A model generated the notes under the pieces. The model ran no database searches and was not told the DNA's origin. It saw nothing but the letters and a program-made list of their open reading frames with translations. From Candidatus Bathyarchaeota archaeon (GTDB taxonomy: Archaea > Thermoproteota > Bathyarchaeia > TCS64), in NCBI GenBank assembly GCA_043826455.1, contig JBDRQD010000021.1, positions 10,181 to 74,180 of the forward strand: 64,000 bases of DNA, read 5' to 3'. How positions within the stretch are numbered: position 1 is the stretch's first letter; every line of letters begins with the position of its first letter. Of this stretch, positions 1 to 64,000 are shown piece after piece. The translations under genes and the position numbers were made by a program.

Positions 1-2
1 CG

Positions 3-695
3 GAGCACAGGCTCCCGGAGATGCACGACTGCACCGGCTACTACCAGTACAGCAGGTCCACCACGGGCTCAACTGGCTTCAACCCCACAGGGTACAGCTA
101 TGGACCTCAACCCCAGAGAAGCCTCTTCTGGTTCAGCCAACGGGAGCTCAGGGACCTGGCCATCGGGCTCCTAGTCATCATAGCCATACCCCTGACAATG
201 TGGTGGGGGTACCTTTTTCAGGCACCCATAATCATCGTGGGCGCCCTCCTCATCTTCGCCTTGGCCTTCATCCTCCACGAGCTGGCCCACAAGTTCATGG
301 CTCAGAGGCTGGGGTACTGGGCCGAGTTCAGGATCAACCCGCAGGGCCTCATGATCACCCTCCTCAGCTTCATATCCCCCTTCAAGGTGATAGCGCCAGG
401 GGCCGTCATGATAGGGGGCCTCATGAACTGGGACCACTACGGTAAGGTGAGCGTTGTGGGCCCGGCCACCAATATCGCCCTGGGGATCATCTACTACGCC
501 GCCAGCCTGCTGACGGGGTCTCAGGTGGTCTACCTGCTGGCCAACATAGGGATGAACATCAACGCGAGCCTGGCCCTCTTCAACCTCATCCCCTTCGGCG
601 TCTTCGACGGCGCCAAGATAATGAAGTGGAACAAACTTGTCTGGGGCGCCGGCGTCCTATCAGCGGGCATCCTGTACCTGGTCTCCTCCTTCTAG
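3..695 (+). CDS. Site-2 (M50) zinc metalloprotease with N-terminal AN1-type zinc finger; 5'-partial
   Basis: The frame is open to the window edge and reads EHRLPEMHDC (end of an AN1 zinc finger). HELAH, GPATN and FNLIPFGVFDG are M50 motifs; several TM segments. Confidence 0.85.
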   Translation, partial: EHRLPEMHDCTGYYQYSRSTTGSTGFNPTGYSYGPQPQRSLFWFSQRELRDLAIGLLVIIAIPLTMWWGYLFQAPIIIVGALLIFALAFILHELAHKFMAQRLGYWAEFRINPQGLMITLLSFISPFKVIAPGAVMIGGLMNWDHYGKVSVVGPATNIALGIIYYAASLLTGSQVVYLLANIGMNINASLALFNLIPFGVFDGAKIMKWNKLVWGAGVLSAGILYLVSSF

Positions 696-770
696 CCGCG
701 TGCAAGGCTTCGAGGCGCATAGGCCAAGAGCCCACCAGTTTATGTACCCTTTCAACCACAGTTATCTGAC

Positions 771-1658
771 ATGATGATCGTACCTGGGCCCGCCTCCAAG
801 GAGCTGGGGGAAGCCATAGCCCGCCAACTGGGCGCGGAGGCTCACCCCGTGGACCACAGGTTCTTCCCCGACGGGGAGAGCTACATCAGGCTCACAGCGG
901 ACGTGAAGGGCGAGACCGTGGTCCTGGTGCAGACCACGGCCCCGGACCCGGATAGGAAGCTGGTGCAGCTTCTGGTCATGGCGAGGACGGCCAGGGACTT
1001 CGGGGCCAGACGCGTAATATCCTGTGTGCCTTACCTGGCTTATATGCGCCAGGATAAACGGTTCCTGGAGGGGGAGGCCCTGAGCTTCGATGTGGTGCTG
1101 GGCCTCCTGGAGGACAGCGGGGTGGATGAACTTCTGGTTGTTGACCTCCACAGCGAGGAGTCCCTCAGGAGGATTCAGCCCCGCCATAGGCTCAGGGTCC
1201 ACACCCTGTCAGCCATACCCGTCATAGCCCGGTACCTTAAGGAGCATGGGTACGACGGCGCCTACAGCCTCTCCCCGGATGAGGGGCGGAAGGACATAGT
1301 AAGCAGAGCCAGCGAGGTCATGGGGGGCGGCTTCGGGTTCTTCGAGAAGGACAGGGACCTGAGGACCGGTGAGACCACCATGCTTGTGAAGGACCTGGAA
1401 GTGAAGGGCAGGAAGGCCGTGGTCTTCGACGACATCATCAGCAGCGGAGGCACCATGGCTAGAGCCATCAAGGGGCTGAAGGCTCAGGGAGCCGTCAAGG
1501 TTGCCGCAGCGTGCACCCACGCCCTCTTCATGGAAGGGGCCGAGGAGAGGCTGAGGGACGCTGGCGCGGACCTTATCCTGGCGACGGACACTGTGGAGTC
1601 GGAGCACAGTGTCGTCTCCGTGGCTGGGCTCCTAGCGGACCGGCTGAAAAGCCTGTGA
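771..1658 (+). CDS. prs: Ribose-phosphate pyrophosphokinase
   Basis: FPDGE, PYLAYMRQD, VDLH, DDIISSGGTM, ACTH motifs. Confidence 0.95.
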   Translation: MMIVPGPASKELGEAIARQLGAEAHPVDHRFFPDGESYIRLTADVKGETVVLVQTTAPDPDRKLVQLLVMARTARDFGARRVISCVPYLAYMRQDKRFLEGEALSFDVVLGLLEDSGVDELLVVDLHSEESLRRIQPRHRLRVHTLSAIPVIARYLKEHGYDGAYSLSPDEGRKDIVSRASEVMGGGFGFFEKDRDLRTGETTMLVKDLEVKGRKAVVFDDIISSGGTMARAIKGLKAQGAVKVAAACTHALFMEGAEERLRDAGADLILATDTVESEHSVVSVAGLLADRLKSL

Positions 1659-1703
1659 CCGATACCTATTTCACAGAGCACCCATTCACTCTTAGAGAAC
1701 AGG

Positions 1704-2051
1704 ATGATCAGTAGCAGGATCAGGCTCAAGGTGCAGTCGGTGAAGGCCGTCCGGGACCCGGAGAACAGGGAGGCCTTCCAGATCGATTTCGTGGAGCTGC
1801 GCAGCAAGCCCCCGGTGATGATGATGAGCAACCCGGAGGTGCCTGAGGAGATCAACCAGATGGTGGTCCAGGTGACCAAGAGCTTCCAGGGCATCTTCCC
1901 CGGCGCCCAAGGCAACACCTACGAGCAGAGGAAGCTGACCCTCATCCTCACCGGTGAGGAGCTGGAGAGCTTCAGCATGAAGCCATACCCCAACCAGCTC
2001 TACGAGCTCAGCATCAGCGAGGGAGCCCTCAGCTTCCGCGAGGTAGCTTAA
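1704..2051 (+). CDS. Arcadin-1-like protein
   Basis: 115 aa. Pattern V..DP....FQIDFVE, a central helix, then LxLTxEE..F and a terminal beta hairpin, resembling my recollection of Pyrobaculum arcadin-1. Confidence 0.55.
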   Translation: MISSRIRLKVQSVKAVRDPENREAFQIDFVELRSKPPVMMMSNPEVPEEINQMVVQVTKSFQGIFPGAQGNTYEQRKLTLILTGEELESFSMKPYPNQLYELSISEGALSFREVA

Positions 2052-2094
2052 CCGTTATATTGCCCGGTCTTCAAGACTGATCGGTGGCTTTACG

Positions 2095-2466
2095 TTGATC
2101 CAGGACATCCAGCACACAGACTTAGAGCCCATGGTTTCATCCTCAAAGGAGCCGGTGGTGGTGGAGTACTGGCACCACAAGTGTCCTGCTTGTTTGGAGA
2201 TGAAGCCCGTCTACGAGAAACTTGAGGCCCGCCTCAGAGGCAGGGCTAGGCTTGTCCGCATGAACCTCCTGGAGAGCAGGGAGAACCGGGTGCTCGCCAT
2301 AAAGCAGGGTGTGAGGAGCACGCCAACGTTCATGATCTACTGCGGCGGCGCGCCCATCGGCATCATCCTGGGCGTCAGGACCCTGGATGAGATAGAGGCG
2401 GAGGTTAATGCTCTCCTAGAGGTCAGAGACTCCTGCTTGAAAGGAACACCCCTAGAAATAGGGTGA
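2095..2466 (+). CDS. Thioredoxin family protein
   Basis: VVVEYW..KCPAC active site; cis-Pro motif STPT. Confidence 0.9.
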   Translation: MIQDIQHTDLEPMVSSSKEPVVVEYWHHKCPACLEMKPVYEKLEARLRGRARLVRMNLLESRENRVLAIKQGVRSTPTFMIYCGGAPIGIILGVRTLDEIEAEVNALLEVRDSCLKGTPLEIG

Positions 2467-2494
2467 TAAAAAGTTAGGGCTTAGCCCTGGGACG

Positions 2495-2728
2495 TTATTC
2501 CAGGAACTTCAGGGCGTCTGGAGAAGTATAGTACTTGCCGTCGGCGAAGAGGAGTGCCTCGGAGGTCTTCAGGTCCTTGAGGACGTTGAAGATCTTGCCT
2601 TCACCGAGCTTGGTCTTCTTGATCTCGTTAAAGGTCTTGGGCTCCTTGCAGTGTATCAATACTTTCAGGCAGTTCTCGTCCTTCAGCAGAGTCTGTAGTG
2701 TAGCTACATTCAGTCCCATAACTGTCAC
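2495..2728 (-). CDS. Small winged-helix-like protein
   Basis: 77 aa, PKTFNEI...LKDL....L....GKYY pattern; gaggtg RBS-like sequence near the start. Confidence 0.6.
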   Translation of the reverse strand: MTVMGLNVATLQTLLKDENCLKVLIHCKEPKTFNEIKKTKLGEGKIFNVLKDLKTSEALLFADGKYYTSPDALKFLE

Positions 2729-2876
2729 CTCGTTTGGTGCTTGAACAAAACTAGCGTATTAACAATATATACTTTATTTACGGGTTTGAAAGAAAAATTC
2801 CTACAGGATTATACCTTGCTCTATCAAGGACCCAATCCAATAAAAATTAACTAGAACCAGGCCCATGATATGAGCC

Positions 2877-3722
2877 ATGACCATCCTTGTCACAGGGGGA
2901 GCAGGCCGACTGGGCTACGAGGTTCTGAGGCTCTGCAAAGAAGAAGGGTACAGGGCCCGGGCTTTCGATCTCCCCGGTGTCCCCTGGAGTCATGTTGAGG
3001 CATTGGGGGTCGAGGCGGTCAAGGGCGACATCACCGATAAAGGCAGTGTCAGCCGCGCCTGCGAAGGCGTTGACTCGGTCGTCCACCTGGCGGCCCTTCT
3101 GCCCCCCAGAAGCGAGTCCAGCAGGGAGCTCACAATGAAGGTGAACGTGGAGGGCACGAAACGCATACTGGAAGCCGCGGGCTCCGACACGCCCATAGTC
3201 TTCGCGTCATCTATAGCGGTGTACGGCGTGACGGCAGGGGAGGAGCCCCCTGTAAAGCCTAACCATCCCCTCAGGGTCCACGACCTATACTCCGAGAGCA
3301 AGATTACGGCGGAGAAGCACGTGACCGGAACCGGGAACCCATACACCATCCTCAGGATCGCTCCAGTCGCTGTAGCCGACCTCCTGGAGCTCCCAGAGGT
3401 GGTGCCCTACCGGGCGGACCAGAGGGTGGAGTTCGTCTACGTGGAGGACGCGGCCCGCGCCATCGTGGCCTGCCTCGGAAGCCCCAGGAACACGGTCCAC
3501 AACGTCGCGGGCGGAGAGTCTTGGCGCATGACGGGAGGCGACTACATCAGGCGGTTCTACGAGGCCCTGGAGGTGGAGGTGGAGCCCAACTTCTCTGAGA
3601 TGCTCACGGCCGTGGACTGGTACGACACCGACTCAAGCCGGCCCCTCGGTTACCAGAGGACCAGCTTCGAGGCGTTTGAGGAAAAGTTAAGGACTGTTGG
3701 GGAGGCATATGGTTTAAGGTGA
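2877..3722 (+). CDS. NAD-dependent epimerase/dehydratase (extended SDR)
   Basis: TGGAGRLG, HLAA, SSIAVYG, YSESK. Confidence 0.9.
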   Translation: MTILVTGGAGRLGYEVLRLCKEEGYRARAFDLPGVPWSHVEALGVEAVKGDITDKGSVSRACEGVDSVVHLAALLPPRSESSRELTMKVNVEGTKRILEAAGSDTPIVFASSIAVYGVTAGEEPPVKPNHPLRVHDLYSESKITAEKHVTGTGNPYTILRIAPVAVADLLELPEVVPYRADQRVEFVYVEDAARAIVACLGSPRNTVHNVAGGESWRMTGGDYIRRFYEALEVEVEPNFSEMLTAVDWYDTDSSRPLGYQRTSFEAFEEKLRTVGEAYGLR

Positions 3723-3726
3723 TGAC

Positions 3727-4059
3727 ATGAGTGAGCCCCTTGCACCCACGTTGAAGGCGTTGGAGGAGATACAGAAACAGGTCTCAAGCCTCAAGCTGAA
3801 GGAGGATGAGGCTAGAGGCATCAGTACCCGGCTCCAGAAGGTGGCGAACACCGTGGAGGAGAACAAGACCAAGATATGGCTGAGGACCCGTGCTGGTAAG
3901 GAGATGGTTGAGGCGATTCAGCTGGCGGCGGAGGAGCTTCTCGGCGTCCTCGGTTCCGGCTCAGGGAAGGATAAAGCCCTTACGGCTCTGGCGGCGCTGG
4001 AGGCGCAGGCGGCCAGGGTCGATGAGGAGAGCCGCCGCCGGAGCATGGTGGTCACCTAG
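3727..4059 (+). CDS. Hypothetical all-helical protein
   Basis: Starts 4 bp after the upstream stop; typical codon usage. Confidence 0.65.
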   Translation: MSEPLAPTLKALEEIQKQVSSLKLKEDEARGISTRLQKVANTVEENKTKIWLRTRAGKEMVEAIQLAAEELLGVLGSGSGKDKALTALAALEAQAARVDEESRRRSMVVT

Positions 4060-4120
4060 CATCCACCAATATATATATTCTAAAGCCTATATCGGTCCAG
4101 AGGGTTCTGGAGACAGGAAC

Positions 4121-5458
4121 ATGAAGAGCAAGGTCTTTTTCATGGATGACCGGTACACCGGCATGGCTTCGAGCATCCCCGCCAAGGCCGACCAGCTGTT
4201 CGACCACGCGGGGCTGGGCGAATGCTTCGACAGGGGCGACTCCGTCGCCATCAAGTGCCACATGGGGGAGTGGAACAACTCCGCGTACCTGCGACCCATC
4301 CAGGTGAGGGTCATAGTGGACAAGGTGAAGGAGCACGGCGGGGTCCCCTTCGTCACCGACACCACCACGGCCCCCTACTACTACTATGGGGCCAGGAGCA
4401 CAGCGGCTTTCCACCTTGAGAACGCTGCCCGCAACGGGTTCACGGCCCAGAGCATGGGGTGCCCCATAATCATAGCCGACGGCATGTACGGCACCGAGGA
4501 CGTGAAGGTGGACATCCCTGACGGTGTCCTCCTCAAGGAGGGTTTCCTGGCCAAGGGCATAGCGGATGCCGACGCCATGATAGTGGTAAGCCACTTCAAG
4601 GGCCACGGCGGCGGCGTCTACGGCGGCAGCATCAAGAACATCGCCATCGGGTGCAGCAGCAAGAGGGGTAAGTTCAACGCCCACATATGCACCCACCCCG
4701 AGGTGGGCTGGAACCACTGGAGCTTCCAGGGCGACAACTGCGTGGGTGAGGAGTGCCCCGACTACGCCCTCTGCAGCAACATCTGCCCCGCGGGCGCCAT
4801 CAAGATCAAGAAGGACCACGCCGAGTTCGACCCGGAAGCGTGCATCGGCTGCTTCGGCCACCAACGTCTCCTGTTCCGCTGCGACCTGTGGGGCAGGGAG
4901 AAGTACGATGACTGGAGGAACTGGTTCCTGGTGGCCATGGGGGACGCCGCCTCCGCCTACGTCAGGCACATCGGAGAGGAGAGGATAGGGTACCTGAGCT
5001 ACGCCCTGGACATCACCCCCGCCTGCGACTGCGTCCCGGGCGCTGACAGGCCCGTGATACCAAACCTGGGCGTCTTCGCGTCGAGGGACATGGTGGCCAT
5101 AGACGTGGCAGCCCTGGACATGTCGGACAAGGCTGAGGGTATCCCGGGATCAATGGCCGAGACGAAGAACGTGATGAAACCGGGGGACGAGAAGTTCACG
5201 GGCATTGTGGGTATGAGCCAGTGGATTACATCCAATACATGCGTCCACCTGGGCTCCGGCTCCAAGGACTATGAGCTGGTGGTTCCCCCAGTCTCAGGGG
5301 ACGAGGCCAAGTTTGCTCACCACCTGTTCAGCCCTGAGAGGCCCTCAGGCTGGTACCTCGGCAAGGCGATGGAGAAGTTCGGAACCTGGACTCCGCCTGG
5401 CGGCTACAAGTACAACCCCAAGCCCACGGTGAGCATCGAGAAGCTCAGCAAGAGGTAG
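4121..5458 (+). CDS. DUF362 family Fe-S protein with inserted 4Fe-4S domain
   Basis: AIKCHMGE, SHFKGH..GGSIKN, ferredoxin-type Cys clusters, ITPACDC. ATG at 4121 chosen over the ORF-track start. Confidence 0.9.
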   Translation: MKSKVFFMDDRYTGMASSIPAKADQLFDHAGLGECFDRGDSVAIKCHMGEWNNSAYLRPIQVRVIVDKVKEHGGVPFVTDTTTAPYYYYGARSTAAFHLENAARNGFTAQSMGCPIIIADGMYGTEDVKVDIPDGVLLKEGFLAKGIADADAMIVVSHFKGHGGGVYGGSIKNIAIGCSSKRGKFNAHICTHPEVGWNHWSFQGDNCVGEECPDYALCSNICPAGAIKIKKDHAEFDPEACIGCFGHQRLLFRCDLWGREKYDDWRNWFLVAMGDAASAYVRHIGEERIGYLSYALDITPACDCVPGADRPVIPNLGVFASRDMVAIDVAALDMSDKAEGIPGSMAETKNVMKPGDEKFTGIVGMSQWITSNTCVHLGSGSKDYELVVPPVSGDEAKFAHHLFSPERPSGWYLGKAMEKFGTWTPPGGYKYNPKPTVSIEKLSKR

Positions 5459-5503
5459 CCCCTCCCTCATCCTTTTTATTCACTGGAGCGGTATCGACAA
5501 ACC

Positions 5504-6436
5504 ATGAGTTCTAAGCCCCAGCAGCCCATCGATGTCCTCGTCATCGGGGGAGGCCCCGCCGGGCTCACTGCGGGCCTCTACGCGGCCAGAGCCAGGCTGA
5601 GGACAAAGATACTGACGGGCCCCACCCCCGGAGGTCAGATAGCGCTAACCTACAGGGTGGAGAACTATCCGGGGCTCCACGAGCCCCTGACTGGCCCTGA
5701 GCTGGTGGAGCGGCTCATGATCCACGCAACAAGCTTCGGCGCAGAGATCGACAGGCGGGAGGCAAAGGCCGTGGGCTTCACATCCAAGCCCCTCAGGGTT
5801 GACGTGGGGGACGAGACACTGGAGGCCAGGACGGTCATCGTCGCCACTGGGTCCAGGAACAGGAAATTGGGCTTGGCGGCGGAGGACAGGCTCATGGGCC
5901 GTGGCGTCTTCGTGTGCGCCACCTGCGACGCCGCACTGTACGAGGGCCTCAGGGTCATGGTTGTGGGGGGCGGCGACTCGGCCCTCCAGGAGGCCCTGGA
6001 CCTGAGTAAGTTCGCTGAGGAGGTTTTCGTGGTGCACAGGAGGGATAGTTTCACTGCATGCAGCTGCCTCCAGGCGGGGGCTGAGGAGGAGCCCAGGATC
6101 AGGTTCATGATGAACACGGTGGTGGAGGACATCATGGGGGAGAATTACGTGGAGGCTGTGGAGTTGAGGAATGTCGTGACGGGAGAGGTGTTAACCATGC
6201 ATACGGATGGGGTACTGGTGGCCGTCGGGTGGGACCCCAACACCGCCCTCTTCAAAGGCCAGCTGGAGCTGGACCCCCAAGGCTACATCGTCTCCGAGGG
6301 CGTGAAGACCAGCAGGCCCGGGGTCTTCGTGGCCGGGGACATCAACGATAAGACCTACAGGCAGGTGGTGACGGCCTCCGCCAGCGGCTGCATGGCGGCC
6401 CTGGAAGCCGAGTGGTACCTGACGAGGCAGGTGTGA
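5504..6436 (+). CDS. trxB: Thioredoxin reductase
   Basis: GGGPAG, CATCD, GGGDSA, HRRD, AGD motifs. Confidence 0.95.
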   Translation: MSSKPQQPIDVLVIGGGPAGLTAGLYAARARLRTKILTGPTPGGQIALTYRVENYPGLHEPLTGPELVERLMIHATSFGAEIDRREAKAVGFTSKPLRVDVGDETLEARTVIVATGSRNRKLGLAAEDRLMGRGVFVCATCDAALYEGLRVMVVGGGDSALQEALDLSKFAEEVFVVHRRDSFTACSCLQAGAEEEPRIRFMMNTVVEDIMGENYVEAVELRNVVTGEVLTMHTDGVLVAVGWDPNTALFKGQLELDPQGYIVSEGVKTSRPGVFVAGDINDKTYRQVVTASASGCMAALEAEWYLTRQV

Positions 6437-6462
6437 GCCAAGTGTCGCCGGCAGGTGTGGAG

Positions 6463-7377
6463 ATGAGGCTCGTCTTCTTGGGCACCAGCGGCAGCATGCC
6501 CACCGACGCCCGGGGCAGCAGCAGCGCGGTGTTGAAGCTGGGCCGGGACCTGGTGATGTTCGACTGCGGTGAGGGCACCCAGCGCCAGATGGTGCGCGCA
6601 CGGGTGGGCTTCAGACGCAACATGATCCTGCTGGTGAGCCACCTCCACGGCGACCACGTCCTGGGCATCCCGGGCCTCCTACAGACCATGAGCCTCCTCC
6701 GGCGTGAACGGCAGCTGGACATCTATGGCCCCACTGGACTCATCGACTACGTCAAGGCCTTCACCGAGTCTCTGGGGGGCCCTACTTTCCCTGTCATACT
6801 CCACGAGGTGCAGGAGCCCGGCGTCATCCATGAGGATGAAAGAATCAGGATCATAGCCGTTAGATCCCAGCACATTATCGAGGGCTGGAGCTATAGCATT
6901 GTGGAGAAGCCCAGGCCGGGGAGGTTCCACCCTGACAGGGCTAGGGCTCTGGGCGTCCCCGAGGGCAGGCTCTGGCACAGGCTTCAGCACGGGGAGGAGG
7001 TCACCGTCGAGGGCAGGGTCGTCAAGCCTGAGGAGGTCACTGATCCGCTTAGGCGAGGAAGAAGGATAGTCTACTCCGGGGACACTAGGCCTACGGGGGA
7101 GTTGGTGGAGCTGGCCCGAGGGGCAGATGTCCTCATCCACGAGGCCACATTCATCGATGAATTGAAGGAGAGGGCGGCTGAGGACGGCCACAGCACCGCG
7201 GCGGAGGCAGCGGAGGCCGCCAGAGAGGCCGGCGTAAAGATGCTTGTGCTCACCCATGTCAGCTCCAGGTACCCTGACCCGGGTGCGCTGCTGGGTGAGG
7301 CCAAGAAGGTGTTCAAGAATGTGGTGGTGGCCGAGGACCTTATGGAGTTGGAGGTGCCCCTAGATGAGGGCCCGTAG
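6463..7377 (+). CDS. rnz: Ribonuclease Z
   Basis: FLGTSG, DCGEGTQ, SHLHGDH, exosite arm, SGDT, HEAT, HST, THVSSRY. Confidence 0.95.
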   Translation: MRLVFLGTSGSMPTDARGSSSAVLKLGRDLVMFDCGEGTQRQMVRARVGFRRNMILLVSHLHGDHVLGIPGLLQTMSLLRRERQLDIYGPTGLIDYVKAFTESLGGPTFPVILHEVQEPGVIHEDERIRIIAVRSQHIIEGWSYSIVEKPRPGRFHPDRARALGVPEGRLWHRLQHGEEVTVEGRVVKPEEVTDPLRRGRRIVYSGDTRPTGELVELARGADVLIHEATFIDELKERAAEDGHSTAAEAAEAAREAGVKMLVLTHVSSRYPDPGALLGEAKKVFKNVVVAEDLMELEVPLDEGP

Positions 7378-8136
7378 GTGGCTCAGGCTCCTCTCCATGT
7401 CACTGTAGCTCTCCACAACGAGCCAGCCGCTGAACCCGATGCCTCTGGCGGCCCTGACGACGTGGCTCCAGTCTATGCCTCCGTCCCCCACGGGGAGGTG
7501 CTGGTCCAAGGCCCCGTGGTTGTCGCTGACATGCATGTGCTTGATCTTATCGCTGTACCGATCCATGAACTCGTAGACCTCGTCCTGGAGGTTGGCGTGG
7601 GCCACGTCCAGGACCATGTCCATCTTCAGCTCCATCTCCTCGTAGAAGAGATCGAAGTCGCTCACCGAGATGAGCAGGTAGGGCGTCGGCTCTGGCACGT
7701 TCTCGATCTGGAGGCTGACGCTGTACTCCTCGGCGTACCTGAGGAGCCAGTGGAGGCTGCGGATGTTGAGCTCCCAGGCGCGGCCCTTCATGAACCTGTC
7801 AGTGGCTGTGGTCCAGCCGGGGTGCACAACGACGCACCTGGCGTCCAGCTCGGAGGCGAACCTTATGCTGGCCCGTATCCGCTTGAGTATCCACTCCCGG
7901 ATGAGGTCGTCGTCGGCTGAGAGGTTTGTGTCCGCGTAGGGGGCGTGGATGCTGAAGTTTAGGGTGTAGCTGGCCCTGAGTTCCTGGAGGCGCTCAACCA
8001 GCTTGGGGTTCAGGGCGTGGTGGCCGCTGTCAGCTATCTCGATGTTCCTGGTGCTGAGCCGTATGAGGTCGGGGAAGACCTGCTCCAGTGGTTTATCTAG
8101 GAGGTATAGGGTTGACGCCGCCAGCTCCATTTTCAT
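7360..8136 (-). CDS. Sugar phosphate isomerase/epimerase (AP endonuclease 2 TIM barrel)
   Basis: SIHAP, VVHPG, IENV, LDVAHA, HVSDN..DQHL, VVE. Confidence 0.9.
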   Translation of the reverse strand: MKMELAASTLYLLDKPLEQVFPDLIRLSTRNIEIADSGHHALNPKLVERLQELRASYTLNFSIHAPYADTNLSADDDLIREWILKRIRASIRFASELDARCVVVHPGWTTATDRFMKGRAWELNIRSLHWLLRYAEEYSVSLQIENVPEPTPYLLISVSDFDLFYEEMELKMDMVLDVAHANLQDEVYEFMDRYSDKIKHMHVSDNHGALDQHLPVGDGGIDWSHVVRAARGIGFSGWLVVESYSDMERSLSHLRALI

Positions 8137-8214
8137 CAGACACCCTATTGGTTGTGGGGACCCACATAAGCCTTTTATCTCGTGCTTCACCACACCCACT
8201 CGAATGGTGGTATT

Positions 8215-9378
8215 TTGATTCAGCTAAAGGACGGAGTCTACTGGGTGGGCGCCGTGGACTGGGACGTGAGGAACTTCCACGGCTACATAACCCACAGGGG
8301 CACCACGTACAACGCCTACGTGGTTAAAGCGGACAAGGTGGCCCTGGTGGACACGGTGAAGGCTCCTTTCTACGAGACAATGCTGCGCCACGTGAAGGAG
8401 GTCGTTGATCCCGAGGACATCGACTACATCATAAGCAACCACGCGGAACCCGACCACAGCGGCTCACTGGCCAGGATGGCGGCGGAGGCGCCCCAGGCCA
8501 AGGTCATAGCCAGCGAGAGGGGGGCCCCGGTGCTCAGTAAGTACTACGGCCTGGACGTGGCCACGATAAAGGAGCACCCCAAGGTCGATCTGGGCGGCAA
8601 GACCCTCAACTTCGCGCCGGTCCCCATGGCCCACTGGCCCGACAGCATGGTGAGCTACATCCCGGAGGACAAGCTCCTGCTGAGTAACGACGCCTTCGGG
8701 CAACACCTGGCCAGCACCGGAAGGTTCGACGACGAGGTGAGCCAGGCTGTGCTGTGGCACGAGGCTACGGCCTACTACGCCAACATACTGATGCCTCTGA
8801 ACAGGAGCGTAGGCAGGGCGCTGAAGGCCCTGGGGGGCTTGTCTATCGACATGATCGCGCCCAGCCACGGCGTCATCTGGAGGCGGGACATCAAGGGCAT
8901 CCTTGACCACTATGTGAAGTGGGTGGAGGGTGTGACGGTGCCCAGGGTGGTCATAGCCTACGACACCATGTGGAAGAGCACCCAGGAGATGGCCTACGCC
9001 TTAGCCGAGGGCGTAGCTTCCAGGGGCGTGGAGGTACGGGTGTTCAACCTGACGGAGACCCACAGGAGCGACGTCATCACCGAGGTCCTGGAGGCCAAGG
9101 CCGTGCTGGTTGGCAGCCCCACCCTCAACAACCATGTCTTCCCCACGGTGGCCGACTTCCTGGCCTACATGAGAGGCCTGAAGCCCCAGAACAAGATCGG
9201 GGCCGCCTTCGGCAGCTACGGCTGGGCCGGCGGGGCCAAGCGGGTGGTGGAGGAGGAGATGAGGCAGGCTGGGGTCGAGCTAATCGACAACGACCTGGAG
9301 TTCAGCTACAAGCCCACCGAGGAAGAGTGGCGCATGGCCTATGATTTTGGCGTAAAAATCGCTGACAGGGTCAAGTGA
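8215..9378 (+). CDS. fprA: Flavodiiron protein (A-type flavoprotein)
   Basis: GTTYNAY, HAEPDH, HWPD, SNDAFGQH, PSHG, flavodoxin GSPT and FGSYGW. Confidence 0.95.
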   Translation: MIQLKDGVYWVGAVDWDVRNFHGYITHRGTTYNAYVVKADKVALVDTVKAPFYETMLRHVKEVVDPEDIDYIISNHAEPDHSGSLARMAAEAPQAKVIASERGAPVLSKYYGLDVATIKEHPKVDLGGKTLNFAPVPMAHWPDSMVSYIPEDKLLLSNDAFGQHLASTGRFDDEVSQAVLWHEATAYYANILMPLNRSVGRALKALGGLSIDMIAPSHGVIWRRDIKGILDHYVKWVEGVTVPRVVIAYDTMWKSTQEMAYALAEGVASRGVEVRVFNLTETHRSDVITEVLEAKAVLVGSPTLNNHVFPTVADFLAYMRGLKPQNKIGAAFGSYGWAGGAKRVVEEEMRQAGVELIDNDLEFSYKPTEEEWRMAYDFGVKIADRVK

Positions 9379-9386
9379 CCCTTTTT

Positions 9387-9977
9387 TTATATGAACACGT
9401 AGTGGACGTAGAAGGCCATCTGGAGCCATGTGAGCACAGTGCTTATCACGGCTCCGGCGGTCACCTGCTTCTTGTCGTGGGCCTTCAGCTCGACCCTGGC
9501 CCAGGCCACGGGCAGGAACAGTAGGAACAGGGGCAGCAGCCGGGTGCCCAGCAGGTACACGAGGGCGGTGACTGGGCTGGCGATGCCGCTGGCGTGGATG
9601 CTTATCTTCCACTTCATGGTGATGAGGAGCAGCACCACGCCGTTCACTATGTAGCAGGCCATGAGGGCCGTTATCTGCTCGGGGGCGCGGACGGCTATGA
9701 GGGCTATGGTGCCCATCGTGTAGCTGAAGATGGTGGACATGAAGGGTATGAACCGCTCGTTCCGGTCGTTGGCGTAGAAGTCGCTTATGATGCCCCGCTT
9801 AAGCATGTAGACCACTAGGATGAGGGGCAGGAAGCAGCCGAAGAAGCTGGTTATACCCAGCAGCTGAAATGTTGTCCCTTCCCCAAACCTGTATACCAGG
9901 GGTATGAAGGTGAGTAGGGTGATGAGGGGCGCGTTCATGACCGCTGACACGTACTTGGCCAGCTTGGTTCGGTTCAA
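9387..9977 (-). CDS. PAP2-like membrane protein
   Basis: Multiple TM helices, KISIH and WARVELKAH motifs; TTG start after aggag. Confidence 0.7.
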   Translation of the reverse strand: MNRTKLAKYVSAVMNAPLITLLTFIPLVYRFGEGTTFQLLGITSFFGCFLPLILVVYMLKRGIISDFYANDRNERFIPFMSTIFSYTMGTIALIAVRAPEQITALMACYIVNGVVLLLITMKWKISIHASGIASPVTALVYLLGTRLLPLFLLFLPVAWARVELKAHDKKQVTAGAVISTVLTWLQMAFYVHYVFI

Positions 9978-10014
9978 CTCTATACTCCTGATGCATTGAT
10001 TCTGCTTCTGTGGT

Positions 10015-10158
10015 TTATATCTCTTTTTTCTTCTTAGCTTGAACGTGCTCGCAGCAGTAGTAGGTCTCCTCGCCGTCCTCTTCGACGACAACTCTCATGA
10101 GCTGGCACCTCTCATCCTCCGCGGAGCCGCATATCTGGCACTTCAGCTTGGCGCTCAT
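10015..10158 (-). CDS. 47-aa Cys-rich (TRASH-like) metal-binding peptide, not in ORF track
   Basis: MSAKLKCQICGSAEDERCQLMRVVVEEDGEETYYCCEHVQAKKKKEI; ATGA overlap with the iscU stop. Confidence 0.75.
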   Translation of the reverse strand: MSAKLKCQICGSAEDERCQLMRVVVEEDGEETYYCCEHVQAKKKKEI

Positions 10159-10526
10159 TTCTGCTTCTTCTCCCTGTAGTTCTTTATGGCCTCGTGGAGG
10201 GCGTCCGCGGCCAGGTTGCTGCAGTGCATCTTCACGGGCGGCAGCCCGTCCAGGGCGTCTGCTACGCTCTGCCTAGTGATCTTCATGGCCTCGTCCAGTG
10301 TCTTACCCTTGGCCAGCTCAGTGGTCATGCTGCTGGTGGCTATGGCCGCGCCGCAGCCGAAGGTCTTGAACTTTACGTCCTCTATGCGGTCGTCCTTGAC
10401 CTTGATGTACATGGTCATCATGTCGCCGCACACCGGGTTGCCTACGGTGCCCTCGCCGTCGGCGTCCTTGAGCTCGCCCACGTTGCGGGGCTTCTTGAAG
10501 TGGTCCAGCACTTTCTCCGAGTACAC
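10155..10526 (-). CDS. iscU: Fe-S cluster scaffold IscU/NifU
   Basis: NPVCGD, FGCGAAIA, LPPVKMHCS. Confidence 0.97.
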   Translation of the reverse strand: MYSEKVLDHFKKPRNVGELKDADGEGTVGNPVCGDMMTMYIKVKDDRIEDVKFKTFGCGAAIATSSMTTELAKGKTLDEAMKITRQSVADALDGLPPVKMHCSNLAADALHEAIKNYREKKQK

Positions 10527-11693
10527 TTACCTCAACTCCTCTGGGGTCAGGGGCGACATGGCCCTCAGCTTCTTGATAACCGCCGGAAGCTGCTCGACTA
10601 CGTAATCGACTTGCTCCCTGTTATTATCTCTTCCTAGAGTAAATACTAGGCTGCCGTGGGCCTCCTCGTGTTTGAGGCCGCAGGCCAGCAGGGCGTGGCT
10701 GGGCTCCAGAGTCTTGGCTGCGCAGGCGGAGCCGGTGCCCACTTGTACGCCCAGGTTGTCGAGGCTGAGCACTATGGACTCGCCCTCGACGTAGCTGAAC
10801 CTGATGTTGGCGTTGTTGGGCAGCCGTCTCTGGGGGTGGCCGTTGAGGTAGCTCTCGGGGACGGCTTCCAGGAGGCCCTTGATGAGCCTGTCCCTGAGCC
10901 GGGTGAGCCTCTCCGACTCTTCCCCCATCTCCACGGCCGCTATCTCCGCTGCCTTACCCATGCCGACTATGCCCGGGGTGTTCTCGGAGCCTGATCTTAG
11001 GCCGTTCTCCTGGCCTCCGCCTATCATCTGAGGCTTCACCCTGACGCCCTTCCTTATGTATAGGGCTCCTACGCCTTTGGGTCCGTACATGTCGTTGCTG
11101 GACAGAGTCATCAGGTCTAGGCCCAGCTCCACCGAGTCCAAGGGTATCTGGCCCATGGCTGCGGTGGCGTCTGTGTGGAAGAGTGCGCCGTGCTGGTGGG
11201 CTATCTCTGCGGCGGCCTTTATGGGCTGGATGGTGCCTATCTCCCCGTTGGCGGCCATGATGCTCACCATGACGGTCTTCTCGTCCACTAGCTTCTTCAG
11301 CTCCTCCATGTCCACGGTGCCTGTGCTGCATACGGGGCAATGTTCGACCTTGAAGCCGCTGCGGGTGAGCTCCTTAGCTATGTTGATGACGCTTATGTGC
11401 TCCACGGCGCTGATGACCAGCTTGTCACCCTTCTTCTGGTTCCTGAGGCAGCCGCCTATAATGGCTAGGTTGTTGGCCTCGGTGGCCCCGGACGTGAACA
11501 CGATCTCCTCGGGGGATGCGTGAACCAGGTCCGCCACCTGTTTCCGGGCCAGCTTCAACGCGTTCAGCGCCCTGAAGCCCATGCTGTGGAAGCTGGCGGG
11601 GTTGCCGAAGGCTTCCGAGTGGTAGGGGGCCATGGCGTCGATGACTCTGGCGTCCACGGGCGTCGCTGAGCCGTGGTCCATGTAGACCTTCAA
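10527..11693 (-). CDS. iscS: Cysteine desulfurase, IscS/NifS type
   Basis: FTSGATE, EHISV, HTDA, GPKG, RSGSEN, GSAC. Confidence 0.92.
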
Positions 11694-11737
11694 AACTGAA
11701 CCTCACATGGTTTGATGGGTTGGAGGGATTAAAACGT

Positions 11738-11962
11738 TCACTTGCGGATGAGGAGGGTTACCTCGTCGCCGTCTTTCCTCACCTCGAGGACCGTGTGGCC
11801 TAGCCTGGCTGCCAACCGCCTCAGGTCCTCTTCGGCGGCCGGGTCGTCGGCTGTGACCTCCAGCACCTGGCCCTTCTCCATGCCGTCCAGGGCCACCCTG
11901 GTCCTGAATATGGGTTCAGGGCAGAAGAGCCCTACACAGTCCACTACTACATCCGGCTTCAC
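11738..11962 (-). CDS. tusA: Sulfur carrier TusA/SirA family
   Basis: DCVGLFCPEP, ADDPAAEED. Confidence 0.92.
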   Translation of the reverse strand: MKPDVVVDCVGLFCPEPIFRTRVALDGMEKGQVLEVTADDPAAEEDLRRLAARLGHTVLEVRKDGDEVTLLIRK

Positions 11963-12669
11963 TATTCCTCGCTCCTTGTTCGCGGCGGCTGGGTCATGGG
12001 CACCACCTCGTCCCGCACATAGTTGAGGTACTGGCCCTGATCAACCGTGTTGAATATAGTGACTGAACCGTCCCTTACTAACCCTACTGTGTGGCCGTGC
12101 TTCTTGGACTTGGTTAGGATGTACCATGGGTCGCCTCTCTGGGTGTACTCCTTGAAGAGGCCGGTGTCCACCACGTCCGGCCCGTACAGGCTGAGCTTGT
12201 TGAGGTTGGGGATGTCCATGTTCTCGAAGAAGATGACCTTGGTGCTCTCCGGGTTCTCCAGGTGGAACATCTTCAGGGTCTCCGGCAGTATCCGGGCCTC
12301 GACGATGACCCCGATCTCGCCCCAGATGAGCTCGCTGAGCCTGTTGGCCACACGGTTGGCCAGGGCCTTCTTGTCAACCACCATCAGGTAGGGGCGGCCC
12401 TCGTGCTCGGCGAAGGCGAAGAGCACCTCCTTGGTCACCGGGCTGGGGGACACCTTGCCGCGGTGGTAGTGGTGGGCCACGTAGTCGAAGCTGTAGAGGC
12501 CGGTCAACGTGTCCTCGGTTAGCGTGAGGTTTGCTACCTCCGTGAGGAGCTCTAGCTTCAGGTCGCCCTCTGTGTACTCCTTCTCCACCCTGTGCCCCTC
12601 CAGGGCCTTGCTTATGCCGGGTAGGCTCATGTACTCGGTGGCTACGAAGACTTTTCCGGCTGTAGGCAA
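11962..12669 (-). CDS. Hypothetical archaeal protein
   Basis: 235 aa; stop overlaps the tusA start (TAGTG); ggtga RBS. Confidence 0.7.
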   Translation of the reverse strand: MPTAGKVFVATEYMSLPGISKALEGHRVEKEYTEGDLKLELLTEVANLTLTEDTLTGLYSFDYVAHHYHRGKVSPSPVTKEVLFAFAEHEGRPYLMVVDKKALANRVANRLSELIWGEIGVIVEARILPETLKMFHLENPESTKVIFFENMDIPNLNKLSLYGPDVVDTGLFKEYTQRGDPWYILTKSKKHGHTVGLVRDGSVTIFNTVDQGQYLNYVRDEVVPMTQPPRTRSEE

Positions 12670-12952
12670 TCAAGCTCACCTTTTTGTAGGCTTAACAGGT
12701 ACGGGGGATATAAGATAAATGGTTTCTTTAGTGTGTGGTGAAGCATTGTTGCCGGTGTGAAGTTCTTGGGGTTTTCACGACTACTATCAGTGCTCATTAT
12801 AAAAACAAGAGGATTCGGTTATGTGCATGGTGAGGCTAGTTCAGCAGTGTCGTTCCCTAGATGATAAAAACGGGAAAAATAGTGGAACCATGATCCATCT
12901 CTATAATATAGATTTATAATACCGACGATAAGACCATTTAACTGTACGTTAA

Positions 12953-13855
12953 GTGTGGGCGGAAACTTTGTCAAAGATGAGTGAAGTGTTCAGGCTTGTC
13001 AAGTCTCGGGCGGAGATCATCTTCTTCTGGCCTTGGATCACCACCATGGCCTGCTTGCTGGTGGGAAGAGGGTTCCCCCCTCTGTATCCCTCTTTTATGG
13101 CTATCCTGGCGTCGGCGCTGATCACCACGTCCGTGTACATCTACAACGACTCCGTGGACAGCGAGATGGACAAGGTGAACCCCAGGAAGGCTAGGAGGCC
13201 TCTGGTGGATGGGAGCGCCACCTTGGAGACGGCCCACCAGCTCGTCGCAGTGTCAGGCGCCCTCGGGCTGCTCGTGTCTTACCTCGTCCACCCGGTAATG
13301 TTCGTGGCCACCCTGGCTTACTTTGTCGTCTACTTCATATACTCTATGCCCGGGGTCCGCCTCAAGGACATGTTCGTGGTGAAGGAGCTGGTGAGCGTCT
13401 CCGCCTTCGTGTTCGGAAGCCTCATCGCCTCCACGGCCATCACCGGGGGCGTCCACGTACCCACCATCATTGTTGGGTTCGTGCTGGCCGTGTTCGGTTT
13501 CCTGTCCACACCCGCCGTCAACGAGAGCTTCGACGCCAAGGAGGACCAGACCTCAGGGATAAGGACCCTGGGCGTGGTCCTCAGCTGGCAGGGCAGGGTC
13601 CAGATGCTGGGCGCCGCCATCTTCTACATCATCGCAGCCACACTGGCCGCGGCGACATGGCTAGGGTTCAGCTACATCCTGCCCATAGCGGTGACCCTGG
13701 GCGGTATCGTGGTGCTGATGAACCTGCCGGGCATCTACAGGAAGTTCGAGGAAAGTAAAGTGATGAGGATGAGGCGGGTGATGAAGGTTTACCTGTTCTT
13801 CACCCAGATCATGTTCGTGGTGGCCGTCACGGACTTCGCCCGCAGCCTACTGTAA
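12953..13855 (+). CDS. UbiA-family prenyltransferase (paralog 1)
   Basis: YNDSVDSEMD..N...RRPL, YS.P..RLK, second acidic motif NESFD..ED..G. Confidence 0.9.
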   Translation: MWAETLSKMSEVFRLVKSRAEIIFFWPWITTMACLLVGRGFPPLYPSFMAILASALITTSVYIYNDSVDSEMDKVNPRKARRPLVDGSATLETAHQLVAVSGALGLLVSYLVHPVMFVATLAYFVVYFIYSMPGVRLKDMFVVKELVSVSAFVFGSLIASTAITGGVHVPTIIVGFVLAVFGFLSTPAVNESFDAKEDQTSGIRTLGVVLSWQGRVQMLGAAIFYIIAATLAAATWLGFSYILPIAVTLGGIVVLMNLPGIYRKFEESKVMRMRRVMKVYLFFTQIMFVVAVTDFARSLL

Positions 13856-13888
13856 GTTCATGGTAATGTTTGGATCAACTGAACGCGT

Positions 13889-14641
13889 TTATTTTCTTTT
13901 ACCTACTGGGCACGCGTACATGCATACGCTGCACTCCACGTAGCTGCGGAGCGTGGGCCTCGTAACCAGCCTCCGCTCCTTCTCCCTGATCTCGGGTGCG
14001 AAGTCGGTCCTACCCGGGTTCTCCGAAGCATAGGTTAGGCACTTCATATGGTCGATCTTGTAGGGCGTCAGCGCACCCGTGGGGCAAGCCTTGATGCACC
14101 TGTCGCAGCCCTCACAGAAGTCCCCCTTGAACGGCTGGTCGGGCTCAAGCTCGGCCGAGGTCAGCACAGCCATGAGGCCAACCCTGGGGCCAACCTCCGG
14201 CGTGACCAAGAGCGTGTTCTTGCCCTGGCACCCTAGGCCGCACACTACGGCGGTCGTCTTCATGGGTATCGCCGTGTTGAACTGAGCCTTGTACCCCAGC
14301 TCCATGAGGCGACTCACTATGGGCATGGCCTTCGCCATGCTCACCTGGTACGCTATGTAGTAGCCCTCGATCTTCTCGTCGGGGCCGTGAAACATGTAGC
14401 CCTTCCACTCGGGGGAGCTGATCTGCATCATGAAGGTGGGGTCCCACACGTGGAGCGTGAGCATAATGACGCTCCTCGCATCGGGCATGAACTCCCGCGG
14501 CCTCTTAAGCTCTCTCACGTCGAACACCCAGCCGTACCGGAGGCCGTCCACCTTCTCCGGCGTGGTGAATCCCACCGAGTTGAACCCGGCCTCCAGGGCC
14601 ATCTCCCTGATCTCCGCCTTCAACGAGCCCAATGTAACCAC
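13889..14641 (-). CDS. Epoxyqueuosine reductase (QueG)-like 4Fe-4S protein
   Basis: GLG..GKNTLL.TP..G, CEGCDRCIKACP, CSVCMYACP. Confidence 0.85.
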   Translation of the reverse strand: MVTLGSLKAEIREMALEAGFNSVGFTTPEKVDGLRYGWVFDVRELKRPREFMPDARSVIMLTLHVWDPTFMMQISSPEWKGYMFHGPDEKIEGYYIAYQVSMAKAMPIVSRLMELGYKAQFNTAIPMKTTAVVCGLGCQGKNTLLVTPEVGPRVGLMAVLTSAELEPDQPFKGDFCEGCDRCIKACPTGALTPYKIDHMKCLTYASENPGRTDFAPEIREKERRLVTRPTLRSYVECSVCMYACPVGKRK

Positions 14642-14693
14642 CTTAAGTTGCTACGATGGTTAGATATATATTTAACCGTCGTGGACCTGATCA

Positions 14694-15302
14694 ATGGTTA
14701 CAATGACCGAGGCCGCCCGGTTCAAGCTCCTGGGAGGAACGCCCTGCCTGGACTTCGCCAACACCGTCGACTGGCGCAAAGGAGAGCCCCGGGAGCTGCT
14801 GAACAGCGTCCACGACCTCATAGACTGGGCCCGCCAGGCGGGCGTCATACCCGACGCAGACGCGGAGATACTACAAGAGGCCGCCAAGAGAGACCCCGGT
14901 GAAGCCGAGGCGCTCCTCAGGAGAGCCCTCAGCCTCAGGGAGACCATCCACAGGCTGTTCAAGGCCGCGGCCGAAGGCGAGGACCCAGACCAACGCGACT
15001 TGGAGCACCTCAACGAGGAGCTGGCCCAGGCCCTCAGCCACATGAAGCTGACCCGAATCGGCCCAGCCCTCACGCTCCAGCTACAGGGAGACGCAGCCGA
15101 GAAGATACTCTGGACGCTAGCCCACTCCGCGGCCCAGCTCCTAGCCTCACCCAGCCTCACAAGGGTCAAGGAGTGCGACGACCTCCGCTGCGGCTGGCTC
15201 TTCCTGGACACCAGCCGAAACGGCACCCGCCGATGGTGCAGCATGGATGACTGCGGCAACAGAAACAAGGCCCGCCGACACCACCAAAGAAAAACCAGCT
15301 AA
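14694..15302 (+). CDS. ABATE domain / CGNR zinc-finger protein
   Basis: CLDFANT; C....CGWLFLDTSRNGTRRWCSMDDCGNRNK. Confidence 0.93.
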   Translation: MVTMTEAARFKLLGGTPCLDFANTVDWRKGEPRELLNSVHDLIDWARQAGVIPDADAEILQEAAKRDPGEAEALLRRALSLRETIHRLFKAAAEGEDPDQRDLEHLNEELAQALSHMKLTRIGPALTLQLQGDAAEKILWTLAHSAAQLLASPSLTRVKECDDLRCGWLFLDTSRNGTRRWCSMDDCGNRNKARRHHQRKTS

Positions 15303-15378
15303 AACCAACCCAAAAAACCCACCCCCCCCCACAACCAACAAGCCACCACCCAACAAACAACAACCGACGGACACCAAA

Positions 15379-15483
15379 AACCACCACCACCGCCAAACAA
15401 CCCCGAAAAAGCCTCCAAACACGAAAACAAGCCTGAAAACCGGGAACCGCGGTGGCGGTGATGGGACCCCCCCTCCCCCCCAC
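15379..15483. repeat. Intergenic repeat family 1, copy A
   Basis: 105 bp, 99/105 identical to 63763-63867, same orientation. Confidence 0.95.
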
Positions 15484-15516
15484 GTGCACACACACGCAGA
15501 CAAGCCAAGAAAATAA

Positions 15517-15591
15517 TGGTGGGCCGAGCAGGGATCGAACCTGCGACCACCGCCACGTCAAGGCGATGTCATACCACTAGACCACCGGCCC
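15517..15591 (-). tRNA. tRNA-Val(GAC), CCA encoded
   Basis: gggccgg...tcggccc acca; anticodon loop tt-GAC-gt; GTTCGAT T-loop. Confidence 0.97.
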
Positions 15592-15628
15592 ACAGCGAAA
15601 TATAGGGAACAAGGAGCCGGTATAAAGT

Positions 15629-17644
15629 TTATCGGTGACCCAGCTCCACCAGCCCCATCCGCCCCAGCAGCCGGTACAGACCCACCAGATACTCCAGGTC
15701 CGTGGAACCCCTCTCCAGGCGCACCCTCTCACTCACCTCATAGAGGCTCCTGACCCCGTCCGTCCAGTACATGGCCAGCATCGCGGCGCTCCGCCCCCCC
15801 GGGTGGTCCTTATCCAGCTTCCTCAGCTCATCCTGCTCCACCAGGCTCAGCCTGGTGTCCCAGCCCCTGATGCTCCACGGGCCCCTATACACGCGGACCG
15901 GCACCATGGCGTCAGCCTCCTTCTCAAGCTTCCTCATCTGGGGCTTCCTGTAGGGCTTAGCCTCTTTTCCGCAAAGCTCAAGGACGCCGTTTATGGTCTT
16001 GGATGCGGCCTTCACCTGGGCCTTGGCCTCTGATTCCAGATCCTTCACGAAGCCCGCGACAGCCTCCTCTAGTGCCGCGTTCCCAGGCGCAAGCCTCTTC
16101 ACCGACTCCACGGCCTTAACCGCCACCTCCACCCAGTAGGCAGCCTGGGTCTTCAGTTCACGGGTATGTTTCGGTGCCTCAGATAGATCAACCGAGGCCT
16201 TCTCCACGTACGCCCTGAACCGCTCCAGCAGCAACGCCTTCTCCCTGCTGTAGGTCTCCGACGCGATCCAGGCCGCCTCCGCCGGACCCGCCGAGGCCAA
16301 GAAGTAGGTGTAGGTGGCCGTCACCGCGGCCGCCCTCCACAGCATGGACGGGTCCACCTTGTCCAGGGTGTCATAGCTGGTGTGCCAGAACTTGTCGGGC
16401 CACTGGATGAGCATGGGACAAGGCACCCCCACAGTGGGGTCACTGTACACGTAGTGGTCGCTGCCTCCGCTGAAGGGCGTCGTGGTGTGTCTGAACAGGG
16501 CGTAGCTGCTGCTGCCCCCCAGGTTCTTCACGTCCCTGGTCACCTCCTTGAATATGCAGGCCATCAAGCTGTTCACGTAGCTGGGGAACGCCTCCGGAGT
16601 CCGCTCCACGATGAAGCTGCCACTGGTGACGCACTGCCGCTCACCCACCATGTCCAGGTTCACAGCCGCCACCATGTCAGGTATCTCGGACTCCCTCGAC
16701 GCAAGATGCGCGTAGCTGCCGCTCATCTCGGGAACCAGGGTGAACACTATGCTCCTCCTGGGCCTGGGCAGCTCACCGGACTTGATGAGCTTCTGGAGGA
16801 CCCTGGCCGCCTCCAACGCAGCGGCCGAGCCTGAGGCGTTGTCGTTGCAGCTGGGCTGGGGGTGGCATATGTGGGCGACCACCACCACCTGCTCGCCTGT
16901 GTTACCCCTGATGACAGCGTAGGCGTTGTCCAGCACCCCATCATGGATGCTGCTCTCCACCCTAGCCTTCACCCGCACCGGTTTCTTGCTATCCTTGATT
17001 AGGTCCCGGAGCCACCTGCCCCTCCTGGGCGTCAGCACGTACCCGAAGCCGGGTTTCTCGTCCCCCGCCCACCAGAAGCTCGTGTACTTGAGGGCGTCGT
17101 CCAGCTCCCCCTCCGGCGTGTCAGGTTCCCTGATCCAGGTCCCGTAGTAGATGAGGCCCAGGGCCCCCCGCTCCTCCACCGCCAGCCTGTGAACCCTCTG
17201 AACGTCGCCGTCGGTGAGCACCATCCTGCCCCTCACGTCCACGCCTCTGTAGTCCTCAGGCTCCTCCCCCTTGCCCACGTAGACCACCTCGGCCGTCACG
17301 GGGCCAGCCGGGTGGCTCCTCTGGATGAGGCTCAGCTTGGACTCCTTCCACCTGGCCAGGAAGCACGCCTTCTCCTGGGGCTCCACCAGCTCCAGCTCGG
17401 CGTCCCTGCAGTTCCACTCTTTGAACATGAGGCTGCTCCAGGCGTACCCCTTACCGTCCGCCGGGTAACTGTGTACCTCGGATTCCAGGCCGTTGGCCTT
17501 GAAGGTTTCCACGGCCCACGCCACGGCGTCTGAGAGGCCCGGGCTGGCCTGGATCCTGTGGTGGCCGCTGATCTCCGCCACGTAGTTGAGGGCGATCTCG
17601 CCGGAGGCCTCTTTGGAGACCTTGTCAAGAACCTGTTTGAACAT
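15629..17644 (-). CDS. DUF4910 / M28-family aminopeptidase-like protein with PA domain
   Basis: AHICHP..CNDNASG, VPE, NLDMVG, GSDH, WHTSYD. Confidence 0.88.
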   Translation of the reverse strand: MFKQVLDKVSKEASGEIALNYVAEISGHHRIQASPGLSDAVAWAVETFKANGLESEVHSYPADGKGYAWSSLMFKEWNCRDAELELVEPQEKACFLARWKESKLSLIQRSHPAGPVTAEVVYVGKGEEPEDYRGVDVRGRMVLTDGDVQRVHRLAVEERGALGLIYYGTWIREPDTPEGELDDALKYTSFWWAGDEKPGFGYVLTPRRGRWLRDLIKDSKKPVRVKARVESSIHDGVLDNAYAVIRGNTGEQVVVVAHICHPQPSCNDNASGSAAALEAARVLQKLIKSGELPRPRRSIVFTLVPEMSGSYAHLASRESEIPDMVAAVNLDMVGERQCVTSGSFIVERTPEAFPSYVNSLMACIFKEVTRDVKNLGGSSSYALFRHTTTPFSGGSDHYVYSDPTVGVPCPMLIQWPDKFWHTSYDTLDKVDPSMLWRAAAVTATYTYFLASAGPAEAAWIASETYSREKALLLERFRAYVEKASVDLSEAPKHTRELKTQAAYWVEVAVKAVESVKRLAPGNAALEEAVAGFVKDLESEAKAQVKAASKTINGVLELCGKEAKPYRKPQMRKLEKEADAMVPVRVYRGPWSIRGWDTRLSLVEQDELRKLDKDHPGGRSAAMLAMYWTDGVRSLYEVSERVRLERGSTDLEYLVGLYRLLGRMGLVELGHR

Positions 17645-17716
17645 GGGATATTCTCGACATCCCATGATATAGGGTTTTCACGTGTGACCGCAACCGTGAT
17701 AAAACCCTGAGGCTAA

Positions 17717-18115
17717 ATGGATCCATTCCAGGCGGCGGCGATGACCCGGATCCACTACCACCCTTGCCCTCAGGCTCTCGGCGAGTACGACTACCTTACG
17801 GACACCATAGTCCTCCACGAGGGCCTAAGACGGTACCGGGAGATCCATGACCGGATCCTCCGCCACGAGCGGGAGCACGCCCGCATCTTCCGTGAGCACA
17901 GCGGCTGGCTGAAGAGGCTCGTCCTCAACGTGAAGCTGGATTACAGGGTCAGGATCACGGGCGCCACCAGGGTCCCCCTGAAGCTGCTGCGGGAGCTGTA
18001 CCCCTCGTCACTCGGATACGACTTGTTCAGGGCACTGTATCTTCTGGCGTACATACCGTTAGTAGTTTCCGAGGGCGTCGTCTTCACTGTGAAGAGCTTT
18101 CTGGGGTCTGAGTAA
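17717..18115 (+). CDS. Small hypothetical protein with HEXXH motif and C-terminal hydrophobic segment
   Basis: GEY....I.L...HEREH; hydrophobic tail LYLLAYIPLVV. Confidence 0.55.
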   Translation: MDPFQAAAMTRIHYHPCPQALGEYDYLTDTIVLHEGLRRYREIHDRILRHEREHARIFREHSGWLKRLVLNVKLDYRVRITGATRVPLKLLRELYPSSLGYDLFRALYLLAYIPLVVSEGVVFTVKSFLGSE

Positions 18116-18150
18116 GGCTTTTATTTACTCCGCTTGGTGTTATTGTGCGT

Positions 18151-18227
18151 GCCGCTGTAGCTCAGACTGGGAGAGCGCTCGGCTGAAGACCGAGGGGTCA
18201 AGTGTTCAAATCACTTCAGCGGCACCA
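18151..18227 (+). tRNA. tRNA-Phe(GAA), CCA encoded
   Basis: gccgctg/cagcggc acceptor stem; ctcgg-ctGAAga-ccgag; TTCAAAT T-loop. Confidence 0.97.
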
Positions 18228-18479
18228 AAACCCATTATCCTTGAGTACCTAACATCCTACACACTGCTATTATTGATCCTTTTCAATATAATTATTGATT
18301 ACGTATCGTTATCCATCAATATTAAACATAAATATATAGCTACAATATATATACTAGATATGGATTCTAGTTAAAATGCTGGTTTTGATGTCATGGTTCA
18401 AGACCAGTTAAAAAGTATTCATCGAAGCGAGAGTGTGGAAGATGAGCCAGTTCCAGAGTGAAGTATTGTCTGGAGGAAG

Positions 18480-19376
18480 ATGAAGATGGCCTCCCCATCT
18501 AAGATGAAGTCGTTCTCACTTCTGCTGAGGTCCAGACTCGAGGTCATTTTCATATGGACGTGGTCCACCATAGTAGCCTGTCTAATTGTCGGTAAAGGAA
18601 CCCCGCCCCTCACCCCCACCTTCAAGGCGATGGCGTCCATGATATTCGTCACGATATCTGTGTACACGTACAACGACATTGTGGACGCCGAGGCCGACAA
18701 GAATAACAAGGTTAAGATGGGCAGGCCCCTACCCTCCGGCCTGGTGCCTTTAAACGACGCGAAGATTCTTGCAGCTGTATCCGCTGTCATCGGACTCGCA
18801 ATTGGCTACACCATCAACATCTACGCCTTCGCCTTCATCAGCGTATTTTTCGTGGTGTTCGGAGCGTACTCCTACCCCCTGATTCACCTGAAGAAGATGT
18901 TCCTGGTGAAGGAGATAGTTATCTCGTCTGGCCCCATCATAGCCAGCCTAGTGGGCAGCTACGCCATCACCCAGTCCGTTTCCTACCAGGCCCTGTTCGC
19001 CGCAGTGATAACCGCCTTCATGGGCATGGTAATCCAGCCTGGGCTCAATGACAGCACGGACATAGAGGCTGACAGGCTCCAGGGCGTCAAGACCCTGGCC
19101 ATGGCCTTGGACTGGAAGATGAAGATGCAGATGCTGATATCGGGCATACTCCTGGTGATGGTGGTGACGCCCCTGACGTACAGCTACTTCAACTATAACC
19201 TGCTTCTGCCCCTGTGGATGGTGGGCGGAGGCTTCATCGCGTTGAGGTCCATATTCCCCATAAGGAACGCCTACGAGGAGACGGGGGTCCTTAAGGCCCG
19301 TAAGATGGTGATAATATACTGGGCGCTCATGCAGGTGTTCTCCATCCTGGGCGCCCTCAACATATCCTTCCTGTAA
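18480..19376 (+). CDS. UbiA-family prenyltransferase (paralog 2)
   Basis: YNDIVDAEAD..N...RPLPSG, NDSTDIEAD..GVKT. Confidence 0.9.
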   Translation: MKMASPSKMKSFSLLLRSRLEVIFIWTWSTIVACLIVGKGTPPLTPTFKAMASMIFVTISVYTYNDIVDAEADKNNKVKMGRPLPSGLVPLNDAKILAAVSAVIGLAIGYTINIYAFAFISVFFVVFGAYSYPLIHLKKMFLVKEIVISSGPIIASLVGSYAITQSVSYQALFAAVITAFMGMVIQPGLNDSTDIEADRLQGVKTLAMALDWKMKMQMLISGILLVMVVTPLTYSYFNYNLLLPLWMVGGGFIALRSIFPIRNAYEETGVLKARKMVIIYWALMQVFSILGALNISFL

Positions 19377-19409
19377 AAACCCGCGACAATTTTTTAGAAC
19401 CACTGGATT

Positions 19410-21284
19410 CTAGACGGTTTCACGCACGTCACGGAACAACGTGTCCAGCTCAGGTATCCCGCTGACCGAGTCACTCTTCATGTAGGTTGGCAGAGTGAGA
19501 GAAATGAAGGGGTTACTGGCTTTACCGGCGAGCTCCAATTTTCCTCCGACATCCACGACCTCCTCCCTGCAGAGGATGATCTCAGGGTCCTTACTGATGC
19601 TGTTAATCACGTCCAGAGTCCTAACGCTGCTTGACTCGTCCAGAATGTTGGAGAACACGAGCTTGACGAAGCTTTCACTGGACTCCACTAGAAGGTCCAT
19701 CTTACCCGTGCCCACTCTATCCGAGACCTTCTGCAGTATAGTGCTCAGGAAGTTGCAGAGCCTTGAATCATCAACATTAGCCACTATCTCACCGACGTGT
19801 CTAGTGTTGACCTCCATAGCCCTGTTCTTAGGCTGGTTCAAGGTATCTAACACTAAGTCTATTACACTCTTCTCAGACGGCTTGAAAATGGTCTCATCAG
19901 TCCTGCTGAGGAATCCTTCCAGGATCTTCAGCGCCATGTCAAGAGTGTTCGTGATCTCTGGGAGGCTTTCCCTGAACTTGTTCTGATCTCCCGAAGCCTC
20001 TTCACACAGGTACTTCACGTGGCGCATGGGGTAAATTATCTCGCTTCCTATGAGGTACGCCAGCTGCCCTATGGAGAGGAGAAGGGTGTTGTTTGTCTCG
20101 CTAGGCAGTTCAAGGGTGGGCCCCAGAGGGACTTTTCCGTTCTCTTCACTCCGTTTGCGCTCGGTGATGTCTCGGAGGATGGCTATGAGTTCCTTCTTAC
20201 CCGAGACATTGATGAGGGCTATGTGAGCCTCGCCCCAGCCCATCTTACCGTCCTTTGAGACGTACTTGAACTCGAAGGGGGGAGGAAGGTTTCCGCGCAG
20301 GACGCCACTGAACACCCTGAAGTAGTTCTTCAGGTCGGAGCTTCTGATGGACTTGAGTTTAATGAAGCTTTTACCCAGCACTTCCTGGCTCTCGTAGCCG
20401 GTGATCCGGCAGAACGCGGAGTTGACGGACGTCACATCGCCCTTCAAGTCCAGGGTGATGATCCCGTCGGGGGCCAACTCGACCAGGGATTGGAGCCTCT
20501 CCTGGGTCTCCCGTTTCTCTGCCTCCAGCCTGTTCTTCTCGGTGATGTCTCTGACAAAGGAGAGGACACCTATCTTGCCGTTGTAGGTAACTGGGCTTGT
20601 GCTCACCTCGACCTGAATGATCTTGCCGTCCTTCCTCTTCAACCTGTACTGGTTGTACTCTTCGCTTCTACCCTTCTCGATGACTTCCTTGAACCGGTTG
20701 AGGGCCCTCTGCTTGTCCTCACCCACGGCGAAGTTGAAGGGGTTCTGGAGCTCAGAGCCGTCGCTGACCCCCAGGAGGTCCAGGAACGCCTTGTTGGCGA
20801 AGACTACCTTCTTGTCCACCGAGATGATGAGGGCGTCCCGGGTCTGCTCTATGACCGTCCTGTATAGGGTGTCTACCCTCTTCTTCTCCACGACACTCCT
20901 TATGCGCTTGGCCAGAACCTGGTAGTGGCTGGGGTCCATCTCCTTCCTCAGGTAGTCGTCTATTCCTACACTGAAGGCCGCCTCCGCCACCTCCTCGCTA
21001 CCCTGGCCCGTGTAGATGATGATGGGGATGTCGAACTCCTTCCTGATCATGGCTGCGAGCTCGATGCCGTTGAGATCGGGCATCTGGTAGTCTGTGACTA
21101 CGCAGTCGAACCTGTTCTTCCGTAGCTCTTTCAGTGCCTGGTTGGGGTCGCTCACGGCGCTGATGGAGAAGGTGCCGTCGGAGACGGGTAGAAAGTACTT
21201 GAGGAACTCTCCCTGGCTCATGTCGTCGTCTACATGGAGAATCCTAATTACATCTGTCTGGTCGACGACGACGTTCCGGTACAC
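19410..21284 (-). CDS. REC-PAS-PAS signalling protein with degenerate histidine-kinase-like C-terminus
   Basis: LHVDDD / TDYQMP / YLRK receiver; two PAS-PAC domains ending RDITE; start uncertain. Confidence 0.88.
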   Translation of the reverse strand: MYRNVVVDQTDVIRILHVDDDMSQGEFLKYFLPVSDGTFSISAVSDPNQALKELRKNRFDCVVTDYQMPDLNGIELAAMIRKEFDIPIIIYTGQGSEEVAEAAFSVGIDDYLRKEMDPSHYQVLAKRIRSVVEKKRVDTLYRTVIEQTRDALIISVDKKVVFANKAFLDLLGVSDGSELQNPFNFAVGEDKQRALNRFKEVIEKGRSEEYNQYRLKRKDGKIIQVEVSTSPVTYNGKIGVLSFVRDITEKNRLEAEKRETQERLQSLVELAPDGIITLDLKGDVTSVNSAFCRITGYESQEVLGKSFIKLKSIRSSDLKNYFRVFSGVLRGNLPPPFEFKYVSKDGKMGWGEAHIALINVSGKKELIAILRDITERKRSEENGKVPLGPTLELPSETNNTLLLSIGQLAYLIGSEIIYPMRHVKYLCEEASGDQNKFRESLPEITNTLDMALKILEGFLSRTDETIFKPSEKSVIDLVLDTLNQPKNRAMEVNTRHVGEIVANVDDSRLCNFLSTILQKVSDRVGTGKMDLLVESSESFVKLVFSNILDESSSVRTLDVINSISKDPEIILCREEVVDVGGKLELAGKASNPFISLTLPTYMKSDSVSGIPELDTLFRDVRETV

Positions 21285-21549
21285 GCGTATCGGGTGACAC
21301 CTACTAGGCGTATTTAAAGGAATTATTGACTGGTGTTCTAGTGCCCTAATCACGTTTATTGGTGGATTTTTTCATGCTTTGGAACCGTTTATAGGGTGCC
21401 GCAACTGAAGCATTACTTGATAGCAGCCTCATCTCGTTAACCAAAAACGGTTACTATATCAAAAAATTGCACACGAGTACGTTACCTCCTTCGTGGGTAA
21501 CCCGTGCTACACAAATCATTTGAAATGGGCAGGTTCACCAGTCTCCCCC

Positions 21550-21852
21550 ATGTCCATGCGCGACGTCAGGATCACCGTAGTGAAGAAGGTCTCCAACGCG
21601 GATATCCACGGAAGGTACGCCGTCAGGGGAATACCCGCCGCCTGCGACACCGTGGAGGTGGGCATGGAGTTCATATCGAAGGGCATGGCGATGCCGCCCA
21701 ACTTCTGCAGTTGGGCGTGGGCCGACATCCAGAGGGATGTGGCCCACCTGGCCATGGGGGGTGATGTTCCATGGATGAAGGAGAAGGGCACCATGATCTG
21801 CTGCTGCACCGACGGGCTACGCCCCGTGGTCTTCAAGCTGGAGAGGCTTTAA
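21550..21852 (+). CDS. TIGR04076-like protein
   Basis: FCSWAW, CCTDGLRPVVFKLER. Confidence 0.85.
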   Translation: MSMRDVRITVVKKVSNADIHGRYAVRGIPAACDTVEVGMEFISKGMAMPPNFCSWAWADIQRDVAHLAMGGDVPWMKEKGTMICCCTDGLRPVVFKLERL

Positions 21853-21891
21853 TCTCGGCGACAAGGCGAACAGCTGCGTCTTCACGGTTAC

Positions 21892-22512
21892 CTAGATGTT
21901 CTTGACTGTCTCCTCTGTGGCGATCCTGAGGGCCCGCACGGTGGTCTCCAGGCTCATGGATGGCGTCCCCTTGTCAGCCACCTGCTCGGGTAGGGGTGGG
22001 ACGTGGATGAACCCGGCCGGGATGTCGAGTCCCTCCTCATCTAGGTGATGCATGAGTTCGTAGAAGACGTGGTTGCACCCGAAAGTCCCGGCGCTGTTGG
22101 ATATGACGGACGGTATGCCTGCGTCCCTCAGAGCCTTCAGGATACTCCTGAGGGGCAGCCTCGACCAGTAGGCCACCGGCCCATCCTCCACTATGGGTTT
22201 GTCCACCGGCTGAGTGCCGCAGTTATAGGGTATCCTGGCGTCGGCAACGTTGATGGCCAACCTCTCCAGGTTGATGGTGGCGACCCCCGACTGACCTGTG
22301 CAGATTATCGCTGACGGCCTGTGCTTTTTTATAGCTGCCAAGAGCCCAGCCCTCATCTCGTCGTATCTGAGGGGGATCATCTCAACCATGACCCGGTGCC
22401 CGTTAACTGTCTCCCCCTCCAGCCTCCTGCAGGCCTCTATGGATGGGTTCACGTGGCTTCCCCCGAAGGGCTCGAAGCCGGTGAGCAGCACTTTTCCTTT
22501 CATATCGGTCAT
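21892..22512 (-). CDS. pcp: Pyroglutamyl-peptidase I
   Basis: LLTGFEPF..NPS, LERLAIN, SAGTFGCN, GFIHVP. Confidence 0.95.
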   Translation of the reverse strand: MTDMKGKVLLTGFEPFGGSHVNPSIEACRRLEGETVNGHRVMVEMIPLRYDEMRAGLLAAIKKHRPSAIICTGQSGVATINLERLAINVADARIPYNCGTQPVDKPIVEDGPVAYWSRLPLRSILKALRDAGIPSVISNSAGTFGCNHVFYELMHHLDEEGLDIPAGFIHVPPLPEQVADKGTPSMSLETTVRALRIATEETVKNI

Positions 22513-22568
22513 ATGTATTCGGCTCGGCCACGGAAAACACTTTCCGGGCGGGCCACCCATCTATTGAC

Positions 22569-23603
22569 ATGGAGTCAGGTGAGCGCTGGGGGCGTCTCCC
22601 AGACGGCGGGTGGGCCCACAGGGTTAAGCTGGTCAACGGGGGCGGGTGCAGGGTAACGGTCACCGACTACGGGGCGACGGTGACATCCATAATTGCCCCG
22701 GACAGGGACGGCGTAGCCGGAGAGGTGGTCCTCGGCTTCAACGACTTGGACGGCTACCTTCGGTCGAGGTCCTACTTCGGGTGCACGGTGGGCAGGTACG
22801 CCAACAGGATAAGGGAGGGGCGGTTCACCCTGGACGGAGTCGAGCACACAGTCACCAGGAACCATGGCAGGCACCACCTCCACGGGGGCATAAGGGGGTT
22901 CGACAAGGCCCTGTGGAGCGTGGAGGAAGCCGACGAGTCCAGTGTAGCCCTCAGCCACCGTAGCGTCAACGGAGAGGAGGGGTACCCGGGCCAACTGAAC
23001 GCCACTGTATGCTTCTCACTGACGGACAGAGACGAGCTGGAGATAAACTACGAGGCCGTCACAGACAGGCCCACGGTTGTCAACTTGACTAACCACACAT
23101 ACTTCAACCTGGCCGGGGTGGGGGATGTCCTCGGACACGTCCTGGAGCTTAACGCCGACAGCTATACACCGGCTGACGATGATCTGCTGCCGTTGGGCGA
23201 GGTTGCCAGAGTGAAGGGGACCCCTCTTAATTTCCGTGAACCTAAAAAGGTGGGGAGAGACATCGGGTCAAAGCACCCTCAGATGCTTTTGGCTGGCGGC
23301 TACGACCATAACTACGTCCTGAGGGGCAGCGGCCTGAGGCGGGCGGCCACGCTGTGTGACCCCGTGACAGGGAGAGTCATGGAGGTGCGCACCACTCAGC
23401 CGGGGCTTCAGCTCTACACAGGCAACTTCCTGGACGGCGCGGAGCCGGGTAGATGGGGCGAACCCATCCTGAAGCACTCAGGGCTCTGTCTGGAGACTCA
23501 GCACTACCCGGACTCTCCTAATCACCCTAATTTTCCTTCCACGGTTCTCAAGCCGGGGGAAACCTATAACCATAGGACGGTCCTCAGGTTCACCGTGATG
23601 TAA
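22569..23603 (+). CDS. galM: Aldose 1-epimerase (galactose mutarotase)
   Basis: GRYANRI, LHGG, NLTNHTYFNL, YDHN, CLETQ. Confidence 0.96.
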   Translation: MESGERWGRLPDGGWAHRVKLVNGGGCRVTVTDYGATVTSIIAPDRDGVAGEVVLGFNDLDGYLRSRSYFGCTVGRYANRIREGRFTLDGVEHTVTRNHGRHHLHGGIRGFDKALWSVEEADESSVALSHRSVNGEEGYPGQLNATVCFSLTDRDELEINYEAVTDRPTVVNLTNHTYFNLAGVGDVLGHVLELNADSYTPADDDLLPLGEVARVKGTPLNFREPKKVGRDIGSKHPQMLLAGGYDHNYVLRGSGLRRAATLCDPVTGRVMEVRTTQPGLQLYTGNFLDGAEPGRWGEPILKHSGLCLETQHYPDSPNHPNFPSTVLKPGETYNHRTVLRFTVM

Positions 23604-23604
23604 G

Positions 23605-24087
23605 GTGGTTACCAGAGAGGAGACTGTTAAGAGGGCTGCGGGCTACGCCGAGGACGGCTTCCTCTGCTCCGAGGCTGTTCTCATGGCCATCAGGGACGCC
23701 CTTGGCTTCTCATGTGGGTGCATCCCCCGGGTGGCCACCGGTTTCGCGGCGGGGGTTGGCCGCACAGGGAACCTCTGCGGCGCCTTCACAGGAGCCGTCA
23801 TGGGTCTGGGCCTCGCCCTAGGCCGGGACCGGCCCACTGTGGGTGACCGGCCACCTCACTGGTACTCGAGGAAGATGGCGGAGGCCTTTGAGGGGGCGGA
23901 GGGCTCTCTGACGTGCCCCGGCATCCTGGGCCTGGACATCGGGGACCCTGAGGACTACCAGACCTACAGGGACCGGAACATGTGGGGCACGGTCTGTAGG
24001 GACCTGATAAAAACGGCTGCCGGGCTAGCCTACGATGTTCTTGTCGAGGAAAAAGTTGTGGGTGGGGCTGCTCACACGGGTGCGTAG
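23605..24087 (+). CDS. C_GCAxxG_C_C family putative redox protein
   Basis: CSEAV, LCGAFTG, two further Cys. Confidence 0.88.
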   Translation: MVTREETVKRAAGYAEDGFLCSEAVLMAIRDALGFSCGCIPRVATGFAAGVGRTGNLCGAFTGAVMGLGLALGRDRPTVGDRPPHWYSRKMAEAFEGAEGSLTCPGILGLDIGDPEDYQTYRDRNMWGTVCRDLIKTAAGLAYDVLVEEKVVGGAAHTGA

Positions 24088-24251
24088 AAGCACCGCTTGG
24101 GTGAGTGGACCTTTCCCTCCTTCTTGAGGGCGTCGATGGCCTTGGACACGTCCTTGCTGTCCATGCCCAGGCTCTTGGCGACGTCTCCGGGGCGCACAGG
24201 CTTGCCGGCGTCCTTCATGGCCTTAAGTACTTTGTCCTTGTGCTCGCTCAA
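24072..24251 (-). CDS. 59-aa HTH protein, not in ORF track
   Basis: MSEHKDKVLKAMKDAGKPVRPGDVAKSLGMDSKDVSKAIDALKKEGKVHSPKRCFYAPV; TTG start with gaggtga RBS. Confidence 0.85.
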   Translation of the reverse strand: MSEHKDKVLKAMKDAGKPVRPGDVAKSLGMDSKDVSKAIDALKKEGKVHSPKRCFYAPV

Positions 24252-24315
24252 GGGTTCACCTCAAGGGCTTACCGGAGCTAACAGTTATTAAGTTTACCCG
24301 CGCATCAGTACGCTC

Positions 24316-24843
24316 ATGAAGGTGGCGGTGGGGTCTCCCAACCCTCTGAAGGCCGAGGCGGTCAGAGACGCCTTCAGCATGTTCTTCAAGGACGTGGAGG
24401 TGGTGTCCGTAGACGTGGCCTCCGAGGTGCGCCCCTTCCCCGTGGGCGACATGGAGATCATGACCGGCGCAGCTAACAGAGCCAAGGGCGCCAAGGTGAG
24501 CTGCCCAGACTGCGAGTACTCGGTGGGCATCGAGGGCGGCGTGGTGGAGTTCGCGGGCAGGTGGTTCGACCGCAACTACGCCGTGGTGCTCTGGAACGGC
24601 AGGATGGGTGTAGGCTGCTCCGCGGGCTACGAGATAGACGAGTCCATCCTGCGCCAGGTGAACCCCGAGACAGACGAAAGCAAGAAGGTTATCGACAGGA
24701 TCATGGGTGAGGAAAACGTGTTCGACGGCATCGGCGTCATCGGGGTCATGACCCAGAGGAAGCTCACCAGGACAGATGTGCTGAGGGACGCCGTGGCCTG
24801 CGCCCTTACACGGGTCGTCGCCCCCTGGCTTTACGGCGGCTAG
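24316..24843 (+). CDS. Inosine/xanthosine triphosphatase (YjjX/DUF84)
   Basis: VGSPNPLK, GAANRA, VGIEGG, G.IG..T...LTR. Confidence 0.9.
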   Translation: MKVAVGSPNPLKAEAVRDAFSMFFKDVEVVSVDVASEVRPFPVGDMEIMTGAANRAKGAKVSCPDCEYSVGIEGGVVEFAGRWFDRNYAVVLWNGRMGVGCSAGYEIDESILRQVNPETDESKKVIDRIMGEENVFDGIGVIGVMTQRKLTRTDVLRDAVACALTRVVAPWLYGG

Positions 24844-25061
24844 AGCCCCTGAAGTGTGTTTGTGAGCTTACCCTGCCCACCAAAGGAGGGCTCGGTGCTT
24901 CAGAACCTGCTCATGTCTTGGTAGATCTGCTACCTACCTCAAACCGGTCGTTCACCCTTGCTCAGATTGCTGAACCTCTTGGCGAACTTCACCGAGACCC
25001 GCATTCCTGCTTGAGCCTTGGGAAGTGACGCGGATGTTCAAAGGAGCTGCTCCTCTGAAGT

Positions 25062-25209
25062 GGAATCCAGCTAAAAGCAATCCAAATTTTTTCACATTCT
25101 TCCACGCAGCTGTCATCAACGCCTTAAATTCGTTAGCTTGTAACAAACCCCGGAACCCCAGAGAACCACCCTAAAAAACAGGAATACCCAGCCACTAGGT
25201 ACAAACCCT
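25062..25209. repeat. Intergenic repeat family 2, copy A (modules A-C-B)
   Basis: Three modules shared with 52421-52541 (28/29, 25/29 and 22/23 identity). Confidence 0.85.
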
Positions 25210-25226
25210 CAGACAGCCAAAGAAAA

Positions 25227-25299
25227 TGGACTGGGGGGGATTCGAACCCCCGACTTCTGACTTGCGAAGCCAGCGTTCATACCACTGAACTACCAGCCC
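25227..25299 (-). tRNA. tRNA-Ala(CGC)
   Basis: gggctgg/ccagtcc acceptor with G3:U70; ctggc-ttCGCaa-gtcag; no encoded CCA after the discriminator. Confidence 0.97.
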
Positions 25300-25399
25300 C
25301 CGCCCCAGATGAAATCGCCCGTCCAGATAAAAACGTTGAGGAAACGGAGCGACGAACAGCGAGAACACGGGCAAACGATGTTACCAAGAGACGCTTCAG

Positions 25400-26008
25400 C
25401 TAAGTGCTCCTGAAGGGGATCGTCCTCTCCTCGGCCCCACCGGCCTTCAGTATGAGCAGATCTATGCCGTCGCCGCTCACAGCGTCCCTGGCTATGGCCG
25501 CCTTCATAGCCTTAAGCGCCAGCTTGACCCCCGCCTCGCAGTCCAGGCCCTTGCTGTAGTCAGACTCCAGCACCCCCATGGCTATCGGCGCCCCGGAGCC
25601 CGCGGATATATAGTCGTCGGGTATGAGGCTGCCCACCAGGTCCATGCTATACAACTGGGGCCCATCAGGGTCGACGCCCCCCACCAGCGTCTCCATGATG
25701 AGGGGCATCATGCGTCTGTTGAACAGCATGTTGGAGATGAGCTTGCTCATGGCCTTCGTGGTGATGGGCCGCCCCTTCTCCAGCCTGAACAGGTTGGCGT
25801 AGGCCTCGGCCTCCCTGACCAGGGCCTGCATGTCGCTCATGAGGCCCGCAAAGGCAAGGCCTATGTTGTCTGTGAGCTTGAACACCTTCTTGCCGCTCTT
25901 GCTGCTTATGAGGTACCCCCAGCTGACCCTCTTGTCGCTGGCTAGCACCACGCCGTCGCTGCAGACCAGGCCAACCGTAGTGGCCCCCTGTATCGCTTGG
26001 TAGCCCAT
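25400..26008 (-). CDS. psmB: Proteasome beta subunit
   Basis: TTVGL..DGVVLASDKR, AGLMSD, GSG, RD..SGDG. Confidence 0.95.
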   Translation of the reverse strand: MGYQAIQGATTVGLVCSDGVVLASDKRVSWGYLISSKSGKKVFKLTDNIGLAFAGLMSDMQALVREAEAYANLFRLEKGRPITTKAMSKLISNMLFNRRMMPLIMETLVGGVDPDGPQLYSMDLVGSLIPDDYISAGSGAPIAMGVLESDYSKGLDCEAGVKLALKAMKAAIARDAVSGDGIDLLILKAGGAEERTIPFRST

Positions 26009-26062
26009 CTGTGCCTCACTTTCCAGAGTTGTTTACGGGACGCGCGATATATACGTTGCCCA

Positions 26063-27205
26063 TCACAGGCGGTACACCCTGCTCGTGTCCCGGGGCTTCC
26101 TCCACTCCACCGAGTATCCGAGGGCCTCCAGGACGGGCATGAAGTTCCTGACACCGTGGTTACGGAGGACGGACCGGGCCTCACCCAGGGTCTCAGCCCC
26201 CCTCAGAGCCTCTATAATCTCCTCCAGCTTCTCAGGGGTCACCAGGACGCCACCTAAGTCCTTGTACTTGAATCCCTCGTCCCTGATCTCCTTCAGCAGC
26301 CTGTCCTCTGTGACGCCCCTGCGGGCTGCCAGCTCCTCTAGAATTATGAGGTCGCCGTGCGGGGGCTTCTTGGGCTTCCTCGGCGTTATCTCTATGATGG
26401 TCTCCTCCTCCGCCGGGTCCCTCTCCAGTAAGCCGCCGTGGACGTCACTGCTGAGGGTGAGCACCCCCTGCCTCTTGTTGGTGGACGGGTAGTTGATGAC
26501 GGCCTCTAGGGTCCACCGGCCAGCCTTCAGGAGCCGGCCCATGAGCTCATCCACCCTGGAGCCCCTCATGCTGATGCGGTTAGTGGGCTTCATGGACACA
26601 CTCACGGTGTGAGCCCAAGTACCCCCGGACGCCTCCACGTCCCCCAGGGCGCCGGCCAGGGACTCCAGATACTCGTCTCTCCGCCCCGTGGCCACTGTGA
26701 TCCTTCTGCTATAGGCCAGGAGCGCCACAGTCTGAGCGTAGTTGTAGCGCCTGTTCAGCTCCTCCGGCGTCGGCTCCTTGAACTCGGCGACCCTCTGCTC
26801 CTCCTCTAGGTCCGCGTAGAGACTGGAGTCAAGCTGCGCTGCCTCGACGCCCAGCCTACCTGCCACCTTCTCCAGGACTTCCAGCCTCTCGGCTTCGGTG
26901 GTCACCATTTTAGCCCCTGCCTCCTTGAAGACCTCTGACCGCGCAGTGATCGGAGGCACGGCCGAGTCCACAGCGAAAAGGGTTCTGCTATCCAGGACCG
27001 AGGCGAGGCCCCTCACCAGCCTGTAGTCGTATCCCAGCTCCTCGCAGTCGGACACTGCCTCCAGCAGCTCCCCCCTCATACGGTCCACGTGGTCCACATA
27101 GACCGCTATTAGGGTCTTGGCCAGGCTCGTCTCGTCCCCCAGGAAGATGGGGCGCAGGACCTCGCCCCTCCTGTACACTCTCAGGTGCTCCGTGGGCAGC
27201 ATCAA
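26063..27205 (-). CDS. DUF790/Bax1-like XPB partner
   Basis: MLPTEHL, YRLVRGL, LYADLEEE, RRYN...Q..L; 4-nt overlap with the helicase. Confidence 0.85.
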   Translation of the reverse strand: MMLPTEHLRVYRRGEVLRPIFLGDETSLAKTLIAVYVDHVDRMRGELLEAVSDCEELGYDYRLVRGLASVLDSRTLFAVDSAVPPITARSEVFKEAGAKMVTTEAERLEVLEKVAGRLGVEAAQLDSSLYADLEEEQRVAEFKEPTPEELNRRYNYAQTVALLAYSRRITVATGRRDEYLESLAGALGDVEASGGTWAHTVSVSMKPTNRISMRGSRVDELMGRLLKAGRWTLEAVINYPSTNKRQGVLTLSSDVHGGLLERDPAEEETIIEITPRKPKKPPHGDLIILEELAARRGVTEDRLLKEIRDEGFKYKDLGGVLVTPEKLEEIIEALRGAETLGEARSVLRNHGVRNFMPVLEALGYSVEWRKPRDTSRVYRL

Positions 27206-28524
27206 CGCTGGCGTCTCCTGGCGCTCATGTGGGTCTCGGCGGTGTCCGCGGAGACTAGCTCGTAGAGTATCGCCTGCTTCCCGGGGCGCTTCCTGAGTAT
27301 CCTGCCCAGGCGCTGGATGAACTGGCGGCTGCTTCCTGATCCGGAGATGATGACTGCTACTGAGGCGTCGGGGACGTCTACCCCCTCGTCCAGCACCCTG
27401 CTGGTGACGATCCTCCGGTAGGTGCCGTCCCTGAACCTGCCCAGTATCTCCTCACGCTCCTCTCGGGGCGTCATGTGGGTGATGGCTGGGATGAGCAGCT
27501 CCCTGCTTAGCCTGTACACCAGCTTGTTGTGGCTTGTGAATATGAGGGTCTTCTCCTCTGGGTTAGCCCTCAGCAGGCTCTTCAGGTACGCTATCTTGCT
27601 GCCGCTGTTCAACGCCAGGTCCATGGCCCTGTTCCTGGCCATGAGGGCGCGCCTCGCCTCGGGGTCCCGGGCGCTGCGCCTCACGAACCTGAGGTAGTCT
27701 CTGCTGCTCCTGATCCTAATGTTACGGCTACTGAGGAATCCTCGGTATATCTGGTACTGGTGTTCGTACTCCTGCTTCTCCTGGGGTGACAGGGGCAGCT
27801 TGACCGTCTTCACCGCGTAGTCCGCCAAGTGGGTGCCCGCCAGGTGCTCGGGGTCCAGGCTGTAAACCACTGGCCCCACGATCTCCTGGTAAAGTTCCCT
27901 GGTGGCCTCGTCCGCCTGGAGGGTGGCCGTCAACCCCAGTCTGAAGGGGGCTAGGTATCTGATGGCGATCCGTCTGTATGTGGGGGCGGCCAGATGGTGG
28001 ACCTCGTCGAAGACTAGGAACCTGAACAGGTTACCCAGGGTCCTGCTCCTGAGGCTGGCTGAGTCGTAGGTGGCCACGGTTATGGGCCTTATCTCGTCGT
28101 GGCCTCCGCCCAGGGCTCCTATCCTCTGCTTGAAGGCGTCCTCCAGCACCTGCCTCCACTGGTCCACCAGCACCACGGTGGGCACAACAACCAGCGTGGA
28201 GCACTGGAGCTCCTCCAAGGCCTTCACGGCCAGGACGGTCTTGCCCGCCCCCGTGGGCAGCACCACGATGCCTCTGCCGCCCGCCTTCTTCCACCTGCTA
28301 TGGGCCTCGGCCTGGTAGTCTCGCAACTGGAGGCTCGTTTTGAGGGACGGCGTGGCCTCGTCCCTGAGGGCCTTGTCCTTATACTCAGCCCCTGTCGCTT
28401 TCAGGTGTCTGATGATCTCCTGGTACATGTAGGCCGGGAACTCGTCCGAGGGCTCCAATGTGTCCAGGTAGAGGGGTCCCCCCTCAACCGTGACCCTGCC
28501 CCTCTGGTAGTGGAGGGTGATCAT
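27202..28524 (-). CDS. xpb: XPB/Rad25-type SF2 helicase
   Basis: LRDYQ, PTGAGKT, DEVHH, LGLTAT, EGVDVP, QRLGRILR. Confidence 0.93.
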   Translation of the reverse strand: MITLHYQRGRVTVEGGPLYLDTLEPSDEFPAYMYQEIIRHLKATGAEYKDKALRDEATPSLKTSLQLRDYQAEAHSRWKKAGGRGIVVLPTGAGKTVLAVKALEELQCSTLVVVPTVVLVDQWRQVLEDAFKQRIGALGGGHDEIRPITVATYDSASLRSRTLGNLFRFLVFDEVHHLAAPTYRRIAIRYLAPFRLGLTATLQADEATRELYQEIVGPVVYSLDPEHLAGTHLADYAVKTVKLPLSPQEKQEYEHQYQIYRGFLSSRNIRIRSSRDYLRFVRRSARDPEARRALMARNRAMDLALNSGSKIAYLKSLLRANPEEKTLIFTSHNKLVYRLSRELLIPAITHMTPREEREEILGRFRDGTYRRIVTSRVLDEGVDVPDASVAVIISGSGSSRQFIQRLGRILRKRPGKQAILYELVSADTAETHMSARRRQR

Positions 28525-28571
28525 CGTGGCTTTTCTTTCAGTATATCCGCGCACATGGGGATAAGGTATAC

Positions 28572-29606
28572 TCAGTTTGCTCCGAGGCAGGTGACCTTGG
28601 AGGGCTTCCCCTCTCCCCCTTTCACGTTGAACCTGGCCCCCGTGAATGTCTCGGCCAGCCTGATGGCTGTGAGGGTGTGGAGGGTGAGCTCGCAGGTGGT
28701 GAAGCTGGACTCACCCTCAGCGAGGGACATGGGGAGGATGAGGTGGTCGGATGTGTGGGGGTCCACCTGCTTCCCTGCGACTACTAGGTTAATCATGGTC
28801 TCCGCGGCCTCTGAGCCCACCTTCTCAGCCGGCTTACCCCTCTCCCCTAGGCAGCAGGCCCCCAGGTAACCTGCATCAGCCCAGAGGCAGATGAAGCTTC
28901 CAGGGGACAGCGGGGAGTCTCTGCCCTCCAGGGAGATGGCGTCCATCCTGGGCTTGAGCCTAGCCCGCTTCAATGCGTCCTGGGCCGCCTTTGCCTGCCT
29001 CAGAGCGACATGCTCTGGCAGCCTCCCGCAAACAGATAAGCCGTACACCTCCTTCACTGGTTGCTGATCCACTCTTAGGGGCGTGAGCCGTTCAACCGGC
29101 TCGATGTGGGCCTCCACCTGTCCTCCCCCCTTGGGGTAGAAGCCGTGGTGAAGCACTTTCAGCCTGCAGTTGATGCCCATGGCCTCGAATGCCCTCCACA
29201 CAACCTTCTCCATGAATGTGGTTGGTGGGCTCCACCTGACCGCTGTCCCGCCGATGATGTTCAGTTTGACGGGCCCATCGGCGGAGGCAGCTATCGGTGT
29301 TAGGCACTGGAGGAGGAGGGTTACGCTGCCTGCAGTTCCTATGTCGAAGCTGTATTCGCCTCCGCGGATGGGGCCCGGCTTGAACCATATCTCCCTGGAC
29401 CCGGGCCTGGCTCCAGTGAGCTCGGCCCTACACATCTCCGCCGCTGCCTGGAGGGTTGTGAGGTGCTGGGGCTTCAGGCCGGGGTCGCTCCGCCCCGCCC
29501 TGATATCAGTGACGTGTATCGGCTCGCCCCTTATTGCGCTGTAGGCGGTGGCCATGCGTAGGAGCTGGCCGCCCCCCTCCATCATGGAGCCGTCCACCTC
29601 TATCAT
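28572..29606 (-). CDS. rtcA: RNA 3'-terminal phosphate cyclase
   Basis: DGSMMEGGGQLLR, PGLKPQH, TAGS, GFYPKGGG, DPH.SD. Confidence 0.95.
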   Translation of the reverse strand: MIEVDGSMMEGGGQLLRMATAYSAIRGEPIHVTDIRAGRSDPGLKPQHLTTLQAAAEMCRAELTGARPGSREIWFKPGPIRGGEYSFDIGTAGSVTLLLQCLTPIAASADGPVKLNIIGGTAVRWSPPTTFMEKVVWRAFEAMGINCRLKVLHHGFYPKGGGQVEAHIEPVERLTPLRVDQQPVKEVYGLSVCGRLPEHVALRQAKAAQDALKRARLKPRMDAISLEGRDSPLSPGSFICLWADAGYLGACCLGERGKPAEKVGSEAAETMINLVVAGKQVDPHTSDHLILPMSLAEGESSFTTCELTLHTLTAIRLAETFTGARFNVKGGEGKPSKVTCLGAN

Positions 29607-29614
29607 GGGGGCAC

Positions 29615-30280
29615 CTACTCTGCGCGGCCCCCGCAGAACCTGGGCAGAATGTCTCTTGCCACTGACGATGCTTGGGACAGGGTGTGCAGGGTGATGCCCG
29701 GTGAACCACACATGAGCATCAGCACGTTCACCGTCTTGAGTGTGACCTTGCTGTGGTCAGCGTCCCTGTACGGGTATATGGCCACCAGCCTGTCCCCGTC
29801 CTCTATGACGGCTTCTCCGCCGGTTAGGATCACAGGCTTCTCCATGCCTATTCCCGTGAACTCCTCCCCTGTCGTGGCTTCCCTCATGAGCAGCTCGCCG
29901 CCCAGGAGGTCCGTGTCGAAACTAGCAATGGGGATGGCTGTCTCCATGCTGACCAGGTTATAGGCGTCAACCCAGGTGTTGATCCTGGGTATGGGGCTGT
30001 CCCTGAGGACGCGCCTGATGAGGGCCTCGGCGGCGGGCCTGTTCTTGGTGGGGTCTATGCCCAGCCTCCAGAAGAAGTCCCTGTAGGCCCTGAACATGGG
30101 GTCGTCGCGGAGCTGGTCCAGGTTCCACCTCTCCTTGAGCCGCAGCGCAACCATGTCCTTGTACTCCTCCAACCGCTGGTCCTGCCGTTCTACATGGACG
30201 CCCCTGAAGTGGATGATCTCGGCGTTCAGGTCCGGGAACCTCTCCCTTAGCCTTGGGTCCAGCCTGAGGTACCTACTCAT
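29615..30280 (-). CDS. Stand-alone B3/B4 (PheRS-beta-like) domain protein
   Basis: GIDPTK.RP.AEAL.RR, INTWVDAYN.VS. Confidence 0.9.
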   Translation of the reverse strand: MSRYLRLDPRLRERFPDLNAEIIHFRGVHVERQDQRLEEYKDMVALRLKERWNLDQLRDDPMFRAYRDFFWRLGIDPTKNRPAAEALIRRVLRDSPIPRINTWVDAYNLVSMETAIPIASFDTDLLGGELLMREATTGEEFTGIGMEKPVILTGGEAVIEDGDRLVAIYPYRDADHSKVTLKTVNVLMLMCGSPGITLHTLSQASSVARDILPRFCGGRAE

Positions 30281-30815
30281 CTTGAATCTTCCTGTGGTTG
30301 GAGTCCGACTTGGCCAGATCCCTTATCCGGTTCCCTCCATCGATCTCCTGCACTATCCTGTAGACCTCCGGGGGCACCAGGTCGCTCCAGTCCTCAGCCT
30401 CCAGTATCCTGCGCCTGATCTCGGTGGCCTCGTACTTGCCCCGCTCATACATCTCTATGCGCCGAACCTCGTAACCGGCCTCTATCAGGAGCCTCCTGGT
30501 GAGGCTCTGGTTACTGTATACAGTATCGAAGCGGGGGGTCTGACTCTCCACGGCGCTCACCCAGACTCTGTGGGCGGGGGCGTCGGGTATCGGGATGATG
30601 AGGTACCTGTCGGATGGAACGCCCGCCGCATCCAGCGCGGCCCTGATCATCTCCAGGCGCTCACCCGCGGTGAAGGGGTTGTCAGGCTCGTGGCTCATCT
30701 GGGCGCTGCCCACCACCAGCACCAGCTCGTCGCACTCCTTGAGTATTGTCTGGACGGCGTGGAGGTGCCCATAGTGAAAGGGCTGGAACCTGCCTACGAA
30801 TAATGCGCGCGTCAA
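30273..30815 (-). CDS. nadM: Nicotinamide-nucleotide adenylyltransferase
   Basis: GRFQPFHYGH, GSAQ, NPFTAGER, ATEIRRR. Confidence 0.95.
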   Translation of the reverse strand: MTRALFVGRFQPFHYGHLHAVQTILKECDELVLVVGSAQMSHEPDNPFTAGERLEMIRAALDAAGVPSDRYLIIPIPDAPAHRVWVSAVESQTPRFDTVYSNQSLTRRLLIEAGYEVRRIEMYERGKYEATEIRRRILEAEDWSDLVPPEVYRIVQEIDGGNRIRDLAKSDSNHRKIQDE

Positions 30816-30944
30816 CCTTCTCCCTCTTTGTTTCTAGGAGGGCGGAGGGGGTTTATGTGTTTTCCCCGTGTTCTAAGAGGTTGAACACATGTTCTAAACA
30901 CTGGGATTATACTATACTCGTGCGTATGGTGTGGCGGTGAAAAC

Positions 30945-32282
30945 ATGAACCGAAAAGTAAGCACGCTCATCGCGTTAATGATAGTCGGCGCCTTACCGGC
31001 GTTCAGCCTATACACATCGGCAGTCAGCCTGTCCGCCTGGAGTCCCGGCCAAGAGTTCACGGCGGATGGCGCCGTGTCCACAGCCAAGACCTACCTCAAG
31101 GGTATGCCCACCTACGCCTTCGACGGTATGGCGGACACCATTGAGTTGGTGAAGGTTGAGCCCCTAAGGATGCTTAACACCTGGGAGGTGACCATAGCCT
31201 TCACATCCAGGCACAGCGGCTACGGTTACAGGGCGGGCCAGATGCTGGCCCAGGTGTTGACCTCCCACGTCACACGGATCGTTGTGAGTGAGGGCCGCGT
31301 CATAAGGGCTGTCACCGACGAGGCGTTCGACGAGATGGAGGAGAGGATGCTGCCCACGGGCGACACCACGGCGGAGGAGGCGGAGAGCATCGCCCTCAGC
31401 TTCCTCAGGGACTCTCCTACCTTCAAGTTCGACGGCATCGAGGCTTCGATAAGCGTCAGCGAGGTGTTCGTCATGGAGAGCTACCCGGTCCAGTACGCCT
31501 TCATGGTGACCTTCGAGTGCAGCCACCCAGGGTACGGTGACAGGGCCGGTCAGGTACTGGCCCAGGTCATCACACCCCACGAGATCAGGATCGTGGTGAG
31601 CGCAGGCGAGGTCCTCAGCGCGGTAATCGACGGCGAGTGGGACGAACTGAACCAAGCCGAAGAGGTGAGGTCGGAGTTTCTCCCCCCGGAGATGGCCCGA
31701 GATTTGGCCCTGAGGTACATCTTGGAGAACTTCCCTCAGCTGGCTGAGATGGCTGTCCCCGAGGAATGGGAGTTCACAGACCTGACCCCGGAGGGTCTTC
31801 TGGGTGCCAGCACCTACAGGTACACAGGCCTAGACTGGAGCGTGACCGTACGCTTCATGGTGGTGCTTGAGCCAGGCTACACCGTGTCAGTGGAGTACAG
31901 CGACGACCCGGAGTTCACCTGGGGAGGCGAAGTGGACCAGAGCTCAATGGTGACCGAAACCTCCACCAGCCTGACCCCAGCCCCCACCGGGATACTGAGC
32001 CCCGAGGAGGCCAGGGACTTGGCAGTGGAGTACGTCCAGGCCAACTACCCTGAACTGGAGACACTCAAGGCGCCAACCAACTGGGAGATACAAAACCTAA
32101 CACCAGAGGGACTGCTGGGCCACAGCACCCTCCAGCATACCTCCGGTGAATGGACCGTCAAGATCGGGTACCCTGTGGTCTGGAAGCCCACCTACCGGGT
32201 GGAGATCACCATCGACGGCGAGCCCAGCTTCACGTGGGCAGGGACCGTTGCCCAGGATGGCACGGTCTCCACCGCCAAGTAA
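30945..32282 (+). CDS. Secreted protein with internal A-A-B-B domain duplication
   Basis: N-terminal signal peptide; two HxGYG.RAGQ.LAQV repeats and two LTPEGLLG.ST repeats. Confidence 0.8.
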   Translation: MNRKVSTLIALMIVGALPAFSLYTSAVSLSAWSPGQEFTADGAVSTAKTYLKGMPTYAFDGMADTIELVKVEPLRMLNTWEVTIAFTSRHSGYGYRAGQMLAQVLTSHVTRIVVSEGRVIRAVTDEAFDEMEERMLPTGDTTAEEAESIALSFLRDSPTFKFDGIEASISVSEVFVMESYPVQYAFMVTFECSHPGYGDRAGQVLAQVITPHEIRIVVSAGEVLSAVIDGEWDELNQAEEVRSEFLPPEMARDLALRYILENFPQLAEMAVPEEWEFTDLTPEGLLGASTYRYTGLDWSVTVRFMVVLEPGYTVSVEYSDDPEFTWGGEVDQSSMVTETSTSLTPAPTGILSPEEARDLAVEYVQANYPELETLKAPTNWEIQNLTPEGLLGHSTLQHTSGEWTVKIGYPVVWKPTYRVEITIDGEPSFTWAGTVAQDGTVSTAK

Positions 32283-32295
32283 ACCCCTCTTTTCC

Positions 32296-33159
32296 TTATT
32301 TTTTCATGCTTCTAGGTATGCCCGACTCGCATGGGACGCTGGTCTGGCAGAAGCCACACCCGTAGCCGTCGAACCCGTAGTGGCGGGTCACGTACTGCTT
32401 GGTCATGTCCACGTACATGGAGCATGTGCGCTTGTCGTGGCCGTCCCGGGTGATGGCCCCTATAGGGCAACGGTCCATGCACTTGCCGCAGGTTCCCTCG
32501 CTGTAGAAGAGGCAGTAGGCGTGGTGGTCGGTGTAGGGGCGGGGGCTGGGCTTAACGTAGATGTTGGCGACGACGCTGCCCGTCCTCATGGCCTTACCGA
32601 CCGGCGTGATGAGGCCGTCGCTGAGGCCGAAGGTGCCCAGGCCCGCCGCGTAGGCGGCGTGGCGCTCGCTCCAGGTGGAGGCGTTGGCGTACTTCTCGGA
32701 GGTTGCCGGCTTCCACAGGGGTGAAAGCATGGGGGCCACGGCATCCACGCCCTCGTCGCTCAGCCTCTTCACAAGGTGGCGCCTCAGCTTCACGTTCACC
32801 TTCTCCCCCATGATCCTGCTGCGGGCCCACCTCTCGCTGGGGAAGTTGGTCTCCTCCCTGTGGTCCCGCTTGGTGGCCTCCGTCTGCGGCAGTATCCAGC
32901 TTATGACGGTGAGCTCCTCTGCCTTGAACCTCTTGTCGGGATAGGCGTGGCCAATAAACTCCAAGGGCGAGACATAGAAGGAGCCTATGTCATCCTTGTA
33001 GAACCCGTAGAGGGGGTCGGCGCCGCCGCTGAACCCCACCAGGGGCTCGGCCCAAGCAGGCTCGTCGCCCCACTTCTCCAATGTGTTCTCCGGAGACGCC
33101 GTGAAATCCTTGACGACGCCGGTTATCCACCCGGCGGGGTCGCCGCGAAGATCAGACAT
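32296..33159 (-). CDS. QueG-like / reductive-dehalogenase-like 4Fe-4S protein
   Basis: WSERHAAYAAGLGTFG, CGKCMDRCP, CGFCQT.VPC. Confidence 0.85.
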   Translation of the reverse strand: MSDLRGDPAGWITGVVKDFTASPENTLEKWGDEPAWAEPLVGFSGGADPLYGFYKDDIGSFYVSPLEFIGHAYPDKRFKAEELTVISWILPQTEATKRDHREETNFPSERWARSRIMGEKVNVKLRRHLVKRLSDEGVDAVAPMLSPLWKPATSEKYANASTWSERHAAYAAGLGTFGLSDGLITPVGKAMRTGSVVANIYVKPSPRPYTDHHAYCLFYSEGTCGKCMDRCPIGAITRDGHDKRTCSMYVDMTKQYVTRHYGFDGYGCGFCQTSVPCESGIPRSMKK

Positions 33160-33231
33160 GGCTCTGTTACCGCAAGCGCTTTATTTAAACGGGGACATGG
33201 AACCTCTTAACCCACATCTGAGGCACCGAGG

Positions 33232-33807
33232 TTGGAGTATCTTTTCCTTTCATGGGGCGACATCCAGCGGCTCTCAGAGGAGCTGGCCGACAAGGTGGCG
33301 GAGAGCGGCTTCACGCCCGACGTGCTGGTGGCCGTGAGCAGGGGCGGCTTCGACCCAGCCAGGATCCTCAGCGACCAGCTGGGAGTCAGGAGGCTTGCCA
33401 GCCTCCAGGTGGTCTACTACACTGGGGTGAACGAGAGGTCCGAGGTGCCCGAGGTCCGGTACCCGCTGAACGCCGACGTCAGGGGGCTCCGGGTGCTGGT
33501 TGTGGACGACGTTGCCGACAGCGGCAACAGCCTCAGGCTTGTGAGGGAGTACGTGGAGGGCCTGGGGGCGGCGGAGGTGAAGGTGGCCACTCTCCACCAT
33601 AAGCCGTGGAGCGTGTACCGGCCCGACTACTACGCGGAGGAGGTGGAGAAGTGGATCATCTACCCCTGGGAGGTGAAGGAGAGCGTCCAGCTGCTGAGGC
33701 AGAGCCTCCTCAAGACGGGGGTGCCTGAGGAGGAGCTGGGCGCCCGCCTCATGGAGATCGGTTTCACCCTCCACGAGCTCAAGCGGTATCTTAACATGAA
33801 TAATTAA
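33232..33807 (+). CDS. Purine phosphoribosyltransferase
   Basis: VSRGG, VLVVDDVADSG, WIIYPWE. Confidence 0.92.
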   Translation: MEYLFLSWGDIQRLSEELADKVAESGFTPDVLVAVSRGGFDPARILSDQLGVRRLASLQVVYYTGVNERSEVPEVRYPLNADVRGLRVLVVDDVADSGNSLRLVREYVEGLGAAEVKVATLHHKPWSVYRPDYYAEEVEKWIIYPWEVKESVQLLRQSLLKTGVPEEELGARLMEIGFTLHELKRYLNMNN

Positions 33808-33861
33808 ATGAAATGTGTCCGGGTTAGCTCCCGACGCTTAGGCTCTGCGTAACATCGTGGG

Positions 33862-34098
33862 CTACTGGATCTCTTCCAGGGCCTCGGCGGCGGCCTCCTG
33901 GGCCTGGGCCAGCAGGTCGCCCTTGATGATGGTGGTAACGTAACCGGCTATCCTATTGCGGAGCTTCTTGGAGACCTCTAGGTTGATCTGCTTCAGGAAC
34001 TGCTTGTTGGCCTCAAACTCTAAACCGAAGCTGTAGGGGTATCTGTCAATTAATTCGAGGCTGATCCTCTTCACCATCTCTGTGCGTACTTTACCCAA
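33862..34098 (-). CDS. rps17e: 30S ribosomal protein eS17
   Basis: MGKVRT..VKR, FE.NK, SKKLRNRIAGYVT. Confidence 0.96.
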   Translation of the reverse strand: MGKVRTEMVKRISLELIDRYPYSFGLEFEANKQFLKQINLEVSKKLRNRIAGYVTTIIKGDLLAQAQEAAAEALEEIQ

Positions 34099-34130
34099 GT
34101 TCACTGCACCGCATCGTTTTGCGTCTCTAC

Positions 34131-36143
34131 TCAACTGCGCCGTACTTTTAAACGTTTACCCTGCCCCGTCTGGGTGAGTCTTATCTGGTCCAAGGATACG
34201 CTTGTGGCTTCTCCCTGGAGGAGGCCCCGTAGCTCAAGGTCTGTGGAGACGGTGGTTAGGGTGAAGTTGAGGGTGAGGGGCTGCCACGTGTCAGCGCCGG
34301 TGAAGTTCATGGGGCCCACGGTGGCGTTGGCGAGGGTCACGCCGCCGCTGCGGGCGTCTATGGTCAATGCGCCGGTGTCGTTGAGGGCCCCGATCTTTAG
34401 GGTGAAGGTGGCCGTGTAGTTGCCCTCTGGGGCTATTACGTAGGGGCCGTACCATATTGTCCTGGTTCTGTGGGTCATGTTCACGTAGGCTAAGGCGGAC
34501 CCTGAACTGGCTGTGGGGTCGGGGGCGACCTTCCCGTTCATGGCTATGAGGTCCAGAGGAGTGTAGGTCTCGTTCATTGGTTCGTAGATGGCTGGGCCGT
34601 CAGGAGGGGGGAGGCCGTAAAGGTAGACGTTGTCGAAGCATGCGTGGAGGCTGTAGTTGTACCGTTTTACCAGGGTGAACGCGGTCTCGGCTGTGCCGTG
34701 GGGGTCTGTCTCCAGGTCCACCACTATGTAGTCTGTTTGGAGCCCCATGGTGATGTTCATGGCTCTCCGCCACGTCTCAGGGTCCAGGCTTATCTCTGGG
34801 ACTATGACGTAGGCGTGCTCCCTGTTGGATACGTGGGGGAACAGGTTGTCCTGGGCCAATATGGAGGCGTTCCGGGGGATCCGTGCCAGCACCTCTTGGA
34901 GTCGCTGGTTTCTGGGGTCGGCTGACGGCTTGATGTATGAAGGGCTGAGGCTGAAGCCGTCTGTGAGGGGGCTTAGTGGGCTCAGGGTGACGCTCGACGC
35001 TGCGCCCACTACTAGGAGGGTGATGAAGAGCCTGCTGAGGGCGCGGTTTTCGCCTCCTCTGAGGGCTAGTTTGAGGTGGTCCAGGCCTTTGATGAAGCCC
35101 GCATATATGGTTGGGATGATGTAGGCGGGGTACTGGAACCCTAGCCTATAGTATGGAGGGTAGTTGGATAAGAGAGACACGGCGATCCAGGGCAGGGCGG
35201 CGACCAGTGGGGTGGGCGCGAGGGCGAGGGGCAGGGCGTAGGGGAAGGTCAGGCCAAGCAAGTACGCCGCCTTCTCTGACCAGTCATGGGCCAAAGCTCT
35301 CATGGCTCTGAGGGGGTCTCTTGCCGCGGCAGATATGATGCCTGACGGGGACTCTGCCCCCAGGACCGTGAAGTGTTGCCCGGCCTTAAGGTGTTCAGGT
35401 ATCTCGGGGTTGAAGTAGCCTATCACTTGGGTCGATAGGAGTATCCAGCCCACGGATGCTATGGTAAGTGTCGCGGCCACCAGAAACCTCTTTTTTTTCT
35501 CCTCACGCATCCATAATGTTCTTTCTTTGACGGTTGTAGCCGTCAGGTAGGCAGCGTACCCTATTATGAAGTAGGCTACCTGCTCCTGGATTGTGAGGGA
35601 GAGCAGGCTTGCTATGATGGTGCTCCTCCATTTCCTCGCCTCTATGTAATATAGGACGTAGTTGAACGCCAACGGGATGAAGGCTTGAACGTGGAAGTCG
35701 TACGAGTTGACGCCGTGGAGAGCCGGGTTCATGAGGTAGAGGACTACTATCATAGCTGAATGCTTCTCGGCGAAGTGCAGCTTGGCGGCGAGGTAGATTG
35801 GGTACGCCGATACTCCCAGGATGAAGGACTGGGCGATTAGGAGAGTCACCGCAGACTGGTTGAGGTAGTATATGGGTATGAGGATGAAGAGTATGGGGCT
35901 GAAGTGGACGCCAAAAAAGCTGCCCGACTCCACGAGGTGGAGCTCACAGGTGTAGTAGAATAACTTGTTTAGGTTGACTGTGGTCCATAGGGCCTGGTCG
36001 AATATCCCCAGGTCCCACGCGAAGGTGCTAAACGAATAGTGTTTTGAGACCGTGAACCATGAGAAGACGAGGGAGTAGACAACTATTGAAGAAAAGACTA
36101 CGAGATCATATTTTGACAGACCGCGGTTAGCTAGGAATCCCAT
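34131..36143 (-). CDS. DUF2079 multi-TM (GT-C-like) protein with C-terminal beta-sandwich domain
   Basis: DLGIFDQ, FGVHFSPIL, YDFH, QY motifs; C-terminal WYGPY...G.Y.A.F. Confidence 0.85.
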   Translation of the reverse strand: MGFLANRGLSKYDLVVFSSIVVYSLVFSWFTVSKHYSFSTFAWDLGIFDQALWTTVNLNKLFYYTCELHLVESGSFFGVHFSPILFILIPIYYLNQSAVTLLIAQSFILGVSAYPIYLAAKLHFAEKHSAMIVVLYLMNPALHGVNSYDFHVQAFIPLAFNYVLYYIEARKWRSTIIASLLSLTIQEQVAYFIIGYAAYLTATTVKERTLWMREEKKKRFLVAATLTIASVGWILLSTQVIGYFNPEIPEHLKAGQHFTVLGAESPSGIISAAARDPLRAMRALAHDWSEKAAYLLGLTFPYALPLALAPTPLVAALPWIAVSLLSNYPPYYRLGFQYPAYIIPTIYAGFIKGLDHLKLALRGGENRALSRLFITLLVVGAASSVTLSPLSPLTDGFSLSPSYIKPSADPRNQRLQEVLARIPRNASILAQDNLFPHVSNREHAYVIVPEISLDPETWRRAMNITMGLQTDYIVVDLETDPHGTAETAFTLVKRYNYSLHACFDNVYLYGLPPPDGPAIYEPMNETYTPLDLIAMNGKVAPDPTASSGSALAYVNMTHRTRTIWYGPYVIAPEGNYTATFTLKIGALNDTGALTIDARSGGVTLANATVGPMNFTGADTWQPLTLNFTLTTVSTDLELRGLLQGEATSVSLDQIRLTQTGQGKRLKVRRS

Positions 36144-36367
36144 TCAGATGGTGCCTTCCACTGTTCTCGGCATAACGCTTGTGTAACCGCCCTACTAACC
36201 TAGAACTCTGATACTTTACAGCACCCTATGAGTTGAGTTTCAGTCACTGTTATGTTGGTGGCTGAAGCTTAATTCAGGGAAAAGGGCATCGGAGAACACT
36301 TCGAGATGAATCCCTCCCGATAATTGTATAAAGGGTCTTGGATATAGTTTCATCAAGGTGTCACGGT

Positions 36368-37369
36368 TTGAAGTTTAAACGGTATGTCTCGTGCATCGAC
36401 ACCCACTGCAGCGGCGAGGCCACCAGGATACTGGTGGGCGGCGTCCCCAAGCTGGTGGGTAAGACCATGCAGGAGAAGCAGGACTACTTCAAGGAGCATT
36501 ACCACAGCCTCCTGGGAACCATGCTGAAGGAGCCGCGGGGCTTCGAGGGCATGCTGGGTGCGGTGCTCACCGAGCCCTGCCACCCTGAGGCAGACGTGGG
36601 TGTCATCTACCTGTGGACCGACGGCTACTTCAGCGCCTGCGGTGACAGCACCTACAGCTGCTCGGCGGCGCTGGTGAACACCGGCATGGTGGACGTGAAG
36701 GAGCCTGTGACGGATATTACCTTCGACACGGTGGCCGGCCTAGTCCGCACCAAGGTGGAGGTTAAGGACGGCGTAGCCAAGGCCATATACATGCAGGGGG
36801 TTCCCAGCTTCTTCTGGAAGACCATGAAGTTCGACATCCCCGACGTGGGGGAAGTCGAAGCCGACATAGCCTATGGGGGCCTGTGGTACGCCTTCGTGGA
36901 CGCGGACAAGATCGGGTTGAAGCCGGCGCTGGAGAACAAGGACCAGTGGATTCCCTTGGGCTGGAAGATGAGGAACTATATCGCCGACAAGATCAAGGTG
37001 GACCACCCAGAGTACCCCAACCTGAACATCCTGGACCTGGTGACATTCTACACCAAGCCCAGCAAGAAGGAGTACACCAGCAGGCACTGGAACGTCTTCG
37101 GCCCCAAGCAGACCTGCAGGAGCCCCGCGGGGACCTGCACCAACGCCAGGATGGCCGCCATGTACGGTAAGGGTCAGCTGAAGCCGGGCCAGGAGATGGT
37201 GTTCGAGTCCACTATCGGGACTCTGATGTACGGGAAGATCGCCAAGGAGACGAAGGTGGGTAAGTACAAGGCCATAGTGCCGGACGTTATGGCGACGGCA
37301 TACATCACGGGCTTCAACCAGGTGGTGATAGACCCGGACGACCCGCTGAAGGCCGGGTTCCTCCTCTAA
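36368..37369 (+). CDS. Proline racemase superfamily protein, atypical active site
   Basis: DTH..GE.TR, EPRG, ACGDST, DIAYGG, RSPAGT, DPDDPL..GF. Confidence 0.9.
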   Translation: MKFKRYVSCIDTHCSGEATRILVGGVPKLVGKTMQEKQDYFKEHYHSLLGTMLKEPRGFEGMLGAVLTEPCHPEADVGVIYLWTDGYFSACGDSTYSCSAALVNTGMVDVKEPVTDITFDTVAGLVRTKVEVKDGVAKAIYMQGVPSFFWKTMKFDIPDVGEVEADIAYGGLWYAFVDADKIGLKPALENKDQWIPLGWKMRNYIADKIKVDHPEYPNLNILDLVTFYTKPSKKEYTSRHWNVFGPKQTCRSPAGTCTNARMAAMYGKGQLKPGQEMVFESTIGTLMYGKIAKETKVGKYKAIVPDVMATAYITGFNQVVIDPDDPLKAGFLL

Positions 37370-37380
37370 AAACCCTTTTT

Positions 37381-37698
37381 TTATTGTTTTATGAGCATCT
37401 CGGGGGCGTGCTCTTTGAGTAGAGCCTCCACTTTCTCGAACTCTCCCAGGGTCTTGGTGCCCTTCTTGGTGACCCCGTAGGAGTCCGTCTTCTGGCCCCT
37501 CTCGTTGTACTCCTGCTCCAGGAACCCCTGGCTCACCAACTGGTCGATGACCTCCTTTGCCCTCTTATTGTTGAGGTACGTGGACTCCACCACGTCCATC
37601 AGGGAGCTCCTGCCGTCCTTGATGGTCCTCAATATGTGCATGGAGGTCTGGTACTTGGAGTGCCTCGCGGACATACGTTGCAGGGTTGAACTGAACAT
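37381..37698 (-). CDS. Winged-helix transcriptional regulator
   Basis: ILRTI...LN......L...GFL...Y.VT.KG pattern. Confidence 0.8.
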   Translation of the reverse strand: MFSSTLQRMSARHSKYQTSMHILRTIKDGRSSLMDVVESTYLNNKRAKEVIDQLVSQGFLEQEYNERGQKTDSYGVTKKGTKTLGEFEKVEALLKEHAPEMLIKQ

Positions 37699-37828
37699 AA
37701 TTAAAGGATTGTTTACCCCTGTTCGGTATCTCAGCTACATATGAGAACGGATGAGCAGCGGTGTTCGACGGAAAACCCCAGACTGTTAAATAGGAGATGC
37801 CATGCAGTTGATGAGAGTGTGAATCAAC

Positions 37829-38917
37829 TTGCCTAAAGAGTTCATATCGCTGGGCGCAGGGGACCCCGACGCGGAGGCCCCCCAGTACGCCATAAACGAG
37901 GCCCTGCTGGGCATCATCGAGGGTGGCAAGAACACCCACTACCCCCACTACACGGACTACCCGGAGCAGTTCCAGAAGGCCGTGGTGGACTACTATAAGC
38001 GGTTCACTGGCGTCGAGTACGAGCCCGACAACGTGTTGCCTGCGGCGGGGAGCAGCGCAGCCCTATACGTGGCCCTTGCATCGGTTCTTGAGAAGGGTGA
38101 CGAGGTGCTCATGTTCACCCCCTACTACGCTGGCCACAGGACCATCTTCGACGGCATGGGCGTCAAGATGAACATGGCGCCGCTGCACCCTGAGACCAAC
38201 TATCACCTGGATGTGGACGAGGTCGCCGAGTATGTGACCCCCAAAACCAGAGCGGCCCTCATCTGCAACCCGGCCAACCCCACAGGGACAGTGTTTAACG
38301 CAGAGGAGCTGAAGACCATAGGCGACCTGGCCGTGGACCACGACTTCGCCGTGTTCGCCGACGAGATATACCTCCACTTCGTGTACGGGGACAACAAGTT
38401 CGTCTCCATCGCGGGCCTCAGCGACGCCTACAAGGAGCGCACCCTGGGCATCATGAGCTTCAGCAAGAGCTTCAGCATGACAGGGTGGAGGCTGGGTTAC
38501 GACATTGTTCCCGAGAAGTACATGAAGAGGGCGCAGCTTGTCACCAGCTTGGTCGCGCCCAGGCCGGCCACATTCATCTTCAGGGCCGGCACCGCGTGCC
38601 TCCGAGGCGACTTCAAGTACGTGGAGGAGCGACGGAAGGAGTACGAGAAGCGGCGTAACTACTTCTGCAAGGCCGTGGACGACCTAGGTTGGCCGTGCCA
38701 CATGTTCGATGGCGCCTTCTACGCCTGGTTTGACGCCCGAAGCACAGGCCTCGGCTCACAGGAGTTCCTGAAGAAGCTCCGGGAGAGCCAGAACCTGGCC
38801 CTCAGCCCCGGCAACAACTTCGGAGCAGACGGCTTCATAAGGGTGCCCTTGGTAGCCCCTGTGGACACCCTCCGGGAGGTCGTCAAGAGGCTTAAGGCCT
38901 TCAAGGCCAGCCTCTAA
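37829..38917 (+). CDS. PLP-dependent aminotransferase class I/II
   Basis: NPANPTG, DEIY, SFSKSFSMTGWRLG. Confidence 0.95.
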   Translation: MPKEFISLGAGDPDAEAPQYAINEALLGIIEGGKNTHYPHYTDYPEQFQKAVVDYYKRFTGVEYEPDNVLPAAGSSAALYVALASVLEKGDEVLMFTPYYAGHRTIFDGMGVKMNMAPLHPETNYHLDVDEVAEYVTPKTRAALICNPANPTGTVFNAEELKTIGDLAVDHDFAVFADEIYLHFVYGDNKFVSIAGLSDAYKERTLGIMSFSKSFSMTGWRLGYDIVPEKYMKRAQLVTSLVAPRPATFIFRAGTACLRGDFKYVEERRKEYEKRRNYFCKAVDDLGWPCHMFDGAFYAWFDARSTGLGSQEFLKKLRESQNLALSPGNNFGADGFIRVPLVAPVDTLREVVKRLKAFKASL

Positions 38918-38954
38918 CCCCTTTTAAGCAACCTTCTCTATTTCTGAGCAGAGC

Positions 38955-39413
38955 ATGCTACGCAAACGACAGTCCATGAAGCGCCGGGAAGCAAGAGACC
39001 TTCTTGAACAGCTTGGGCGGCTCTTCAAGGTCTCGGGCGTCACGAAGGTGGAGGAGGCCGAGTTCGAGGACAAGAAGGTGTACATCCTCGACGACAGCCC
39101 CGACTTCATTAGGGACGGCAACGGCCTCTACCCCCACCTCAGCAGCGGAAAGGTGAACCTGCTTCCGTCGGTGGTGGTGGACATGGGGGCCATTCCCTAC
39201 GTGTGCAATGGCGCCGACGTCATGGCTCCGGGTATCAAGGAGATGGCGGCCTTTGACGAGGGGGACATCGTCGTCGTGAGGGATATCACCCACAGGAAGG
39301 CCCTGGCCGTGGGTAGAGCCCTCAAGAGTTCAGCCGAGATCGAGGCGTCCAGGAAGGGTAGGGTAATCCAGAACCTCCACTACGTGGGGGATAAGCTGTG
39401 GAAGCTGTCCTAG
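38955..39413 (+). CDS. PUA-domain RNA-binding protein (MCT-1/Tma20-like)
   Basis: VVDMGAIPYVCNGADVMAPGI, HYVGDKLW. Confidence 0.92.
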   Translation: MLRKRQSMKRREARDLLEQLGRLFKVSGVTKVEEAEFEDKKVYILDDSPDFIRDGNGLYPHLSSGKVNLLPSVVVDMGAIPYVCNGADVMAPGIKEMAAFDEGDIVVVRDITHRKALAVGRALKSSAEIEASRKGRVIQNLHYVGDKLWKLS

Positions 39414-39697
39414 AGGCCCCTGAGGAACTGGCTCTGGGGCAGGTAGATGATGAACGCTATCACGGCCGTGGATATGAAGGTGAGTATGAAAAGCCACATG
39501 CTCCAGTTGAACACCTTCCACCAGAAACCGTACTTCTCGACGCCCCTCCTGTAGCTCTTCTCATAGGCTATTATAGCCTCCTTCATTGCCTTGGGGGAGC
39601 CTCTTATCTTGCTTGGTAGGCCGCGTAATTTCCTAGGCAAGTCTTTCAGGGATTCACGTAGTTTCCCCATCCGTTCGCGGAGGTCCACTGGCATCAT
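39410..39697 (-). CDS. Hypothetical single-TM protein
   Basis: Basic N-terminus plus one TM helix. Confidence 0.55.
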   Translation of the reverse strand: MMPVDLRERMGKLRESLKDLPRKLRGLPSKIRGSPKAMKEAIIAYEKSYRRGVEKYGFWWKVFNWSMWLFILTFISTAVIAFIIYLPQSQFLRGL

Positions 39698-39797
39698 CTG
39701 TAATTTGATGAATAAGTCTATATTCTTTGGGGCTGCCGGTGATCGGAAGCTTTAAAACAATGAATGAAATAAACCTCATATGAGAAATGTTTCATAG

Positions 39798-40502
39798 GTG
39801 GTTGGCTTGGTGAAGAGAAAGATAGTGCAGATAGACGAGGAAAAGTGCAACGGCTGCGGCCAGTGCATCCCCAACTGCGCCGAGGGCGCCCTCAAGATTA
39901 TAGACGGTAAGGCTAGAATCGTCAGCGACGTGTACTGCGACGGCCTGGGCGCCTGCCTCGGCCACTGCCCCATGGACGCCATCAGCATCAATGAGAGGGA
40001 GGCCCCCGAGTTCGACGAGGAGGCCGTCCACCAGCACCTGAAGAGCCAGGAGACCCTAGCCTGCACCTGCCCCACCTCACAGGTTATGAGCCTGGAGGCC
40101 GAGGAGCGCGAATCTGCCCCGGAGCCCCAGGCTTCCAGTCTACGCCACTGGCCCATCCAGCTGAACCTGGTCCCCGTGAAGGCCCCCTTCTTCGAGGACG
40201 CCGACCTGCTCCTCATGGCCGACTGCGTAGCCGTGGCCCACCCGGGCCTCCACGCCACGCTCCTCAAGGATAGGACTGTTTTGATTGGCTGCCCCAAGTT
40301 CGACGACGCCAGGGGCTACGTGTCGAAGCTCGCGGAGATACTGCGCCGTAACCAGGTGCGCAGCCTGACGGTGGCCCACATGGAGGTGCCCTGCTGCAGC
40401 GGCCTGGAGAGGATCGCAGAGCTTGCCCTCAGGGCCTCGGGGAAGATGATACCCACCCAGAGGCTGATAGTGTCGGTGAAGGGCGAGGTAACGCGGGCCT
40501 AG
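39798..40502 (+). CDS. Fe-S cluster-binding oxidoreductase (2x4Fe-4S N-terminus)
   Basis: CNGCGQC...C, CDGLGAC.GHCP, WPIQL, GCPKFD, MEVPCC. Confidence 0.9.
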   Translation: MVGLVKRKIVQIDEEKCNGCGQCIPNCAEGALKIIDGKARIVSDVYCDGLGACLGHCPMDAISINEREAPEFDEEAVHQHLKSQETLACTCPTSQVMSLEAEERESAPEPQASSLRHWPIQLNLVPVKAPFFEDADLLLMADCVAVAHPGLHATLLKDRTVLIGCPKFDDARGYVSKLAEILRRNQVRSLTVAHMEVPCCSGLERIAELALRASGKMIPTQRLIVSVKGEVTRA

Positions 40503-40576
40503 GCCCCCTGATCCCGGTTTTCACATAAACTTTAAGAGGAATCAGCGTTTCCTTACGATGATTCGGTGAACATTAC

Positions 40577-41725
40577 ATGGGTATGCTTGACGATATCCGC
40601 ATCGTAGACTTCACGCACGTGTACTTCGGGCCCTACTCCACCATGATCATGGCGGACATGGGGGCCGAGGTCATCAAGATCGAGCCCCCGTGGGGTGAGA
40701 TGACGCGCCTCAGCCCGCCTCACTTCGGGGGCGTCAGCAGCACCTTCCACTATCTGGATAGGAACAAGAAGGGGATAGCCCTTAACCTGAAGGACCCCAA
40801 AGCCATGGATATTGTGAAGGAGCTCATCAAGCAGTCTGATGTAGTGATAGAGAACTTCAAGAGAGGCACTATGGAGAAGCTGGGCCTCGGCTACGAGGAC
40901 GTGAAGAAGATCAACCCCAGGATCATCTACGCCAGCCTCAGCGGCTTCGGCCTGGACGGCCCCTACAAGGATCGGCCCAGCTTCGCGCCCATCGCGGGCA
41001 GCTACTGCGGCTGGTACAGGCTCACCGGGGACATCGTGGACCCCCAGGGGCCCCCGATAAGGCCGGCTGAGTGGCACGGTGATTTGGACCCCGGCCTCTG
41101 GGCCGTTATAGGCGTTCTGGGTGCTCTCCGCCACAGGGATAAGACGGGTGAGGGGCAGCTGGTGGACGTGTCTCAGCTGGACGTGATGATGGCTCAGACA
41201 GGCGTAGCCATCGTCGGGTACACGCTTACCGGCAAGCTGCCCTGGCAGCGCCAGGCTGATAGGCTCCCCGGTCCCCAGACCTTCGGGATGTTCAAGGCCA
41301 AGGACGGGTACGTGTACATCGCCGCAGACCCCCAGATGCATCAGAAGCTCATGGCAGCCATGGGCGTGGACGACCTGGGAGAGGGCGCCGAGGTCATGGA
41401 GGCTTGGGTCAAGGACAAGACTGTGGACGAGATCGTGGAGACCCTGAAGGACGCCTGCCCCGTGGCGCCTGTGCAGAACATCGACAAGGCCGTCGAGGAC
41501 CCCCAGGTCAAGCACAGGGGCACCATGATAGAGTTGGAGCACAGCAAGGCCGGGAAGGTTAGGATGCCCGGGTTCCCCCTGAAGATGGAGAAGACGCCGG
41601 CCACCATCACGATGGCCGCGCCCCTCTTGGGGGAGCACACGGCCCAGGTGCTCAAGGAGCTCCTAGGCTACTCTGACGAGAAGATAGATGAGCTCAGGAA
41701 GAGCGGCACCGTCGTCCTGGCCTAA
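40577..41725 (+). CDS. CoA-transferase family III (CaiB/BaiF)
   Basis: GAEVIKIEPP, RNKK, DVVIENF, APLLGEHT. Confidence 0.95.
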   Translation: MGMLDDIRIVDFTHVYFGPYSTMIMADMGAEVIKIEPPWGEMTRLSPPHFGGVSSTFHYLDRNKKGIALNLKDPKAMDIVKELIKQSDVVIENFKRGTMEKLGLGYEDVKKINPRIIYASLSGFGLDGPYKDRPSFAPIAGSYCGWYRLTGDIVDPQGPPIRPAEWHGDLDPGLWAVIGVLGALRHRDKTGEGQLVDVSQLDVMMAQTGVAIVGYTLTGKLPWQRQADRLPGPQTFGMFKAKDGYVYIAADPQMHQKLMAAMGVDDLGEGAEVMEAWVKDKTVDEIVETLKDACPVAPVQNIDKAVEDPQVKHRGTMIELEHSKAGKVRMPGFPLKMEKTPATITMAAPLLGEHTAQVLKELLGYSDEKIDELRKSGTVVLA

Positions 41726-41771
41726 ACCACCCCTTTAATATTCTCTTGCTCCTTTCATCAATTGATACAGT

Positions 41772-42443
41772 TTGCCCAGTTTCTCTGACCAGCGCAGGGC
41801 CATGGTGGAACGGTATAGGAGGGCCGGCTACCTCACCACCGGGGCCATGGCGGAGGCCATGCTCAGGGTGCCCAGGGAGGAGTTCATGGACCCCTCCAGC
41901 CGCGAGTACGCCTACTATGATCAGCCTTTTCCCATCCCGGGGGACGGCAGGCAGACCATCTCGGCCCCCTACATGTACCCCGCCACCTATGAGCCGCTGA
42001 AGCTGGCGCCGGGCATGAAGGTGCTGGAGATCGGTGCGGGCTCAGGTTACGGCGCCGCCCTTGCCCGGGAGCTGGTTGGGGAGGATGGCTTAGTTGTGGC
42101 GGTGGAGATCAATCAGAGAACATGCGAGTTCGCTGAGGAGAACCTGCGGCGGACCGGGTACAAGGACGTCGTGGTGGTCCTAGGGGACGGGTCCCTGGGG
42201 TACCCTGAGAAGGCGCCCTATGACGCCATAAGCGTCACCGCCTCGACGCCCAGGGTCCCCCCGCCACTACTGGAGCAGCTTGCCAGCCCCGGGAGACTGG
42301 TGGCCCCCGTGGGGGGCGAGGGATTCTACGGCCAGGACCTTCTGCTGGTGGAGAGGAGCCAGGCGGGTGAACTCTCCGAGAGGAGCCTCATGAAGGTGGT
42401 GTACGTGCCCCTCCTTGGGGAGCACGGGTGGCGGAGACGCTGA
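41772..42443 (+). CDS. pcm: Protein-L-isoaspartate O-methyltransferase
   Basis: VPREEF, QTISAP, LEIGAGSGY, GDGSLG, YVPL. Confidence 0.95.
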   Translation: MPSFSDQRRAMVERYRRAGYLTTGAMAEAMLRVPREEFMDPSSREYAYYDQPFPIPGDGRQTISAPYMYPATYEPLKLAPGMKVLEIGAGSGYGAALARELVGEDGLVVAVEINQRTCEFAEENLRRTGYKDVVVVLGDGSLGYPEKAPYDAISVTASTPRVPPPLLEQLASPGRLVAPVGGEGFYGQDLLLVERSQAGELSERSLMKVVYVPLLGEHGWRRR

Positions 42444-42488
42444 GGGGTACAGTATTTAAGAGCCTCAAGCCAACACAAAGGGGATAGT

Positions 42489-43325
42489 ATGAAGGCGGGC
42501 ATAGTCTCTCGGACCGACATCCCCAGCGCAGTGACGGTGACCAGACGCATCATGGACTACCTTGATTCCTGTGGGGTGGACGTGTGCGTGGAGACGGACA
42601 CGGCTCTAGCCATGGAGCTCACCGAGGGCAACTCGGAGCTCTCCGAGATGGACTGCGACTTCATGGTGACCGTCGGCGGCGACGGAACCATCCTGCGGGC
42701 CGCCATGGAGATGAAGGACCCCGGGACCCCCATCCTGGGCGTCAACATGGGGCGCCGAGGCTTCCTCAGCGAGGTGCTGGTGCCCGAGGCCGAGTGGGGC
42801 CTTGACAAGGTGCTGAAGGGAGACTACTTCCTGGAGGAGAGCATGAAGGTTAGCGGCAGGTGCCTGGAGATGGAGGACAGCTTCCCCGACGCCCTCAACG
42901 AGGTGCTGGTGGCGCCGCCCCTCCCCAGCAAGATGATCATCATGGGCCTCTCGGTGGACGGTGAGCACATCACTGACATCCAGGCCGACGGCGCCATGGT
43001 GGCCACGCCCGCAGGGTCCACCGCCTACAACATGTCTGCGGGGGGCAGCATCGTGTCCCCCGAGCTGGACTCCCTGCTGCTTACAGCCATATGCCCCTAC
43101 AGCTACTTCAGGAGCTTGATAATCCCCCCGAAGTCGGTGGTCACCATAGAGCTGCTGAAGCCCCGGTCCGAGGCCCTGGTCATCGTGGACGGCCGCGCCT
43201 ACGTGCCCCTCAAGCCCATGTCCACCATCGAGTGCAGGGTGAGCCCCAACAGGACCCGGTTCATAAGGTTCAGGAGCTTCTACAGCAGGATCCAGAAGAG
43301 GATTATGACCCTCCAGTCTACGTGA
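42489..43325 (+). CDS. nadK: NAD kinase
   Basis: GGDGTIL, LNE, DG..VATP.GSTAY..SAGG. Confidence 0.95.
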   Translation: MKAGIVSRTDIPSAVTVTRRIMDYLDSCGVDVCVETDTALAMELTEGNSELSEMDCDFMVTVGGDGTILRAAMEMKDPGTPILGVNMGRRGFLSEVLVPEAEWGLDKVLKGDYFLEESMKVSGRCLEMEDSFPDALNEVLVAPPLPSKMIIMGLSVDGEHITDIQADGAMVATPAGSTAYNMSAGGSIVSPELDSLLLTAICPYSYFRSLIIPPKSVVTIELLKPRSEALVIVDGRAYVPLKPMSTIECRVSPNRTRFIRFRSFYSRIQKRIMTLQST

Positions 43326-43855
43326 GAACGTTGAAGGCCCTAGTCCTCGACGCCTCTGCCCTGATCCAGGGGTTTAACCCGGGTGCCAGTGGGCAGGCTT
43401 ACACTGTCCCGGCGGTGCTGGACGAGATCAGAGAAGAGATTACCCGCATCAGGGTTGAGGCTCTCATCGAGGGAGGTAGGATCACAGTGAGGACGCCAGA
43501 AGAGGCGAGCAGAGCCAGGCTGGAGGAGGAGGCCGCCGCGATGGGCGAATCCAGGGCCTTATCCTCCGCCGACAAGCAAGTGCTCTCACTGGCCCTACAG
43601 TTGGCATCCGAGGGCCTGGCTCCCGTGGTGGTCTCGGACGACTACTCGGTACAGAACATGGCCGACCACCTGGGCCTACCCTACATGAGCCTGGCAGTGG
43701 GCGGCATCAAGAAGCAGTTCAGGTGGGTTACCTACTGCCCCGGGTGCCGGCGGAGCTTCGACGAGCCTCAGGAGGAGAACACGTGCCCCGTCTGCGGAAC
43801 CACGCTGAAGAAGAGGCCGGTTGACGGCAGGAGGGCTAGGCGAGGCGAGGGATAA
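43322..43855 (+). CDS. nob1: Nob1-like PIN endonuclease with Zn ribbon
   Basis: LDASA, LSSAD, SDDY..QN, CPGC..CPVCG; GTG overlaps the nadK stop. Confidence 0.9.
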   Translation: MRTLKALVLDASALIQGFNPGASGQAYTVPAVLDEIREEITRIRVEALIEGGRITVRTPEEASRARLEEEAAAMGESRALSSADKQVLSLALQLASEGLAPVVVSDDYSVQNMADHLGLPYMSLAVGGIKKQFRWVTYCPGCRRSFDEPQEENTCPVCGTTLKKRPVDGRRARRGEG

Positions 43856-43892
43856 ACTTCCCCGAGCCTTTCTCAGCTAGGACCTGGTCTAG

Positions 43893-44570
43893 TCAAGCTC
43901 CTGCGAAGTGCTCGTTGTATCCCTCAACGATGAGTCGTTTCACCTCGTCTGGGTACTCGACGATGAGCCTGCGCCTGTGCTCGTCCACAAGCTTGTTCCC
44001 CATGGAGAGCTGGTAGCCTGCGTCCCAGACGGCGTCAAGGAAGTCAGCAAGGTATCGTCGCCCTTCATCCTGGAACAGCATCTGGGCAGCCGGTAGGAAA
44101 ATGTGGGTGGCGCCAGGGAAGAGGCCCTCCGCCTGCCTGAAGTTGACTAGGTCGGGGAACCCGCAGACGGCGGCGAGGACGGTGTGGGTGGTCTTCTTGT
44201 AGCGTCTCGGGTGGTGGGTCTCACCGTCCTGAACGTACATGTCGGGCAGGTTCATGGGCAGGGTTCTCTCCCTCATGCGCTGGAGGTAGTGGACAATGTT
44301 GTAGTGGTATATGGGGGTGCCCAGGTAGATGATGTCGGCGTCCGCCATCCTGGGGATGACCCAGTCCATGTCGTCCCTGTGGACGCACTGGCCGGGGGTC
44401 TTCCACCAGCAGCTGAAGCAGCCCTTGCAGCCGTTGATCATGAGGTCGGTGACGTAGTGGCGCTCGACATCTGCGCCGGCCACCTTGGCCCCCTCGATGA
44501 ACCTGTTCATGATGACCTCGGTGGCGCCGCCGGTCTTCCTGGGGCTGGCGTTGAAGGCGAGAAGCTTCAA
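43893..44570 (-). CDS. Flavodoxin-family iron-sulfur flavoprotein
   Basis: SPRK..T, CKGCFSCW....C...DDM, GTPIY. Confidence 0.9.
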   Translation of the reverse strand: MKLLAFNASPRKTGGATEVIMNRFIEGAKVAGADVERHYVTDLMINGCKGCFSCWWKTPGQCVHRDDMDWVIPRMADADIIYLGTPIYHYNIVHYLQRMRERTLPMNLPDMYVQDGETHHPRRYKKTTHTVLAAVCGFPDLVNFRQAEGLFPGATHIFLPAAQMLFQDEGRRYLADFLDAVWDAGYQLSMGNKLVDEHRRRLIVEYPDEVKRLIVEGYNEHFAGA

Positions 44571-44660
44571 CTCACATCACGTATCTATACAAAAGCCTCT
44601 CTGTAAGTTTTTCCCTGGCTCATACGATTTTTAAGCTGGTCCGCGTTCTAGGCTTGGAAG

Positions 44661-45401
44661 GTGTGGAAGCCAGTGTACGCCATACAGGCTAGGGAGCTCA
44701 CCAAGTACTTCGGGAGGACGGAGGCCCTCCGAGGCGCCAGCTTCACCGTGGACGAGAACGAGATATACGGCCTCATAGGGCCCAACGGGGCGGGGAAGAC
44801 GACGGCTCTCAGGATTTTCAGCACTCTCATCAGCGCATCGTCGGGCTCCGCCCAGGTCTTCGGATTAGACGTGGCGAGGCAGCCGGAGAAGGTGCGGGAG
44901 ATTCTCAGCTACCTGCCCGAGGAGGCCGGGGCGTACCAGTATTTGAGCGGCCTGGAGTTCCTGGAGTTCATGGCCGGCTTCTACTCCAGCAACAAGACAG
45001 ATATGCAGAGGATCGTGGAAGAGGGTAAGAGGATCAGCGGCCTGGGTGACCGCCTCCAGGACAGGGTGAACGGTTACAGCAAGGGGATGAAGAGGAGGCT
45101 CCTCATCGCTAGGGCGTTGATGATGAAGCCCAGGCTGGCCATCCTAGACGAGCCGACGAGTGGCCTGGACGTGACCCAGAGCATCCATGTCCGAAACATG
45201 ATCCGGGAGTACGCGGATAGAGCGGGGGTGACCGTGCTGCTGTCCAGCCACAACATGCTGGAGGTGGAGTACCTGTGCAGCAAGGTGGCCCTCATCAGCA
45301 ACGGCGTGGTCATGGTCGAAGGGTCTCCTGATGAGCTCCGGAACAGGTACGGGGTTAAGAACTTGGAGGAGGTCTTTATGGAGGTGACTCGCAGTGCGTA
45401 A
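44661..45401 (+). CDS. ABC exporter ATP-binding subunit
   Basis: GPNGAGKT, YSKGM, ILDEPT, SSH. Confidence 0.95.
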   Translation: MWKPVYAIQARELTKYFGRTEALRGASFTVDENEIYGLIGPNGAGKTTALRIFSTLISASSGSAQVFGLDVARQPEKVREILSYLPEEAGAYQYLSGLEFLEFMAGFYSSNKTDMQRIVEEGKRISGLGDRLQDRVNGYSKGMKRRLLIARALMMKPRLAILDEPTSGLDVTQSIHVRNMIREYADRAGVTVLLSSHNMLEVEYLCSKVALISNGVVMVEGSPDELRNRYGVKNLEEVFMEVTRSA

Positions 45402-46704
45402 CCTGATCGCCATAATCGTCAAGGAGGTGAAGGAGCTGGTGAGGGACCCCAAGATACTGATAGGTGTGATCCTGATGCCTATCATCATCTTCCCCATCAT
45501 GGGGTCGGCCATTCAGATCAGCCAGGAGTCCGTGGAGAGGGCCATCATGGGGGCAAGCTTCGCCGTCTATACAGACGACGAGGGCTTCGTCACAGACGCC
45601 TTGCTCAGCTACCTCTATAACAACAACACGGTGGTGCCCATTGATGCTGGCAGCCTGGAGGAGGCGCTCATCAGCTTCAAGGAGACGGACAGCTCGGCCA
45701 TGATCTACATCCCCAGCGGCTACAACGATAACGTAACCCTGGGCCAGAAGGGGGTGCTGAGGGTTTATGCTAACCTCAGGAAGCTGAACATGGCTGAGAC
45801 CCAGAGCACCAACGTGGTGAGCAGCCTCATCACCGTCTACAACTACTACTTCAGCATCAGCAAGATCAGGAACCTGCTGGCCCAGACGGGCAGCATGGGG
45901 ACCCCGGAGGCAGTGAGGAGCCCCATAGAGATTCGTTACGCGTCCATACTGAAGGGGAACGTGCTGGACATACCGCCCAACGCCATCTTCAGCCTGGTCA
46001 TGGGGCAGAGCATCATGCTGCCCATCATGGTGATGATGATGGTCATATTCGCCATCCAGATGGCCGCCACCAGCATCGCCCTGGAGAAGGAGCAGAAGAC
46101 CCTGGAGACGCTTATGACGCTGCCGGTGAGCAGGCTCACCATCCTGGCCGGGAAGCTGAGCGGGAGCATAGTGATAGCCTTAGCCGGGGCTGTGAGCTAC
46201 CTCATAGGCTTCGGGTTCTACATGAACGCGGCGTTCAGCTTCGTCCCGGAGGCCACCACCATGAACATCAGCGACGTGGACATTAGTATCACGCCCTTCG
46301 GCATGGTGCTGGTGGGGGTGGTCATCTTCGTGACCCTGGTCTCGGCTCTGGCCATGGCCCTGAGCGTGGCGGTGTTCGCCGACAACGTGAGGAGCGCCCA
46401 GAGCTTCACGGGGGTGCTCATCACGCCCATCATGATCCCGGCCGTCGTGCTCATGTTCAGCGACATTGAGATGCTGCCCCAGAGCGTCCAGTGGATTATG
46501 CTTGTGATTCCTTACACCCACAGCATCATTGCGACGAAGGCGGCGTTCCTGGCCGACTACGTGGTGGTGGTGCGCAGCATCCTGTTCATCAGCGTCTGGA
46601 CGCTGGCTGTGCTCTACGTGGCGGCCAAGATTTTCAGTACGGAGCGCATAATTACGGCCAGGTTCACCCTGGGAGACTTCGGGAGACGGTTCAAACGTAA
46701 GTGA
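45394..46704 (+). CDS. ABC-2 type permease (NatB-like)
   Basis: KEVKELVRD, EKEQKTLETL..P, GK motif, about 6 TM helices. Confidence 0.92.
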   Translation: MRNLIAIIVKEVKELVRDPKILIGVILMPIIIFPIMGSAIQISQESVERAIMGASFAVYTDDEGFVTDALLSYLYNNNTVVPIDAGSLEEALISFKETDSSAMIYIPSGYNDNVTLGQKGVLRVYANLRKLNMAETQSTNVVSSLITVYNYYFSISKIRNLLAQTGSMGTPEAVRSPIEIRYASILKGNVLDIPPNAIFSLVMGQSIMLPIMVMMMVIFAIQMAATSIALEKEQKTLETLMTLPVSRLTILAGKLSGSIVIALAGAVSYLIGFGFYMNAAFSFVPEATTMNISDVDISITPFGMVLVGVVIFVTLVSALAMALSVAVFADNVRSAQSFTGVLITPIMIPAVVLMFSDIEMLPQSVQWIMLVIPYTHSIIATKAAFLADYVVVVRSILFISVWTLAVLYVAAKIFSTERIITARFTLGDFGRRFKRK

Positions 46705-46715
46705 CTTTTCCTCTC

Positions 46716-47831
46716 TTATTCTAGCTCTCTTATCTCGATGCTTGTCATGGACGTGATGGCCTCGAAGAAGGGCTCATCCTCCTCGGTGACGAGGGTGACC
46801 GAGGTCCCCTTCTCCTCCATGCGGCCCGTGCGGCCCACCCTGTGGAAGTAGACCTCCGGGTCCTGGGGGACCTCGTAGTTGAAGATGTGGCTCACGCCCT
46901 GGATGTCCAGGCCCCTACCGGCCACGTCGGTGGCCACTATGTACTTGAGGGTCCTGAGCTTGAAGGCCTCCAGGACCTGCCTTCTCTTGGACTGGGAGTG
47001 TTTTCCGTGGATGACCTCCATGGGGACCCCTGCCTCGGTCAGTTTCTGGGCCAGCTCGTCCGCGGACTCCCGGGTGTTGCAGAAGATGACTGCCTGGTCT
47101 ATGTCTCTGCCGCGGATTAACTCCATGAGCCTCTGGAGCTTCTCATCCGGCTCCACCCTGACGTAGTACTGGTCCACCAGGGGCTGGGCCACCTCATCCC
47201 GAGACAGGAGCACCTCCTGGGGGCTCACCATGTAGCGCCGGGCGTACCCTATTACATCGTCGCTAAGGGTGGCGGACCACATACTGGTCTGGCGGACGAA
47301 GGGGGTCCTAGAAAGGATGAACCCCACGTCGTCGACGAAGCCCATCTCCAGCATCTTGTCGGCCTCGTCCACCACGGCAACCTTCACGTGGCGGAGTTCG
47401 ACGACCCGCCTCTTGATGAGGTGTATAAGCCGGCCGGGGGTGCCCACCAGCACATGGGCGCCCTCCTCCAGCCGGGTGATCTGTTTGATGATGTTCTCGC
47501 CGCCGTAGACTACCTGGACCTTGACGCCGGTGTACCGGGCGAACCGTCGGATCATCAATGCGACCTGCTGGGCCAGCTCCCTGGTGGGGGCTATGACCAA
47601 GCCCTGTATATGCTCCTCTGATGCGTCCATCTTCATCACGAGGGGTACGCCGAAAGCCGCCGTCTTGCCGGTGCCCGTCTGGGCCTGCCCTATCACGTCC
47701 ATCCCGTCCAGGAGGAGGGGCATGGCCTTGGCCTGTATGGGGGTGAGCTCCTTGAACCTGAGCTTCCTGAGCCCCTTCAGCACCTCCTGGCTCAGGGGAA
47801 GGTCCTTAAAACTTGTCTTGTCTGCGATCAT
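46716..47831 (-). CDS. DEAD-box RNA helicase (core only)
   Basis: Q motif, AQTGTGKT, PTRELA, TPGR, DEAD, SAT, HRVGRTGR. Confidence 0.96.
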   Translation of the reverse strand: MIADKTSFKDLPLSQEVLKGLRKLRFKELTPIQAKAMPLLLDGMDVIGQAQTGTGKTAAFGVPLVMKMDASEEHIQGLVIAPTRELAQQVALMIRRFARYTGVKVQVVYGGENIIKQITRLEEGAHVLVGTPGRLIHLIKRRVVELRHVKVAVVDEADKMLEMGFVDDVGFILSRTPFVRQTSMWSATLSDDVIGYARRYMVSPQEVLLSRDEVAQPLVDQYYVRVEPDEKLQRLMELIRGRDIDQAVIFCNTRESADELAQKLTEAGVPMEVIHGKHSQSKRRQVLEAFKLRTLKYIVATDVAGRGLDIQGVSHIFNYEVPQDPEVYFHRVGRTGRMEEKGTSVTLVTEEDEPFFEAITSMTSIEIRELE

Positions 47832-47931
47832 ACAGGCCCTGTACCGATTTACATAAGATCGACTGATAAAGAGTCTGGTAAAGTGTGTCAACGGTGAAAA
47901 ATGCTGCGTCGAAGGTTAAAGACGGGGTGTA

Positions 47932-48105
47932 TTAGCGGCGGCGGCGTCTATTGTATTCGTCTCTCGGCTTGTAGACGATCCGGGTCATGTAGTTTTGTTT
48001 GTTGCGCCTCAGGGGACTGGGGCTCTTCGAGATGTTGGTGGTCTCGATCTTCGGGGTCTGGGCTCTCACCTTCCCAGCCTTTGTCAGGGAGCCGTGTGTT
48101 GGCAT
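47932..48105 (-). CDS. rps30e: 30S ribosomal protein eS30, not in ORF track
   Basis: [20 protein letters not shown]...RNKQNY..R, 57 aa; TAATG overlap with csp. Confidence 0.93.
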
Positions 48106-48323
48106 TAAGCCTCAGCCGCCTGTTCCTGTGTGACTATGGTGATCTCGGTGGCTTCCTTACCCTTAGGGGTCTCGATGACCTTGAACTCTACCTCTGTGTT
48201 CACTTCCGGTATGGATGTGACCGGGTAGTTGGATGAGTGGAAGAAGATGTCGTCTTTACTATCCTCAATCTCTATGAACCCGTATCCTTTATACGAAAAA
48301 TACTTCGCTATTTTTCCTTTCAT
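48105..48323 (-). CDS. csp: Cold-shock domain protein
   Basis: RNP1 KGYGFI, RNP2 DIFFH, VEF....PKG..A. Confidence 0.93.
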
Positions 48324-48517
48324 ATAAAAACACTTGCACATATACGGGGGACACAGGTTATATGTCTTATGTTTTCACTGGAAAAGTCTAAAAATTTTAA
48401 AAATATTTATTTTACCGCCAAAAATATTCTTTCGGCGTGCTTAATGAAGGATATTTTTTCGATGAGAAAAGTATTTTGCCTTAATCGAGTCTCACATGAA
48501 GGCGCCACGGAGGGGCG

Positions 48518-48832
48518 CTAGGTGAATAGCCGCTTCTCCAGGCCCCGCTTCTCCTTGAACAGCTCGTCCAGGCGGGACGTGTACTCTCTAAGCTTCACCC
48601 TGTAGGCGTCCTTGACCTTCTCCTGGTCTTCGCTGTGCTTCCTGACGACGATGGTTTTAGTCATGTCCGTGGGTGACCTGACCCTGATGTTGCGGCTCCC
48701 GGTTCTGGATGAGTCCAGGATGTCCAGGTTTCTCTTTATGCGTCTGTACTCGGTGTCAGTGTTGATGTCCTTCAGCTCTTCCTCTATCTGCATTATCCTG
48801 TTTAGTATGGTTCTTCGCGTGGGGCTCATCAA
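48518..48832 (-). CDS. Hypothetical coiled-coil protein
   Basis: 104 aa, charged and helical. Confidence 0.6.
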   Translation of the reverse strand: MMSPTRRTILNRIMQIEEELKDINTDTEYRRIKRNLDILDSSRTGSRNIRVRSPTDMTKTIVVRKHSEDQEKVKDAYRVKLREYTSRLDELFKEKRGLEKRLFT

Positions 48833-48946
48833 TTATTAATGGTGTTTGAACCTAATATACCTCCCTATTGTGTGTCAGCTTTAGACTAGCGCTTTTGATG
48901 TTTTTTATACAATAAAAGGGGAGGGGTTTGTTTTCATCTGGTTTTT

Positions 48947-49210
48947 TTATGGTGCTATGACGAAGTGGGTGCGGGTGTCCGTGATGAACCCCAGGGCCTC
49001 TGAAAGGTCGTTCTGCATCATGGCGTTCTCGTAGTCCTTCACGTCTCCCTTCATGAGGTAGACTATGCCCTCCGTTGTGCCGAAGGGGTGGCCCCAGAAC
49101 ACCAGCTCCATCTTGTATTTTTTCAGTATCTTGCCCACTTTCTCGAACTTCTTGGGCAGGTCACCGGGCTGGACCAGCTTCGCGTAAGATATGTAGTACT
49201 TAAACTCCAT
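48947..49210 (-). CDS. Small GYD-like / dimeric alpha+beta barrel-like protein
   Basis: KKYKMELVFWGHPFG..E; similar to 51270-51563. Confidence 0.6.
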   Translation of the reverse strand: MEFKYYISYAKLVQPGDLPKKFEKVGKILKKYKMELVFWGHPFGTTEGIVYLMKGDVKDYENAMMQNDLSEALGFITDTRTHFVIAP

Positions 49211-49378
49211 TTTGGTCTCCTTCTCGGTTCCACTGAGCGTTTGCTGAAAGTAGAACCTGTCGAATATTGCCCAAAAATACTATTAATATTTTTTGCCAAA
49301 AACCGGTATTTTCACAAAATTTGCGTTGCATCTAGTTTACAATGTACAGCGGCCTCTCACCGTTGTGGAATCTCTTCA

Positions 49379-50182
49379 TTAAGTTGGGGTCCACTCGTAG
49401 CCTACCATCTTGCAGGAGTCCTGGAACCCCAGCCTCCTGTACACGCTGTAACCCATCCTTGTTGAGTGCAGTATCCCGAAACGGTAGCCCTCCTTCTCAG
49501 CCTCTTTGAAAGGGTAGACGGTCATGTAGGAGCCCACACCCTTCCCCCGGGCCTCAGGGAGCGTGGCGACCATGTATAGCCCCGCGACGCCGTCCGAGAG
49601 GAGGATTGTGGAGGTGGCCACTGGCTCGCCGTCCATGTGCCCGATGTAGTGGCGGAGGCTGTCGTCCACCCCCATTTTTATCATCATCCTTGTCCAGTCC
49701 CCGGCTATGCTGTCGGGTAGAGGGTATCCCCTGATCATTATGTCGCAGTATAGCTCAAGCCGGTCACGCCCCTCAACCCTCTCTACATCAAGGCCCTCTG
49801 GGATACCAGTCAATTTTATCTGGCTTAGCTCGGCAGCCATACCAGGGGTATCGTCACGTTTCATCCCGGCGTTTTCCAGGCGGGCAACAAGGTCGTGTGG
49901 AGTGTCCTTTGGTGAGGTCATCCACGTGAACCCTTTTCCTCGTGAGGAGTAGAGGGAGATCATCTCCCGGATTCTCCGGTCAGCTTTTTCGGGTGTCAGG
50001 CGGGTCCGTATGACCCTGTTGAACATGGAGATGTCGAAGTCGGTGATCGTGTAGGTCAAGTCACGTGTCTGGGTTAGCTCCCAGTTGGAGGTTGTAACCA
50101 TTCTTTTAATTAGACTGCGGAAGTTTTCACGTACGGCATCCGCAAGTTGTTCCTCTGAGGGGTTTCGTAGAATCTTGGACAT
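49379..50182 (-). CDS. GNAT N-acetyltransferase
   Basis: VATLPEARGKGVG, YRRLGF. Confidence 0.92.
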   Translation of the reverse strand: MSKILRNPSEEQLADAVRENFRSLIKRMVTTSNWELTQTRDLTYTITDFDISMFNRVIRTRLTPEKADRRIREMISLYSSRGKGFTWMTSPKDTPHDLVARLENAGMKRDDTPGMAAELSQIKLTGIPEGLDVERVEGRDRLELYCDIMIRGYPLPDSIAGDWTRMMIKMGVDDSLRHYIGHMDGEPVATSTILLSDGVAGLYMVATLPEARGKGVGSYMTVYPFKEAEKEGYRFGILHSTRMGYSVYRRLGFQDSCKMVGYEWTPT

Positions 50183-50253
50183 GGTACATTCACCTTAAAG
50201 TTGAGTAACAGGTACGTCTCCCAGCCTCGTACCCTCTACCACCCGTCCTGATC

Positions 50254-51057
50254 TCAGCCCAGACACTTCCGTCTTTCCCTGGTTCGTTCAACTTCCTCCA
50301 GGAAGCTGAGCACATGGGGTAGAACCAGGTCGACTCTATCGAAAGCGTCACCGTGGTCTAACCCGGGTAAGGATACAAGTCTGGCGTTGGGCATTATCTC
50401 TGCGCACTTCTTCGCCCCAGGGTAGTAGTAGTCCTTGTCTCCGCAGTAGAGCAATGTGGGCGTAGTGACCTTGGGGAGAAACTCCTCGTACCCTAGGCGC
50501 TCGTTGAGTTTAATGATGTCGGTGACGGCAGCTGTGTCCAGCTCCATGAAATGTCTTCGCTCCTGCTCTGAAAGGCCCCCTCCAATCGTCTCCTCCATCT
50601 CCTTGATGATGGCCTCATTGCCCTTGCTGAAGAACGTGATCATCTCTTTCCGCCTATTCTTACTGGCCTCGGTGTCCCACTCGTCGGCACCCATTCCCCC
50701 GATTATCAGGGCGCTGAACCTGTCTGGGGCGTACTTCCCAGTGGCTAGACCCACCCTGCCTCCCAGCGAGAAGCCCCAGAAGTGGGCCTTCTCGTAGCCG
50801 AGGTGGTCGAGCACGGCCACCGCGTCACCCACCATCTTCTTCATGGAGTAATCTTCCGGCTTGTGCGGCTTGCTGCTCTTTCCGTGGCCTCTGGCGTTCA
50901 GGAGTATGAGTTCATGTTTCTCTTTCAGTGGCTCAATGTAGCCGGCTGCCCTCCAGCTTCCAGGATACCCGGATAAACCGTGGTGAATCATGAGGGGATA
51001 TCCCTCCCCCTCTACGCTGTAGTATATCTTAACGTCCTCATTCCGTGCGAACGGCAT
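50254..51057 (-). CDS. Alpha/beta hydrolase
   Basis: HHG, RGHG.S, GFSLGG nucleophile elbow, GDKD, catalytic H. Confidence 0.92.
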   Translation of the reverse strand: MPFARNEDVKIYYSVEGEGYPLMIHHGLSGYPGSWRAAGYIEPLKEKHELILLNARGHGKSSKPHKPEDYSMKKMVGDAVAVLDHLGYEKAHFWGFSLGGRVGLATGKYAPDRFSALIIGGMGADEWDTEASKNRRKEMITFFSKGNEAIIKEMEETIGGGLSEQERRHFMELDTAAVTDIIKLNERLGYEEFLPKVTTPTLLYCGDKDYYYPGAKKCAEIMPNARLVSLPGLDHGDAFDRVDLVLPHVLSFLEEVERTRERRKCLG

Positions 51058-51269
51058 CTACAAACTCATCTCCTAAATCTTTTTAAGCCCTATTTCTAGT
51101 TATTTTATATTAATATTAATATTTACTGAGTGAAAAAATATAATTTCAGTGCAATACAATAATTTTAACTAAATCCGATGCCTGAAGATAAACCCTTAAA
51201 TCGGCAACAAACCAACTTCCATTTAGGTTCTGCTCACATAAAATGGTCAGAGCCTAGAAGGTGCATCAA

Positions 51270-51563
51270 GTGACCAAAGCACTGTACATATGCTTCGTGA
51301 AGTGGTCCATAGACGCCTACAAGAAGTGGGGCGCCGACCCCGAGTACTTCAACAAGAACTGGATGCCCAAACACGACGAACTCATGAAGAAGCACAGCCT
51401 CAAGCTAGCCTACAACGGCACACCCTTCGGGCTACCCGAGGACGCCTGCATGGTGTACGAGGGCGGCTCCGACGTGGACAAGTACAAGCAGTTCAGGCAA
51501 GCCGTCGCAGCCATAGCCCCGGGCATACTGGACTCAGCCAACACGATCATCGTCTCGCTGTGA
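51270..51563 (+). CDS. Small GYD-like / dimeric alpha+beta barrel-like protein
   Basis: KKHSLKLAYNGTPFG.PE; aggtg RBS before GTG. Confidence 0.6.
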   Translation: MTKALYICFVKWSIDAYKKWGADPEYFNKNWMPKHDELMKKHSLKLAYNGTPFGLPEDACMVYEGGSDVDKYKQFRQAVAAIAPGILDSANTIIVSL

Positions 51564-51613
51564 AACGCGGGACACACCCACCCCTTTTTTATCACTCAAC
51601 CCAACAAGGTACC

Positions 51614-52330
51614 ATGCCAAGGTGTGTCCTCATCATCCAGAATGACCCGCCAGAGACCCTGGGCCTCTACGAGACGTACCTCCGCGAGAAGGCCCAGGTC
51701 ACCCTCATCCAAGCCTACAACATGAAGCCCCAGGAGCAGTTCCCTCCGACAGACGATTTCGACGTCTTCATCATCGGCCCTACACCCATCTCCGCCAACG
51801 ACGCCCAGAAACATGGGTTCCTACGTAAAGAGTGGGGCTACCTACAGCAGATCATCGACTCAGGTAAACCGACGCTAGGTGTCTGCTGCGGAGGCCAGAT
51901 GCTCGCCAGGCTCCAGGGCGGAGAGGTACACCGCAGCCCCAGCAAGGAGATAGGCGGCTACACCGTAGCGCTCACGGACCACGGCCTCAGGGACCCCCTC
52001 TTCCGCGGCTTCCCCGCCAACTTCCCCGTATTCCACTGGCACCAGGACATGTTCACGGTCCCCCCCGGAGGACAACTCCTAGCCACAGGCACCCCCTGCA
52101 CCATCCAGGCCTACGCCAAGGACAACATCCGAGGCCTCATCTTCCACCTGGAGATCACCCACAGTGACGCCGAGCGCTGGGCAGACGCCTACCCAGAAGA
52201 GCCCGCAGCCATAGGTAAAACCCGGGAACAAGCCCTGGAAGAGTGCCGAGAAGCCGAGCCGGAGATGAGGCGACTTGCAGAGAGACTCGTAGACAACCTA
52301 CTAGCCATCCCCCCACTCAAACCACGATAA
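51614..52330 (+). CDS. Class I glutamine amidotransferase
   Basis: LGVCCGGQ, WHQD, FHLE. Confidence 0.92.
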   Translation: MPRCVLIIQNDPPETLGLYETYLREKAQVTLIQAYNMKPQEQFPPTDDFDVFIIGPTPISANDAQKHGFLRKEWGYLQQIIDSGKPTLGVCCGGQMLARLQGGEVHRSPSKEIGGYTVALTDHGLRDPLFRGFPANFPVFHWHQDMFTVPPGGQLLATGTPCTIQAYAKDNIRGLIFHLEITHSDAERWADAYPEEPAAIGKTREQALEECREAEPEMRRLAERLVDNLLAIPPLKPR

Positions 52331-52420
52331 AAATCACTAAACGCGCAGCCATTGTAATCGACCACCTAACACACCACTGTGAGACACTGGCTAAAGGAGA
52401 AGACAGGGTCACCTCAACCA

Positions 52421-52541
52421 GGATTTAGCTAAATGCAACTCGAAAAAATATCACATTCTTCCACACAGCTGTCATCAACCCCCCTAAAATCGACAATTCC
52501 CAGCCACCAGGTACAAACCCTGGAACCCCAAGGAACAACCC
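52421..52541. repeat. Intergenic repeat family 2, copy B (modules A-B-C)
   Basis: Shared modules with 25062-25209. Confidence 0.85.
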
Positions 52542-52556
52542 CCATATTTCACGTAA

Positions 52557-52778
52557 CTATAAGCCACCTGTAACGAGGCCAGCCTGAGTCCACTCCTCGC
52601 ACTCCCGCAACATGATCACAGACTCCACATACCCCAGCCGCTCACAGTAGCAGAACTCCCCCAGGTCAAACCCCACCCGCTCCAAGGCGTTCACGATCTC
52701 CTTGTTCTCCTGACCCAGCCCCAGACGCACCTCCCCCTCAATTACCCTGGCGTGAGCACAGCCCCCACAGGTAACCAT
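52557..52778 (-). CDS. 73-aa Cys-rich hypothetical protein
   Basis: MVTCGGCAHA...FCYC...C..W. Confidence 0.5.
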   Translation of the reverse strand: MVTCGGCAHARVIEGEVRLGLGQENKEIVNALERVGFDLGEFCYCERLGYVESVIMLRECEEWTQAGLVTGGL

Positions 52779-52866
52779 CAACAAAACCAACGCCCCCCAC
52801 CATATCAGCGTTAGGGCAAACAATAAAAACAGAGCCACCCCAGATACCCAGAAAGAGGCACCCCGC

Positions 52867-53550
52867 ATGACCATCAAAGGAATAGTCTTCGACCTCGACA
52901 GCACCCTCGTAGACAGCCACGTAGACTTCGCCAAGATGAAGCAGAAGATCATCCACTACCTGGAGGAGAACGGCCACCCGAAGGCCGCCCTCAGCCCCAC
53001 GACCCAGACCACCGTCCAGATCATGGAGGAAGCAGAGAAAAACTGGGCCAAACAAGGAAAAACAGAGCAACAGAAACAGCGCATGAGAGACAAGACAACA
53101 GAGTACATGGACCAAGGCGAACTGGAGGCCATCGAGACCCTAACAGAGATACCCGGCGCAAAACAAGCCGCAGAGCAGCTCAAAGCCCAAGGCTACCAGC
53201 TCGCCATCCTCACCAGAAGCCACAACCAGTACGCAGTAAAAGCCCTGGAGAAGACAGGCATGACTCACCTATTCAACCCCGTCCTCGGCCGAGGAGAGAC
53301 ACCCCAACCCAAACCCTACAAGGAAGCCCTGGAGCACACCGTTAAAATCATGGGCCTCAGCATCGACGAGGTCATCATGATCGGAGACCACCAGATAGAC
53401 CGCGACAGCGCCACCAACAGCGGCTGCCCCTTCATAGGAGTCGCCACAGGCCACAGGGGCCTCAAGAGCTGGGCCGACGAGAAGCCCCCTGCCGTTCTCC
53501 TAGGAAGCGTTTCCGAGCTACCAGCCTACATCCAGAAGAACCGCACGTAA
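52867..53550 (+). CDS. HAD-superfamily hydrolase
   Basis: FDLDSTLVDS, ILTR, KP, IGD...D. Confidence 0.93.
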   Translation: MTIKGIVFDLDSTLVDSHVDFAKMKQKIIHYLEENGHPKAALSPTTQTTVQIMEEAEKNWAKQGKTEQQKQRMRDKTTEYMDQGELEAIETLTEIPGAKQAAEQLKAQGYQLAILTRSHNQYAVKALEKTGMTHLFNPVLGRGETPQPKPYKEALEHTVKIMGLSIDEVIMIGDHQIDRDSATNSGCPFIGVATGHRGLKSWADEKPPAVLLGSVSELPAYIQKNRT

Positions 53551-53625
53551 AAAGAAAGCCTTTTTATCCCAACCAAGACCCCTATACAACAAATCCCGGA
53601 CAAAACCACGCCCGGAGATGTCTAC

Positions 53626-53898
53626 TTGAGCCCGATAAAAGATGAGTACAAGAAGAAACTCGACCAAGCCATGTCCATACTCAACATGATCGCCGACGAC
53701 AACACCACCCCCCGCAACATCAGGCGCACCGCCAAGCAGGCCGCCGACATGCTACTAGACGAGAGCATCAGCGTCGCGGCCAGAGCAGCCAACGCCATAG
53801 CCATCCTGGAGGACATAAGCCAGGACCCCAACATGCCCATGTACAGCCGAACCCGCATCTGGAACGCCATCAGTGTCCTGGAAGGCATCCGCGACTAG
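53626..53898 (+). CDS. UPF0147 family protein
   Basis: D.TTPRNIRR.A, DPNMP...RT.IW. Confidence 0.93.
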   Translation: MSPIKDEYKKKLDQAMSILNMIADDNTTPRNIRRTAKQAADMLLDESISVAARAANAIAILEDISQDPNMPMYSRTRIWNAISVLEGIRD

Positions 53899-53936
53899 AT
53901 ACTTTTAATCAGAACCCACCCTTTCTAATATTCAAG

Positions 53937-54884
53937 GTGAACCCAGTGAACAGAAGGTTCGACTTTGAGGGACCCAAAATAGAGGGATACGGAGTAGTCG
54001 CCATAGTACTCATAATAGCCGTCGGAGGCCTCTTGTTCTTCAGCGTAGGCCGCATCAGCGTAGGCTACGTCGCCGTCGTAGTGGACCCCGTATTCGGGAC
54101 GACCAACGTCGTGGGCACAGGAGCAAACGCCCAATACTTCATAAAGGCGCCCTGGGCCACAGTCTACAAGATATACGTGGCCACCGACAGCGTCCACATG
54201 TGGAGCGACGCCAGAGAGGTCGGAGACTTCCCGGCCGTGGAGAGCCTCACCAAGGACGGCCTCAAGGTGGACGTGGACATAACCATACGGTGGAGCATAC
54301 TACCCAGCGAAGCAGCTGACCTCTTCCGCAGATACCCCGGCCTCGACTGGAAGGACCGGGCCATCATCCCCATCATCCGGGAGACCATCAGAAACCTCCT
54401 GGTAGATTACTCGGCCATAGAGACCATAGAGCTGAGAGCCAGCCTAGGAGTAGCATTAAAGACCAGCCTGGAGAAAGCCCTGGAGGAGGAGTCCTCCCTG
54501 TCCAACGCGGTGGTCCTTGACGCCGTCAACATCAGAAAGATCTCTCTCCCAGACAACTTTGTGAGCGCCATAGAGAAGAAGCTGGCCGCCGAGCAGCTAG
54601 CTATAGCCGCCGAGTTCAACAAGACCCGCTTACTCGTCATAGCCGACGCCAACGCCCAGTCCGCCATCAAGGAGGCCCAGGGCCTAGCGGCGTCCCGCCT
54701 CATCATAGCCAACGCCACAAAGCAGTCAATGATGATCATCGCCCAAGCCAACCCAGAGATAGACCCCGCGGAGCTAGCCAAACTATACCTGTACCTGGAG
54801 ACCCTCAGAGACATAGCCGCCTCAGGTAAAAGCCAGTTCATAATAGTCCCCGGCGACAGCCCCTACATCCTCAACATACCCTAA
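53937..54884 (+). CDS. SPFH/band-7 (prohibitin-like) protein
   Basis: N-terminal TM, TKDGL.V.VD, IE.K..AEQ, Ala/Glu coiled coil. Confidence 0.9.
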   Translation: MNPVNRRFDFEGPKIEGYGVVAIVLIIAVGGLLFFSVGRISVGYVAVVVDPVFGTTNVVGTGANAQYFIKAPWATVYKIYVATDSVHMWSDAREVGDFPAVESLTKDGLKVDVDITIRWSILPSEAADLFRRYPGLDWKDRAIIPIIRETIRNLLVDYSAIETIELRASLGVALKTSLEKALEEESSLSNAVVLDAVNIRKISLPDNFVSAIEKKLAAEQLAIAAEFNKTRLLVIADANAQSAIKEAQGLAASRLIIANATKQSMMIIAQANPEIDPAELAKLYLYLETLRDIAASGKSQFIIVPGDSPYILNIP

Positions 54885-54926
54885 ACCATTTTATTTCCAA
54901 GAAACCCAATTATAAACGGTGCCTTC

Positions 54927-55250
54927 TTGCAGACCGAGACAGCCTCAGCCCCCTGGCTCCTGAGGCTCTCCTGGGAGGAGCTGACAACCCTAGCCGTATG
55001 TCTTACCCTGGACCTGCTTGAGCTAGCCGCACCCATGCTCCTCAGCCCACTCCTCGGGGACCTCCTGGACTTCACAGGCCTCATCTTCGCGGCAGTCTAC
55101 TTCAACTGGTTCGCCGCCATCAGCCTGCTGGAGCTCCTGCCTGGCCTGGACCCGGTGCCCTTCTTCACCCTAACCTGGCTTGCCTGGTACACCCACCGCC
55201 GCCGGAGGCTCAAGAAGAAGCTGGAGACAGAGCTGACGAAGTGGCTCTAA
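54927..55250 (+). CDS. Hypothetical membrane protein
   Basis: Hydrophobic, ELLPGLD..P..T..W motif. Confidence 0.65.
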   Translation: MQTETASAPWLLRLSWEELTTLAVCLTLDLLELAAPMLLSPLLGDLLDFTGLIFAAVYFNWFAAISLLELLPGLDPVPFFTLTWLAWYTHRRRRLKKKLETELTKWL

Positions 55251-55302
55251 GATATACCCTTTTTCCATAACCATTACATGACGAGGAGGAGCAGCTCACC
55301 CC

Positions 55303-55494
55303 ATGAAGCAGACAGGCCACATCTTTCCAGAGATATGGCTCTCCATCATAGCCGTGGTAGTGTTCTTCCCCATGATGTACATGCTCAGCCAGCAGAAGAG
55401 CTTCGACCTGTGGCGCTTCAGCCTACTCTTCACCCTAATAATAATCGTGGTGTACGGATACGCCTTCATCGACATGCGTAAAAGGCTCAGATAA
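55303..55494 (+). CDS. Small 2-TM protein
   Basis: Two hydrophobic helices; gaggag RBS upstream. Confidence 0.6.
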   Translation: MKQTGHIFPEIWLSIIAVVVFFPMMYMLSQQKSFDLWRFSLLFTLIIIVVYGYAFIDMRKRLR

Positions 55495-55547
55495 GCCCTC
55501 AGAATGTCTTTTATCTGCGAACCGCCTTACCAAGGCAGAGTCACAAG

Positions 55548-56570
55548 TTGAGAATCCTGTTTAACACTGTCAGATCTGATAACCTGGTAACCCTCAACGT
55601 ACTATACTACCTAGAACAGGAGGTAGCCAAACTTGCTGACTGTAAGTGGGGCGGCAGAGGCTGGGAGAGCCACGTCCCAAACGAGAACATTAACCAGACT
55701 ATCAAGAGGCTATACGGGAACGATCCACCCGACTTCATAGTTGACAATAACGCTGACATAGTGGAGTACACGAGGATCGCCGAGGAGAAGACGGCTGAGA
55801 CACCCAAAACAGTGATGACGGTAAACGACATGCACCTTGAACCCAAGAGATGGGTGGACATCGCCAACAGGGGGTTCAACGGCGCACTCATGAGGTACCT
55901 TTACTGCCCGTACGAAAAGAGCAAGATCCTTTCGAGATTCGATTACATCAAGAAAATGGATGAGTCGTATTACTTGGATAACCTGAAGATCCCTTACCTC
56001 CACTTCCCATGGTTCACCGATGAGAGAATATACAGACCCAGCGACGAAAAGGAGTACGACGTTATCTTCCTGGGGTCCTACAGAAAGAGGATCTATCCCC
56101 TCAGGTACGACATATACACAAACCTGCCGAAGCTATGCAAGGAACATAACTACAGGTACCTGCTGAGCGACAGGCCGCCCGGGAAAACGCCTGAGAGAAA
56201 CATCTCCGACCTGTCTAATGAGGGATACATTGTGGGGAAAGGCTACGCCGAGATCGTCGCCAAGTCAAAGATATTCATATTCGGAAACAGCATCTTCGAC
56301 TACCCCGTGTCAAAATACTTTGAAGTCATGGGGAGCGGCACACTGGTCATGGCAGATAAACCTCAAACAGAAAGAGAGCTGCACTTCGAGCCCGGCTACA
56401 ACTACGTTGAGATAGACAGGACCAACTGGAAAGAAAAGCTGAGGTACTACCTAGAAAACGATGACGAGCGGGAGAGGATAGCGCGCAACGGGTACGAGAC
56501 TGTGATGAAGTACCACAGCTCCAGGGTCAGGGCGAAGCAGCTCGTGGAGTTCCTGGGGAAGATGGGTTAA
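55548..56570 (+). CDS. Glycosyltransferase (CgeB-like, GT-B)
   Basis: YDVIFLG...YPLR, KYFE..GSG, ERERIARNG. Confidence 0.85.
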   Translation: MRILFNTVRSDNLVTLNVLYYLEQEVAKLADCKWGGRGWESHVPNENINQTIKRLYGNDPPDFIVDNNADIVEYTRIAEEKTAETPKTVMTVNDMHLEPKRWVDIANRGFNGALMRYLYCPYEKSKILSRFDYIKKMDESYYLDNLKIPYLHFPWFTDERIYRPSDEKEYDVIFLGSYRKRIYPLRYDIYTNLPKLCKEHNYRYLLSDRPPGKTPERNISDLSNEGYIVGKGYAEIVAKSKIFIFGNSIFDYPVSKYFEVMGSGTLVMADKPQTERELHFEPGYNYVEIDRTNWKEKLRYYLENDDERERIARNGYETVMKYHSSRVRAKQLVEFLGKMG

Positions 56571-56630
56571 AGTTCTAAATCGTCGGGCATCCCTTTTAGG
56601 TGTGTACCCACTTTAAAGGGGGAGAGAGCC

Positions 56631-57599
56631 TTGAACGCCGTGCTTCTGATCCTTGACGCCTTACGCTATGACCACGTCAACAAGGACAACACCCCTAACC
56701 TGATACGCGTGGCAGAGAAAGGCGTATTTTTCAGTAACGCCTTCGCCTGTAACTCCTCGACCATTCAAAGCATACCGTGCATCCTGTGCTCAGACACCGA
56801 GTATAAGCAAGACCACAATGTTGCATCCGTCCTAGGGGGGCAGGGCTACCACACGGCCATGATCCACAGCAACCCCATCGTGCACGCCTTCTACGGCGGG
56901 TTCAATGAGACCGTTGACCTAAAGTCCAGCAAGTTCAAGGTGAGCAAAGGCTGGAAGAAGGCCCTGAGAAGCAACCTCCCGCCCCAGATAATAGCCGGCA
57001 TGAAGAGGCTGCGAGCCAGCGTGTACGAGGACGACTCTTACCTACCCTACTCCAGGGCGCAGGAGACCCTGGAGTTCACCGGCAAATGGATGAAGGATCA
57101 CAGCCGGTACTTCCTGTGGGCGCATCTCATGGACCCCCACATCCCCTACTATCCCCAGAACACGAGCCTGGATATCACAAAGCACGAGATGAGGACCCTG
57201 AACGACAAGCTGATCGAGTCCGTTCACGGCAACTACACACCGAAACCGGAGGAAGTGGAGACAGCTAAAACCCTTTACAGTGAAGATATACACGAGATGG
57301 ACCACGAGATTGGCGTCTTCATGGAGGATTTCCCTGAGGATACTCTGCTGGTCGTCACCTCTGACCACGGCGAGGAGTTCGGCGAACACGGCCAGTACTC
57401 GCACCACGGAGACAAGATAGTGCAGGAGCTCGTCCACGTGCCTCTCATATTCTTCGGGTCGGGTGTGTCTGAGGGAAAGGTGATAGATGATCAGGTGTCA
57501 TCCTTGTCGATCGCGCCTACCATATTAGAGTCCCTGGGCGTAATTGAAACGATAGGGCGCGGACAATCACTTTGGCCCAGCATTAAGAAACATGGCTAG
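56631..57599 (+). CDS. Sulfatase / alkaline-phosphatase superfamily protein
   Basis: LDALRYD, HLMDPH.PY, TSDHGE..EHG..H, HVPLI. Confidence 0.9.
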   Translation: MNAVLLILDALRYDHVNKDNTPNLIRVAEKGVFFSNAFACNSSTIQSIPCILCSDTEYKQDHNVASVLGGQGYHTAMIHSNPIVHAFYGGFNETVDLKSSKFKVSKGWKKALRSNLPPQIIAGMKRLRASVYEDDSYLPYSRAQETLEFTGKWMKDHSRYFLWAHLMDPHIPYYPQNTSLDITKHEMRTLNDKLIESVHGNYTPKPEEVETAKTLYSEDIHEMDHEIGVFMEDFPEDTLLVVTSDHGEEFGEHGQYSHHGDKIVQELVHVPLIFFGSGVSEGKVIDDQVSSLSIAPTILESLGVIETIGRGQSLWPSIKKHG

Positions 57600-58450
57600 G
57601 TTAACCTTCTCTCATGGTACCTTTCCAGGGTCTCCCAGACCGCGTACTTCTTCACGAACTCGTAGAACTGGGCTGGGAAGGGCCTCTTCAGTCCGCCCAG
57701 CGCCGTTAGGAGGTGGGCTAGAAACATGGATAGGCCTCCGATTATCCATGGGCTGTGCTTTGCGTAGACTATGGATATGAGGAAGGTGTGCCAGCTTGGG
57801 AACCCCATGTAGTACCGGGACCTACCTGAGAGTATCCATCGCCTGAGGCTTCCTCTTCTCCATGTTCTGAGCTGCGTGTACCTGATCTCCGGGTACGACT
57901 CCACGGCCCACCTGAAACGTTTGGCCTGGAGGAGGGCGATGGTGTCGAAGGCGTTGCATGGGACGAAGTGTTTTATGTCGTCCCAGCACCTTCGGCGGTA
58001 GACCTTGGCGCCGTCGGACGCTCTCCCCCTCCACACCTTCTCGTCCTGGGGCGTCCCGCTTGTCAGCCCTAGCCGGGGGTTCTCCTTGAACCTGTCTACG
58101 AGGCTTGTGAAGTAGTCGGGGGGGAGGACGCTGTCCGCGTCCACCTTCAGGAGGTAATCCCAGTCGGGTACAAGCTCCGTCGCCTTTTTTATGCCGGCGT
58201 TGAGGGCCCAGGCTAGGTTGACTCCCCTGGTTTGGTGTCGGGGGTTCTCCAGTCTGACCACCTCGATGTCTTTGAACTGCTCTAGTATCTCGGGGGTCTT
58301 GTCGGTTGAGCCGTCGTCCACGATGACGTACGCTGCCGGCGGAGGGCTCTGGGAGAGGACGCCCCGGATGGTCTCGGCTATGAGTTTTTCTTCGTTTCTT
58401 CCGCTCGTAAGGGCCACGTACCGCAGTTCTGTCCTCTCCACGAAACACAT
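57596..58450 (-). CDS. GT2 glycosyltransferase
   Basis: RNEE, VDDGSTD.T, DAD. Confidence 0.9.
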   Translation of the reverse strand: MCFVERTELRYVALTSGRNEEKLIAETIRGVLSQSPPPAAYVIVDDGSTDKTPEILEQFKDIEVVRLENPRHQTRGVNLAWALNAGIKKATELVPDWDYLLKVDADSVLPPDYFTSLVDRFKENPRLGLTSGTPQDEKVWRGRASDGAKVYRRRCWDDIKHFVPCNAFDTIALLQAKRFRWAVESYPEIRYTQLRTWRRGSLRRWILSGRSRYYMGFPSWHTFLISIVYAKHSPWIIGGLSMFLAHLLTALGGLKRPFPAQFYEFVKKYAVWETLERYHERRLT

Positions 58451-58552
58451 TAACAGCCCTCGGGGGCAGTTATATGATTTACCGGCTTTTTCGTGTCATA
58501 CTGAACATTTTATTAACCCAGGCATGGAGTGTTTGTTAACCGGGTGATCGAT

Positions 58553-60376
58553 TTGTGTGGCATTTTCGGATGCATTATCAGGGAAGGTCGGGCCGTTAAG
58601 CTCATCACGGATGGTTTGAAGCGTCTCGAGTACCGCGGATACGACAGCATAGGAGTCGCCGTGATCAAGGACGGCCAGCTTCAGGTGCGGAAGGACATGG
58701 GGAAGCTGGAGGAGGTGGTGGCCTCTCTAAGGATCAACGAGATGGAGGGCGCCTTGGGCATGGGTCACACGCGGTGGGCGACCCACGGGGCGCCCAGCAT
58801 GGTGAACGCTCATCCTCACCTGGACGGCTCTGGCCGGATAGCATTGGTGCATAACGGGGTCATCGAGAACTATATGGAGCTTAAGGAGGAGCTTATGGAG
58901 AAGGGCCACAACTTCGTCTCCAGGACCGACACCGAGGTCATTCCCCACTTGATCGAGGAGGAGCTGAAGTCGGATGTGGGTCTTAAAGGCGCTATTCTTA
59001 GGGTGCTGAGGCGGCTTAAGGGGTCCTACGCCATCGTGGTGGTCACCAGCTTGGATGCTGACAGGATATATTGTGCTCGATATGAGAGCCCCCTGGTGAT
59101 AGGGGTCTCGGACACTGGAACCTACTGTGCCTCGGATGTGCCTGCTATCCTTCCCTACACTAACAAGGTGAACTACTTGAGGAACGGGGAGATGGCTGTC
59201 CTGAGCCTTGAGGGCTACGAGATCGTCAAGATATCGGATGGTTCTCTGGTGGATCGGGGCCTGGAGGAGATCCAGTGGAGCATCGAGATGGCCGAGAAGC
59301 AGGGGTACCCCCACTTCATGCTGAAGGAGATATATGAGCAGCCTGACAGCCTTAGGAACGGGCTGCGCCTCCAGGAGCAGTACGTGAACCTGCTCACCCA
59401 GTTCCTTGACCGGGGTAAGGAGGTCTACCTTACGGCGGCGGGCACCAGTTACCACTCCTGCCTTGCGGCCAGCTACGTGTTCTCCAAGCTTTCGCGTCTT
59501 ACTACTAATCCGGTGGTCTCCTCCGAGTTGACTGAGAGGTACGGCTCGACTGTGGGCATAGACTCCATTGTGCTCGCCATCAGCCAGTCGGGTGAGACCT
59601 ACGACACGTTGAAGGCCATTGACCACGCCAGGATGAGGGCTGCCACTGTGCTGGGGATCACCAACACGGTGGGCTCGACGCTGACCAGGGTGTCCAGGGC
59701 TTACATTATTCAGCAGTCCGGCCCCGAGATCGGGGTGGCCGCAACTAAGACCTTCACGTCGCAGGTGCTGGTTCTTGCGCAGCTGGCTTTGAGGCTGGCG
59801 AAGCAGAGGGGTAAGCTGAGCCAGGACGAGCTGGATGAGCTTGAGGCCGACATCAAGAAGGTGCCTGACTGGGTGCAGGAGACCCTGGACATGTGCTCGG
59901 AGAAGACCAAGGCGCTTGCGGAGAAGTACTTGGATGACAAGCTGTTCCTGTTCCTGGGGCGGGGTGTGAGCTCCGCCACAGCCCTGGAGGGGAGGCTTAA
60001 GCTGCTGGAGATAACCTACGTGCCAGCTCTCGCGTACCCTGCTGGGGAGAGCAAGCACGGCCCCATAAGCATCATAGAGGACGGCGTGACCTGTGTCTTC
60101 ATCTGCCCCCGGGGGGACACCCACAGTCATATAATTGGCAGCATTATGGAGATGAAGGCCAGGGGCGCCAGGATACTGGCCATCTGCGAGGAGGGGGACG
60201 AGGAGATTAAGCGGCTGTCAGATGACTTCGTGGAGATGCCTAGGGGCATCCCTGAGGCTCTGAGCCCCATCCCGTACGTCGTCCCCATGCAGCTGATCGC
60301 GTACCATCTGGCCGTATTGAAGGGCTTGGACCCGGACATGCCCAGGAACCTGGCGAAGAGTGTGACGGTTCCCTAG
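58553..60376 (+). CDS. glmS: Glutamine--fructose-6-phosphate aminotransferase
   Basis: MCGIFG, EYRGYDS, HTRWATHG, SQSGET, PRNLAKSVT. Confidence 0.98.
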   Translation: MCGIFGCIIREGRAVKLITDGLKRLEYRGYDSIGVAVIKDGQLQVRKDMGKLEEVVASLRINEMEGALGMGHTRWATHGAPSMVNAHPHLDGSGRIALVHNGVIENYMELKEELMEKGHNFVSRTDTEVIPHLIEEELKSDVGLKGAILRVLRRLKGSYAIVVVTSLDADRIYCARYESPLVIGVSDTGTYCASDVPAILPYTNKVNYLRNGEMAVLSLEGYEIVKISDGSLVDRGLEEIQWSIEMAEKQGYPHFMLKEIYEQPDSLRNGLRLQEQYVNLLTQFLDRGKEVYLTAAGTSYHSCLAASYVFSKLSRLTTNPVVSSELTERYGSTVGIDSIVLAISQSGETYDTLKAIDHARMRAATVLGITNTVGSTLTRVSRAYIIQQSGPEIGVAATKTFTSQVLVLAQLALRLAKQRGKLSQDELDELEADIKKVPDWVQETLDMCSEKTKALAEKYLDDKLFLFLGRGVSSATALEGRLKLLEITYVPALAYPAGESKHGPISIIEDGVTCVFICPRGDTHSHIIGSIMEMKARGARILAICEEGDEEIKRLSDDFVEMPRGIPEALSPIPYVVPMQLIAYHLAVLKGLDPDMPRNLAKSVTVP

Positions 60377-60416
60377 ACTGAAAAGGCTTAAGGGAGCCTA
60401 CATTTCTCTTACTTTG

Positions 60417-61628
60417 ATGAGTTTGCTCGACGTTAAACGTGTTCGTAAAGATTTTCCTATTCTCAACGAGGGTGTGATCTATCTTGACAGCGCAGCCAGC
60501 AGTCTGACCCCTGAGCAGGTGGTGCTCAAGGAGATGGAGTTCTACAGGCATTACAGGGCGAACGTGGAGCGCGGTGTTCACAGGTTCAGCCAGAAGGCCA
60601 GCGAGGAGTATGAGCACGCCCACCAGGAGGTGGCCCGGTTCATAGGGGCACCGGGCCCGGAGAATGTGGCTATGCTGCGGAACACCACCGAGGGCATCAA
60701 CCTTGTGGCTAACAGCCTCGACTGGAGCAAGAAGGATAAGATAGTGACCACGGTCATTGAGCATCACTCCAACTTCATAACCTGGCTGAGGGTCGGTAAG
60801 AGGTATGGCACCAAGATCGAGGTGGTCAAGTCCGATACTTCAGGTGTCTTCGATCTTGGAGACTTCGAGAAGGCCGTCGATGACAGGACGAAGCTGGTGG
60901 CGGTGACCCACGTCTCCAACGTCTTGGGGTGCATCGTTCCCATTAAGGAGATATGTGAGATCGCTCACAGCCACGGCGCCAGGATGCTGGTGGACGGGGC
61001 CCAGGGCGTGCCTCATATCAAGACGGACGTAGGGGACTCCGGCGTGGACTTTTTGGCTTTCTCGGGCCACAAGATGCTGGGGCCCACCGGCTCGGGCGGC
61101 CTCTACATATCGGATGCTGAGCTGGCATCCACGGAGCCTCTATGCATAGGCGGGGGTACCATTGCCGATGTGAGCATAGATGATTATGTGTTGGCTGTGC
61201 CGCCCATGAAGTTCGAGGCTGGGACCCCCGCCATCGCTCAGGTCATCGGGCTGGGCGAGGCGTGCAGGTACTTGAACAGGGTGGGCATGGGTAACGTGGA
61301 GGCTTGGGACCTGAAGCTGGCGAACCGGCTGATAGACGGTTTGACCGGGATCGACGGGGTTGAGGTCTACGGCCCCCTGGACCCTAAGCAGCGGGTCGGG
61401 TTGGCCACCTTCAACGTAGGGGACATGAATCCTCATGACGTTGCCCTCACGTTGGACGTTGAGCACGGCATCGCCGTGAGGTCGGGGCACCACTGCGCGC
61501 TGCCGCTCATGAAGGAGCTGTTCAAGTTGAACGAGGGTAACGCCCGGGCGTCCACGTACATCTACAACACGGTGGAGGAGATCGACGCCCTCGTGGCGGC
61601 CGTCGAGGACATAGCCCGGGACAGGTGA
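60417..61628 (+). CDS. sufS: Cysteine desulfurase, SufS type
   Basis: YLDSAAS, EHHSN, DGAQ, SGHKM, RSGHHCA. Confidence 0.93.
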   Translation: MSLLDVKRVRKDFPILNEGVIYLDSAASSLTPEQVVLKEMEFYRHYRANVERGVHRFSQKASEEYEHAHQEVARFIGAPGPENVAMLRNTTEGINLVANSLDWSKKDKIVTTVIEHHSNFITWLRVGKRYGTKIEVVKSDTSGVFDLGDFEKAVDDRTKLVAVTHVSNVLGCIVPIKEICEIAHSHGARMLVDGAQGVPHIKTDVGDSGVDFLAFSGHKMLGPTGSGGLYISDAELASTEPLCIGGGTIADVSIDDYVLAVPPMKFEAGTPAIAQVIGLGEACRYLNRVGMGNVEAWDLKLANRLIDGLTGIDGVEVYGPLDPKQRVGLATFNVGDMNPHDVALTLDVEHGIAVRSGHHCALPLMKELFKLNEGNARASTYIYNTVEEIDALVAAVEDIARDR

Positions 61629-61912
61629 CCCATTTAAATTGTTCTTAGAATTTCACTTTATCTGCTTCATCTGAGGTTTCGATTCATAAACCATCTTGGA
61701 ATGAGTCCTCCGCCTGCCAACTAAATGAAATTTGAAATTTCGCTGAGTCATATCTGATTGTTGACGTTGAGCTACGTCATCGATGTTCCAGAGAACTAGA
61801 TTCTCTTCCATAACCTTATCCTAATTAATCTAACAATCTACAGGCATTTTTAAGTAAATTTTATCTACCATTTAGGGTGATTAAACGTTCAAAGGTTCTG
61901 GAGGATTGAAAA

Positions 61913-63373
61913 GTGGTTAGAGAACTGAAAGAGGAGACACTCGACCCTGAAGACTGGGATGAGTTAAAAAAGTTAGGTCACAGAATGCTCGAAGATGCGT
62001 TAAATCATCTTCAGAACATACGAGACTTTCCAAACTTACAGCAGACCGATGACGAGTTGCAGAAGCTACTTGTACCTCTATCAGAAAAAGGCGAAGGAGA
62101 AGAACGAGTATATAACTTGGTAGCAGAGAATCTAATTCCCCACCATGTCAGTATGAGCAGACCTCAGTTTTGGGGGTATGTGGCAGGAACCGGCTCCCCT
62201 TATGGAGTCCTCGTGGACATGCTTCTCACTAGTAGAAACTCTGGTGGGGCAACTTGGGGAGATGTTCCAGTCTGGCTACAAGCTCAAAGTTGGATTAAAG
62301 AACTCCTCGAAGTGCCTAAAGAATACAGTGGGGTATTCGTTGCCGGTGGCTCAGAGGCAAACTATACAGGATTAGCCGTAGCTCGGAACGCCAAAGCGGA
62401 GGTCAACATGAAGACAAAAGGCATGCAGAACGTAGAACGGAAAATGGTTCTCTACGGCAGCGAAGAGATACATCACTGCTTGGAACGCTCAGTGGAACTC
62501 CTAGGTTTCGGAAGTGAAGCTCTCAGATGGATTCCTGTTGATGATGAATACAGCATCAAGCTGAACGACCTGAAAAAGGCAATAAAAGCAGATAAAAAAC
62601 AGGGATTGCATCCCTTCTGTGTTGTTGGATGTGCCGGGACAGTTAACACCGGTGCCTTTGACGACCTAAACGCCTTAGCTGACATATGTAAGCGTGAAGA
62701 CATGTGGCTGCATGTTGATGGTGCATTCGGTGCATGGGTGAAGCTCTCAGAGACTCACAAGCACCTGGCTGACGGGCTGGAGAGGGCTGACTCTATCGCT
62801 ATTGATCTTCACAAATGGATGAACATGCCTTACCCTATTGGTTTCACTATGATCAAGGATAAGGTAGCTCACTACAGCACCTTTGTGTATGGTCATGAGG
62901 CGAAGTATCTCGACACAATGCTTGGTAGTCTAGACTTGGAGAAATTAAATGTAATTTCTTCTCTGGCTCTGTCAAGGGAGAACTATGGTTTGAAGGCGTA
63001 CATGCTTCTCAGAGCTTATGGCAAAGAAAGGTACCGTAGACTTGTTCAGCAGAACATCGACCAGATCAAGTATCTTGCGGGACTCCTAGAAAAGGAGCCG
63101 AACATTGAGCTAACTGCTCCAGTTGTCTCGAACATCGTCTGTTTCAGGTATAACCCGGGGGGATTGTCTGAGGAACAGTTAGAGAAGCTGAACAGGGCGA
63201 TTCTTGGGGAGCTATGGAAGATCGTCATGTGGATGATATCTGACACCACTCTACATGGCAGATACACTCTGCGGGCATGCAATATAAACAACAGAAGCCG
63301 CAGAGAGGACTTTGACTTCCTCGTGGAAGAGATAAAGAAGATTGGGGCAAAGTGCGTTAAGGAATTAAGTTAG
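61913..63373 (+). CDS. Group II PLP-dependent (aromatic amino acid-type) decarboxylase
   Basis: GGSEAN, AGTVNTGAFD, HVDGAFG, DLHKW, NIVCFRY. Confidence 0.93.
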   Translation: MVRELKEETLDPEDWDELKKLGHRMLEDALNHLQNIRDFPNLQQTDDELQKLLVPLSEKGEGEERVYNLVAENLIPHHVSMSRPQFWGYVAGTGSPYGVLVDMLLTSRNSGGATWGDVPVWLQAQSWIKELLEVPKEYSGVFVAGGSEANYTGLAVARNAKAEVNMKTKGMQNVERKMVLYGSEEIHHCLERSVELLGFGSEALRWIPVDDEYSIKLNDLKKAIKADKKQGLHPFCVVGCAGTVNTGAFDDLNALADICKREDMWLHVDGAFGAWVKLSETHKHLADGLERADSIAIDLHKWMNMPYPIGFTMIKDKVAHYSTFVYGHEAKYLDTMLGSLDLEKLNVISSLALSRENYGLKAYMLLRAYGKERYRRLVQQNIDQIKYLAGLLEKEPNIELTAPVVSNIVCFRYNPGGLSEEQLEKLNRAILGELWKIVMWMISDTTLHGRYTLRACNINNRSRREDFDFLVEEIKKIGAKCVKELS

Positions 63374-63762
63374 TGACACATTTTCTCCTAATACTCTTCT
63401 TTTTTCAAATAACAGAAATTGTTATTGGTTGAGTTGAATTCTAGGCTTCCACGTAACAAAGCATGAGTCATGCACGCCACAAGCTAATCGAGAGGAGGAA
63501 TAGGCACAGCCTGAACGACCCCTAACCGCACCGATCCAGCATCAACCCGGAAACCCGCCAACTCAAGGCCCACCCCACCCAAGACAAACCCACCGAAAAG
63601 ACAGAGAAGAACCCATCAGCGCCATAAAACCACAACCACAGCATCAGCACCCCACAACCCAGCCAAGAAAAAACAAACCCCCCAACACCAAACACGCCCC
63701 AGGCGACCCCAGACCAAACCCGGCGAACGACGGAAAACCGGCGACCACCGCCAACCACCGCC

Positions 63763-63867
63763 AACCACCACCACCGCCAAACAACCCCAAAAAAGCCTCC
63801 AAAACAAAAAACAACCCTGAAAACCGGGAACCGCGGTGGCGGTGATGGGACCCCCCCTCCCCCCCAC
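63763..63867. repeat. Intergenic repeat family 1, copy B
   Basis: 99/105 identical to 15379-15483. Confidence 0.95.
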
Positions 63868-64000
63868 CCACACACACACAGGATAATCCAACAACACACT
63901 ATAAAACAAACATACCCAGCCACCAACAACCCACCCAACCATTCACACATCCATCACCGAACACACCCAAAAATGGACAATCACCATGGAAGCAGCAGAC

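Follow-up and report, generated by a model that had tools for sequence, protein, structure and literature searches.

Polar zones of amino/keto strand skew beside oriented repeats in the genome of a Candidatus Bathyarchaeota archaeon

Strand asymmetries resembling the one reported here have been described in several systems. In vertebrate mitochondrial DNA C>T and A>G changes enrich one of the two strands in G and T, and the account of the H/L asymmetry in PMC3269012 includes a positional gradient that affects codons on both strands; both features recur in the archaeal chromosome described below. Bacterial leading and lagging strands likewise differ in G+T versus A+C independently of the gene strand, and in the treatment of PMC10030826 this keto skew is attributed to deamination on the exposed template. 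At meiotic break hotspots, as characterised in PMC7615360, a strand asymmetry of about 2 kb is anchored to the site, as here, and arises there from resection. GRINS share with our case a local, correlated GC/TA skew inside working genes that is strongest at third positions and whose mechanism is unknown. For archaea, a 2026 survey (PMC12999951) presents strand-specific mutation as greatly reduced; against that view, as stated there, the strand-specific mutation observed here is strong but local.

The window analysed is a stretch of 64,000 nucleotides from the genome of a Candidatus Bathyarchaeota archaeon (G000). A sequence-only reading of it had reported an extreme plus-strand A/C bias near four repeat elements. 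Both counts were reproduced on recomputation, 59 of the 60 nucleotides at 15301-15360 and 45 of the 60 at 52621-52680 being A or C. Only one of the 49,088 non-overlapping 60-mers of the whole genome reached 59/60 A/C on either strand, and 290 reached at least 45/60. The skew was expressed as dK, which states by how much ln(A/G)+ln(C/T) of synonymous sites departs from the coding-strand baseline; window values are given in the plus frame. Repeat copies were located with nhmmer models. All four elements proved to be dispersed repeats, but they belong to two unrelated families, A and B, without detectable common sequence, and not to one.

A family A repeat occupies 15373-15490 on the plus strand and consists of a CCR-triplet arm, a phased A-tract spacer, a GGY-triplet arm and a C-tract. 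It is preceded by an A/C leader (15301-15372, plus strand) that aligns with the B1-bearing leaders of other copies and, judged from this alignment, is probably an eroded B1-like module. The ABATE/CGNR gene (14694-15302, plus strand) lies in the upstream shoulder and has a dK of +2.59. On the other side, 27 nt separate the repeat from the 3' end of tRNA-Val(GAC) (15517-15591, minus strand), which is followed by an M28 peptidase gene (15629-17644, minus strand). The skew of this gene falls off from its 3' end towards its 5' part, with dK values of +3.13 for the last 110 codons and +0.38 for the first 272. The second site carries a family B repeat with modules B1 and B2 (25069-25209, plus strand), 18 nt from the 3' end of tRNA-Ala(CGC) (25227-25299, minus strand). 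The zone downstream of it (25400-27205, minus strand) is weak, with a dK of +1.42 for a proteasome subunit gene and +0.81 for the next gene, and the gene upstream of the site reached only +0.20.

The strongest zone of the window (51270-55494, both strands) surrounds a B1+B2 repeat of family B at 52425-52525 on the plus strand and comprises eight genes of both orientations with dK values of +0.9 to +3.4. Values for individual genes of the window include +1.76 for GATase, +2.61 for a minus-strand ORF at 52557-52781, +2.67 for HAD and +2.21 for SPFH; over 52501-53500 the GC skew was -0.38/-0.14 and the AT skew +0.38/+0.53. A bias reaching into genes of both orientations, as first noticed by eye, is thus present at synonymous sites on both strands. 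The fourth element, a family A repeat (63757-63873, plus strand) with 88% identity to the 15.4 kb copy, lies in an A/C-rich (0.81) intergenic block (63500-64000, plus strand) composed of a leader, the A copy and a B2-like module at 63897-63937. The contig ends at this block, and between it and the start of contig C35 there is an overlap at 95%. The upstream gene had a dK of -0.46. The site at 25.1 kb is weak, and that at 63.8 kb has no downstream gene within the window. Zones of opposite sign were found at 57596-61628 (dK -1.65, -2.43 and -2.12), which is 2-6 kb upstream of the element at 63.8 kb, and at 33232-36143 (-1.77 and -1.30), and no A, B or C repeat was found in either. An Rfam search of the window returned three tRNAs and no other structured RNA.

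Genome-wide, families A and B together account for 96 loci in G000 (43 matches to A and 53 B loci without A), and a third, weaker family C for 58. The synonymous A/C shift 3' of the element, on the element's strand, was observed at 84 of the 88 loci with data. It was positive for 47/50 plus-strand and 37/38 minus-strand copies, compared with 54% of 1336 control flanks, and genes of both orientations near elements shifted with the same sign. Inverted copies flip the sign; gene orientation and codon usage do not account for the skew, which tracks element position and orientation. The enrichment had been described as centred on the elements, but a joint fit of families A and B showed a polar zone. 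Downstream, the fit gave +2.72 for 0-500 bp, followed by +1.44, +0.85, +0.44 and finally +0.07 at 3-5 kb; within 1 kb upstream a shoulder of the same sign reached +0.84 and +0.40. The peak lies no more than 500 bp from the 3' edge of the element, and the zone is gone by 3-5 kb. The downstream value was reached in none of 200 orientation-flip permutations (null mean 0.84), which test the symmetric part of the profile only. Farther upstream, at 2-12 kb, a weak lobe of opposite sign (-0.2 to -0.3) was found in 22/27 isolated A copies and 28/42 B copies, and also in the distant congener G007. It is supported by block-bootstrap intervals, the permutation having no bearing on it; the zero crossing lies 1-2 kb upstream and the amplitudes are +2.7 versus -0.3.

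It is hardly credible that the skew stems from codon usage, from gene orientation or from protein composition, or that it is an artefact of assembly. The coding strand does have a C excess in its baseline (fourfold sites: C 0.458, G 0.318), but the shift was measured against this baseline and takes opposite coding-strand signs in opposite-strand genes, which refutes codon usage. An artefact is contradicted by orthologues that share the skew and by independent contigs that match the sequence; over 52732-58941 the window showed 0 differences to Logan contigs from run X1, possibly the source sample. The bias is not confined to synonymous sites. At codon positions 1-2 of residues that had changed, the ratio of T>C over C>T was 1.8 up to 1 kb from an element and 1.3-1.4 elsewhere. 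Since the bias reaches these positions, and with them proteins, the evolution of proteins may be steered by a mobile neighbour, and inference from codons distorted.

The elements are modular repeats of 50-350 nt with lineage turnover. The family C zone was weak in G000 (+0.76). Family C shares a gap-free core of about 100 nt with the repeat of the distant congener G017 (36/38 matches, 0 reversed, 1 shuffled). Compared with shuffles, no repeat family folded better (mean z -1.0 to +2.5); single family A copies reached -2.25 and -1.81 on the minus strand. The shared gap-free core together with the lack of a folding signal suits a protein-bound duplex site. B1 copies closest to the consensus had stronger zones (rho -0.42, p 0.006, one of nine tests), and copy age did not correlate with skew.

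The repeats could instead be passengers, inserting or surviving in a fixed orientation where fork restart, chromatin or transcription ends set the zones and leave one strand accessible. We consider this rather unlikely; the following points favour it or speak against a causal repeat. More than half of the skew peaks (86 of 160) lack any A, B or C repeat, and no shared motif was found among 41 orphan peak anchors. The repeats explain 17% of the variance, and the strand skew left after fitting them is autocorrelated over 0-3 kb. They lie preferentially near gene 3' ends. At the three testable sites of the window, moreover, the orthologues in relatives are skewed where a different repeat, or none that was detected, is present (G013 CGNR +2.72 and HAD +2.66; G017 HAD +2.37), and where only G013 has the element the G000 orthologues were shifted too (0.79 versus 1.14, n=12).

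The comparison of relatives nevertheless shows that skew follows the repeat positions of each lineage. The orthologue skew correlated with that of G000 at rho 0.82 in the close relative G044 and 0.65 in G013. Genes downstream of a G000 element had a dK of 2.10 versus 0.57 in element-free G013 orthologues (n=10), 2.32 versus 0.32 in those of G017 (n=18) and 1.61 versus -0.02 in those of G007 (n=7). G007 is equally skewed but in other genes (rho 0.07), and its skew tracks its own repeat at 17/18 copies, with an upstream shoulder as strong as the downstream zone. In G017 the polarity at its own repeat is that of G000 (21/23 matches). The three family C copies that are missing at the syntenic junctions of G013 lie in unskewed DNA (downstream +0.42, -0.47 and +0.38), which also speaks against passengers, as does a skew peak within 250 bp of the element edge. 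At 11 of the 16 occupied syntenic G000/G013 junctions the repeat was present in one genome only, and orphan peaks may for this reason be scars.

Total divergence was not raised near the elements. Between G000 and G044, synonymous transition differences amounted to about 0.092 near elements and 0.096 far from them, and transversion differences to 0.104 and 0.109. For C>T-class differences the A/C strand gave about 0.035 and the G/T strand 0.123, compared with about 0.082 far away (pooled, 24 genes), and the strand shift against G013 had the same direction. All 16 neighbour contexts were shifted, by +0.6 to +1.35, with no neighbour-base preference. The proposal from the sequence that the minus strand gains G and T holds, with both transitions shifted; three-way polarised counts, with few events in 82 genes, showed the C>T shift and no A>G shift. 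The same proposal had named a targeted mutator, which the conserved total and the missing context preference do not support, and these also led us to reject an APOBEC-like motif-specific deaminase. Strand-displacement initiation at the element fares no better. From the model set out in PMC3269012 we derive that it should let the skew fade towards the exposed strand's 3' side, and the observed decay runs towards the 5' side. R-loops or D-loops may end at the elements. A strand polarity of synthesis or repair that is fixed locally fits better than a hot mutator or a strand-displacement origin.

Such a polarity could come from replication forks if the repeats were polar fork barriers, pause or restart sites and the adjoining DNA were nearly always replicated one way, while directions average out elsewhere. 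A fixed direction gives redistribution at a conserved total, as seen. By our calculation a direction bias of about 0.78 predicts a dK of about 2.5, and the first kilobase shows 2.1; the upstream opposite lobe resembles converging forks, and leading strands are G/T-rich in the bacteria treated in PMC10030826. We still judge this origin unlikely. A decay over 2-3 kb would presumably require very dense initiation, and each genome searched has one Cdc6. The repeats lack the ORB motif of archaeal oriC: with the consensus as given in PMC4164010, none of the 60 core hits at one mismatch lay in the elements, and 8 of 902 did at two (10.7 expected). An oriC-type symmetric switch of skew was rejected because the sign is the same on both sides within 1 kb, and a cdc6-upstream motif was rejected as well. 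A G-quadruplex block on the exposed strand is not general, since the strand of the G-tract varies: family A carries it on the G/T strand, family C and the repeats of G007 and G017 carry it on the A/C strand, and B has no tract. The G-tract motif occurred in 10/10 congeners, but the control was non-zero.

Transcription is a less probable source still, whether the repeats are taken as promoters, terminators or R-loop sites at which transcription-linked exposure or repair makes the asymmetry. A same-oriented element lies within 600 bp of 15 tRNA genes, and coding strands in general show a weak trend, from +0.12 close to the start of genes to between -0.11 and -0.22 close to their end. The effect at the repeats is, however, equal in both gene orientations, and tRNA genes were positive in 15/15 cases with an element versus 16/33 without one, which discounts tRNA promoters as the cause. 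A tRNA-derived TATA model rarely matched the A/C strand of the G000 families (1/31 A, 1/16 B, 0/27 B1), family C scored below its shuffles, and the promoter score was unrelated to skew (rho 0.04).

Known classes of elements were also searched. GRINS are defined as duplicated regions of more than 500 bp with more than 80% identity to another (PMC8256042); skews of GC and TA that are intense and correlated do occur in the coding DNA here, but a second copy of at least 300 nt was found for just 7/281 strongly skewed genes. IS200/IS605 and REP/RAYT elements were rejected, with Y1 transposase matches in 4/32 genomes, one stop-containing copy in G000 and none found in G008, G013 and G044; an IS605 copy on contig C11 lies within a skew zone, yet its ends are unlike A, B or C. 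Y2 transposases (IS91/ISCR) matched in 0/5 genomes, and the control genomes gave no match either. Integron attC sites were discarded, with an integrase above the cut-off in 0/5 genomes (no control above it) and no folding signal on either strand. In the comparison with MITEs, filled and empty sites were seen, the alignments gave no clear target-site duplication, and G-tract and C-tract face each other solely in composite C+A copies. Reverse transcriptase (PF00078), as expected of retro-elements and DGRs, was found in 0/5 genomes, with matches in 3 controls; TnpB was above the cut-off only in G000 (1/5), and a loss of NucS is discounted by its presence in 5/5 genomes.

Our preferred reading, held tentatively, is that the skew zones arise where an A/C strand is opened and re-synthesised at the oriented repeats. 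The repeats would be oriented DNA sites recognised by a protein, at which a nick, a gap or resection from one side would repeatedly open the A/C strand; this strand would then be synthesised anew 5' to 3' over 1-3 kb, templated by the G/T strand. Any C and A that had been deaminated on the template would be copied and fixed as C>T and A>G, while equivalent lesions on the replaced A/C strand would be erased; over time a polar amino/keto gradient would build up across every neighbouring gene. We infer the repeat as the cause, the existence of a nick or gap, and deamination as the lesion. The upstream opposite lobe is not expected from a simple nick, and family C is weak in G000 despite sharing its core with the active G017 repeat. 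No trans-acting protein for the repeats and no candidate nicking enzyme was identified.

The pattern in this uncultured archaeon and its relatives suggests a local mechanism, so far undescribed, by which it is settled on which DNA strand damage is kept. A more doubtful extension is that a hundred or more oriented, fast-turnover cis sites programme one-strand opening and re-synthesis in polar units of kilobases, not replichores; such opening could serve, for example, a recombination-dependent start of replication or DNA refreshing. If the cis-site reading is true, the genes and proteins beside each site take on a mutational polarity set by that site, and replication and repair are organised as kilobase polar units. 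The zones offer sequence-defined, oriented positions for studying the start, stalling or patching of DNA synthesis in an archaeon. Skew plots of the whole genome would miss them, since the local skews cancel out at that scale.

Compared with the mitochondrial asymmetry as presented in PMC3269012, the present one is chromosomal, with about 150 oriented sites and a scale of 1-5 kb; it decays towards the G/T strand's 5' side, and overall divergence is not raised. The bacterial keto skew of PMC10030826 differs in that no replichore-scale pattern was found here and polarity is reset every few kilobases at the repeats. Meiotic hotspots have mirror-image flanks and raised rates in the description of PMC7615360, whereas here one flank is dominant, there is no rise in rate, and the first upstream kilobase keeps the downstream sign. 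GRINS involve duplicated coding regions, and here the genes are single-copy and a short non-coding repeat heads a gradient of one sign. Polar sites such as Chi, Ter and KOPS and repeats such as REP and MITEs have many oriented non-coding copies, and Chi acts one-sidedly over kilobases. We know of no described compositional gradient at Chi, Ter, KOPS or REP, and the elements here differ from these in being 50-350 nt long, modular and subject to lineage turnover. A literature search covering openly accessible journals found no description of the pattern. The mechanism behind it may reduce to a known one.

The window forms the final 64 kb of contig C21 in a genome (G000) of 2.95 Mb in 81 contigs, which proteasome, Cdc6 and NucS genes marked as archaeal. 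Genes were called with a custom script (3084 in G000), and skew was expressed as K = ln(A/G)+ln(C/T) over synonymous third positions, where GC shifts cancel out; dK is the departure of K from the genome baseline (0.36-0.37), with the sign set by strand. The A/C counts of the sequence-only reading were exact (59/60 at 15301-15360, 45/60 at 52621-52680), and the bias it described in named genes was present at synonymous sites on both strands. The four repeat elements were also present, although they belonged to two separate families, A (15373-15490 and 63757-63873) and B (25069-25209 and 52425-52525). The contig end (63833-64000) was 95% identical to an overlapping stretch at the start of contig C35, whose first gene had a dK of +6.2, and gene order in the relative G017 suggested that the two contigs are neighbours.

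Profile searches of G000 gave 43 matches for A and 49 and 26 for the B modules B1 and B2, which merged into 96 loci (56 plus, 40 minus). Within 250 bp downstream of an element, fourfold A/(A+G) was 0.66 vs 0.27 in genes on the element's own, A/C strand; in opposite-strand genes it was 0.04, and C/(C+T) was 0.51 vs 0.81. The downstream flank was positive at 84 of the 88 loci with enough sites (the remaining 8 of 96 had too few), the upstream flank at 65 of 89, and control flanks in 54% of 1336. A same-strand element lay within 700 bp of 65 of 113 raw 200-nt peaks, an opposite-strand element alone at 0. Of the genes lying up to 1 kb downstream, 57 of 65 that were co-oriented (mean +1.80) and 4 of 60 that were opposed (mean -1.93) had positive values; split by gene strand, skew against distance had a sign that tracked the element strand in both classes. 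Copies were intergenic almost throughout, usually at gene 3' ends.

In a joint fit of A and B, values on the upstream side, starting 12 kb out and approaching the element, were -0.16, -0.23, -0.34, -0.21, -0.09, +0.40 and +0.84, and from the element to 5 kb downstream +2.72, +1.44, +0.85, +0.44 and +0.07, with -0.14 to -0.21 beyond. This makes the zone polar rather than centred on the elements as first described: it has an upstream shoulder and, farther out, a weak lobe of the opposite sign. Peaks reached +3.57 for A, +2.13 for B and +0.76 for C, a third family of repeats about 345 nt long that occurred at 58 loci in G000 and at none in the window.

Family C (C2:23563-23903 and 57 further loci) contained two G-tracts and a palindrome with covarying arms, and appears to have spread recently because it was missing from three syntenic junctions of the relative G013. 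Covariation in family A was weak and confined to the triplet-repeat arms, and the repeats folded no better than shuffled sequences. A-tracts were phased at 10-12 nt in family A and in the repeat of G007, another relative. The repeats may thus be duplex sites bound by a protein. A tRNA-derived promoter model did not identify families A, B and C of G000 as promoters, and as origin boxes they failed the motif test. Of 104 adjacent element pairs in G000, 61 had the same orientation; the median gap was 8.6 kb between converging and 25.6 kb between diverging neighbours. Copies of A at C25:12862, C67:17787 and C77:2455 preceded truncated tRNA 3' ends, resembling integrated-element attachment sites, and C67 carried two tyrosine recombinase genes. 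All five genomes checked (L170, L169, L167, L168, L166) had a conserved, C-tract-bearing motif, not of the ORB type, upstream of cdc6; in G000 and G013, the cdc6 operon also had an A copy on its downstream side.

The repeats accounted for 17% of the variance in the joint fit. Of 160 K peaks, A or B accounted for 57, C for 11 and contig ends for 6, which left 86 at none of these. No shared motif was found among 41 such orphan anchors, four of which had eroded repeat copies. In the window, two zones without A, B or C were of opposite sign, with a plus strand G/T-rich at synonymous sites (33232-36143 and 57596-61628); the second was partly common to the G013 and G017 orthologues. An IS605-type element (L161, C11:12716-14001), with a stop codon in tnpA, had its left end at the limit of an upstream A/C zone, as though landed in an older zone. 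Two low-GC stretches of the window (61500-63500 and 48000-49500; 0.44-0.51), one with a PLP-dependent decarboxylase gene, were probably acquired.

Relatives were compared over 276 kb (G044) and 505 kb (G013), both picked mostly around elements, and over 382 kb + 60 kb (G017), 240 kb (G018) and about 400 kb (G007). Family A was present in 4 of the 40 relatives searched, and family B in 4 of the 31 congeners. With an element in both genomes, the relative's genes were also shifted in 21/25 (G044) and 31/36 (G013) cases. Extreme genes in unselected DNA made up 4% in G017 and 2% in G018, vs 17% and 13% of the G000 orthologues; G007 had 15%, but in different genes. The G-tract repeat of G007 was positive downstream in 17 of 18 copies with data (3 more had none), with a strong upstream shoulder and a negative lobe 3-5 kb upstream, while four regex matches outside the family were near zero or lacked data. 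A two-module G017 repeat, also matched in six other congeners, was positive in 21 of 23 hits, drawn from part of 21 BLAST matches. Its module E1 and the middle part of family C were homologous (36/38) and shared a gap-free core; kinship with A (2/31) and the G007 repeat (1/17) was seen by eye only. G-tract motifs in two genomes from other families of the class (G118, 14 copies; G143, 20; low control counts) suggest that similar repeats may exist beyond the genus.

Syntenic junctions were occupied in both G000 and G013 in 5 cases, in G000 only in 6 and in G013 only in 5, and 11 of 12 occupied junctions were shared with G044; repeat turnover is, to judge from these genomes, fast. The window's element sites were skewed in G013 and G017 with a different or no detected repeat, which counts against a simple causal reading; only in G018 was the HAD orthologue near a dK of +0.4. 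The G013 site orthologous to the 15.4 kb element held yet another short repeat (L083, L110), distinct from A, B and C, that recurred at a second junction. That the zones are set otherwise and the repeats are passengers is rather doubtful.

Substitutions were compared mainly between G000 and G044 (median protein identity 94%). On the A/C strand of the first 700 bp, synonymous A/G differences, unpolarised and from few genes, rose (0.149 vs 0.100) and C/T differences fell (0.042 vs 0.092); their sum, transversions and first and second codon positions did not change near elements. At twofold sites within 1 kb, likewise unpolarised and stratified by gene strand (15 and 9 genes), the class reporting C>T on the A/C strand was 0.020 and 0.054, compared with 0.079 and 0.084 far from elements; the class reporting C>T on the G/T strand was 0.153 and 0.078. 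The G013 comparison pointed in the same direction. Three-way polarised counts on the A/C strand (82 genes) gave G>A 0.058 vs 0.034 and C>T 0.032 vs 0.042, with no visible A>G or T>C change, and near-element substitutions had no detectable neighbour-base preference.

The pattern is real and strange, and its mechanism is a matter of competing readings. Exposure of the minus strand alone, as first proposed, predicts one strand raised and the other unchanged, whereas one rose and the other fell, which would follow if the role of a strand, elsewhere random, were fixed near elements. Fork direction fixed at elements is an unlikely reading, and a transcription model of the skew a very unlikely one. 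The affected part of the G/T strand ends on its 3' side at the element, a geometry that would arise if the A/C strand were replaced starting there, or if a gap were left past a block. Tentatively, at somewhat short of even confidence, the A/C strand would be removed and refilled 5' to 3' from the element, or a gap would persist downstream of a block; the G/T strand would serve as master copy, its uracil and hypoxanthine becoming fixed and those of the A/C strand erased. Strand replacement and fixed fork direction together make a causal role of the repeat somewhat probable. Searches for Y1 and Y2 transposases, TnpB, reverse transcriptase and integron integrase found no enzyme for the mechanism in the genomes searched, although the Y2 and integrase searches gave no hit over cut-off in control genomes either.

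Feature tests ruled out an origin and IS605, integron and retro-element identities. No published description of the pattern was found in the literature searched, which covered few subscription papers and no supplements. GRINS, known skewed duplicated coding regions, are alike in composition, but the zones here fall outside their definition (PMC8256042). In chemistry, the pattern resembles the heavy-strand gradient of vertebrate mitochondria (PMC3269012).

Follow-up and report, generated by a model that had tools for sequence, protein, structure and literature searches.

The window, i.e., the whole stretch of 64,000 nt that was analysed, comes from a Candidatus Bathyarchaeia archaeon and carries on its minus strand three neighbouring genes which an earlier note had proposed as a candidate cold-shock operon. 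Reading frames and Pfam matches place all three where that note had put them: a cold-shock-domain protein of 72 aa (Csp, 48105-48323; PF00313 at 49.6 bits against a cut-off of 27), a second ribosomal protein eS30 of 57 aa (hereafter eS30b, 47932-48105; PF04758 at 42.4 bits, above the curated cut-off of 27) and a core-only DEAD-box RNA helicase of 371 aa (46716-47831; PF00270 at 164.9 and PF00271 at 104.1 bits). Its finer details hold as well, since the csp stop shares one base with the eS30 start (TAATG), exactly 100 nt separate eS30 from the helicase, and eS30b ends in NRRRRR. The TAATG overlap is special to the window genome, the four nearest relatives having a 2-nt gap between csp and eS30b, and arginine tails are not confined to eS30b, as they are also seen on housekeeping eS30 copies in the genus.

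Upstream of csp lies the AT-rich intergenic region remarked on before, which contains the csp promoter (48324..48517, no strand; aligned with 7 orthologous regions). Its GC content of 0.37 compares with about 0.60 in coding DNA and is no more extreme than that of the nearby intergenic stretch 51000-51199 (0.325). A TATA-box candidate of the csp-eS30b unit (48357..48364, minus strand) is located 41 nt before the csp start. Judged from its sequence, a T5 tract after eS30b (47897..47901, minus) is a candidate archaeal terminator, and a conserved promoter-like element (47863..47879, minus) is found 40 nt ahead of the helicase start. The minus-strand frame 48518..48829 encodes a conserved hypothetical protein of 103 aa (c43), for which we have homologues in the genus and a structure model. 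An ABC-2 transporter pair on the plus strand (44661-46704) converges on the helicase with an 11-nt gap and is retained in those window-type loci that extend far enough to show it. Two small hypotheticals without Pfam match (48947-49210, minus; 51261-51563, plus) look related by eye.

Within its genus subfamily, members of which elsewhere bear a C-terminal HhH (DUF4332) domain, the Csp is a stand-alone form, and it remains below every cut-off of the NCBIfam CspA/C/D/E/G models. Compared by eye with the six RNA-binding residues given for the CspA family in the text of PMC5572242 (W11, F18, F20, F31, H33 and F34), it has Y8, Y14, F16, F27, H29 and S30, i.e., five aromatic or His residues and a Ser in place of F34. 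The same source describes cold induction as not universal among Csp proteins and bacterial Csps as also working in stationary phase and other stresses. Cold is a putative trigger of the csp-eS30b unit, proposed purely from knowledge of the Csp family. Genomes of the genus hold up to 11 csp copies, and any csp occurs in 40 of 251 Bathyarchaeia.

All motifs of a DEAD-box helicase core (Q, I, Ia, Ib, Ic, II (DEAD), III (SAT), IV, V and VI) are found in the window helicase, which resembles CshA as its best NCBIfam match (433 bits against a cut-off of 646; the CsdA-type model scores 290 against 890). It differs from CshA and CsdA by falling below all equivalog cut-offs, by lacking a C-terminal extension (the model is matched only to position 362 of 434) and by being a genus-wide gene usually situated away from csp. 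The genome has two further core DEAD-box genes, three in all, and in the tree of the helicase orthogroup the clade of five window-type genomes is sister to the remainder.

A second eS30 gene copy

eS30 is one of three small-subunit proteins common only to TACK/Asgard archaea and eukaryotes, and the function of its archaeal form has so far been inferred from structure. The suggestion that the eS30 of this locus is an alternative paralog, and not a single constitutive rps30e, is borne out by the copy number: the genome carries two PF04758 matches, and the housekeeping rps30e lies on contig C74 near RNase P and rps8e-like genes, with a TATA box at -41. At least two eS30 matches occur in 19 of 32 genus genomes. 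In a tree of 71 copies, 23 copies from 21 genomes form an eS30b clade (support 99/93), and in a wider tree the group receives weak support of 75. eS30b is thus present in 21 of the 32 genus genomes and was not found in the other 11, the assemblies of which are 72-96% complete. Median pairwise dN/dS is 0.18 for eS30b (25/253 pairs with usable pS) and 0.13 for housekeeping eS30 (94/435 pairs); by this measure eS30b is under purifying selection near the housekeeping level.

Two rps30e genes could in principle derive from two organisms in a contaminated assembly, for which the contamination estimate of 7.21% might speak, as might the sister-genus assembly G190, which does hold two housekeeping-type copies. 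Such a binning artefact is effectively refuted by the occurrence of the same pair of eS30 types in 19 genomes, one of them at 1% contamination, by the nearest relative, in which both copies are nearly identical to those of the window genome, and by the contig's rank of 5th among 59 in tetranucleotide fit.

Multiple eS30 matches extend to 5 of 29 other genomes of the same family, where four of the five cases are of eS30b type and the fifth (G190) is the pair of housekeeping-type copies just mentioned, and, in the remaining Bathyarchaeia families, to 7 of 198 genomes. Family f28 displays an independent duplication (5/7 genomes) without the linker insertion described below. A second copy of this f28 type, with an ATA start and located behind Alba, is held by genome G099 and is likely a transfer; the loci noted for the f28 duplication and for this copy are L272, L276, L277, L278, L279 and L294. 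Outside Bathyarchaeia, two eS30 matches are found in 3 of 169 Thermoproteota (G364, G394 and G402), and those of G364 lie 10 kb apart with equal scores.

All 23 eS30b copies share one extra linker residue after the invariant N-terminus. Their linker length equals the spacing of yeast eS30, to which they align ungapped, whereas two archaeal structures (PDB 9fhl and 9e71) align with a gap. Residues 2-14 are invariant in 22/22 aligned copies and include P2 and H4, i.e., both the archaeal Pro2 and the conserved His of the N-terminal tail are kept and the divergence sits in the linker and the C-terminal half. The mean net charge of the linker is +1.1 in eS30b vs +2.6 in housekeeping copies, that of the protein +13.5 vs +14.0, and the poly-Arg tail has a mean run of 4.0 vs 2.6. 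Cysteine is absent from both eS30 copies of the window genome. The score of eS30b against the NCBIfam equivalog NF006817 (64.4 bits, below the cut-off of 75) fits a divergent paralog. According to the main text of PMC11698992, eS30 of Saccharolobus solfataricus is positioned in the mRNA entry channel and contacts h16, while its N-terminal part contacts h44, which is touched by Pro2. That protein belongs to the same family, with Pro2 and the His likewise kept, and is one linker residue shorter than eS30b; the words 'paralog' and 'duplicat' have no match in the main text of the paper.

Genomic neighbourhood and accessory gene set

Synteny of csp and eS30 is conserved among relatives and, according to the subfamily tree, recurs with at least two csp subfamilies. 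A csp gene lies within 3 kb of 17 of the 23 eS30b copies vs 0 of 30 housekeeping copies, counts which are descriptive and overstated because kin genomes are not independent. Three of the six eS30b copies without nearby csp are close to contig ends. The sister genus g4 possesses four second eS30 copies, yet csp matches in 0 of 17 genomes. Three layouts recur in the genomes and are seen again in metagenome contigs: c43, csp, eS30b and helicase (5 genomes, including the window genome); Alba, csp-HhH and eS30b (5 copies, Alba being seen in 4); and c26, eS30b, then mostly TFB and csp (9 copies).

The proposed operon of csp, eS30 and helicase survives in its first part only. The link between csp and eS30b stands with the 17 of 23 copies above, but the helicase adjoins eS30b in just 5 of 21 eS30b-bearing genomes, and its orthologues are placed behind another gene in 20/20 other loci examined. 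A conserved three-gene operon is unsupported because the helicase link is confined to this 5-genome subclade and the gene has a TATA-like element of its own at -40.

Other ribosomal proteins have csp-linked second copies in the genus as well. A divergent eS26 of 77-80 aa (eS26b), from which the N-terminal basic segment and the C-terminal tail typical of eS26 are missing, occurs in 9 genomes, a second-type uS12 (uS12b) in 8 and a full second-type uL16 (uL16b) in 7. The 10 genomes that carry eS26b, uS12b or both are all among the 21 eS30b carriers (nominal p 0.005). Both genes often follow directly behind csp, and frequent runs are Alba-csp-eS26b or Alba-csp-uL16b-uS12b-eS26b, with TFB, c26 and c43 as neighbours. 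The control eS25 is effectively single in the 27 of 32 genus genomes that have a match. In the window genome itself eS26, uS12, uL16 and eS25 are each single; contig C79 brings together c26, Alba and the genome's other csp, and genome-wide there are 11 matches to TFB and 7 to Alba. We interpret the window as one fragment of an accessory translation set because second copies of eS26, uS12 and uL16 are linked to csp in its relatives.

Alba-csp-eS26b runs are found at L309-L312 and L316, while clusters with Alba, csp, uL16b, uS12b, eS26b, TFB, c26 and c43 are found at L313 (G004:C119), L050 (G005:C39), L314, L315 and L341, which also carry a small Cys-rich protein. In one subclade (G002:C26, G003:C269, G025:C119, G026:C87 and G028:C89), the housekeeping rps30e has parts of the accessory cluster at a distance of 6-8 kb, and this is perhaps the original location of the module. 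In family f28, 3/5 second eS30 copies are beside TFB, Alba or c26, and at L224, in a different archaeal lineage, a longer-linker eS30 is followed by c26.

Homologues of c43 are present in 27/32 genus genomes; the gene precedes csp in 5/5 window-type loci and, in two further genomes, adjoins Alba-csp-uL16b-uS12b. The protein has no Pfam or Atlas assignment, and its model (pLDDT 90) is a helical hairpin with a central beta-hairpin, prefoldin-like in shape. Prefoldins appear among its top fold matches, but an identification as prefoldin was rejected, these matches (E >=0.3, Z 8.3-8.4) being within the range of common helical shapes. The uncharacterised c26 (190-200 aa; L054:4095-4685 and G000 C79:25582-26184) has four invariant Cys and an RRxSDDxxFH motif. 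It finds no Pfam match and no PDB match by profile, its Atlas leads remain <0.9 and point towards PD-(D/E)xK/Mrr-like proteins, and its model (pLDDT 56) yields generic helical matches only. It directly precedes 9/23 eS30b copies, its last codons forming their SD.

The constant company of RNA-binding proteins (Csp and Alba) would also suit an eS30b that acts apart from the mature ribosome, either as an RNA-chaperone peptide together with Csp or as a placeholder at the h16 site while subunits are immature or dormant. Sas10 mimics eS30 in this manner in yeast, as described in the available text of PMC9932298 (in which 'paralog' and 'duplicat' have no match), and the slightly longer poly-Arg run of eS30b would be in line with such a role. 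We regard this possibility as improbable, as Pro2, His4 and the entire decoding-site tail are invariant, as expected of a component of mature ribosomes, and eS30b travels with other bona fide ribosomal-protein copies.

Promoters, start codons and RNA cover

At 41 nt ahead of csp, 7/7 aligned loci have the identical motif ATATAAC, the offset of which is that of the TATA box found at -38 to -42 in all 30 housekeeping rps30e copies. Upstream of window-type eS30b no TATA element of its own was found (best score -9.9), from which we infer that csp and eS30b should share a transcript. The 17-nt element with TTTATC at -40 of the helicase has 16 of 17 bases invariant in 7/7 loci, and its score of 8.4 exceeds the 90th but not the 95th percentile of the best scores in background sequence. 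In other contexts, most orthologous helicases are preceded at about this distance by a T/A-rich element, which could also be the terminator of the upstream gene. The gap between eS30b and the helicase contains a T-rich run in all 7 aligned loci, not in register.

Assembled contigs from 4 of 12 listed RNA runs were compared with the locus. One of 492 nt from a close relative spans 47671-48159 and runs from the end of csp through eS30b and the gap into the helicase, although RNA libraries may contain DNA and such contigs cannot prove transcription, strand or a single transcript. Contigs from two other runs cover csp and eS30b only and stop at 47894 and 47887, shortly beyond the T5 tract; these ends are not counted as evidence for a terminator. 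The absence of cover upstream of csp and over parts of the helicase is uninformative.

Whereas eS30b of the window starts with ATG, the copies outside the window-type subclade have 18/18 non-ATG starts (ATA 11, GTA 5, TTA 1, CTG 1), which follow a GGAGGTGA-type site matching the 16S 3' end. Starts of this kind thus occur in 18/23 eS30b vs 1/30 housekeeping copies; five GTA/TTA copies have an in-frame GTG inside the SD as a formal alternative. Non-AUG starts are enriched in eS30b, but not unique to it, because other genes of these organisms have them too. An adenylate-kinase-like neighbour (L047:2540-3004 and homologues) starts with ATA in 6/7 loci, csp genes with CTG in 5/19 loci, both eS30 copies of G189 with TTA or ACG, as does eS30 in family f25 (L293 and L295), and one other housekeeping-type eS30 copy with ATT. 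A genome-wide count of the codons after GAGGTGA was too noisy for use. Gene callers will miss or mis-start genes with such starts.

These weak start codons bear on the possibility that eS30b is equivalent to the housekeeping eS30 and merely adds to the eS30 supply from which ribosomes are assembled or repaired while the csp regulon is active. The unchanged functional N-terminus and the similar net charge are compatible with a dosage back-up of this kind, and the linker and tail in which eS30b diverges also vary among housekeeping copies. Weak starts in 18 of 23 copies, however, agree with a limited rather than a boosted output, every eS30b copy has the linker insertion, and the co-occurring eS26b is truncated at both ends. 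We consider a dosage back-up possible, but rather doubtful.

Virus-encoded eS30

Two tailed-virus records of IMG/VR encode an archaeal-type eS30 on the sense strand, SD-led and among co-oriented viral genes (L174:3001-3183 in a record of 76.8 kb; L175:3001-3171 in one of 136 kb). Among the 62/124 long ORFs scanned, one record has terminase, head and tail matches and the other head, tape-measure and tail-spike matches. The eS30 of the former has a linker of eS30b length and falls on the eS30b side of a branch with support 85; a viral origin of eS30b was considered and not adopted, as a tree of 60 columns cannot resolve the direction. No eS30 match was found in GenBank phage records (n=50,697). 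In the available text of PMC10541130, L21e and bL19 are the only ribosomal proteins of archaeal viruses that are named, and that of PMC6375957 and PMC11499249 mentions eS30 solely as fau, carried in antisense by a murine retrovirus. With these records eS30 joins the ribosomal proteins seen in prokaryotic viruses.

The viral copies, one of them with the same longer linker, the patchy and reshuffled contexts of eS30b and the presence in one genome of a second copy of another family's type all raise the question whether eS30b came along with a mobile or virus-derived cluster that inserted close to csp genes, and has been kept there under weak constraint, without shared regulation. This appears unlikely to us in view of purifying selection near the housekeeping level, a GC3 of 0.78 and contig composition typical of the host, and the recurrence of the same partners in separate lineages. 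Mobile-element genes were not found among the neighbours scanned.

Proposed role of eS30b and comparison with known systems

We give about even chances to eS30b being a variant that is expressed conditionally, in connection with the csp regulon, and is incorporated into ribosomes, and hold a true mRNA-selective specialisation by it to be only about half as probable. Its paralogy, selection, linkage and promoter layout are observed features, from which co-transcription and translational coupling would follow: csp and eS30b would be transcribed as a two-gene unit from the promoter ahead of csp, with eS30b translation coupled to csp, and the helicase would be driven by its own promoter, perhaps with additional read-through. 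eS30b would belong to a csp-linked set in which Csp, Alba, TFB paralogs and two uncharacterised proteins are joined by second copies of eS30, eS26, uS12 and uL16. Under a csp-inducing condition (cold or growth arrest), eS30b may enter the 30S subunit at the mRNA entry channel, where its invariant N-terminal tail would dock in the normal way and contacts around helix 16 would be altered by the longer, less basic linker and by the divergent C-terminal half; Csp and the helicase would meanwhile hold RNA unfolded. Induction, incorporation and changed behaviour are assumed here from knowledge of the protein families.

The closest counterparts are bacterial. Cold-shock operons of csp and rpsU are known from Sinorhizobium meliloti (cspA-rpsU) and cyanobacteria (rbpA-rpsU). 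They similarly pair an RNA chaperone gene with a spare small basic protein of the small-subunit mRNA path, of which the housekeeping copy is encoded elsewhere. The host here is an archaeon, however, and the protein is eS30 (entry channel, h16/h44) instead of bS21 (exit side, anti-SD); cold induction, a trait of the bacterial system, is putative here. Exchange of bS21 paralogs has been described for Francisella and others, along with phage-encoded bS21 (available text of PMC9976891), and has in common with eS30b the patchy extra copies unrelated to zinc, the proposed swap into the ribosome and virus-encoded copies. It differs in protein and domain of life, and in the present case linked second copies exist for as many as four ribosomal proteins. 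The csp-eS30b arrangement may work like both systems and is a member of neither. The zinc-regulated C+/C- paralogs of uS14, bL31 and bL33 treated in the same text, pairs in which only one copy has CXXC zinc ligands, are conditional alternative ribosomal proteins, too, but the eS30 copies are without cysteines and neighbour RNA-chaperone genes, not zinc-uptake genes. In the titles and abstract openings searched, chiefly of freely accessible papers, no mention was found of paralogous eS30 in archaea, of ribosomal paralogs linked to csp in Bathyarchaeia or of an eS30 encoded by archaeal viruses, and PMC9534799 contributed nothing further; some of the copies could already appear in the alignment supplement on eS30 of PMC11698992 or in tables of viral genes.

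Implications for archaeal ribosomes

In this lineage, eS30, eS26, uS12 and uL16 are unsafe as single-copy markers. A natural eS30 pair in one cell, one member with a linker of eukaryote length, and a truncated eS26 are ready reagents for the study of protein function, and the pair offers a test of archaeal ribosome specialisation, which is debated in all domains of life.

A more speculative and on balance unlikely extension of the conditional-variant reading is a stress-ribosome kit, in which eS30b, the doubly truncated eS26, uS12 and uL16 would be expressed together with Csp, Alba and an alternative TFB and swapped in, eS30b being gated by its non-AUG start. The sites concerned would be mRNA entry (eS30), mRNA exit in competition with the SD duplex (eS26) and decoding (uS12); in S. 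solfataricus, eS26 fills the exit channel and excludes the SD duplex (main text of PMC11698992). If true, the refitted 30S would shift the choice among structured, leadered or leaderless and non-AUG mRNAs, tailed viruses of archaea with an eS30 gene would take advantage of this exchangeable site, and it would be the first programmed archaeal ribosome specialisation by paralog exchange known to us. As far as sequences can tell, a second, altered eS30 that usually stands beside cold-shock genes suggests that this group of sediment archaea can refit its ribosomes under stress.
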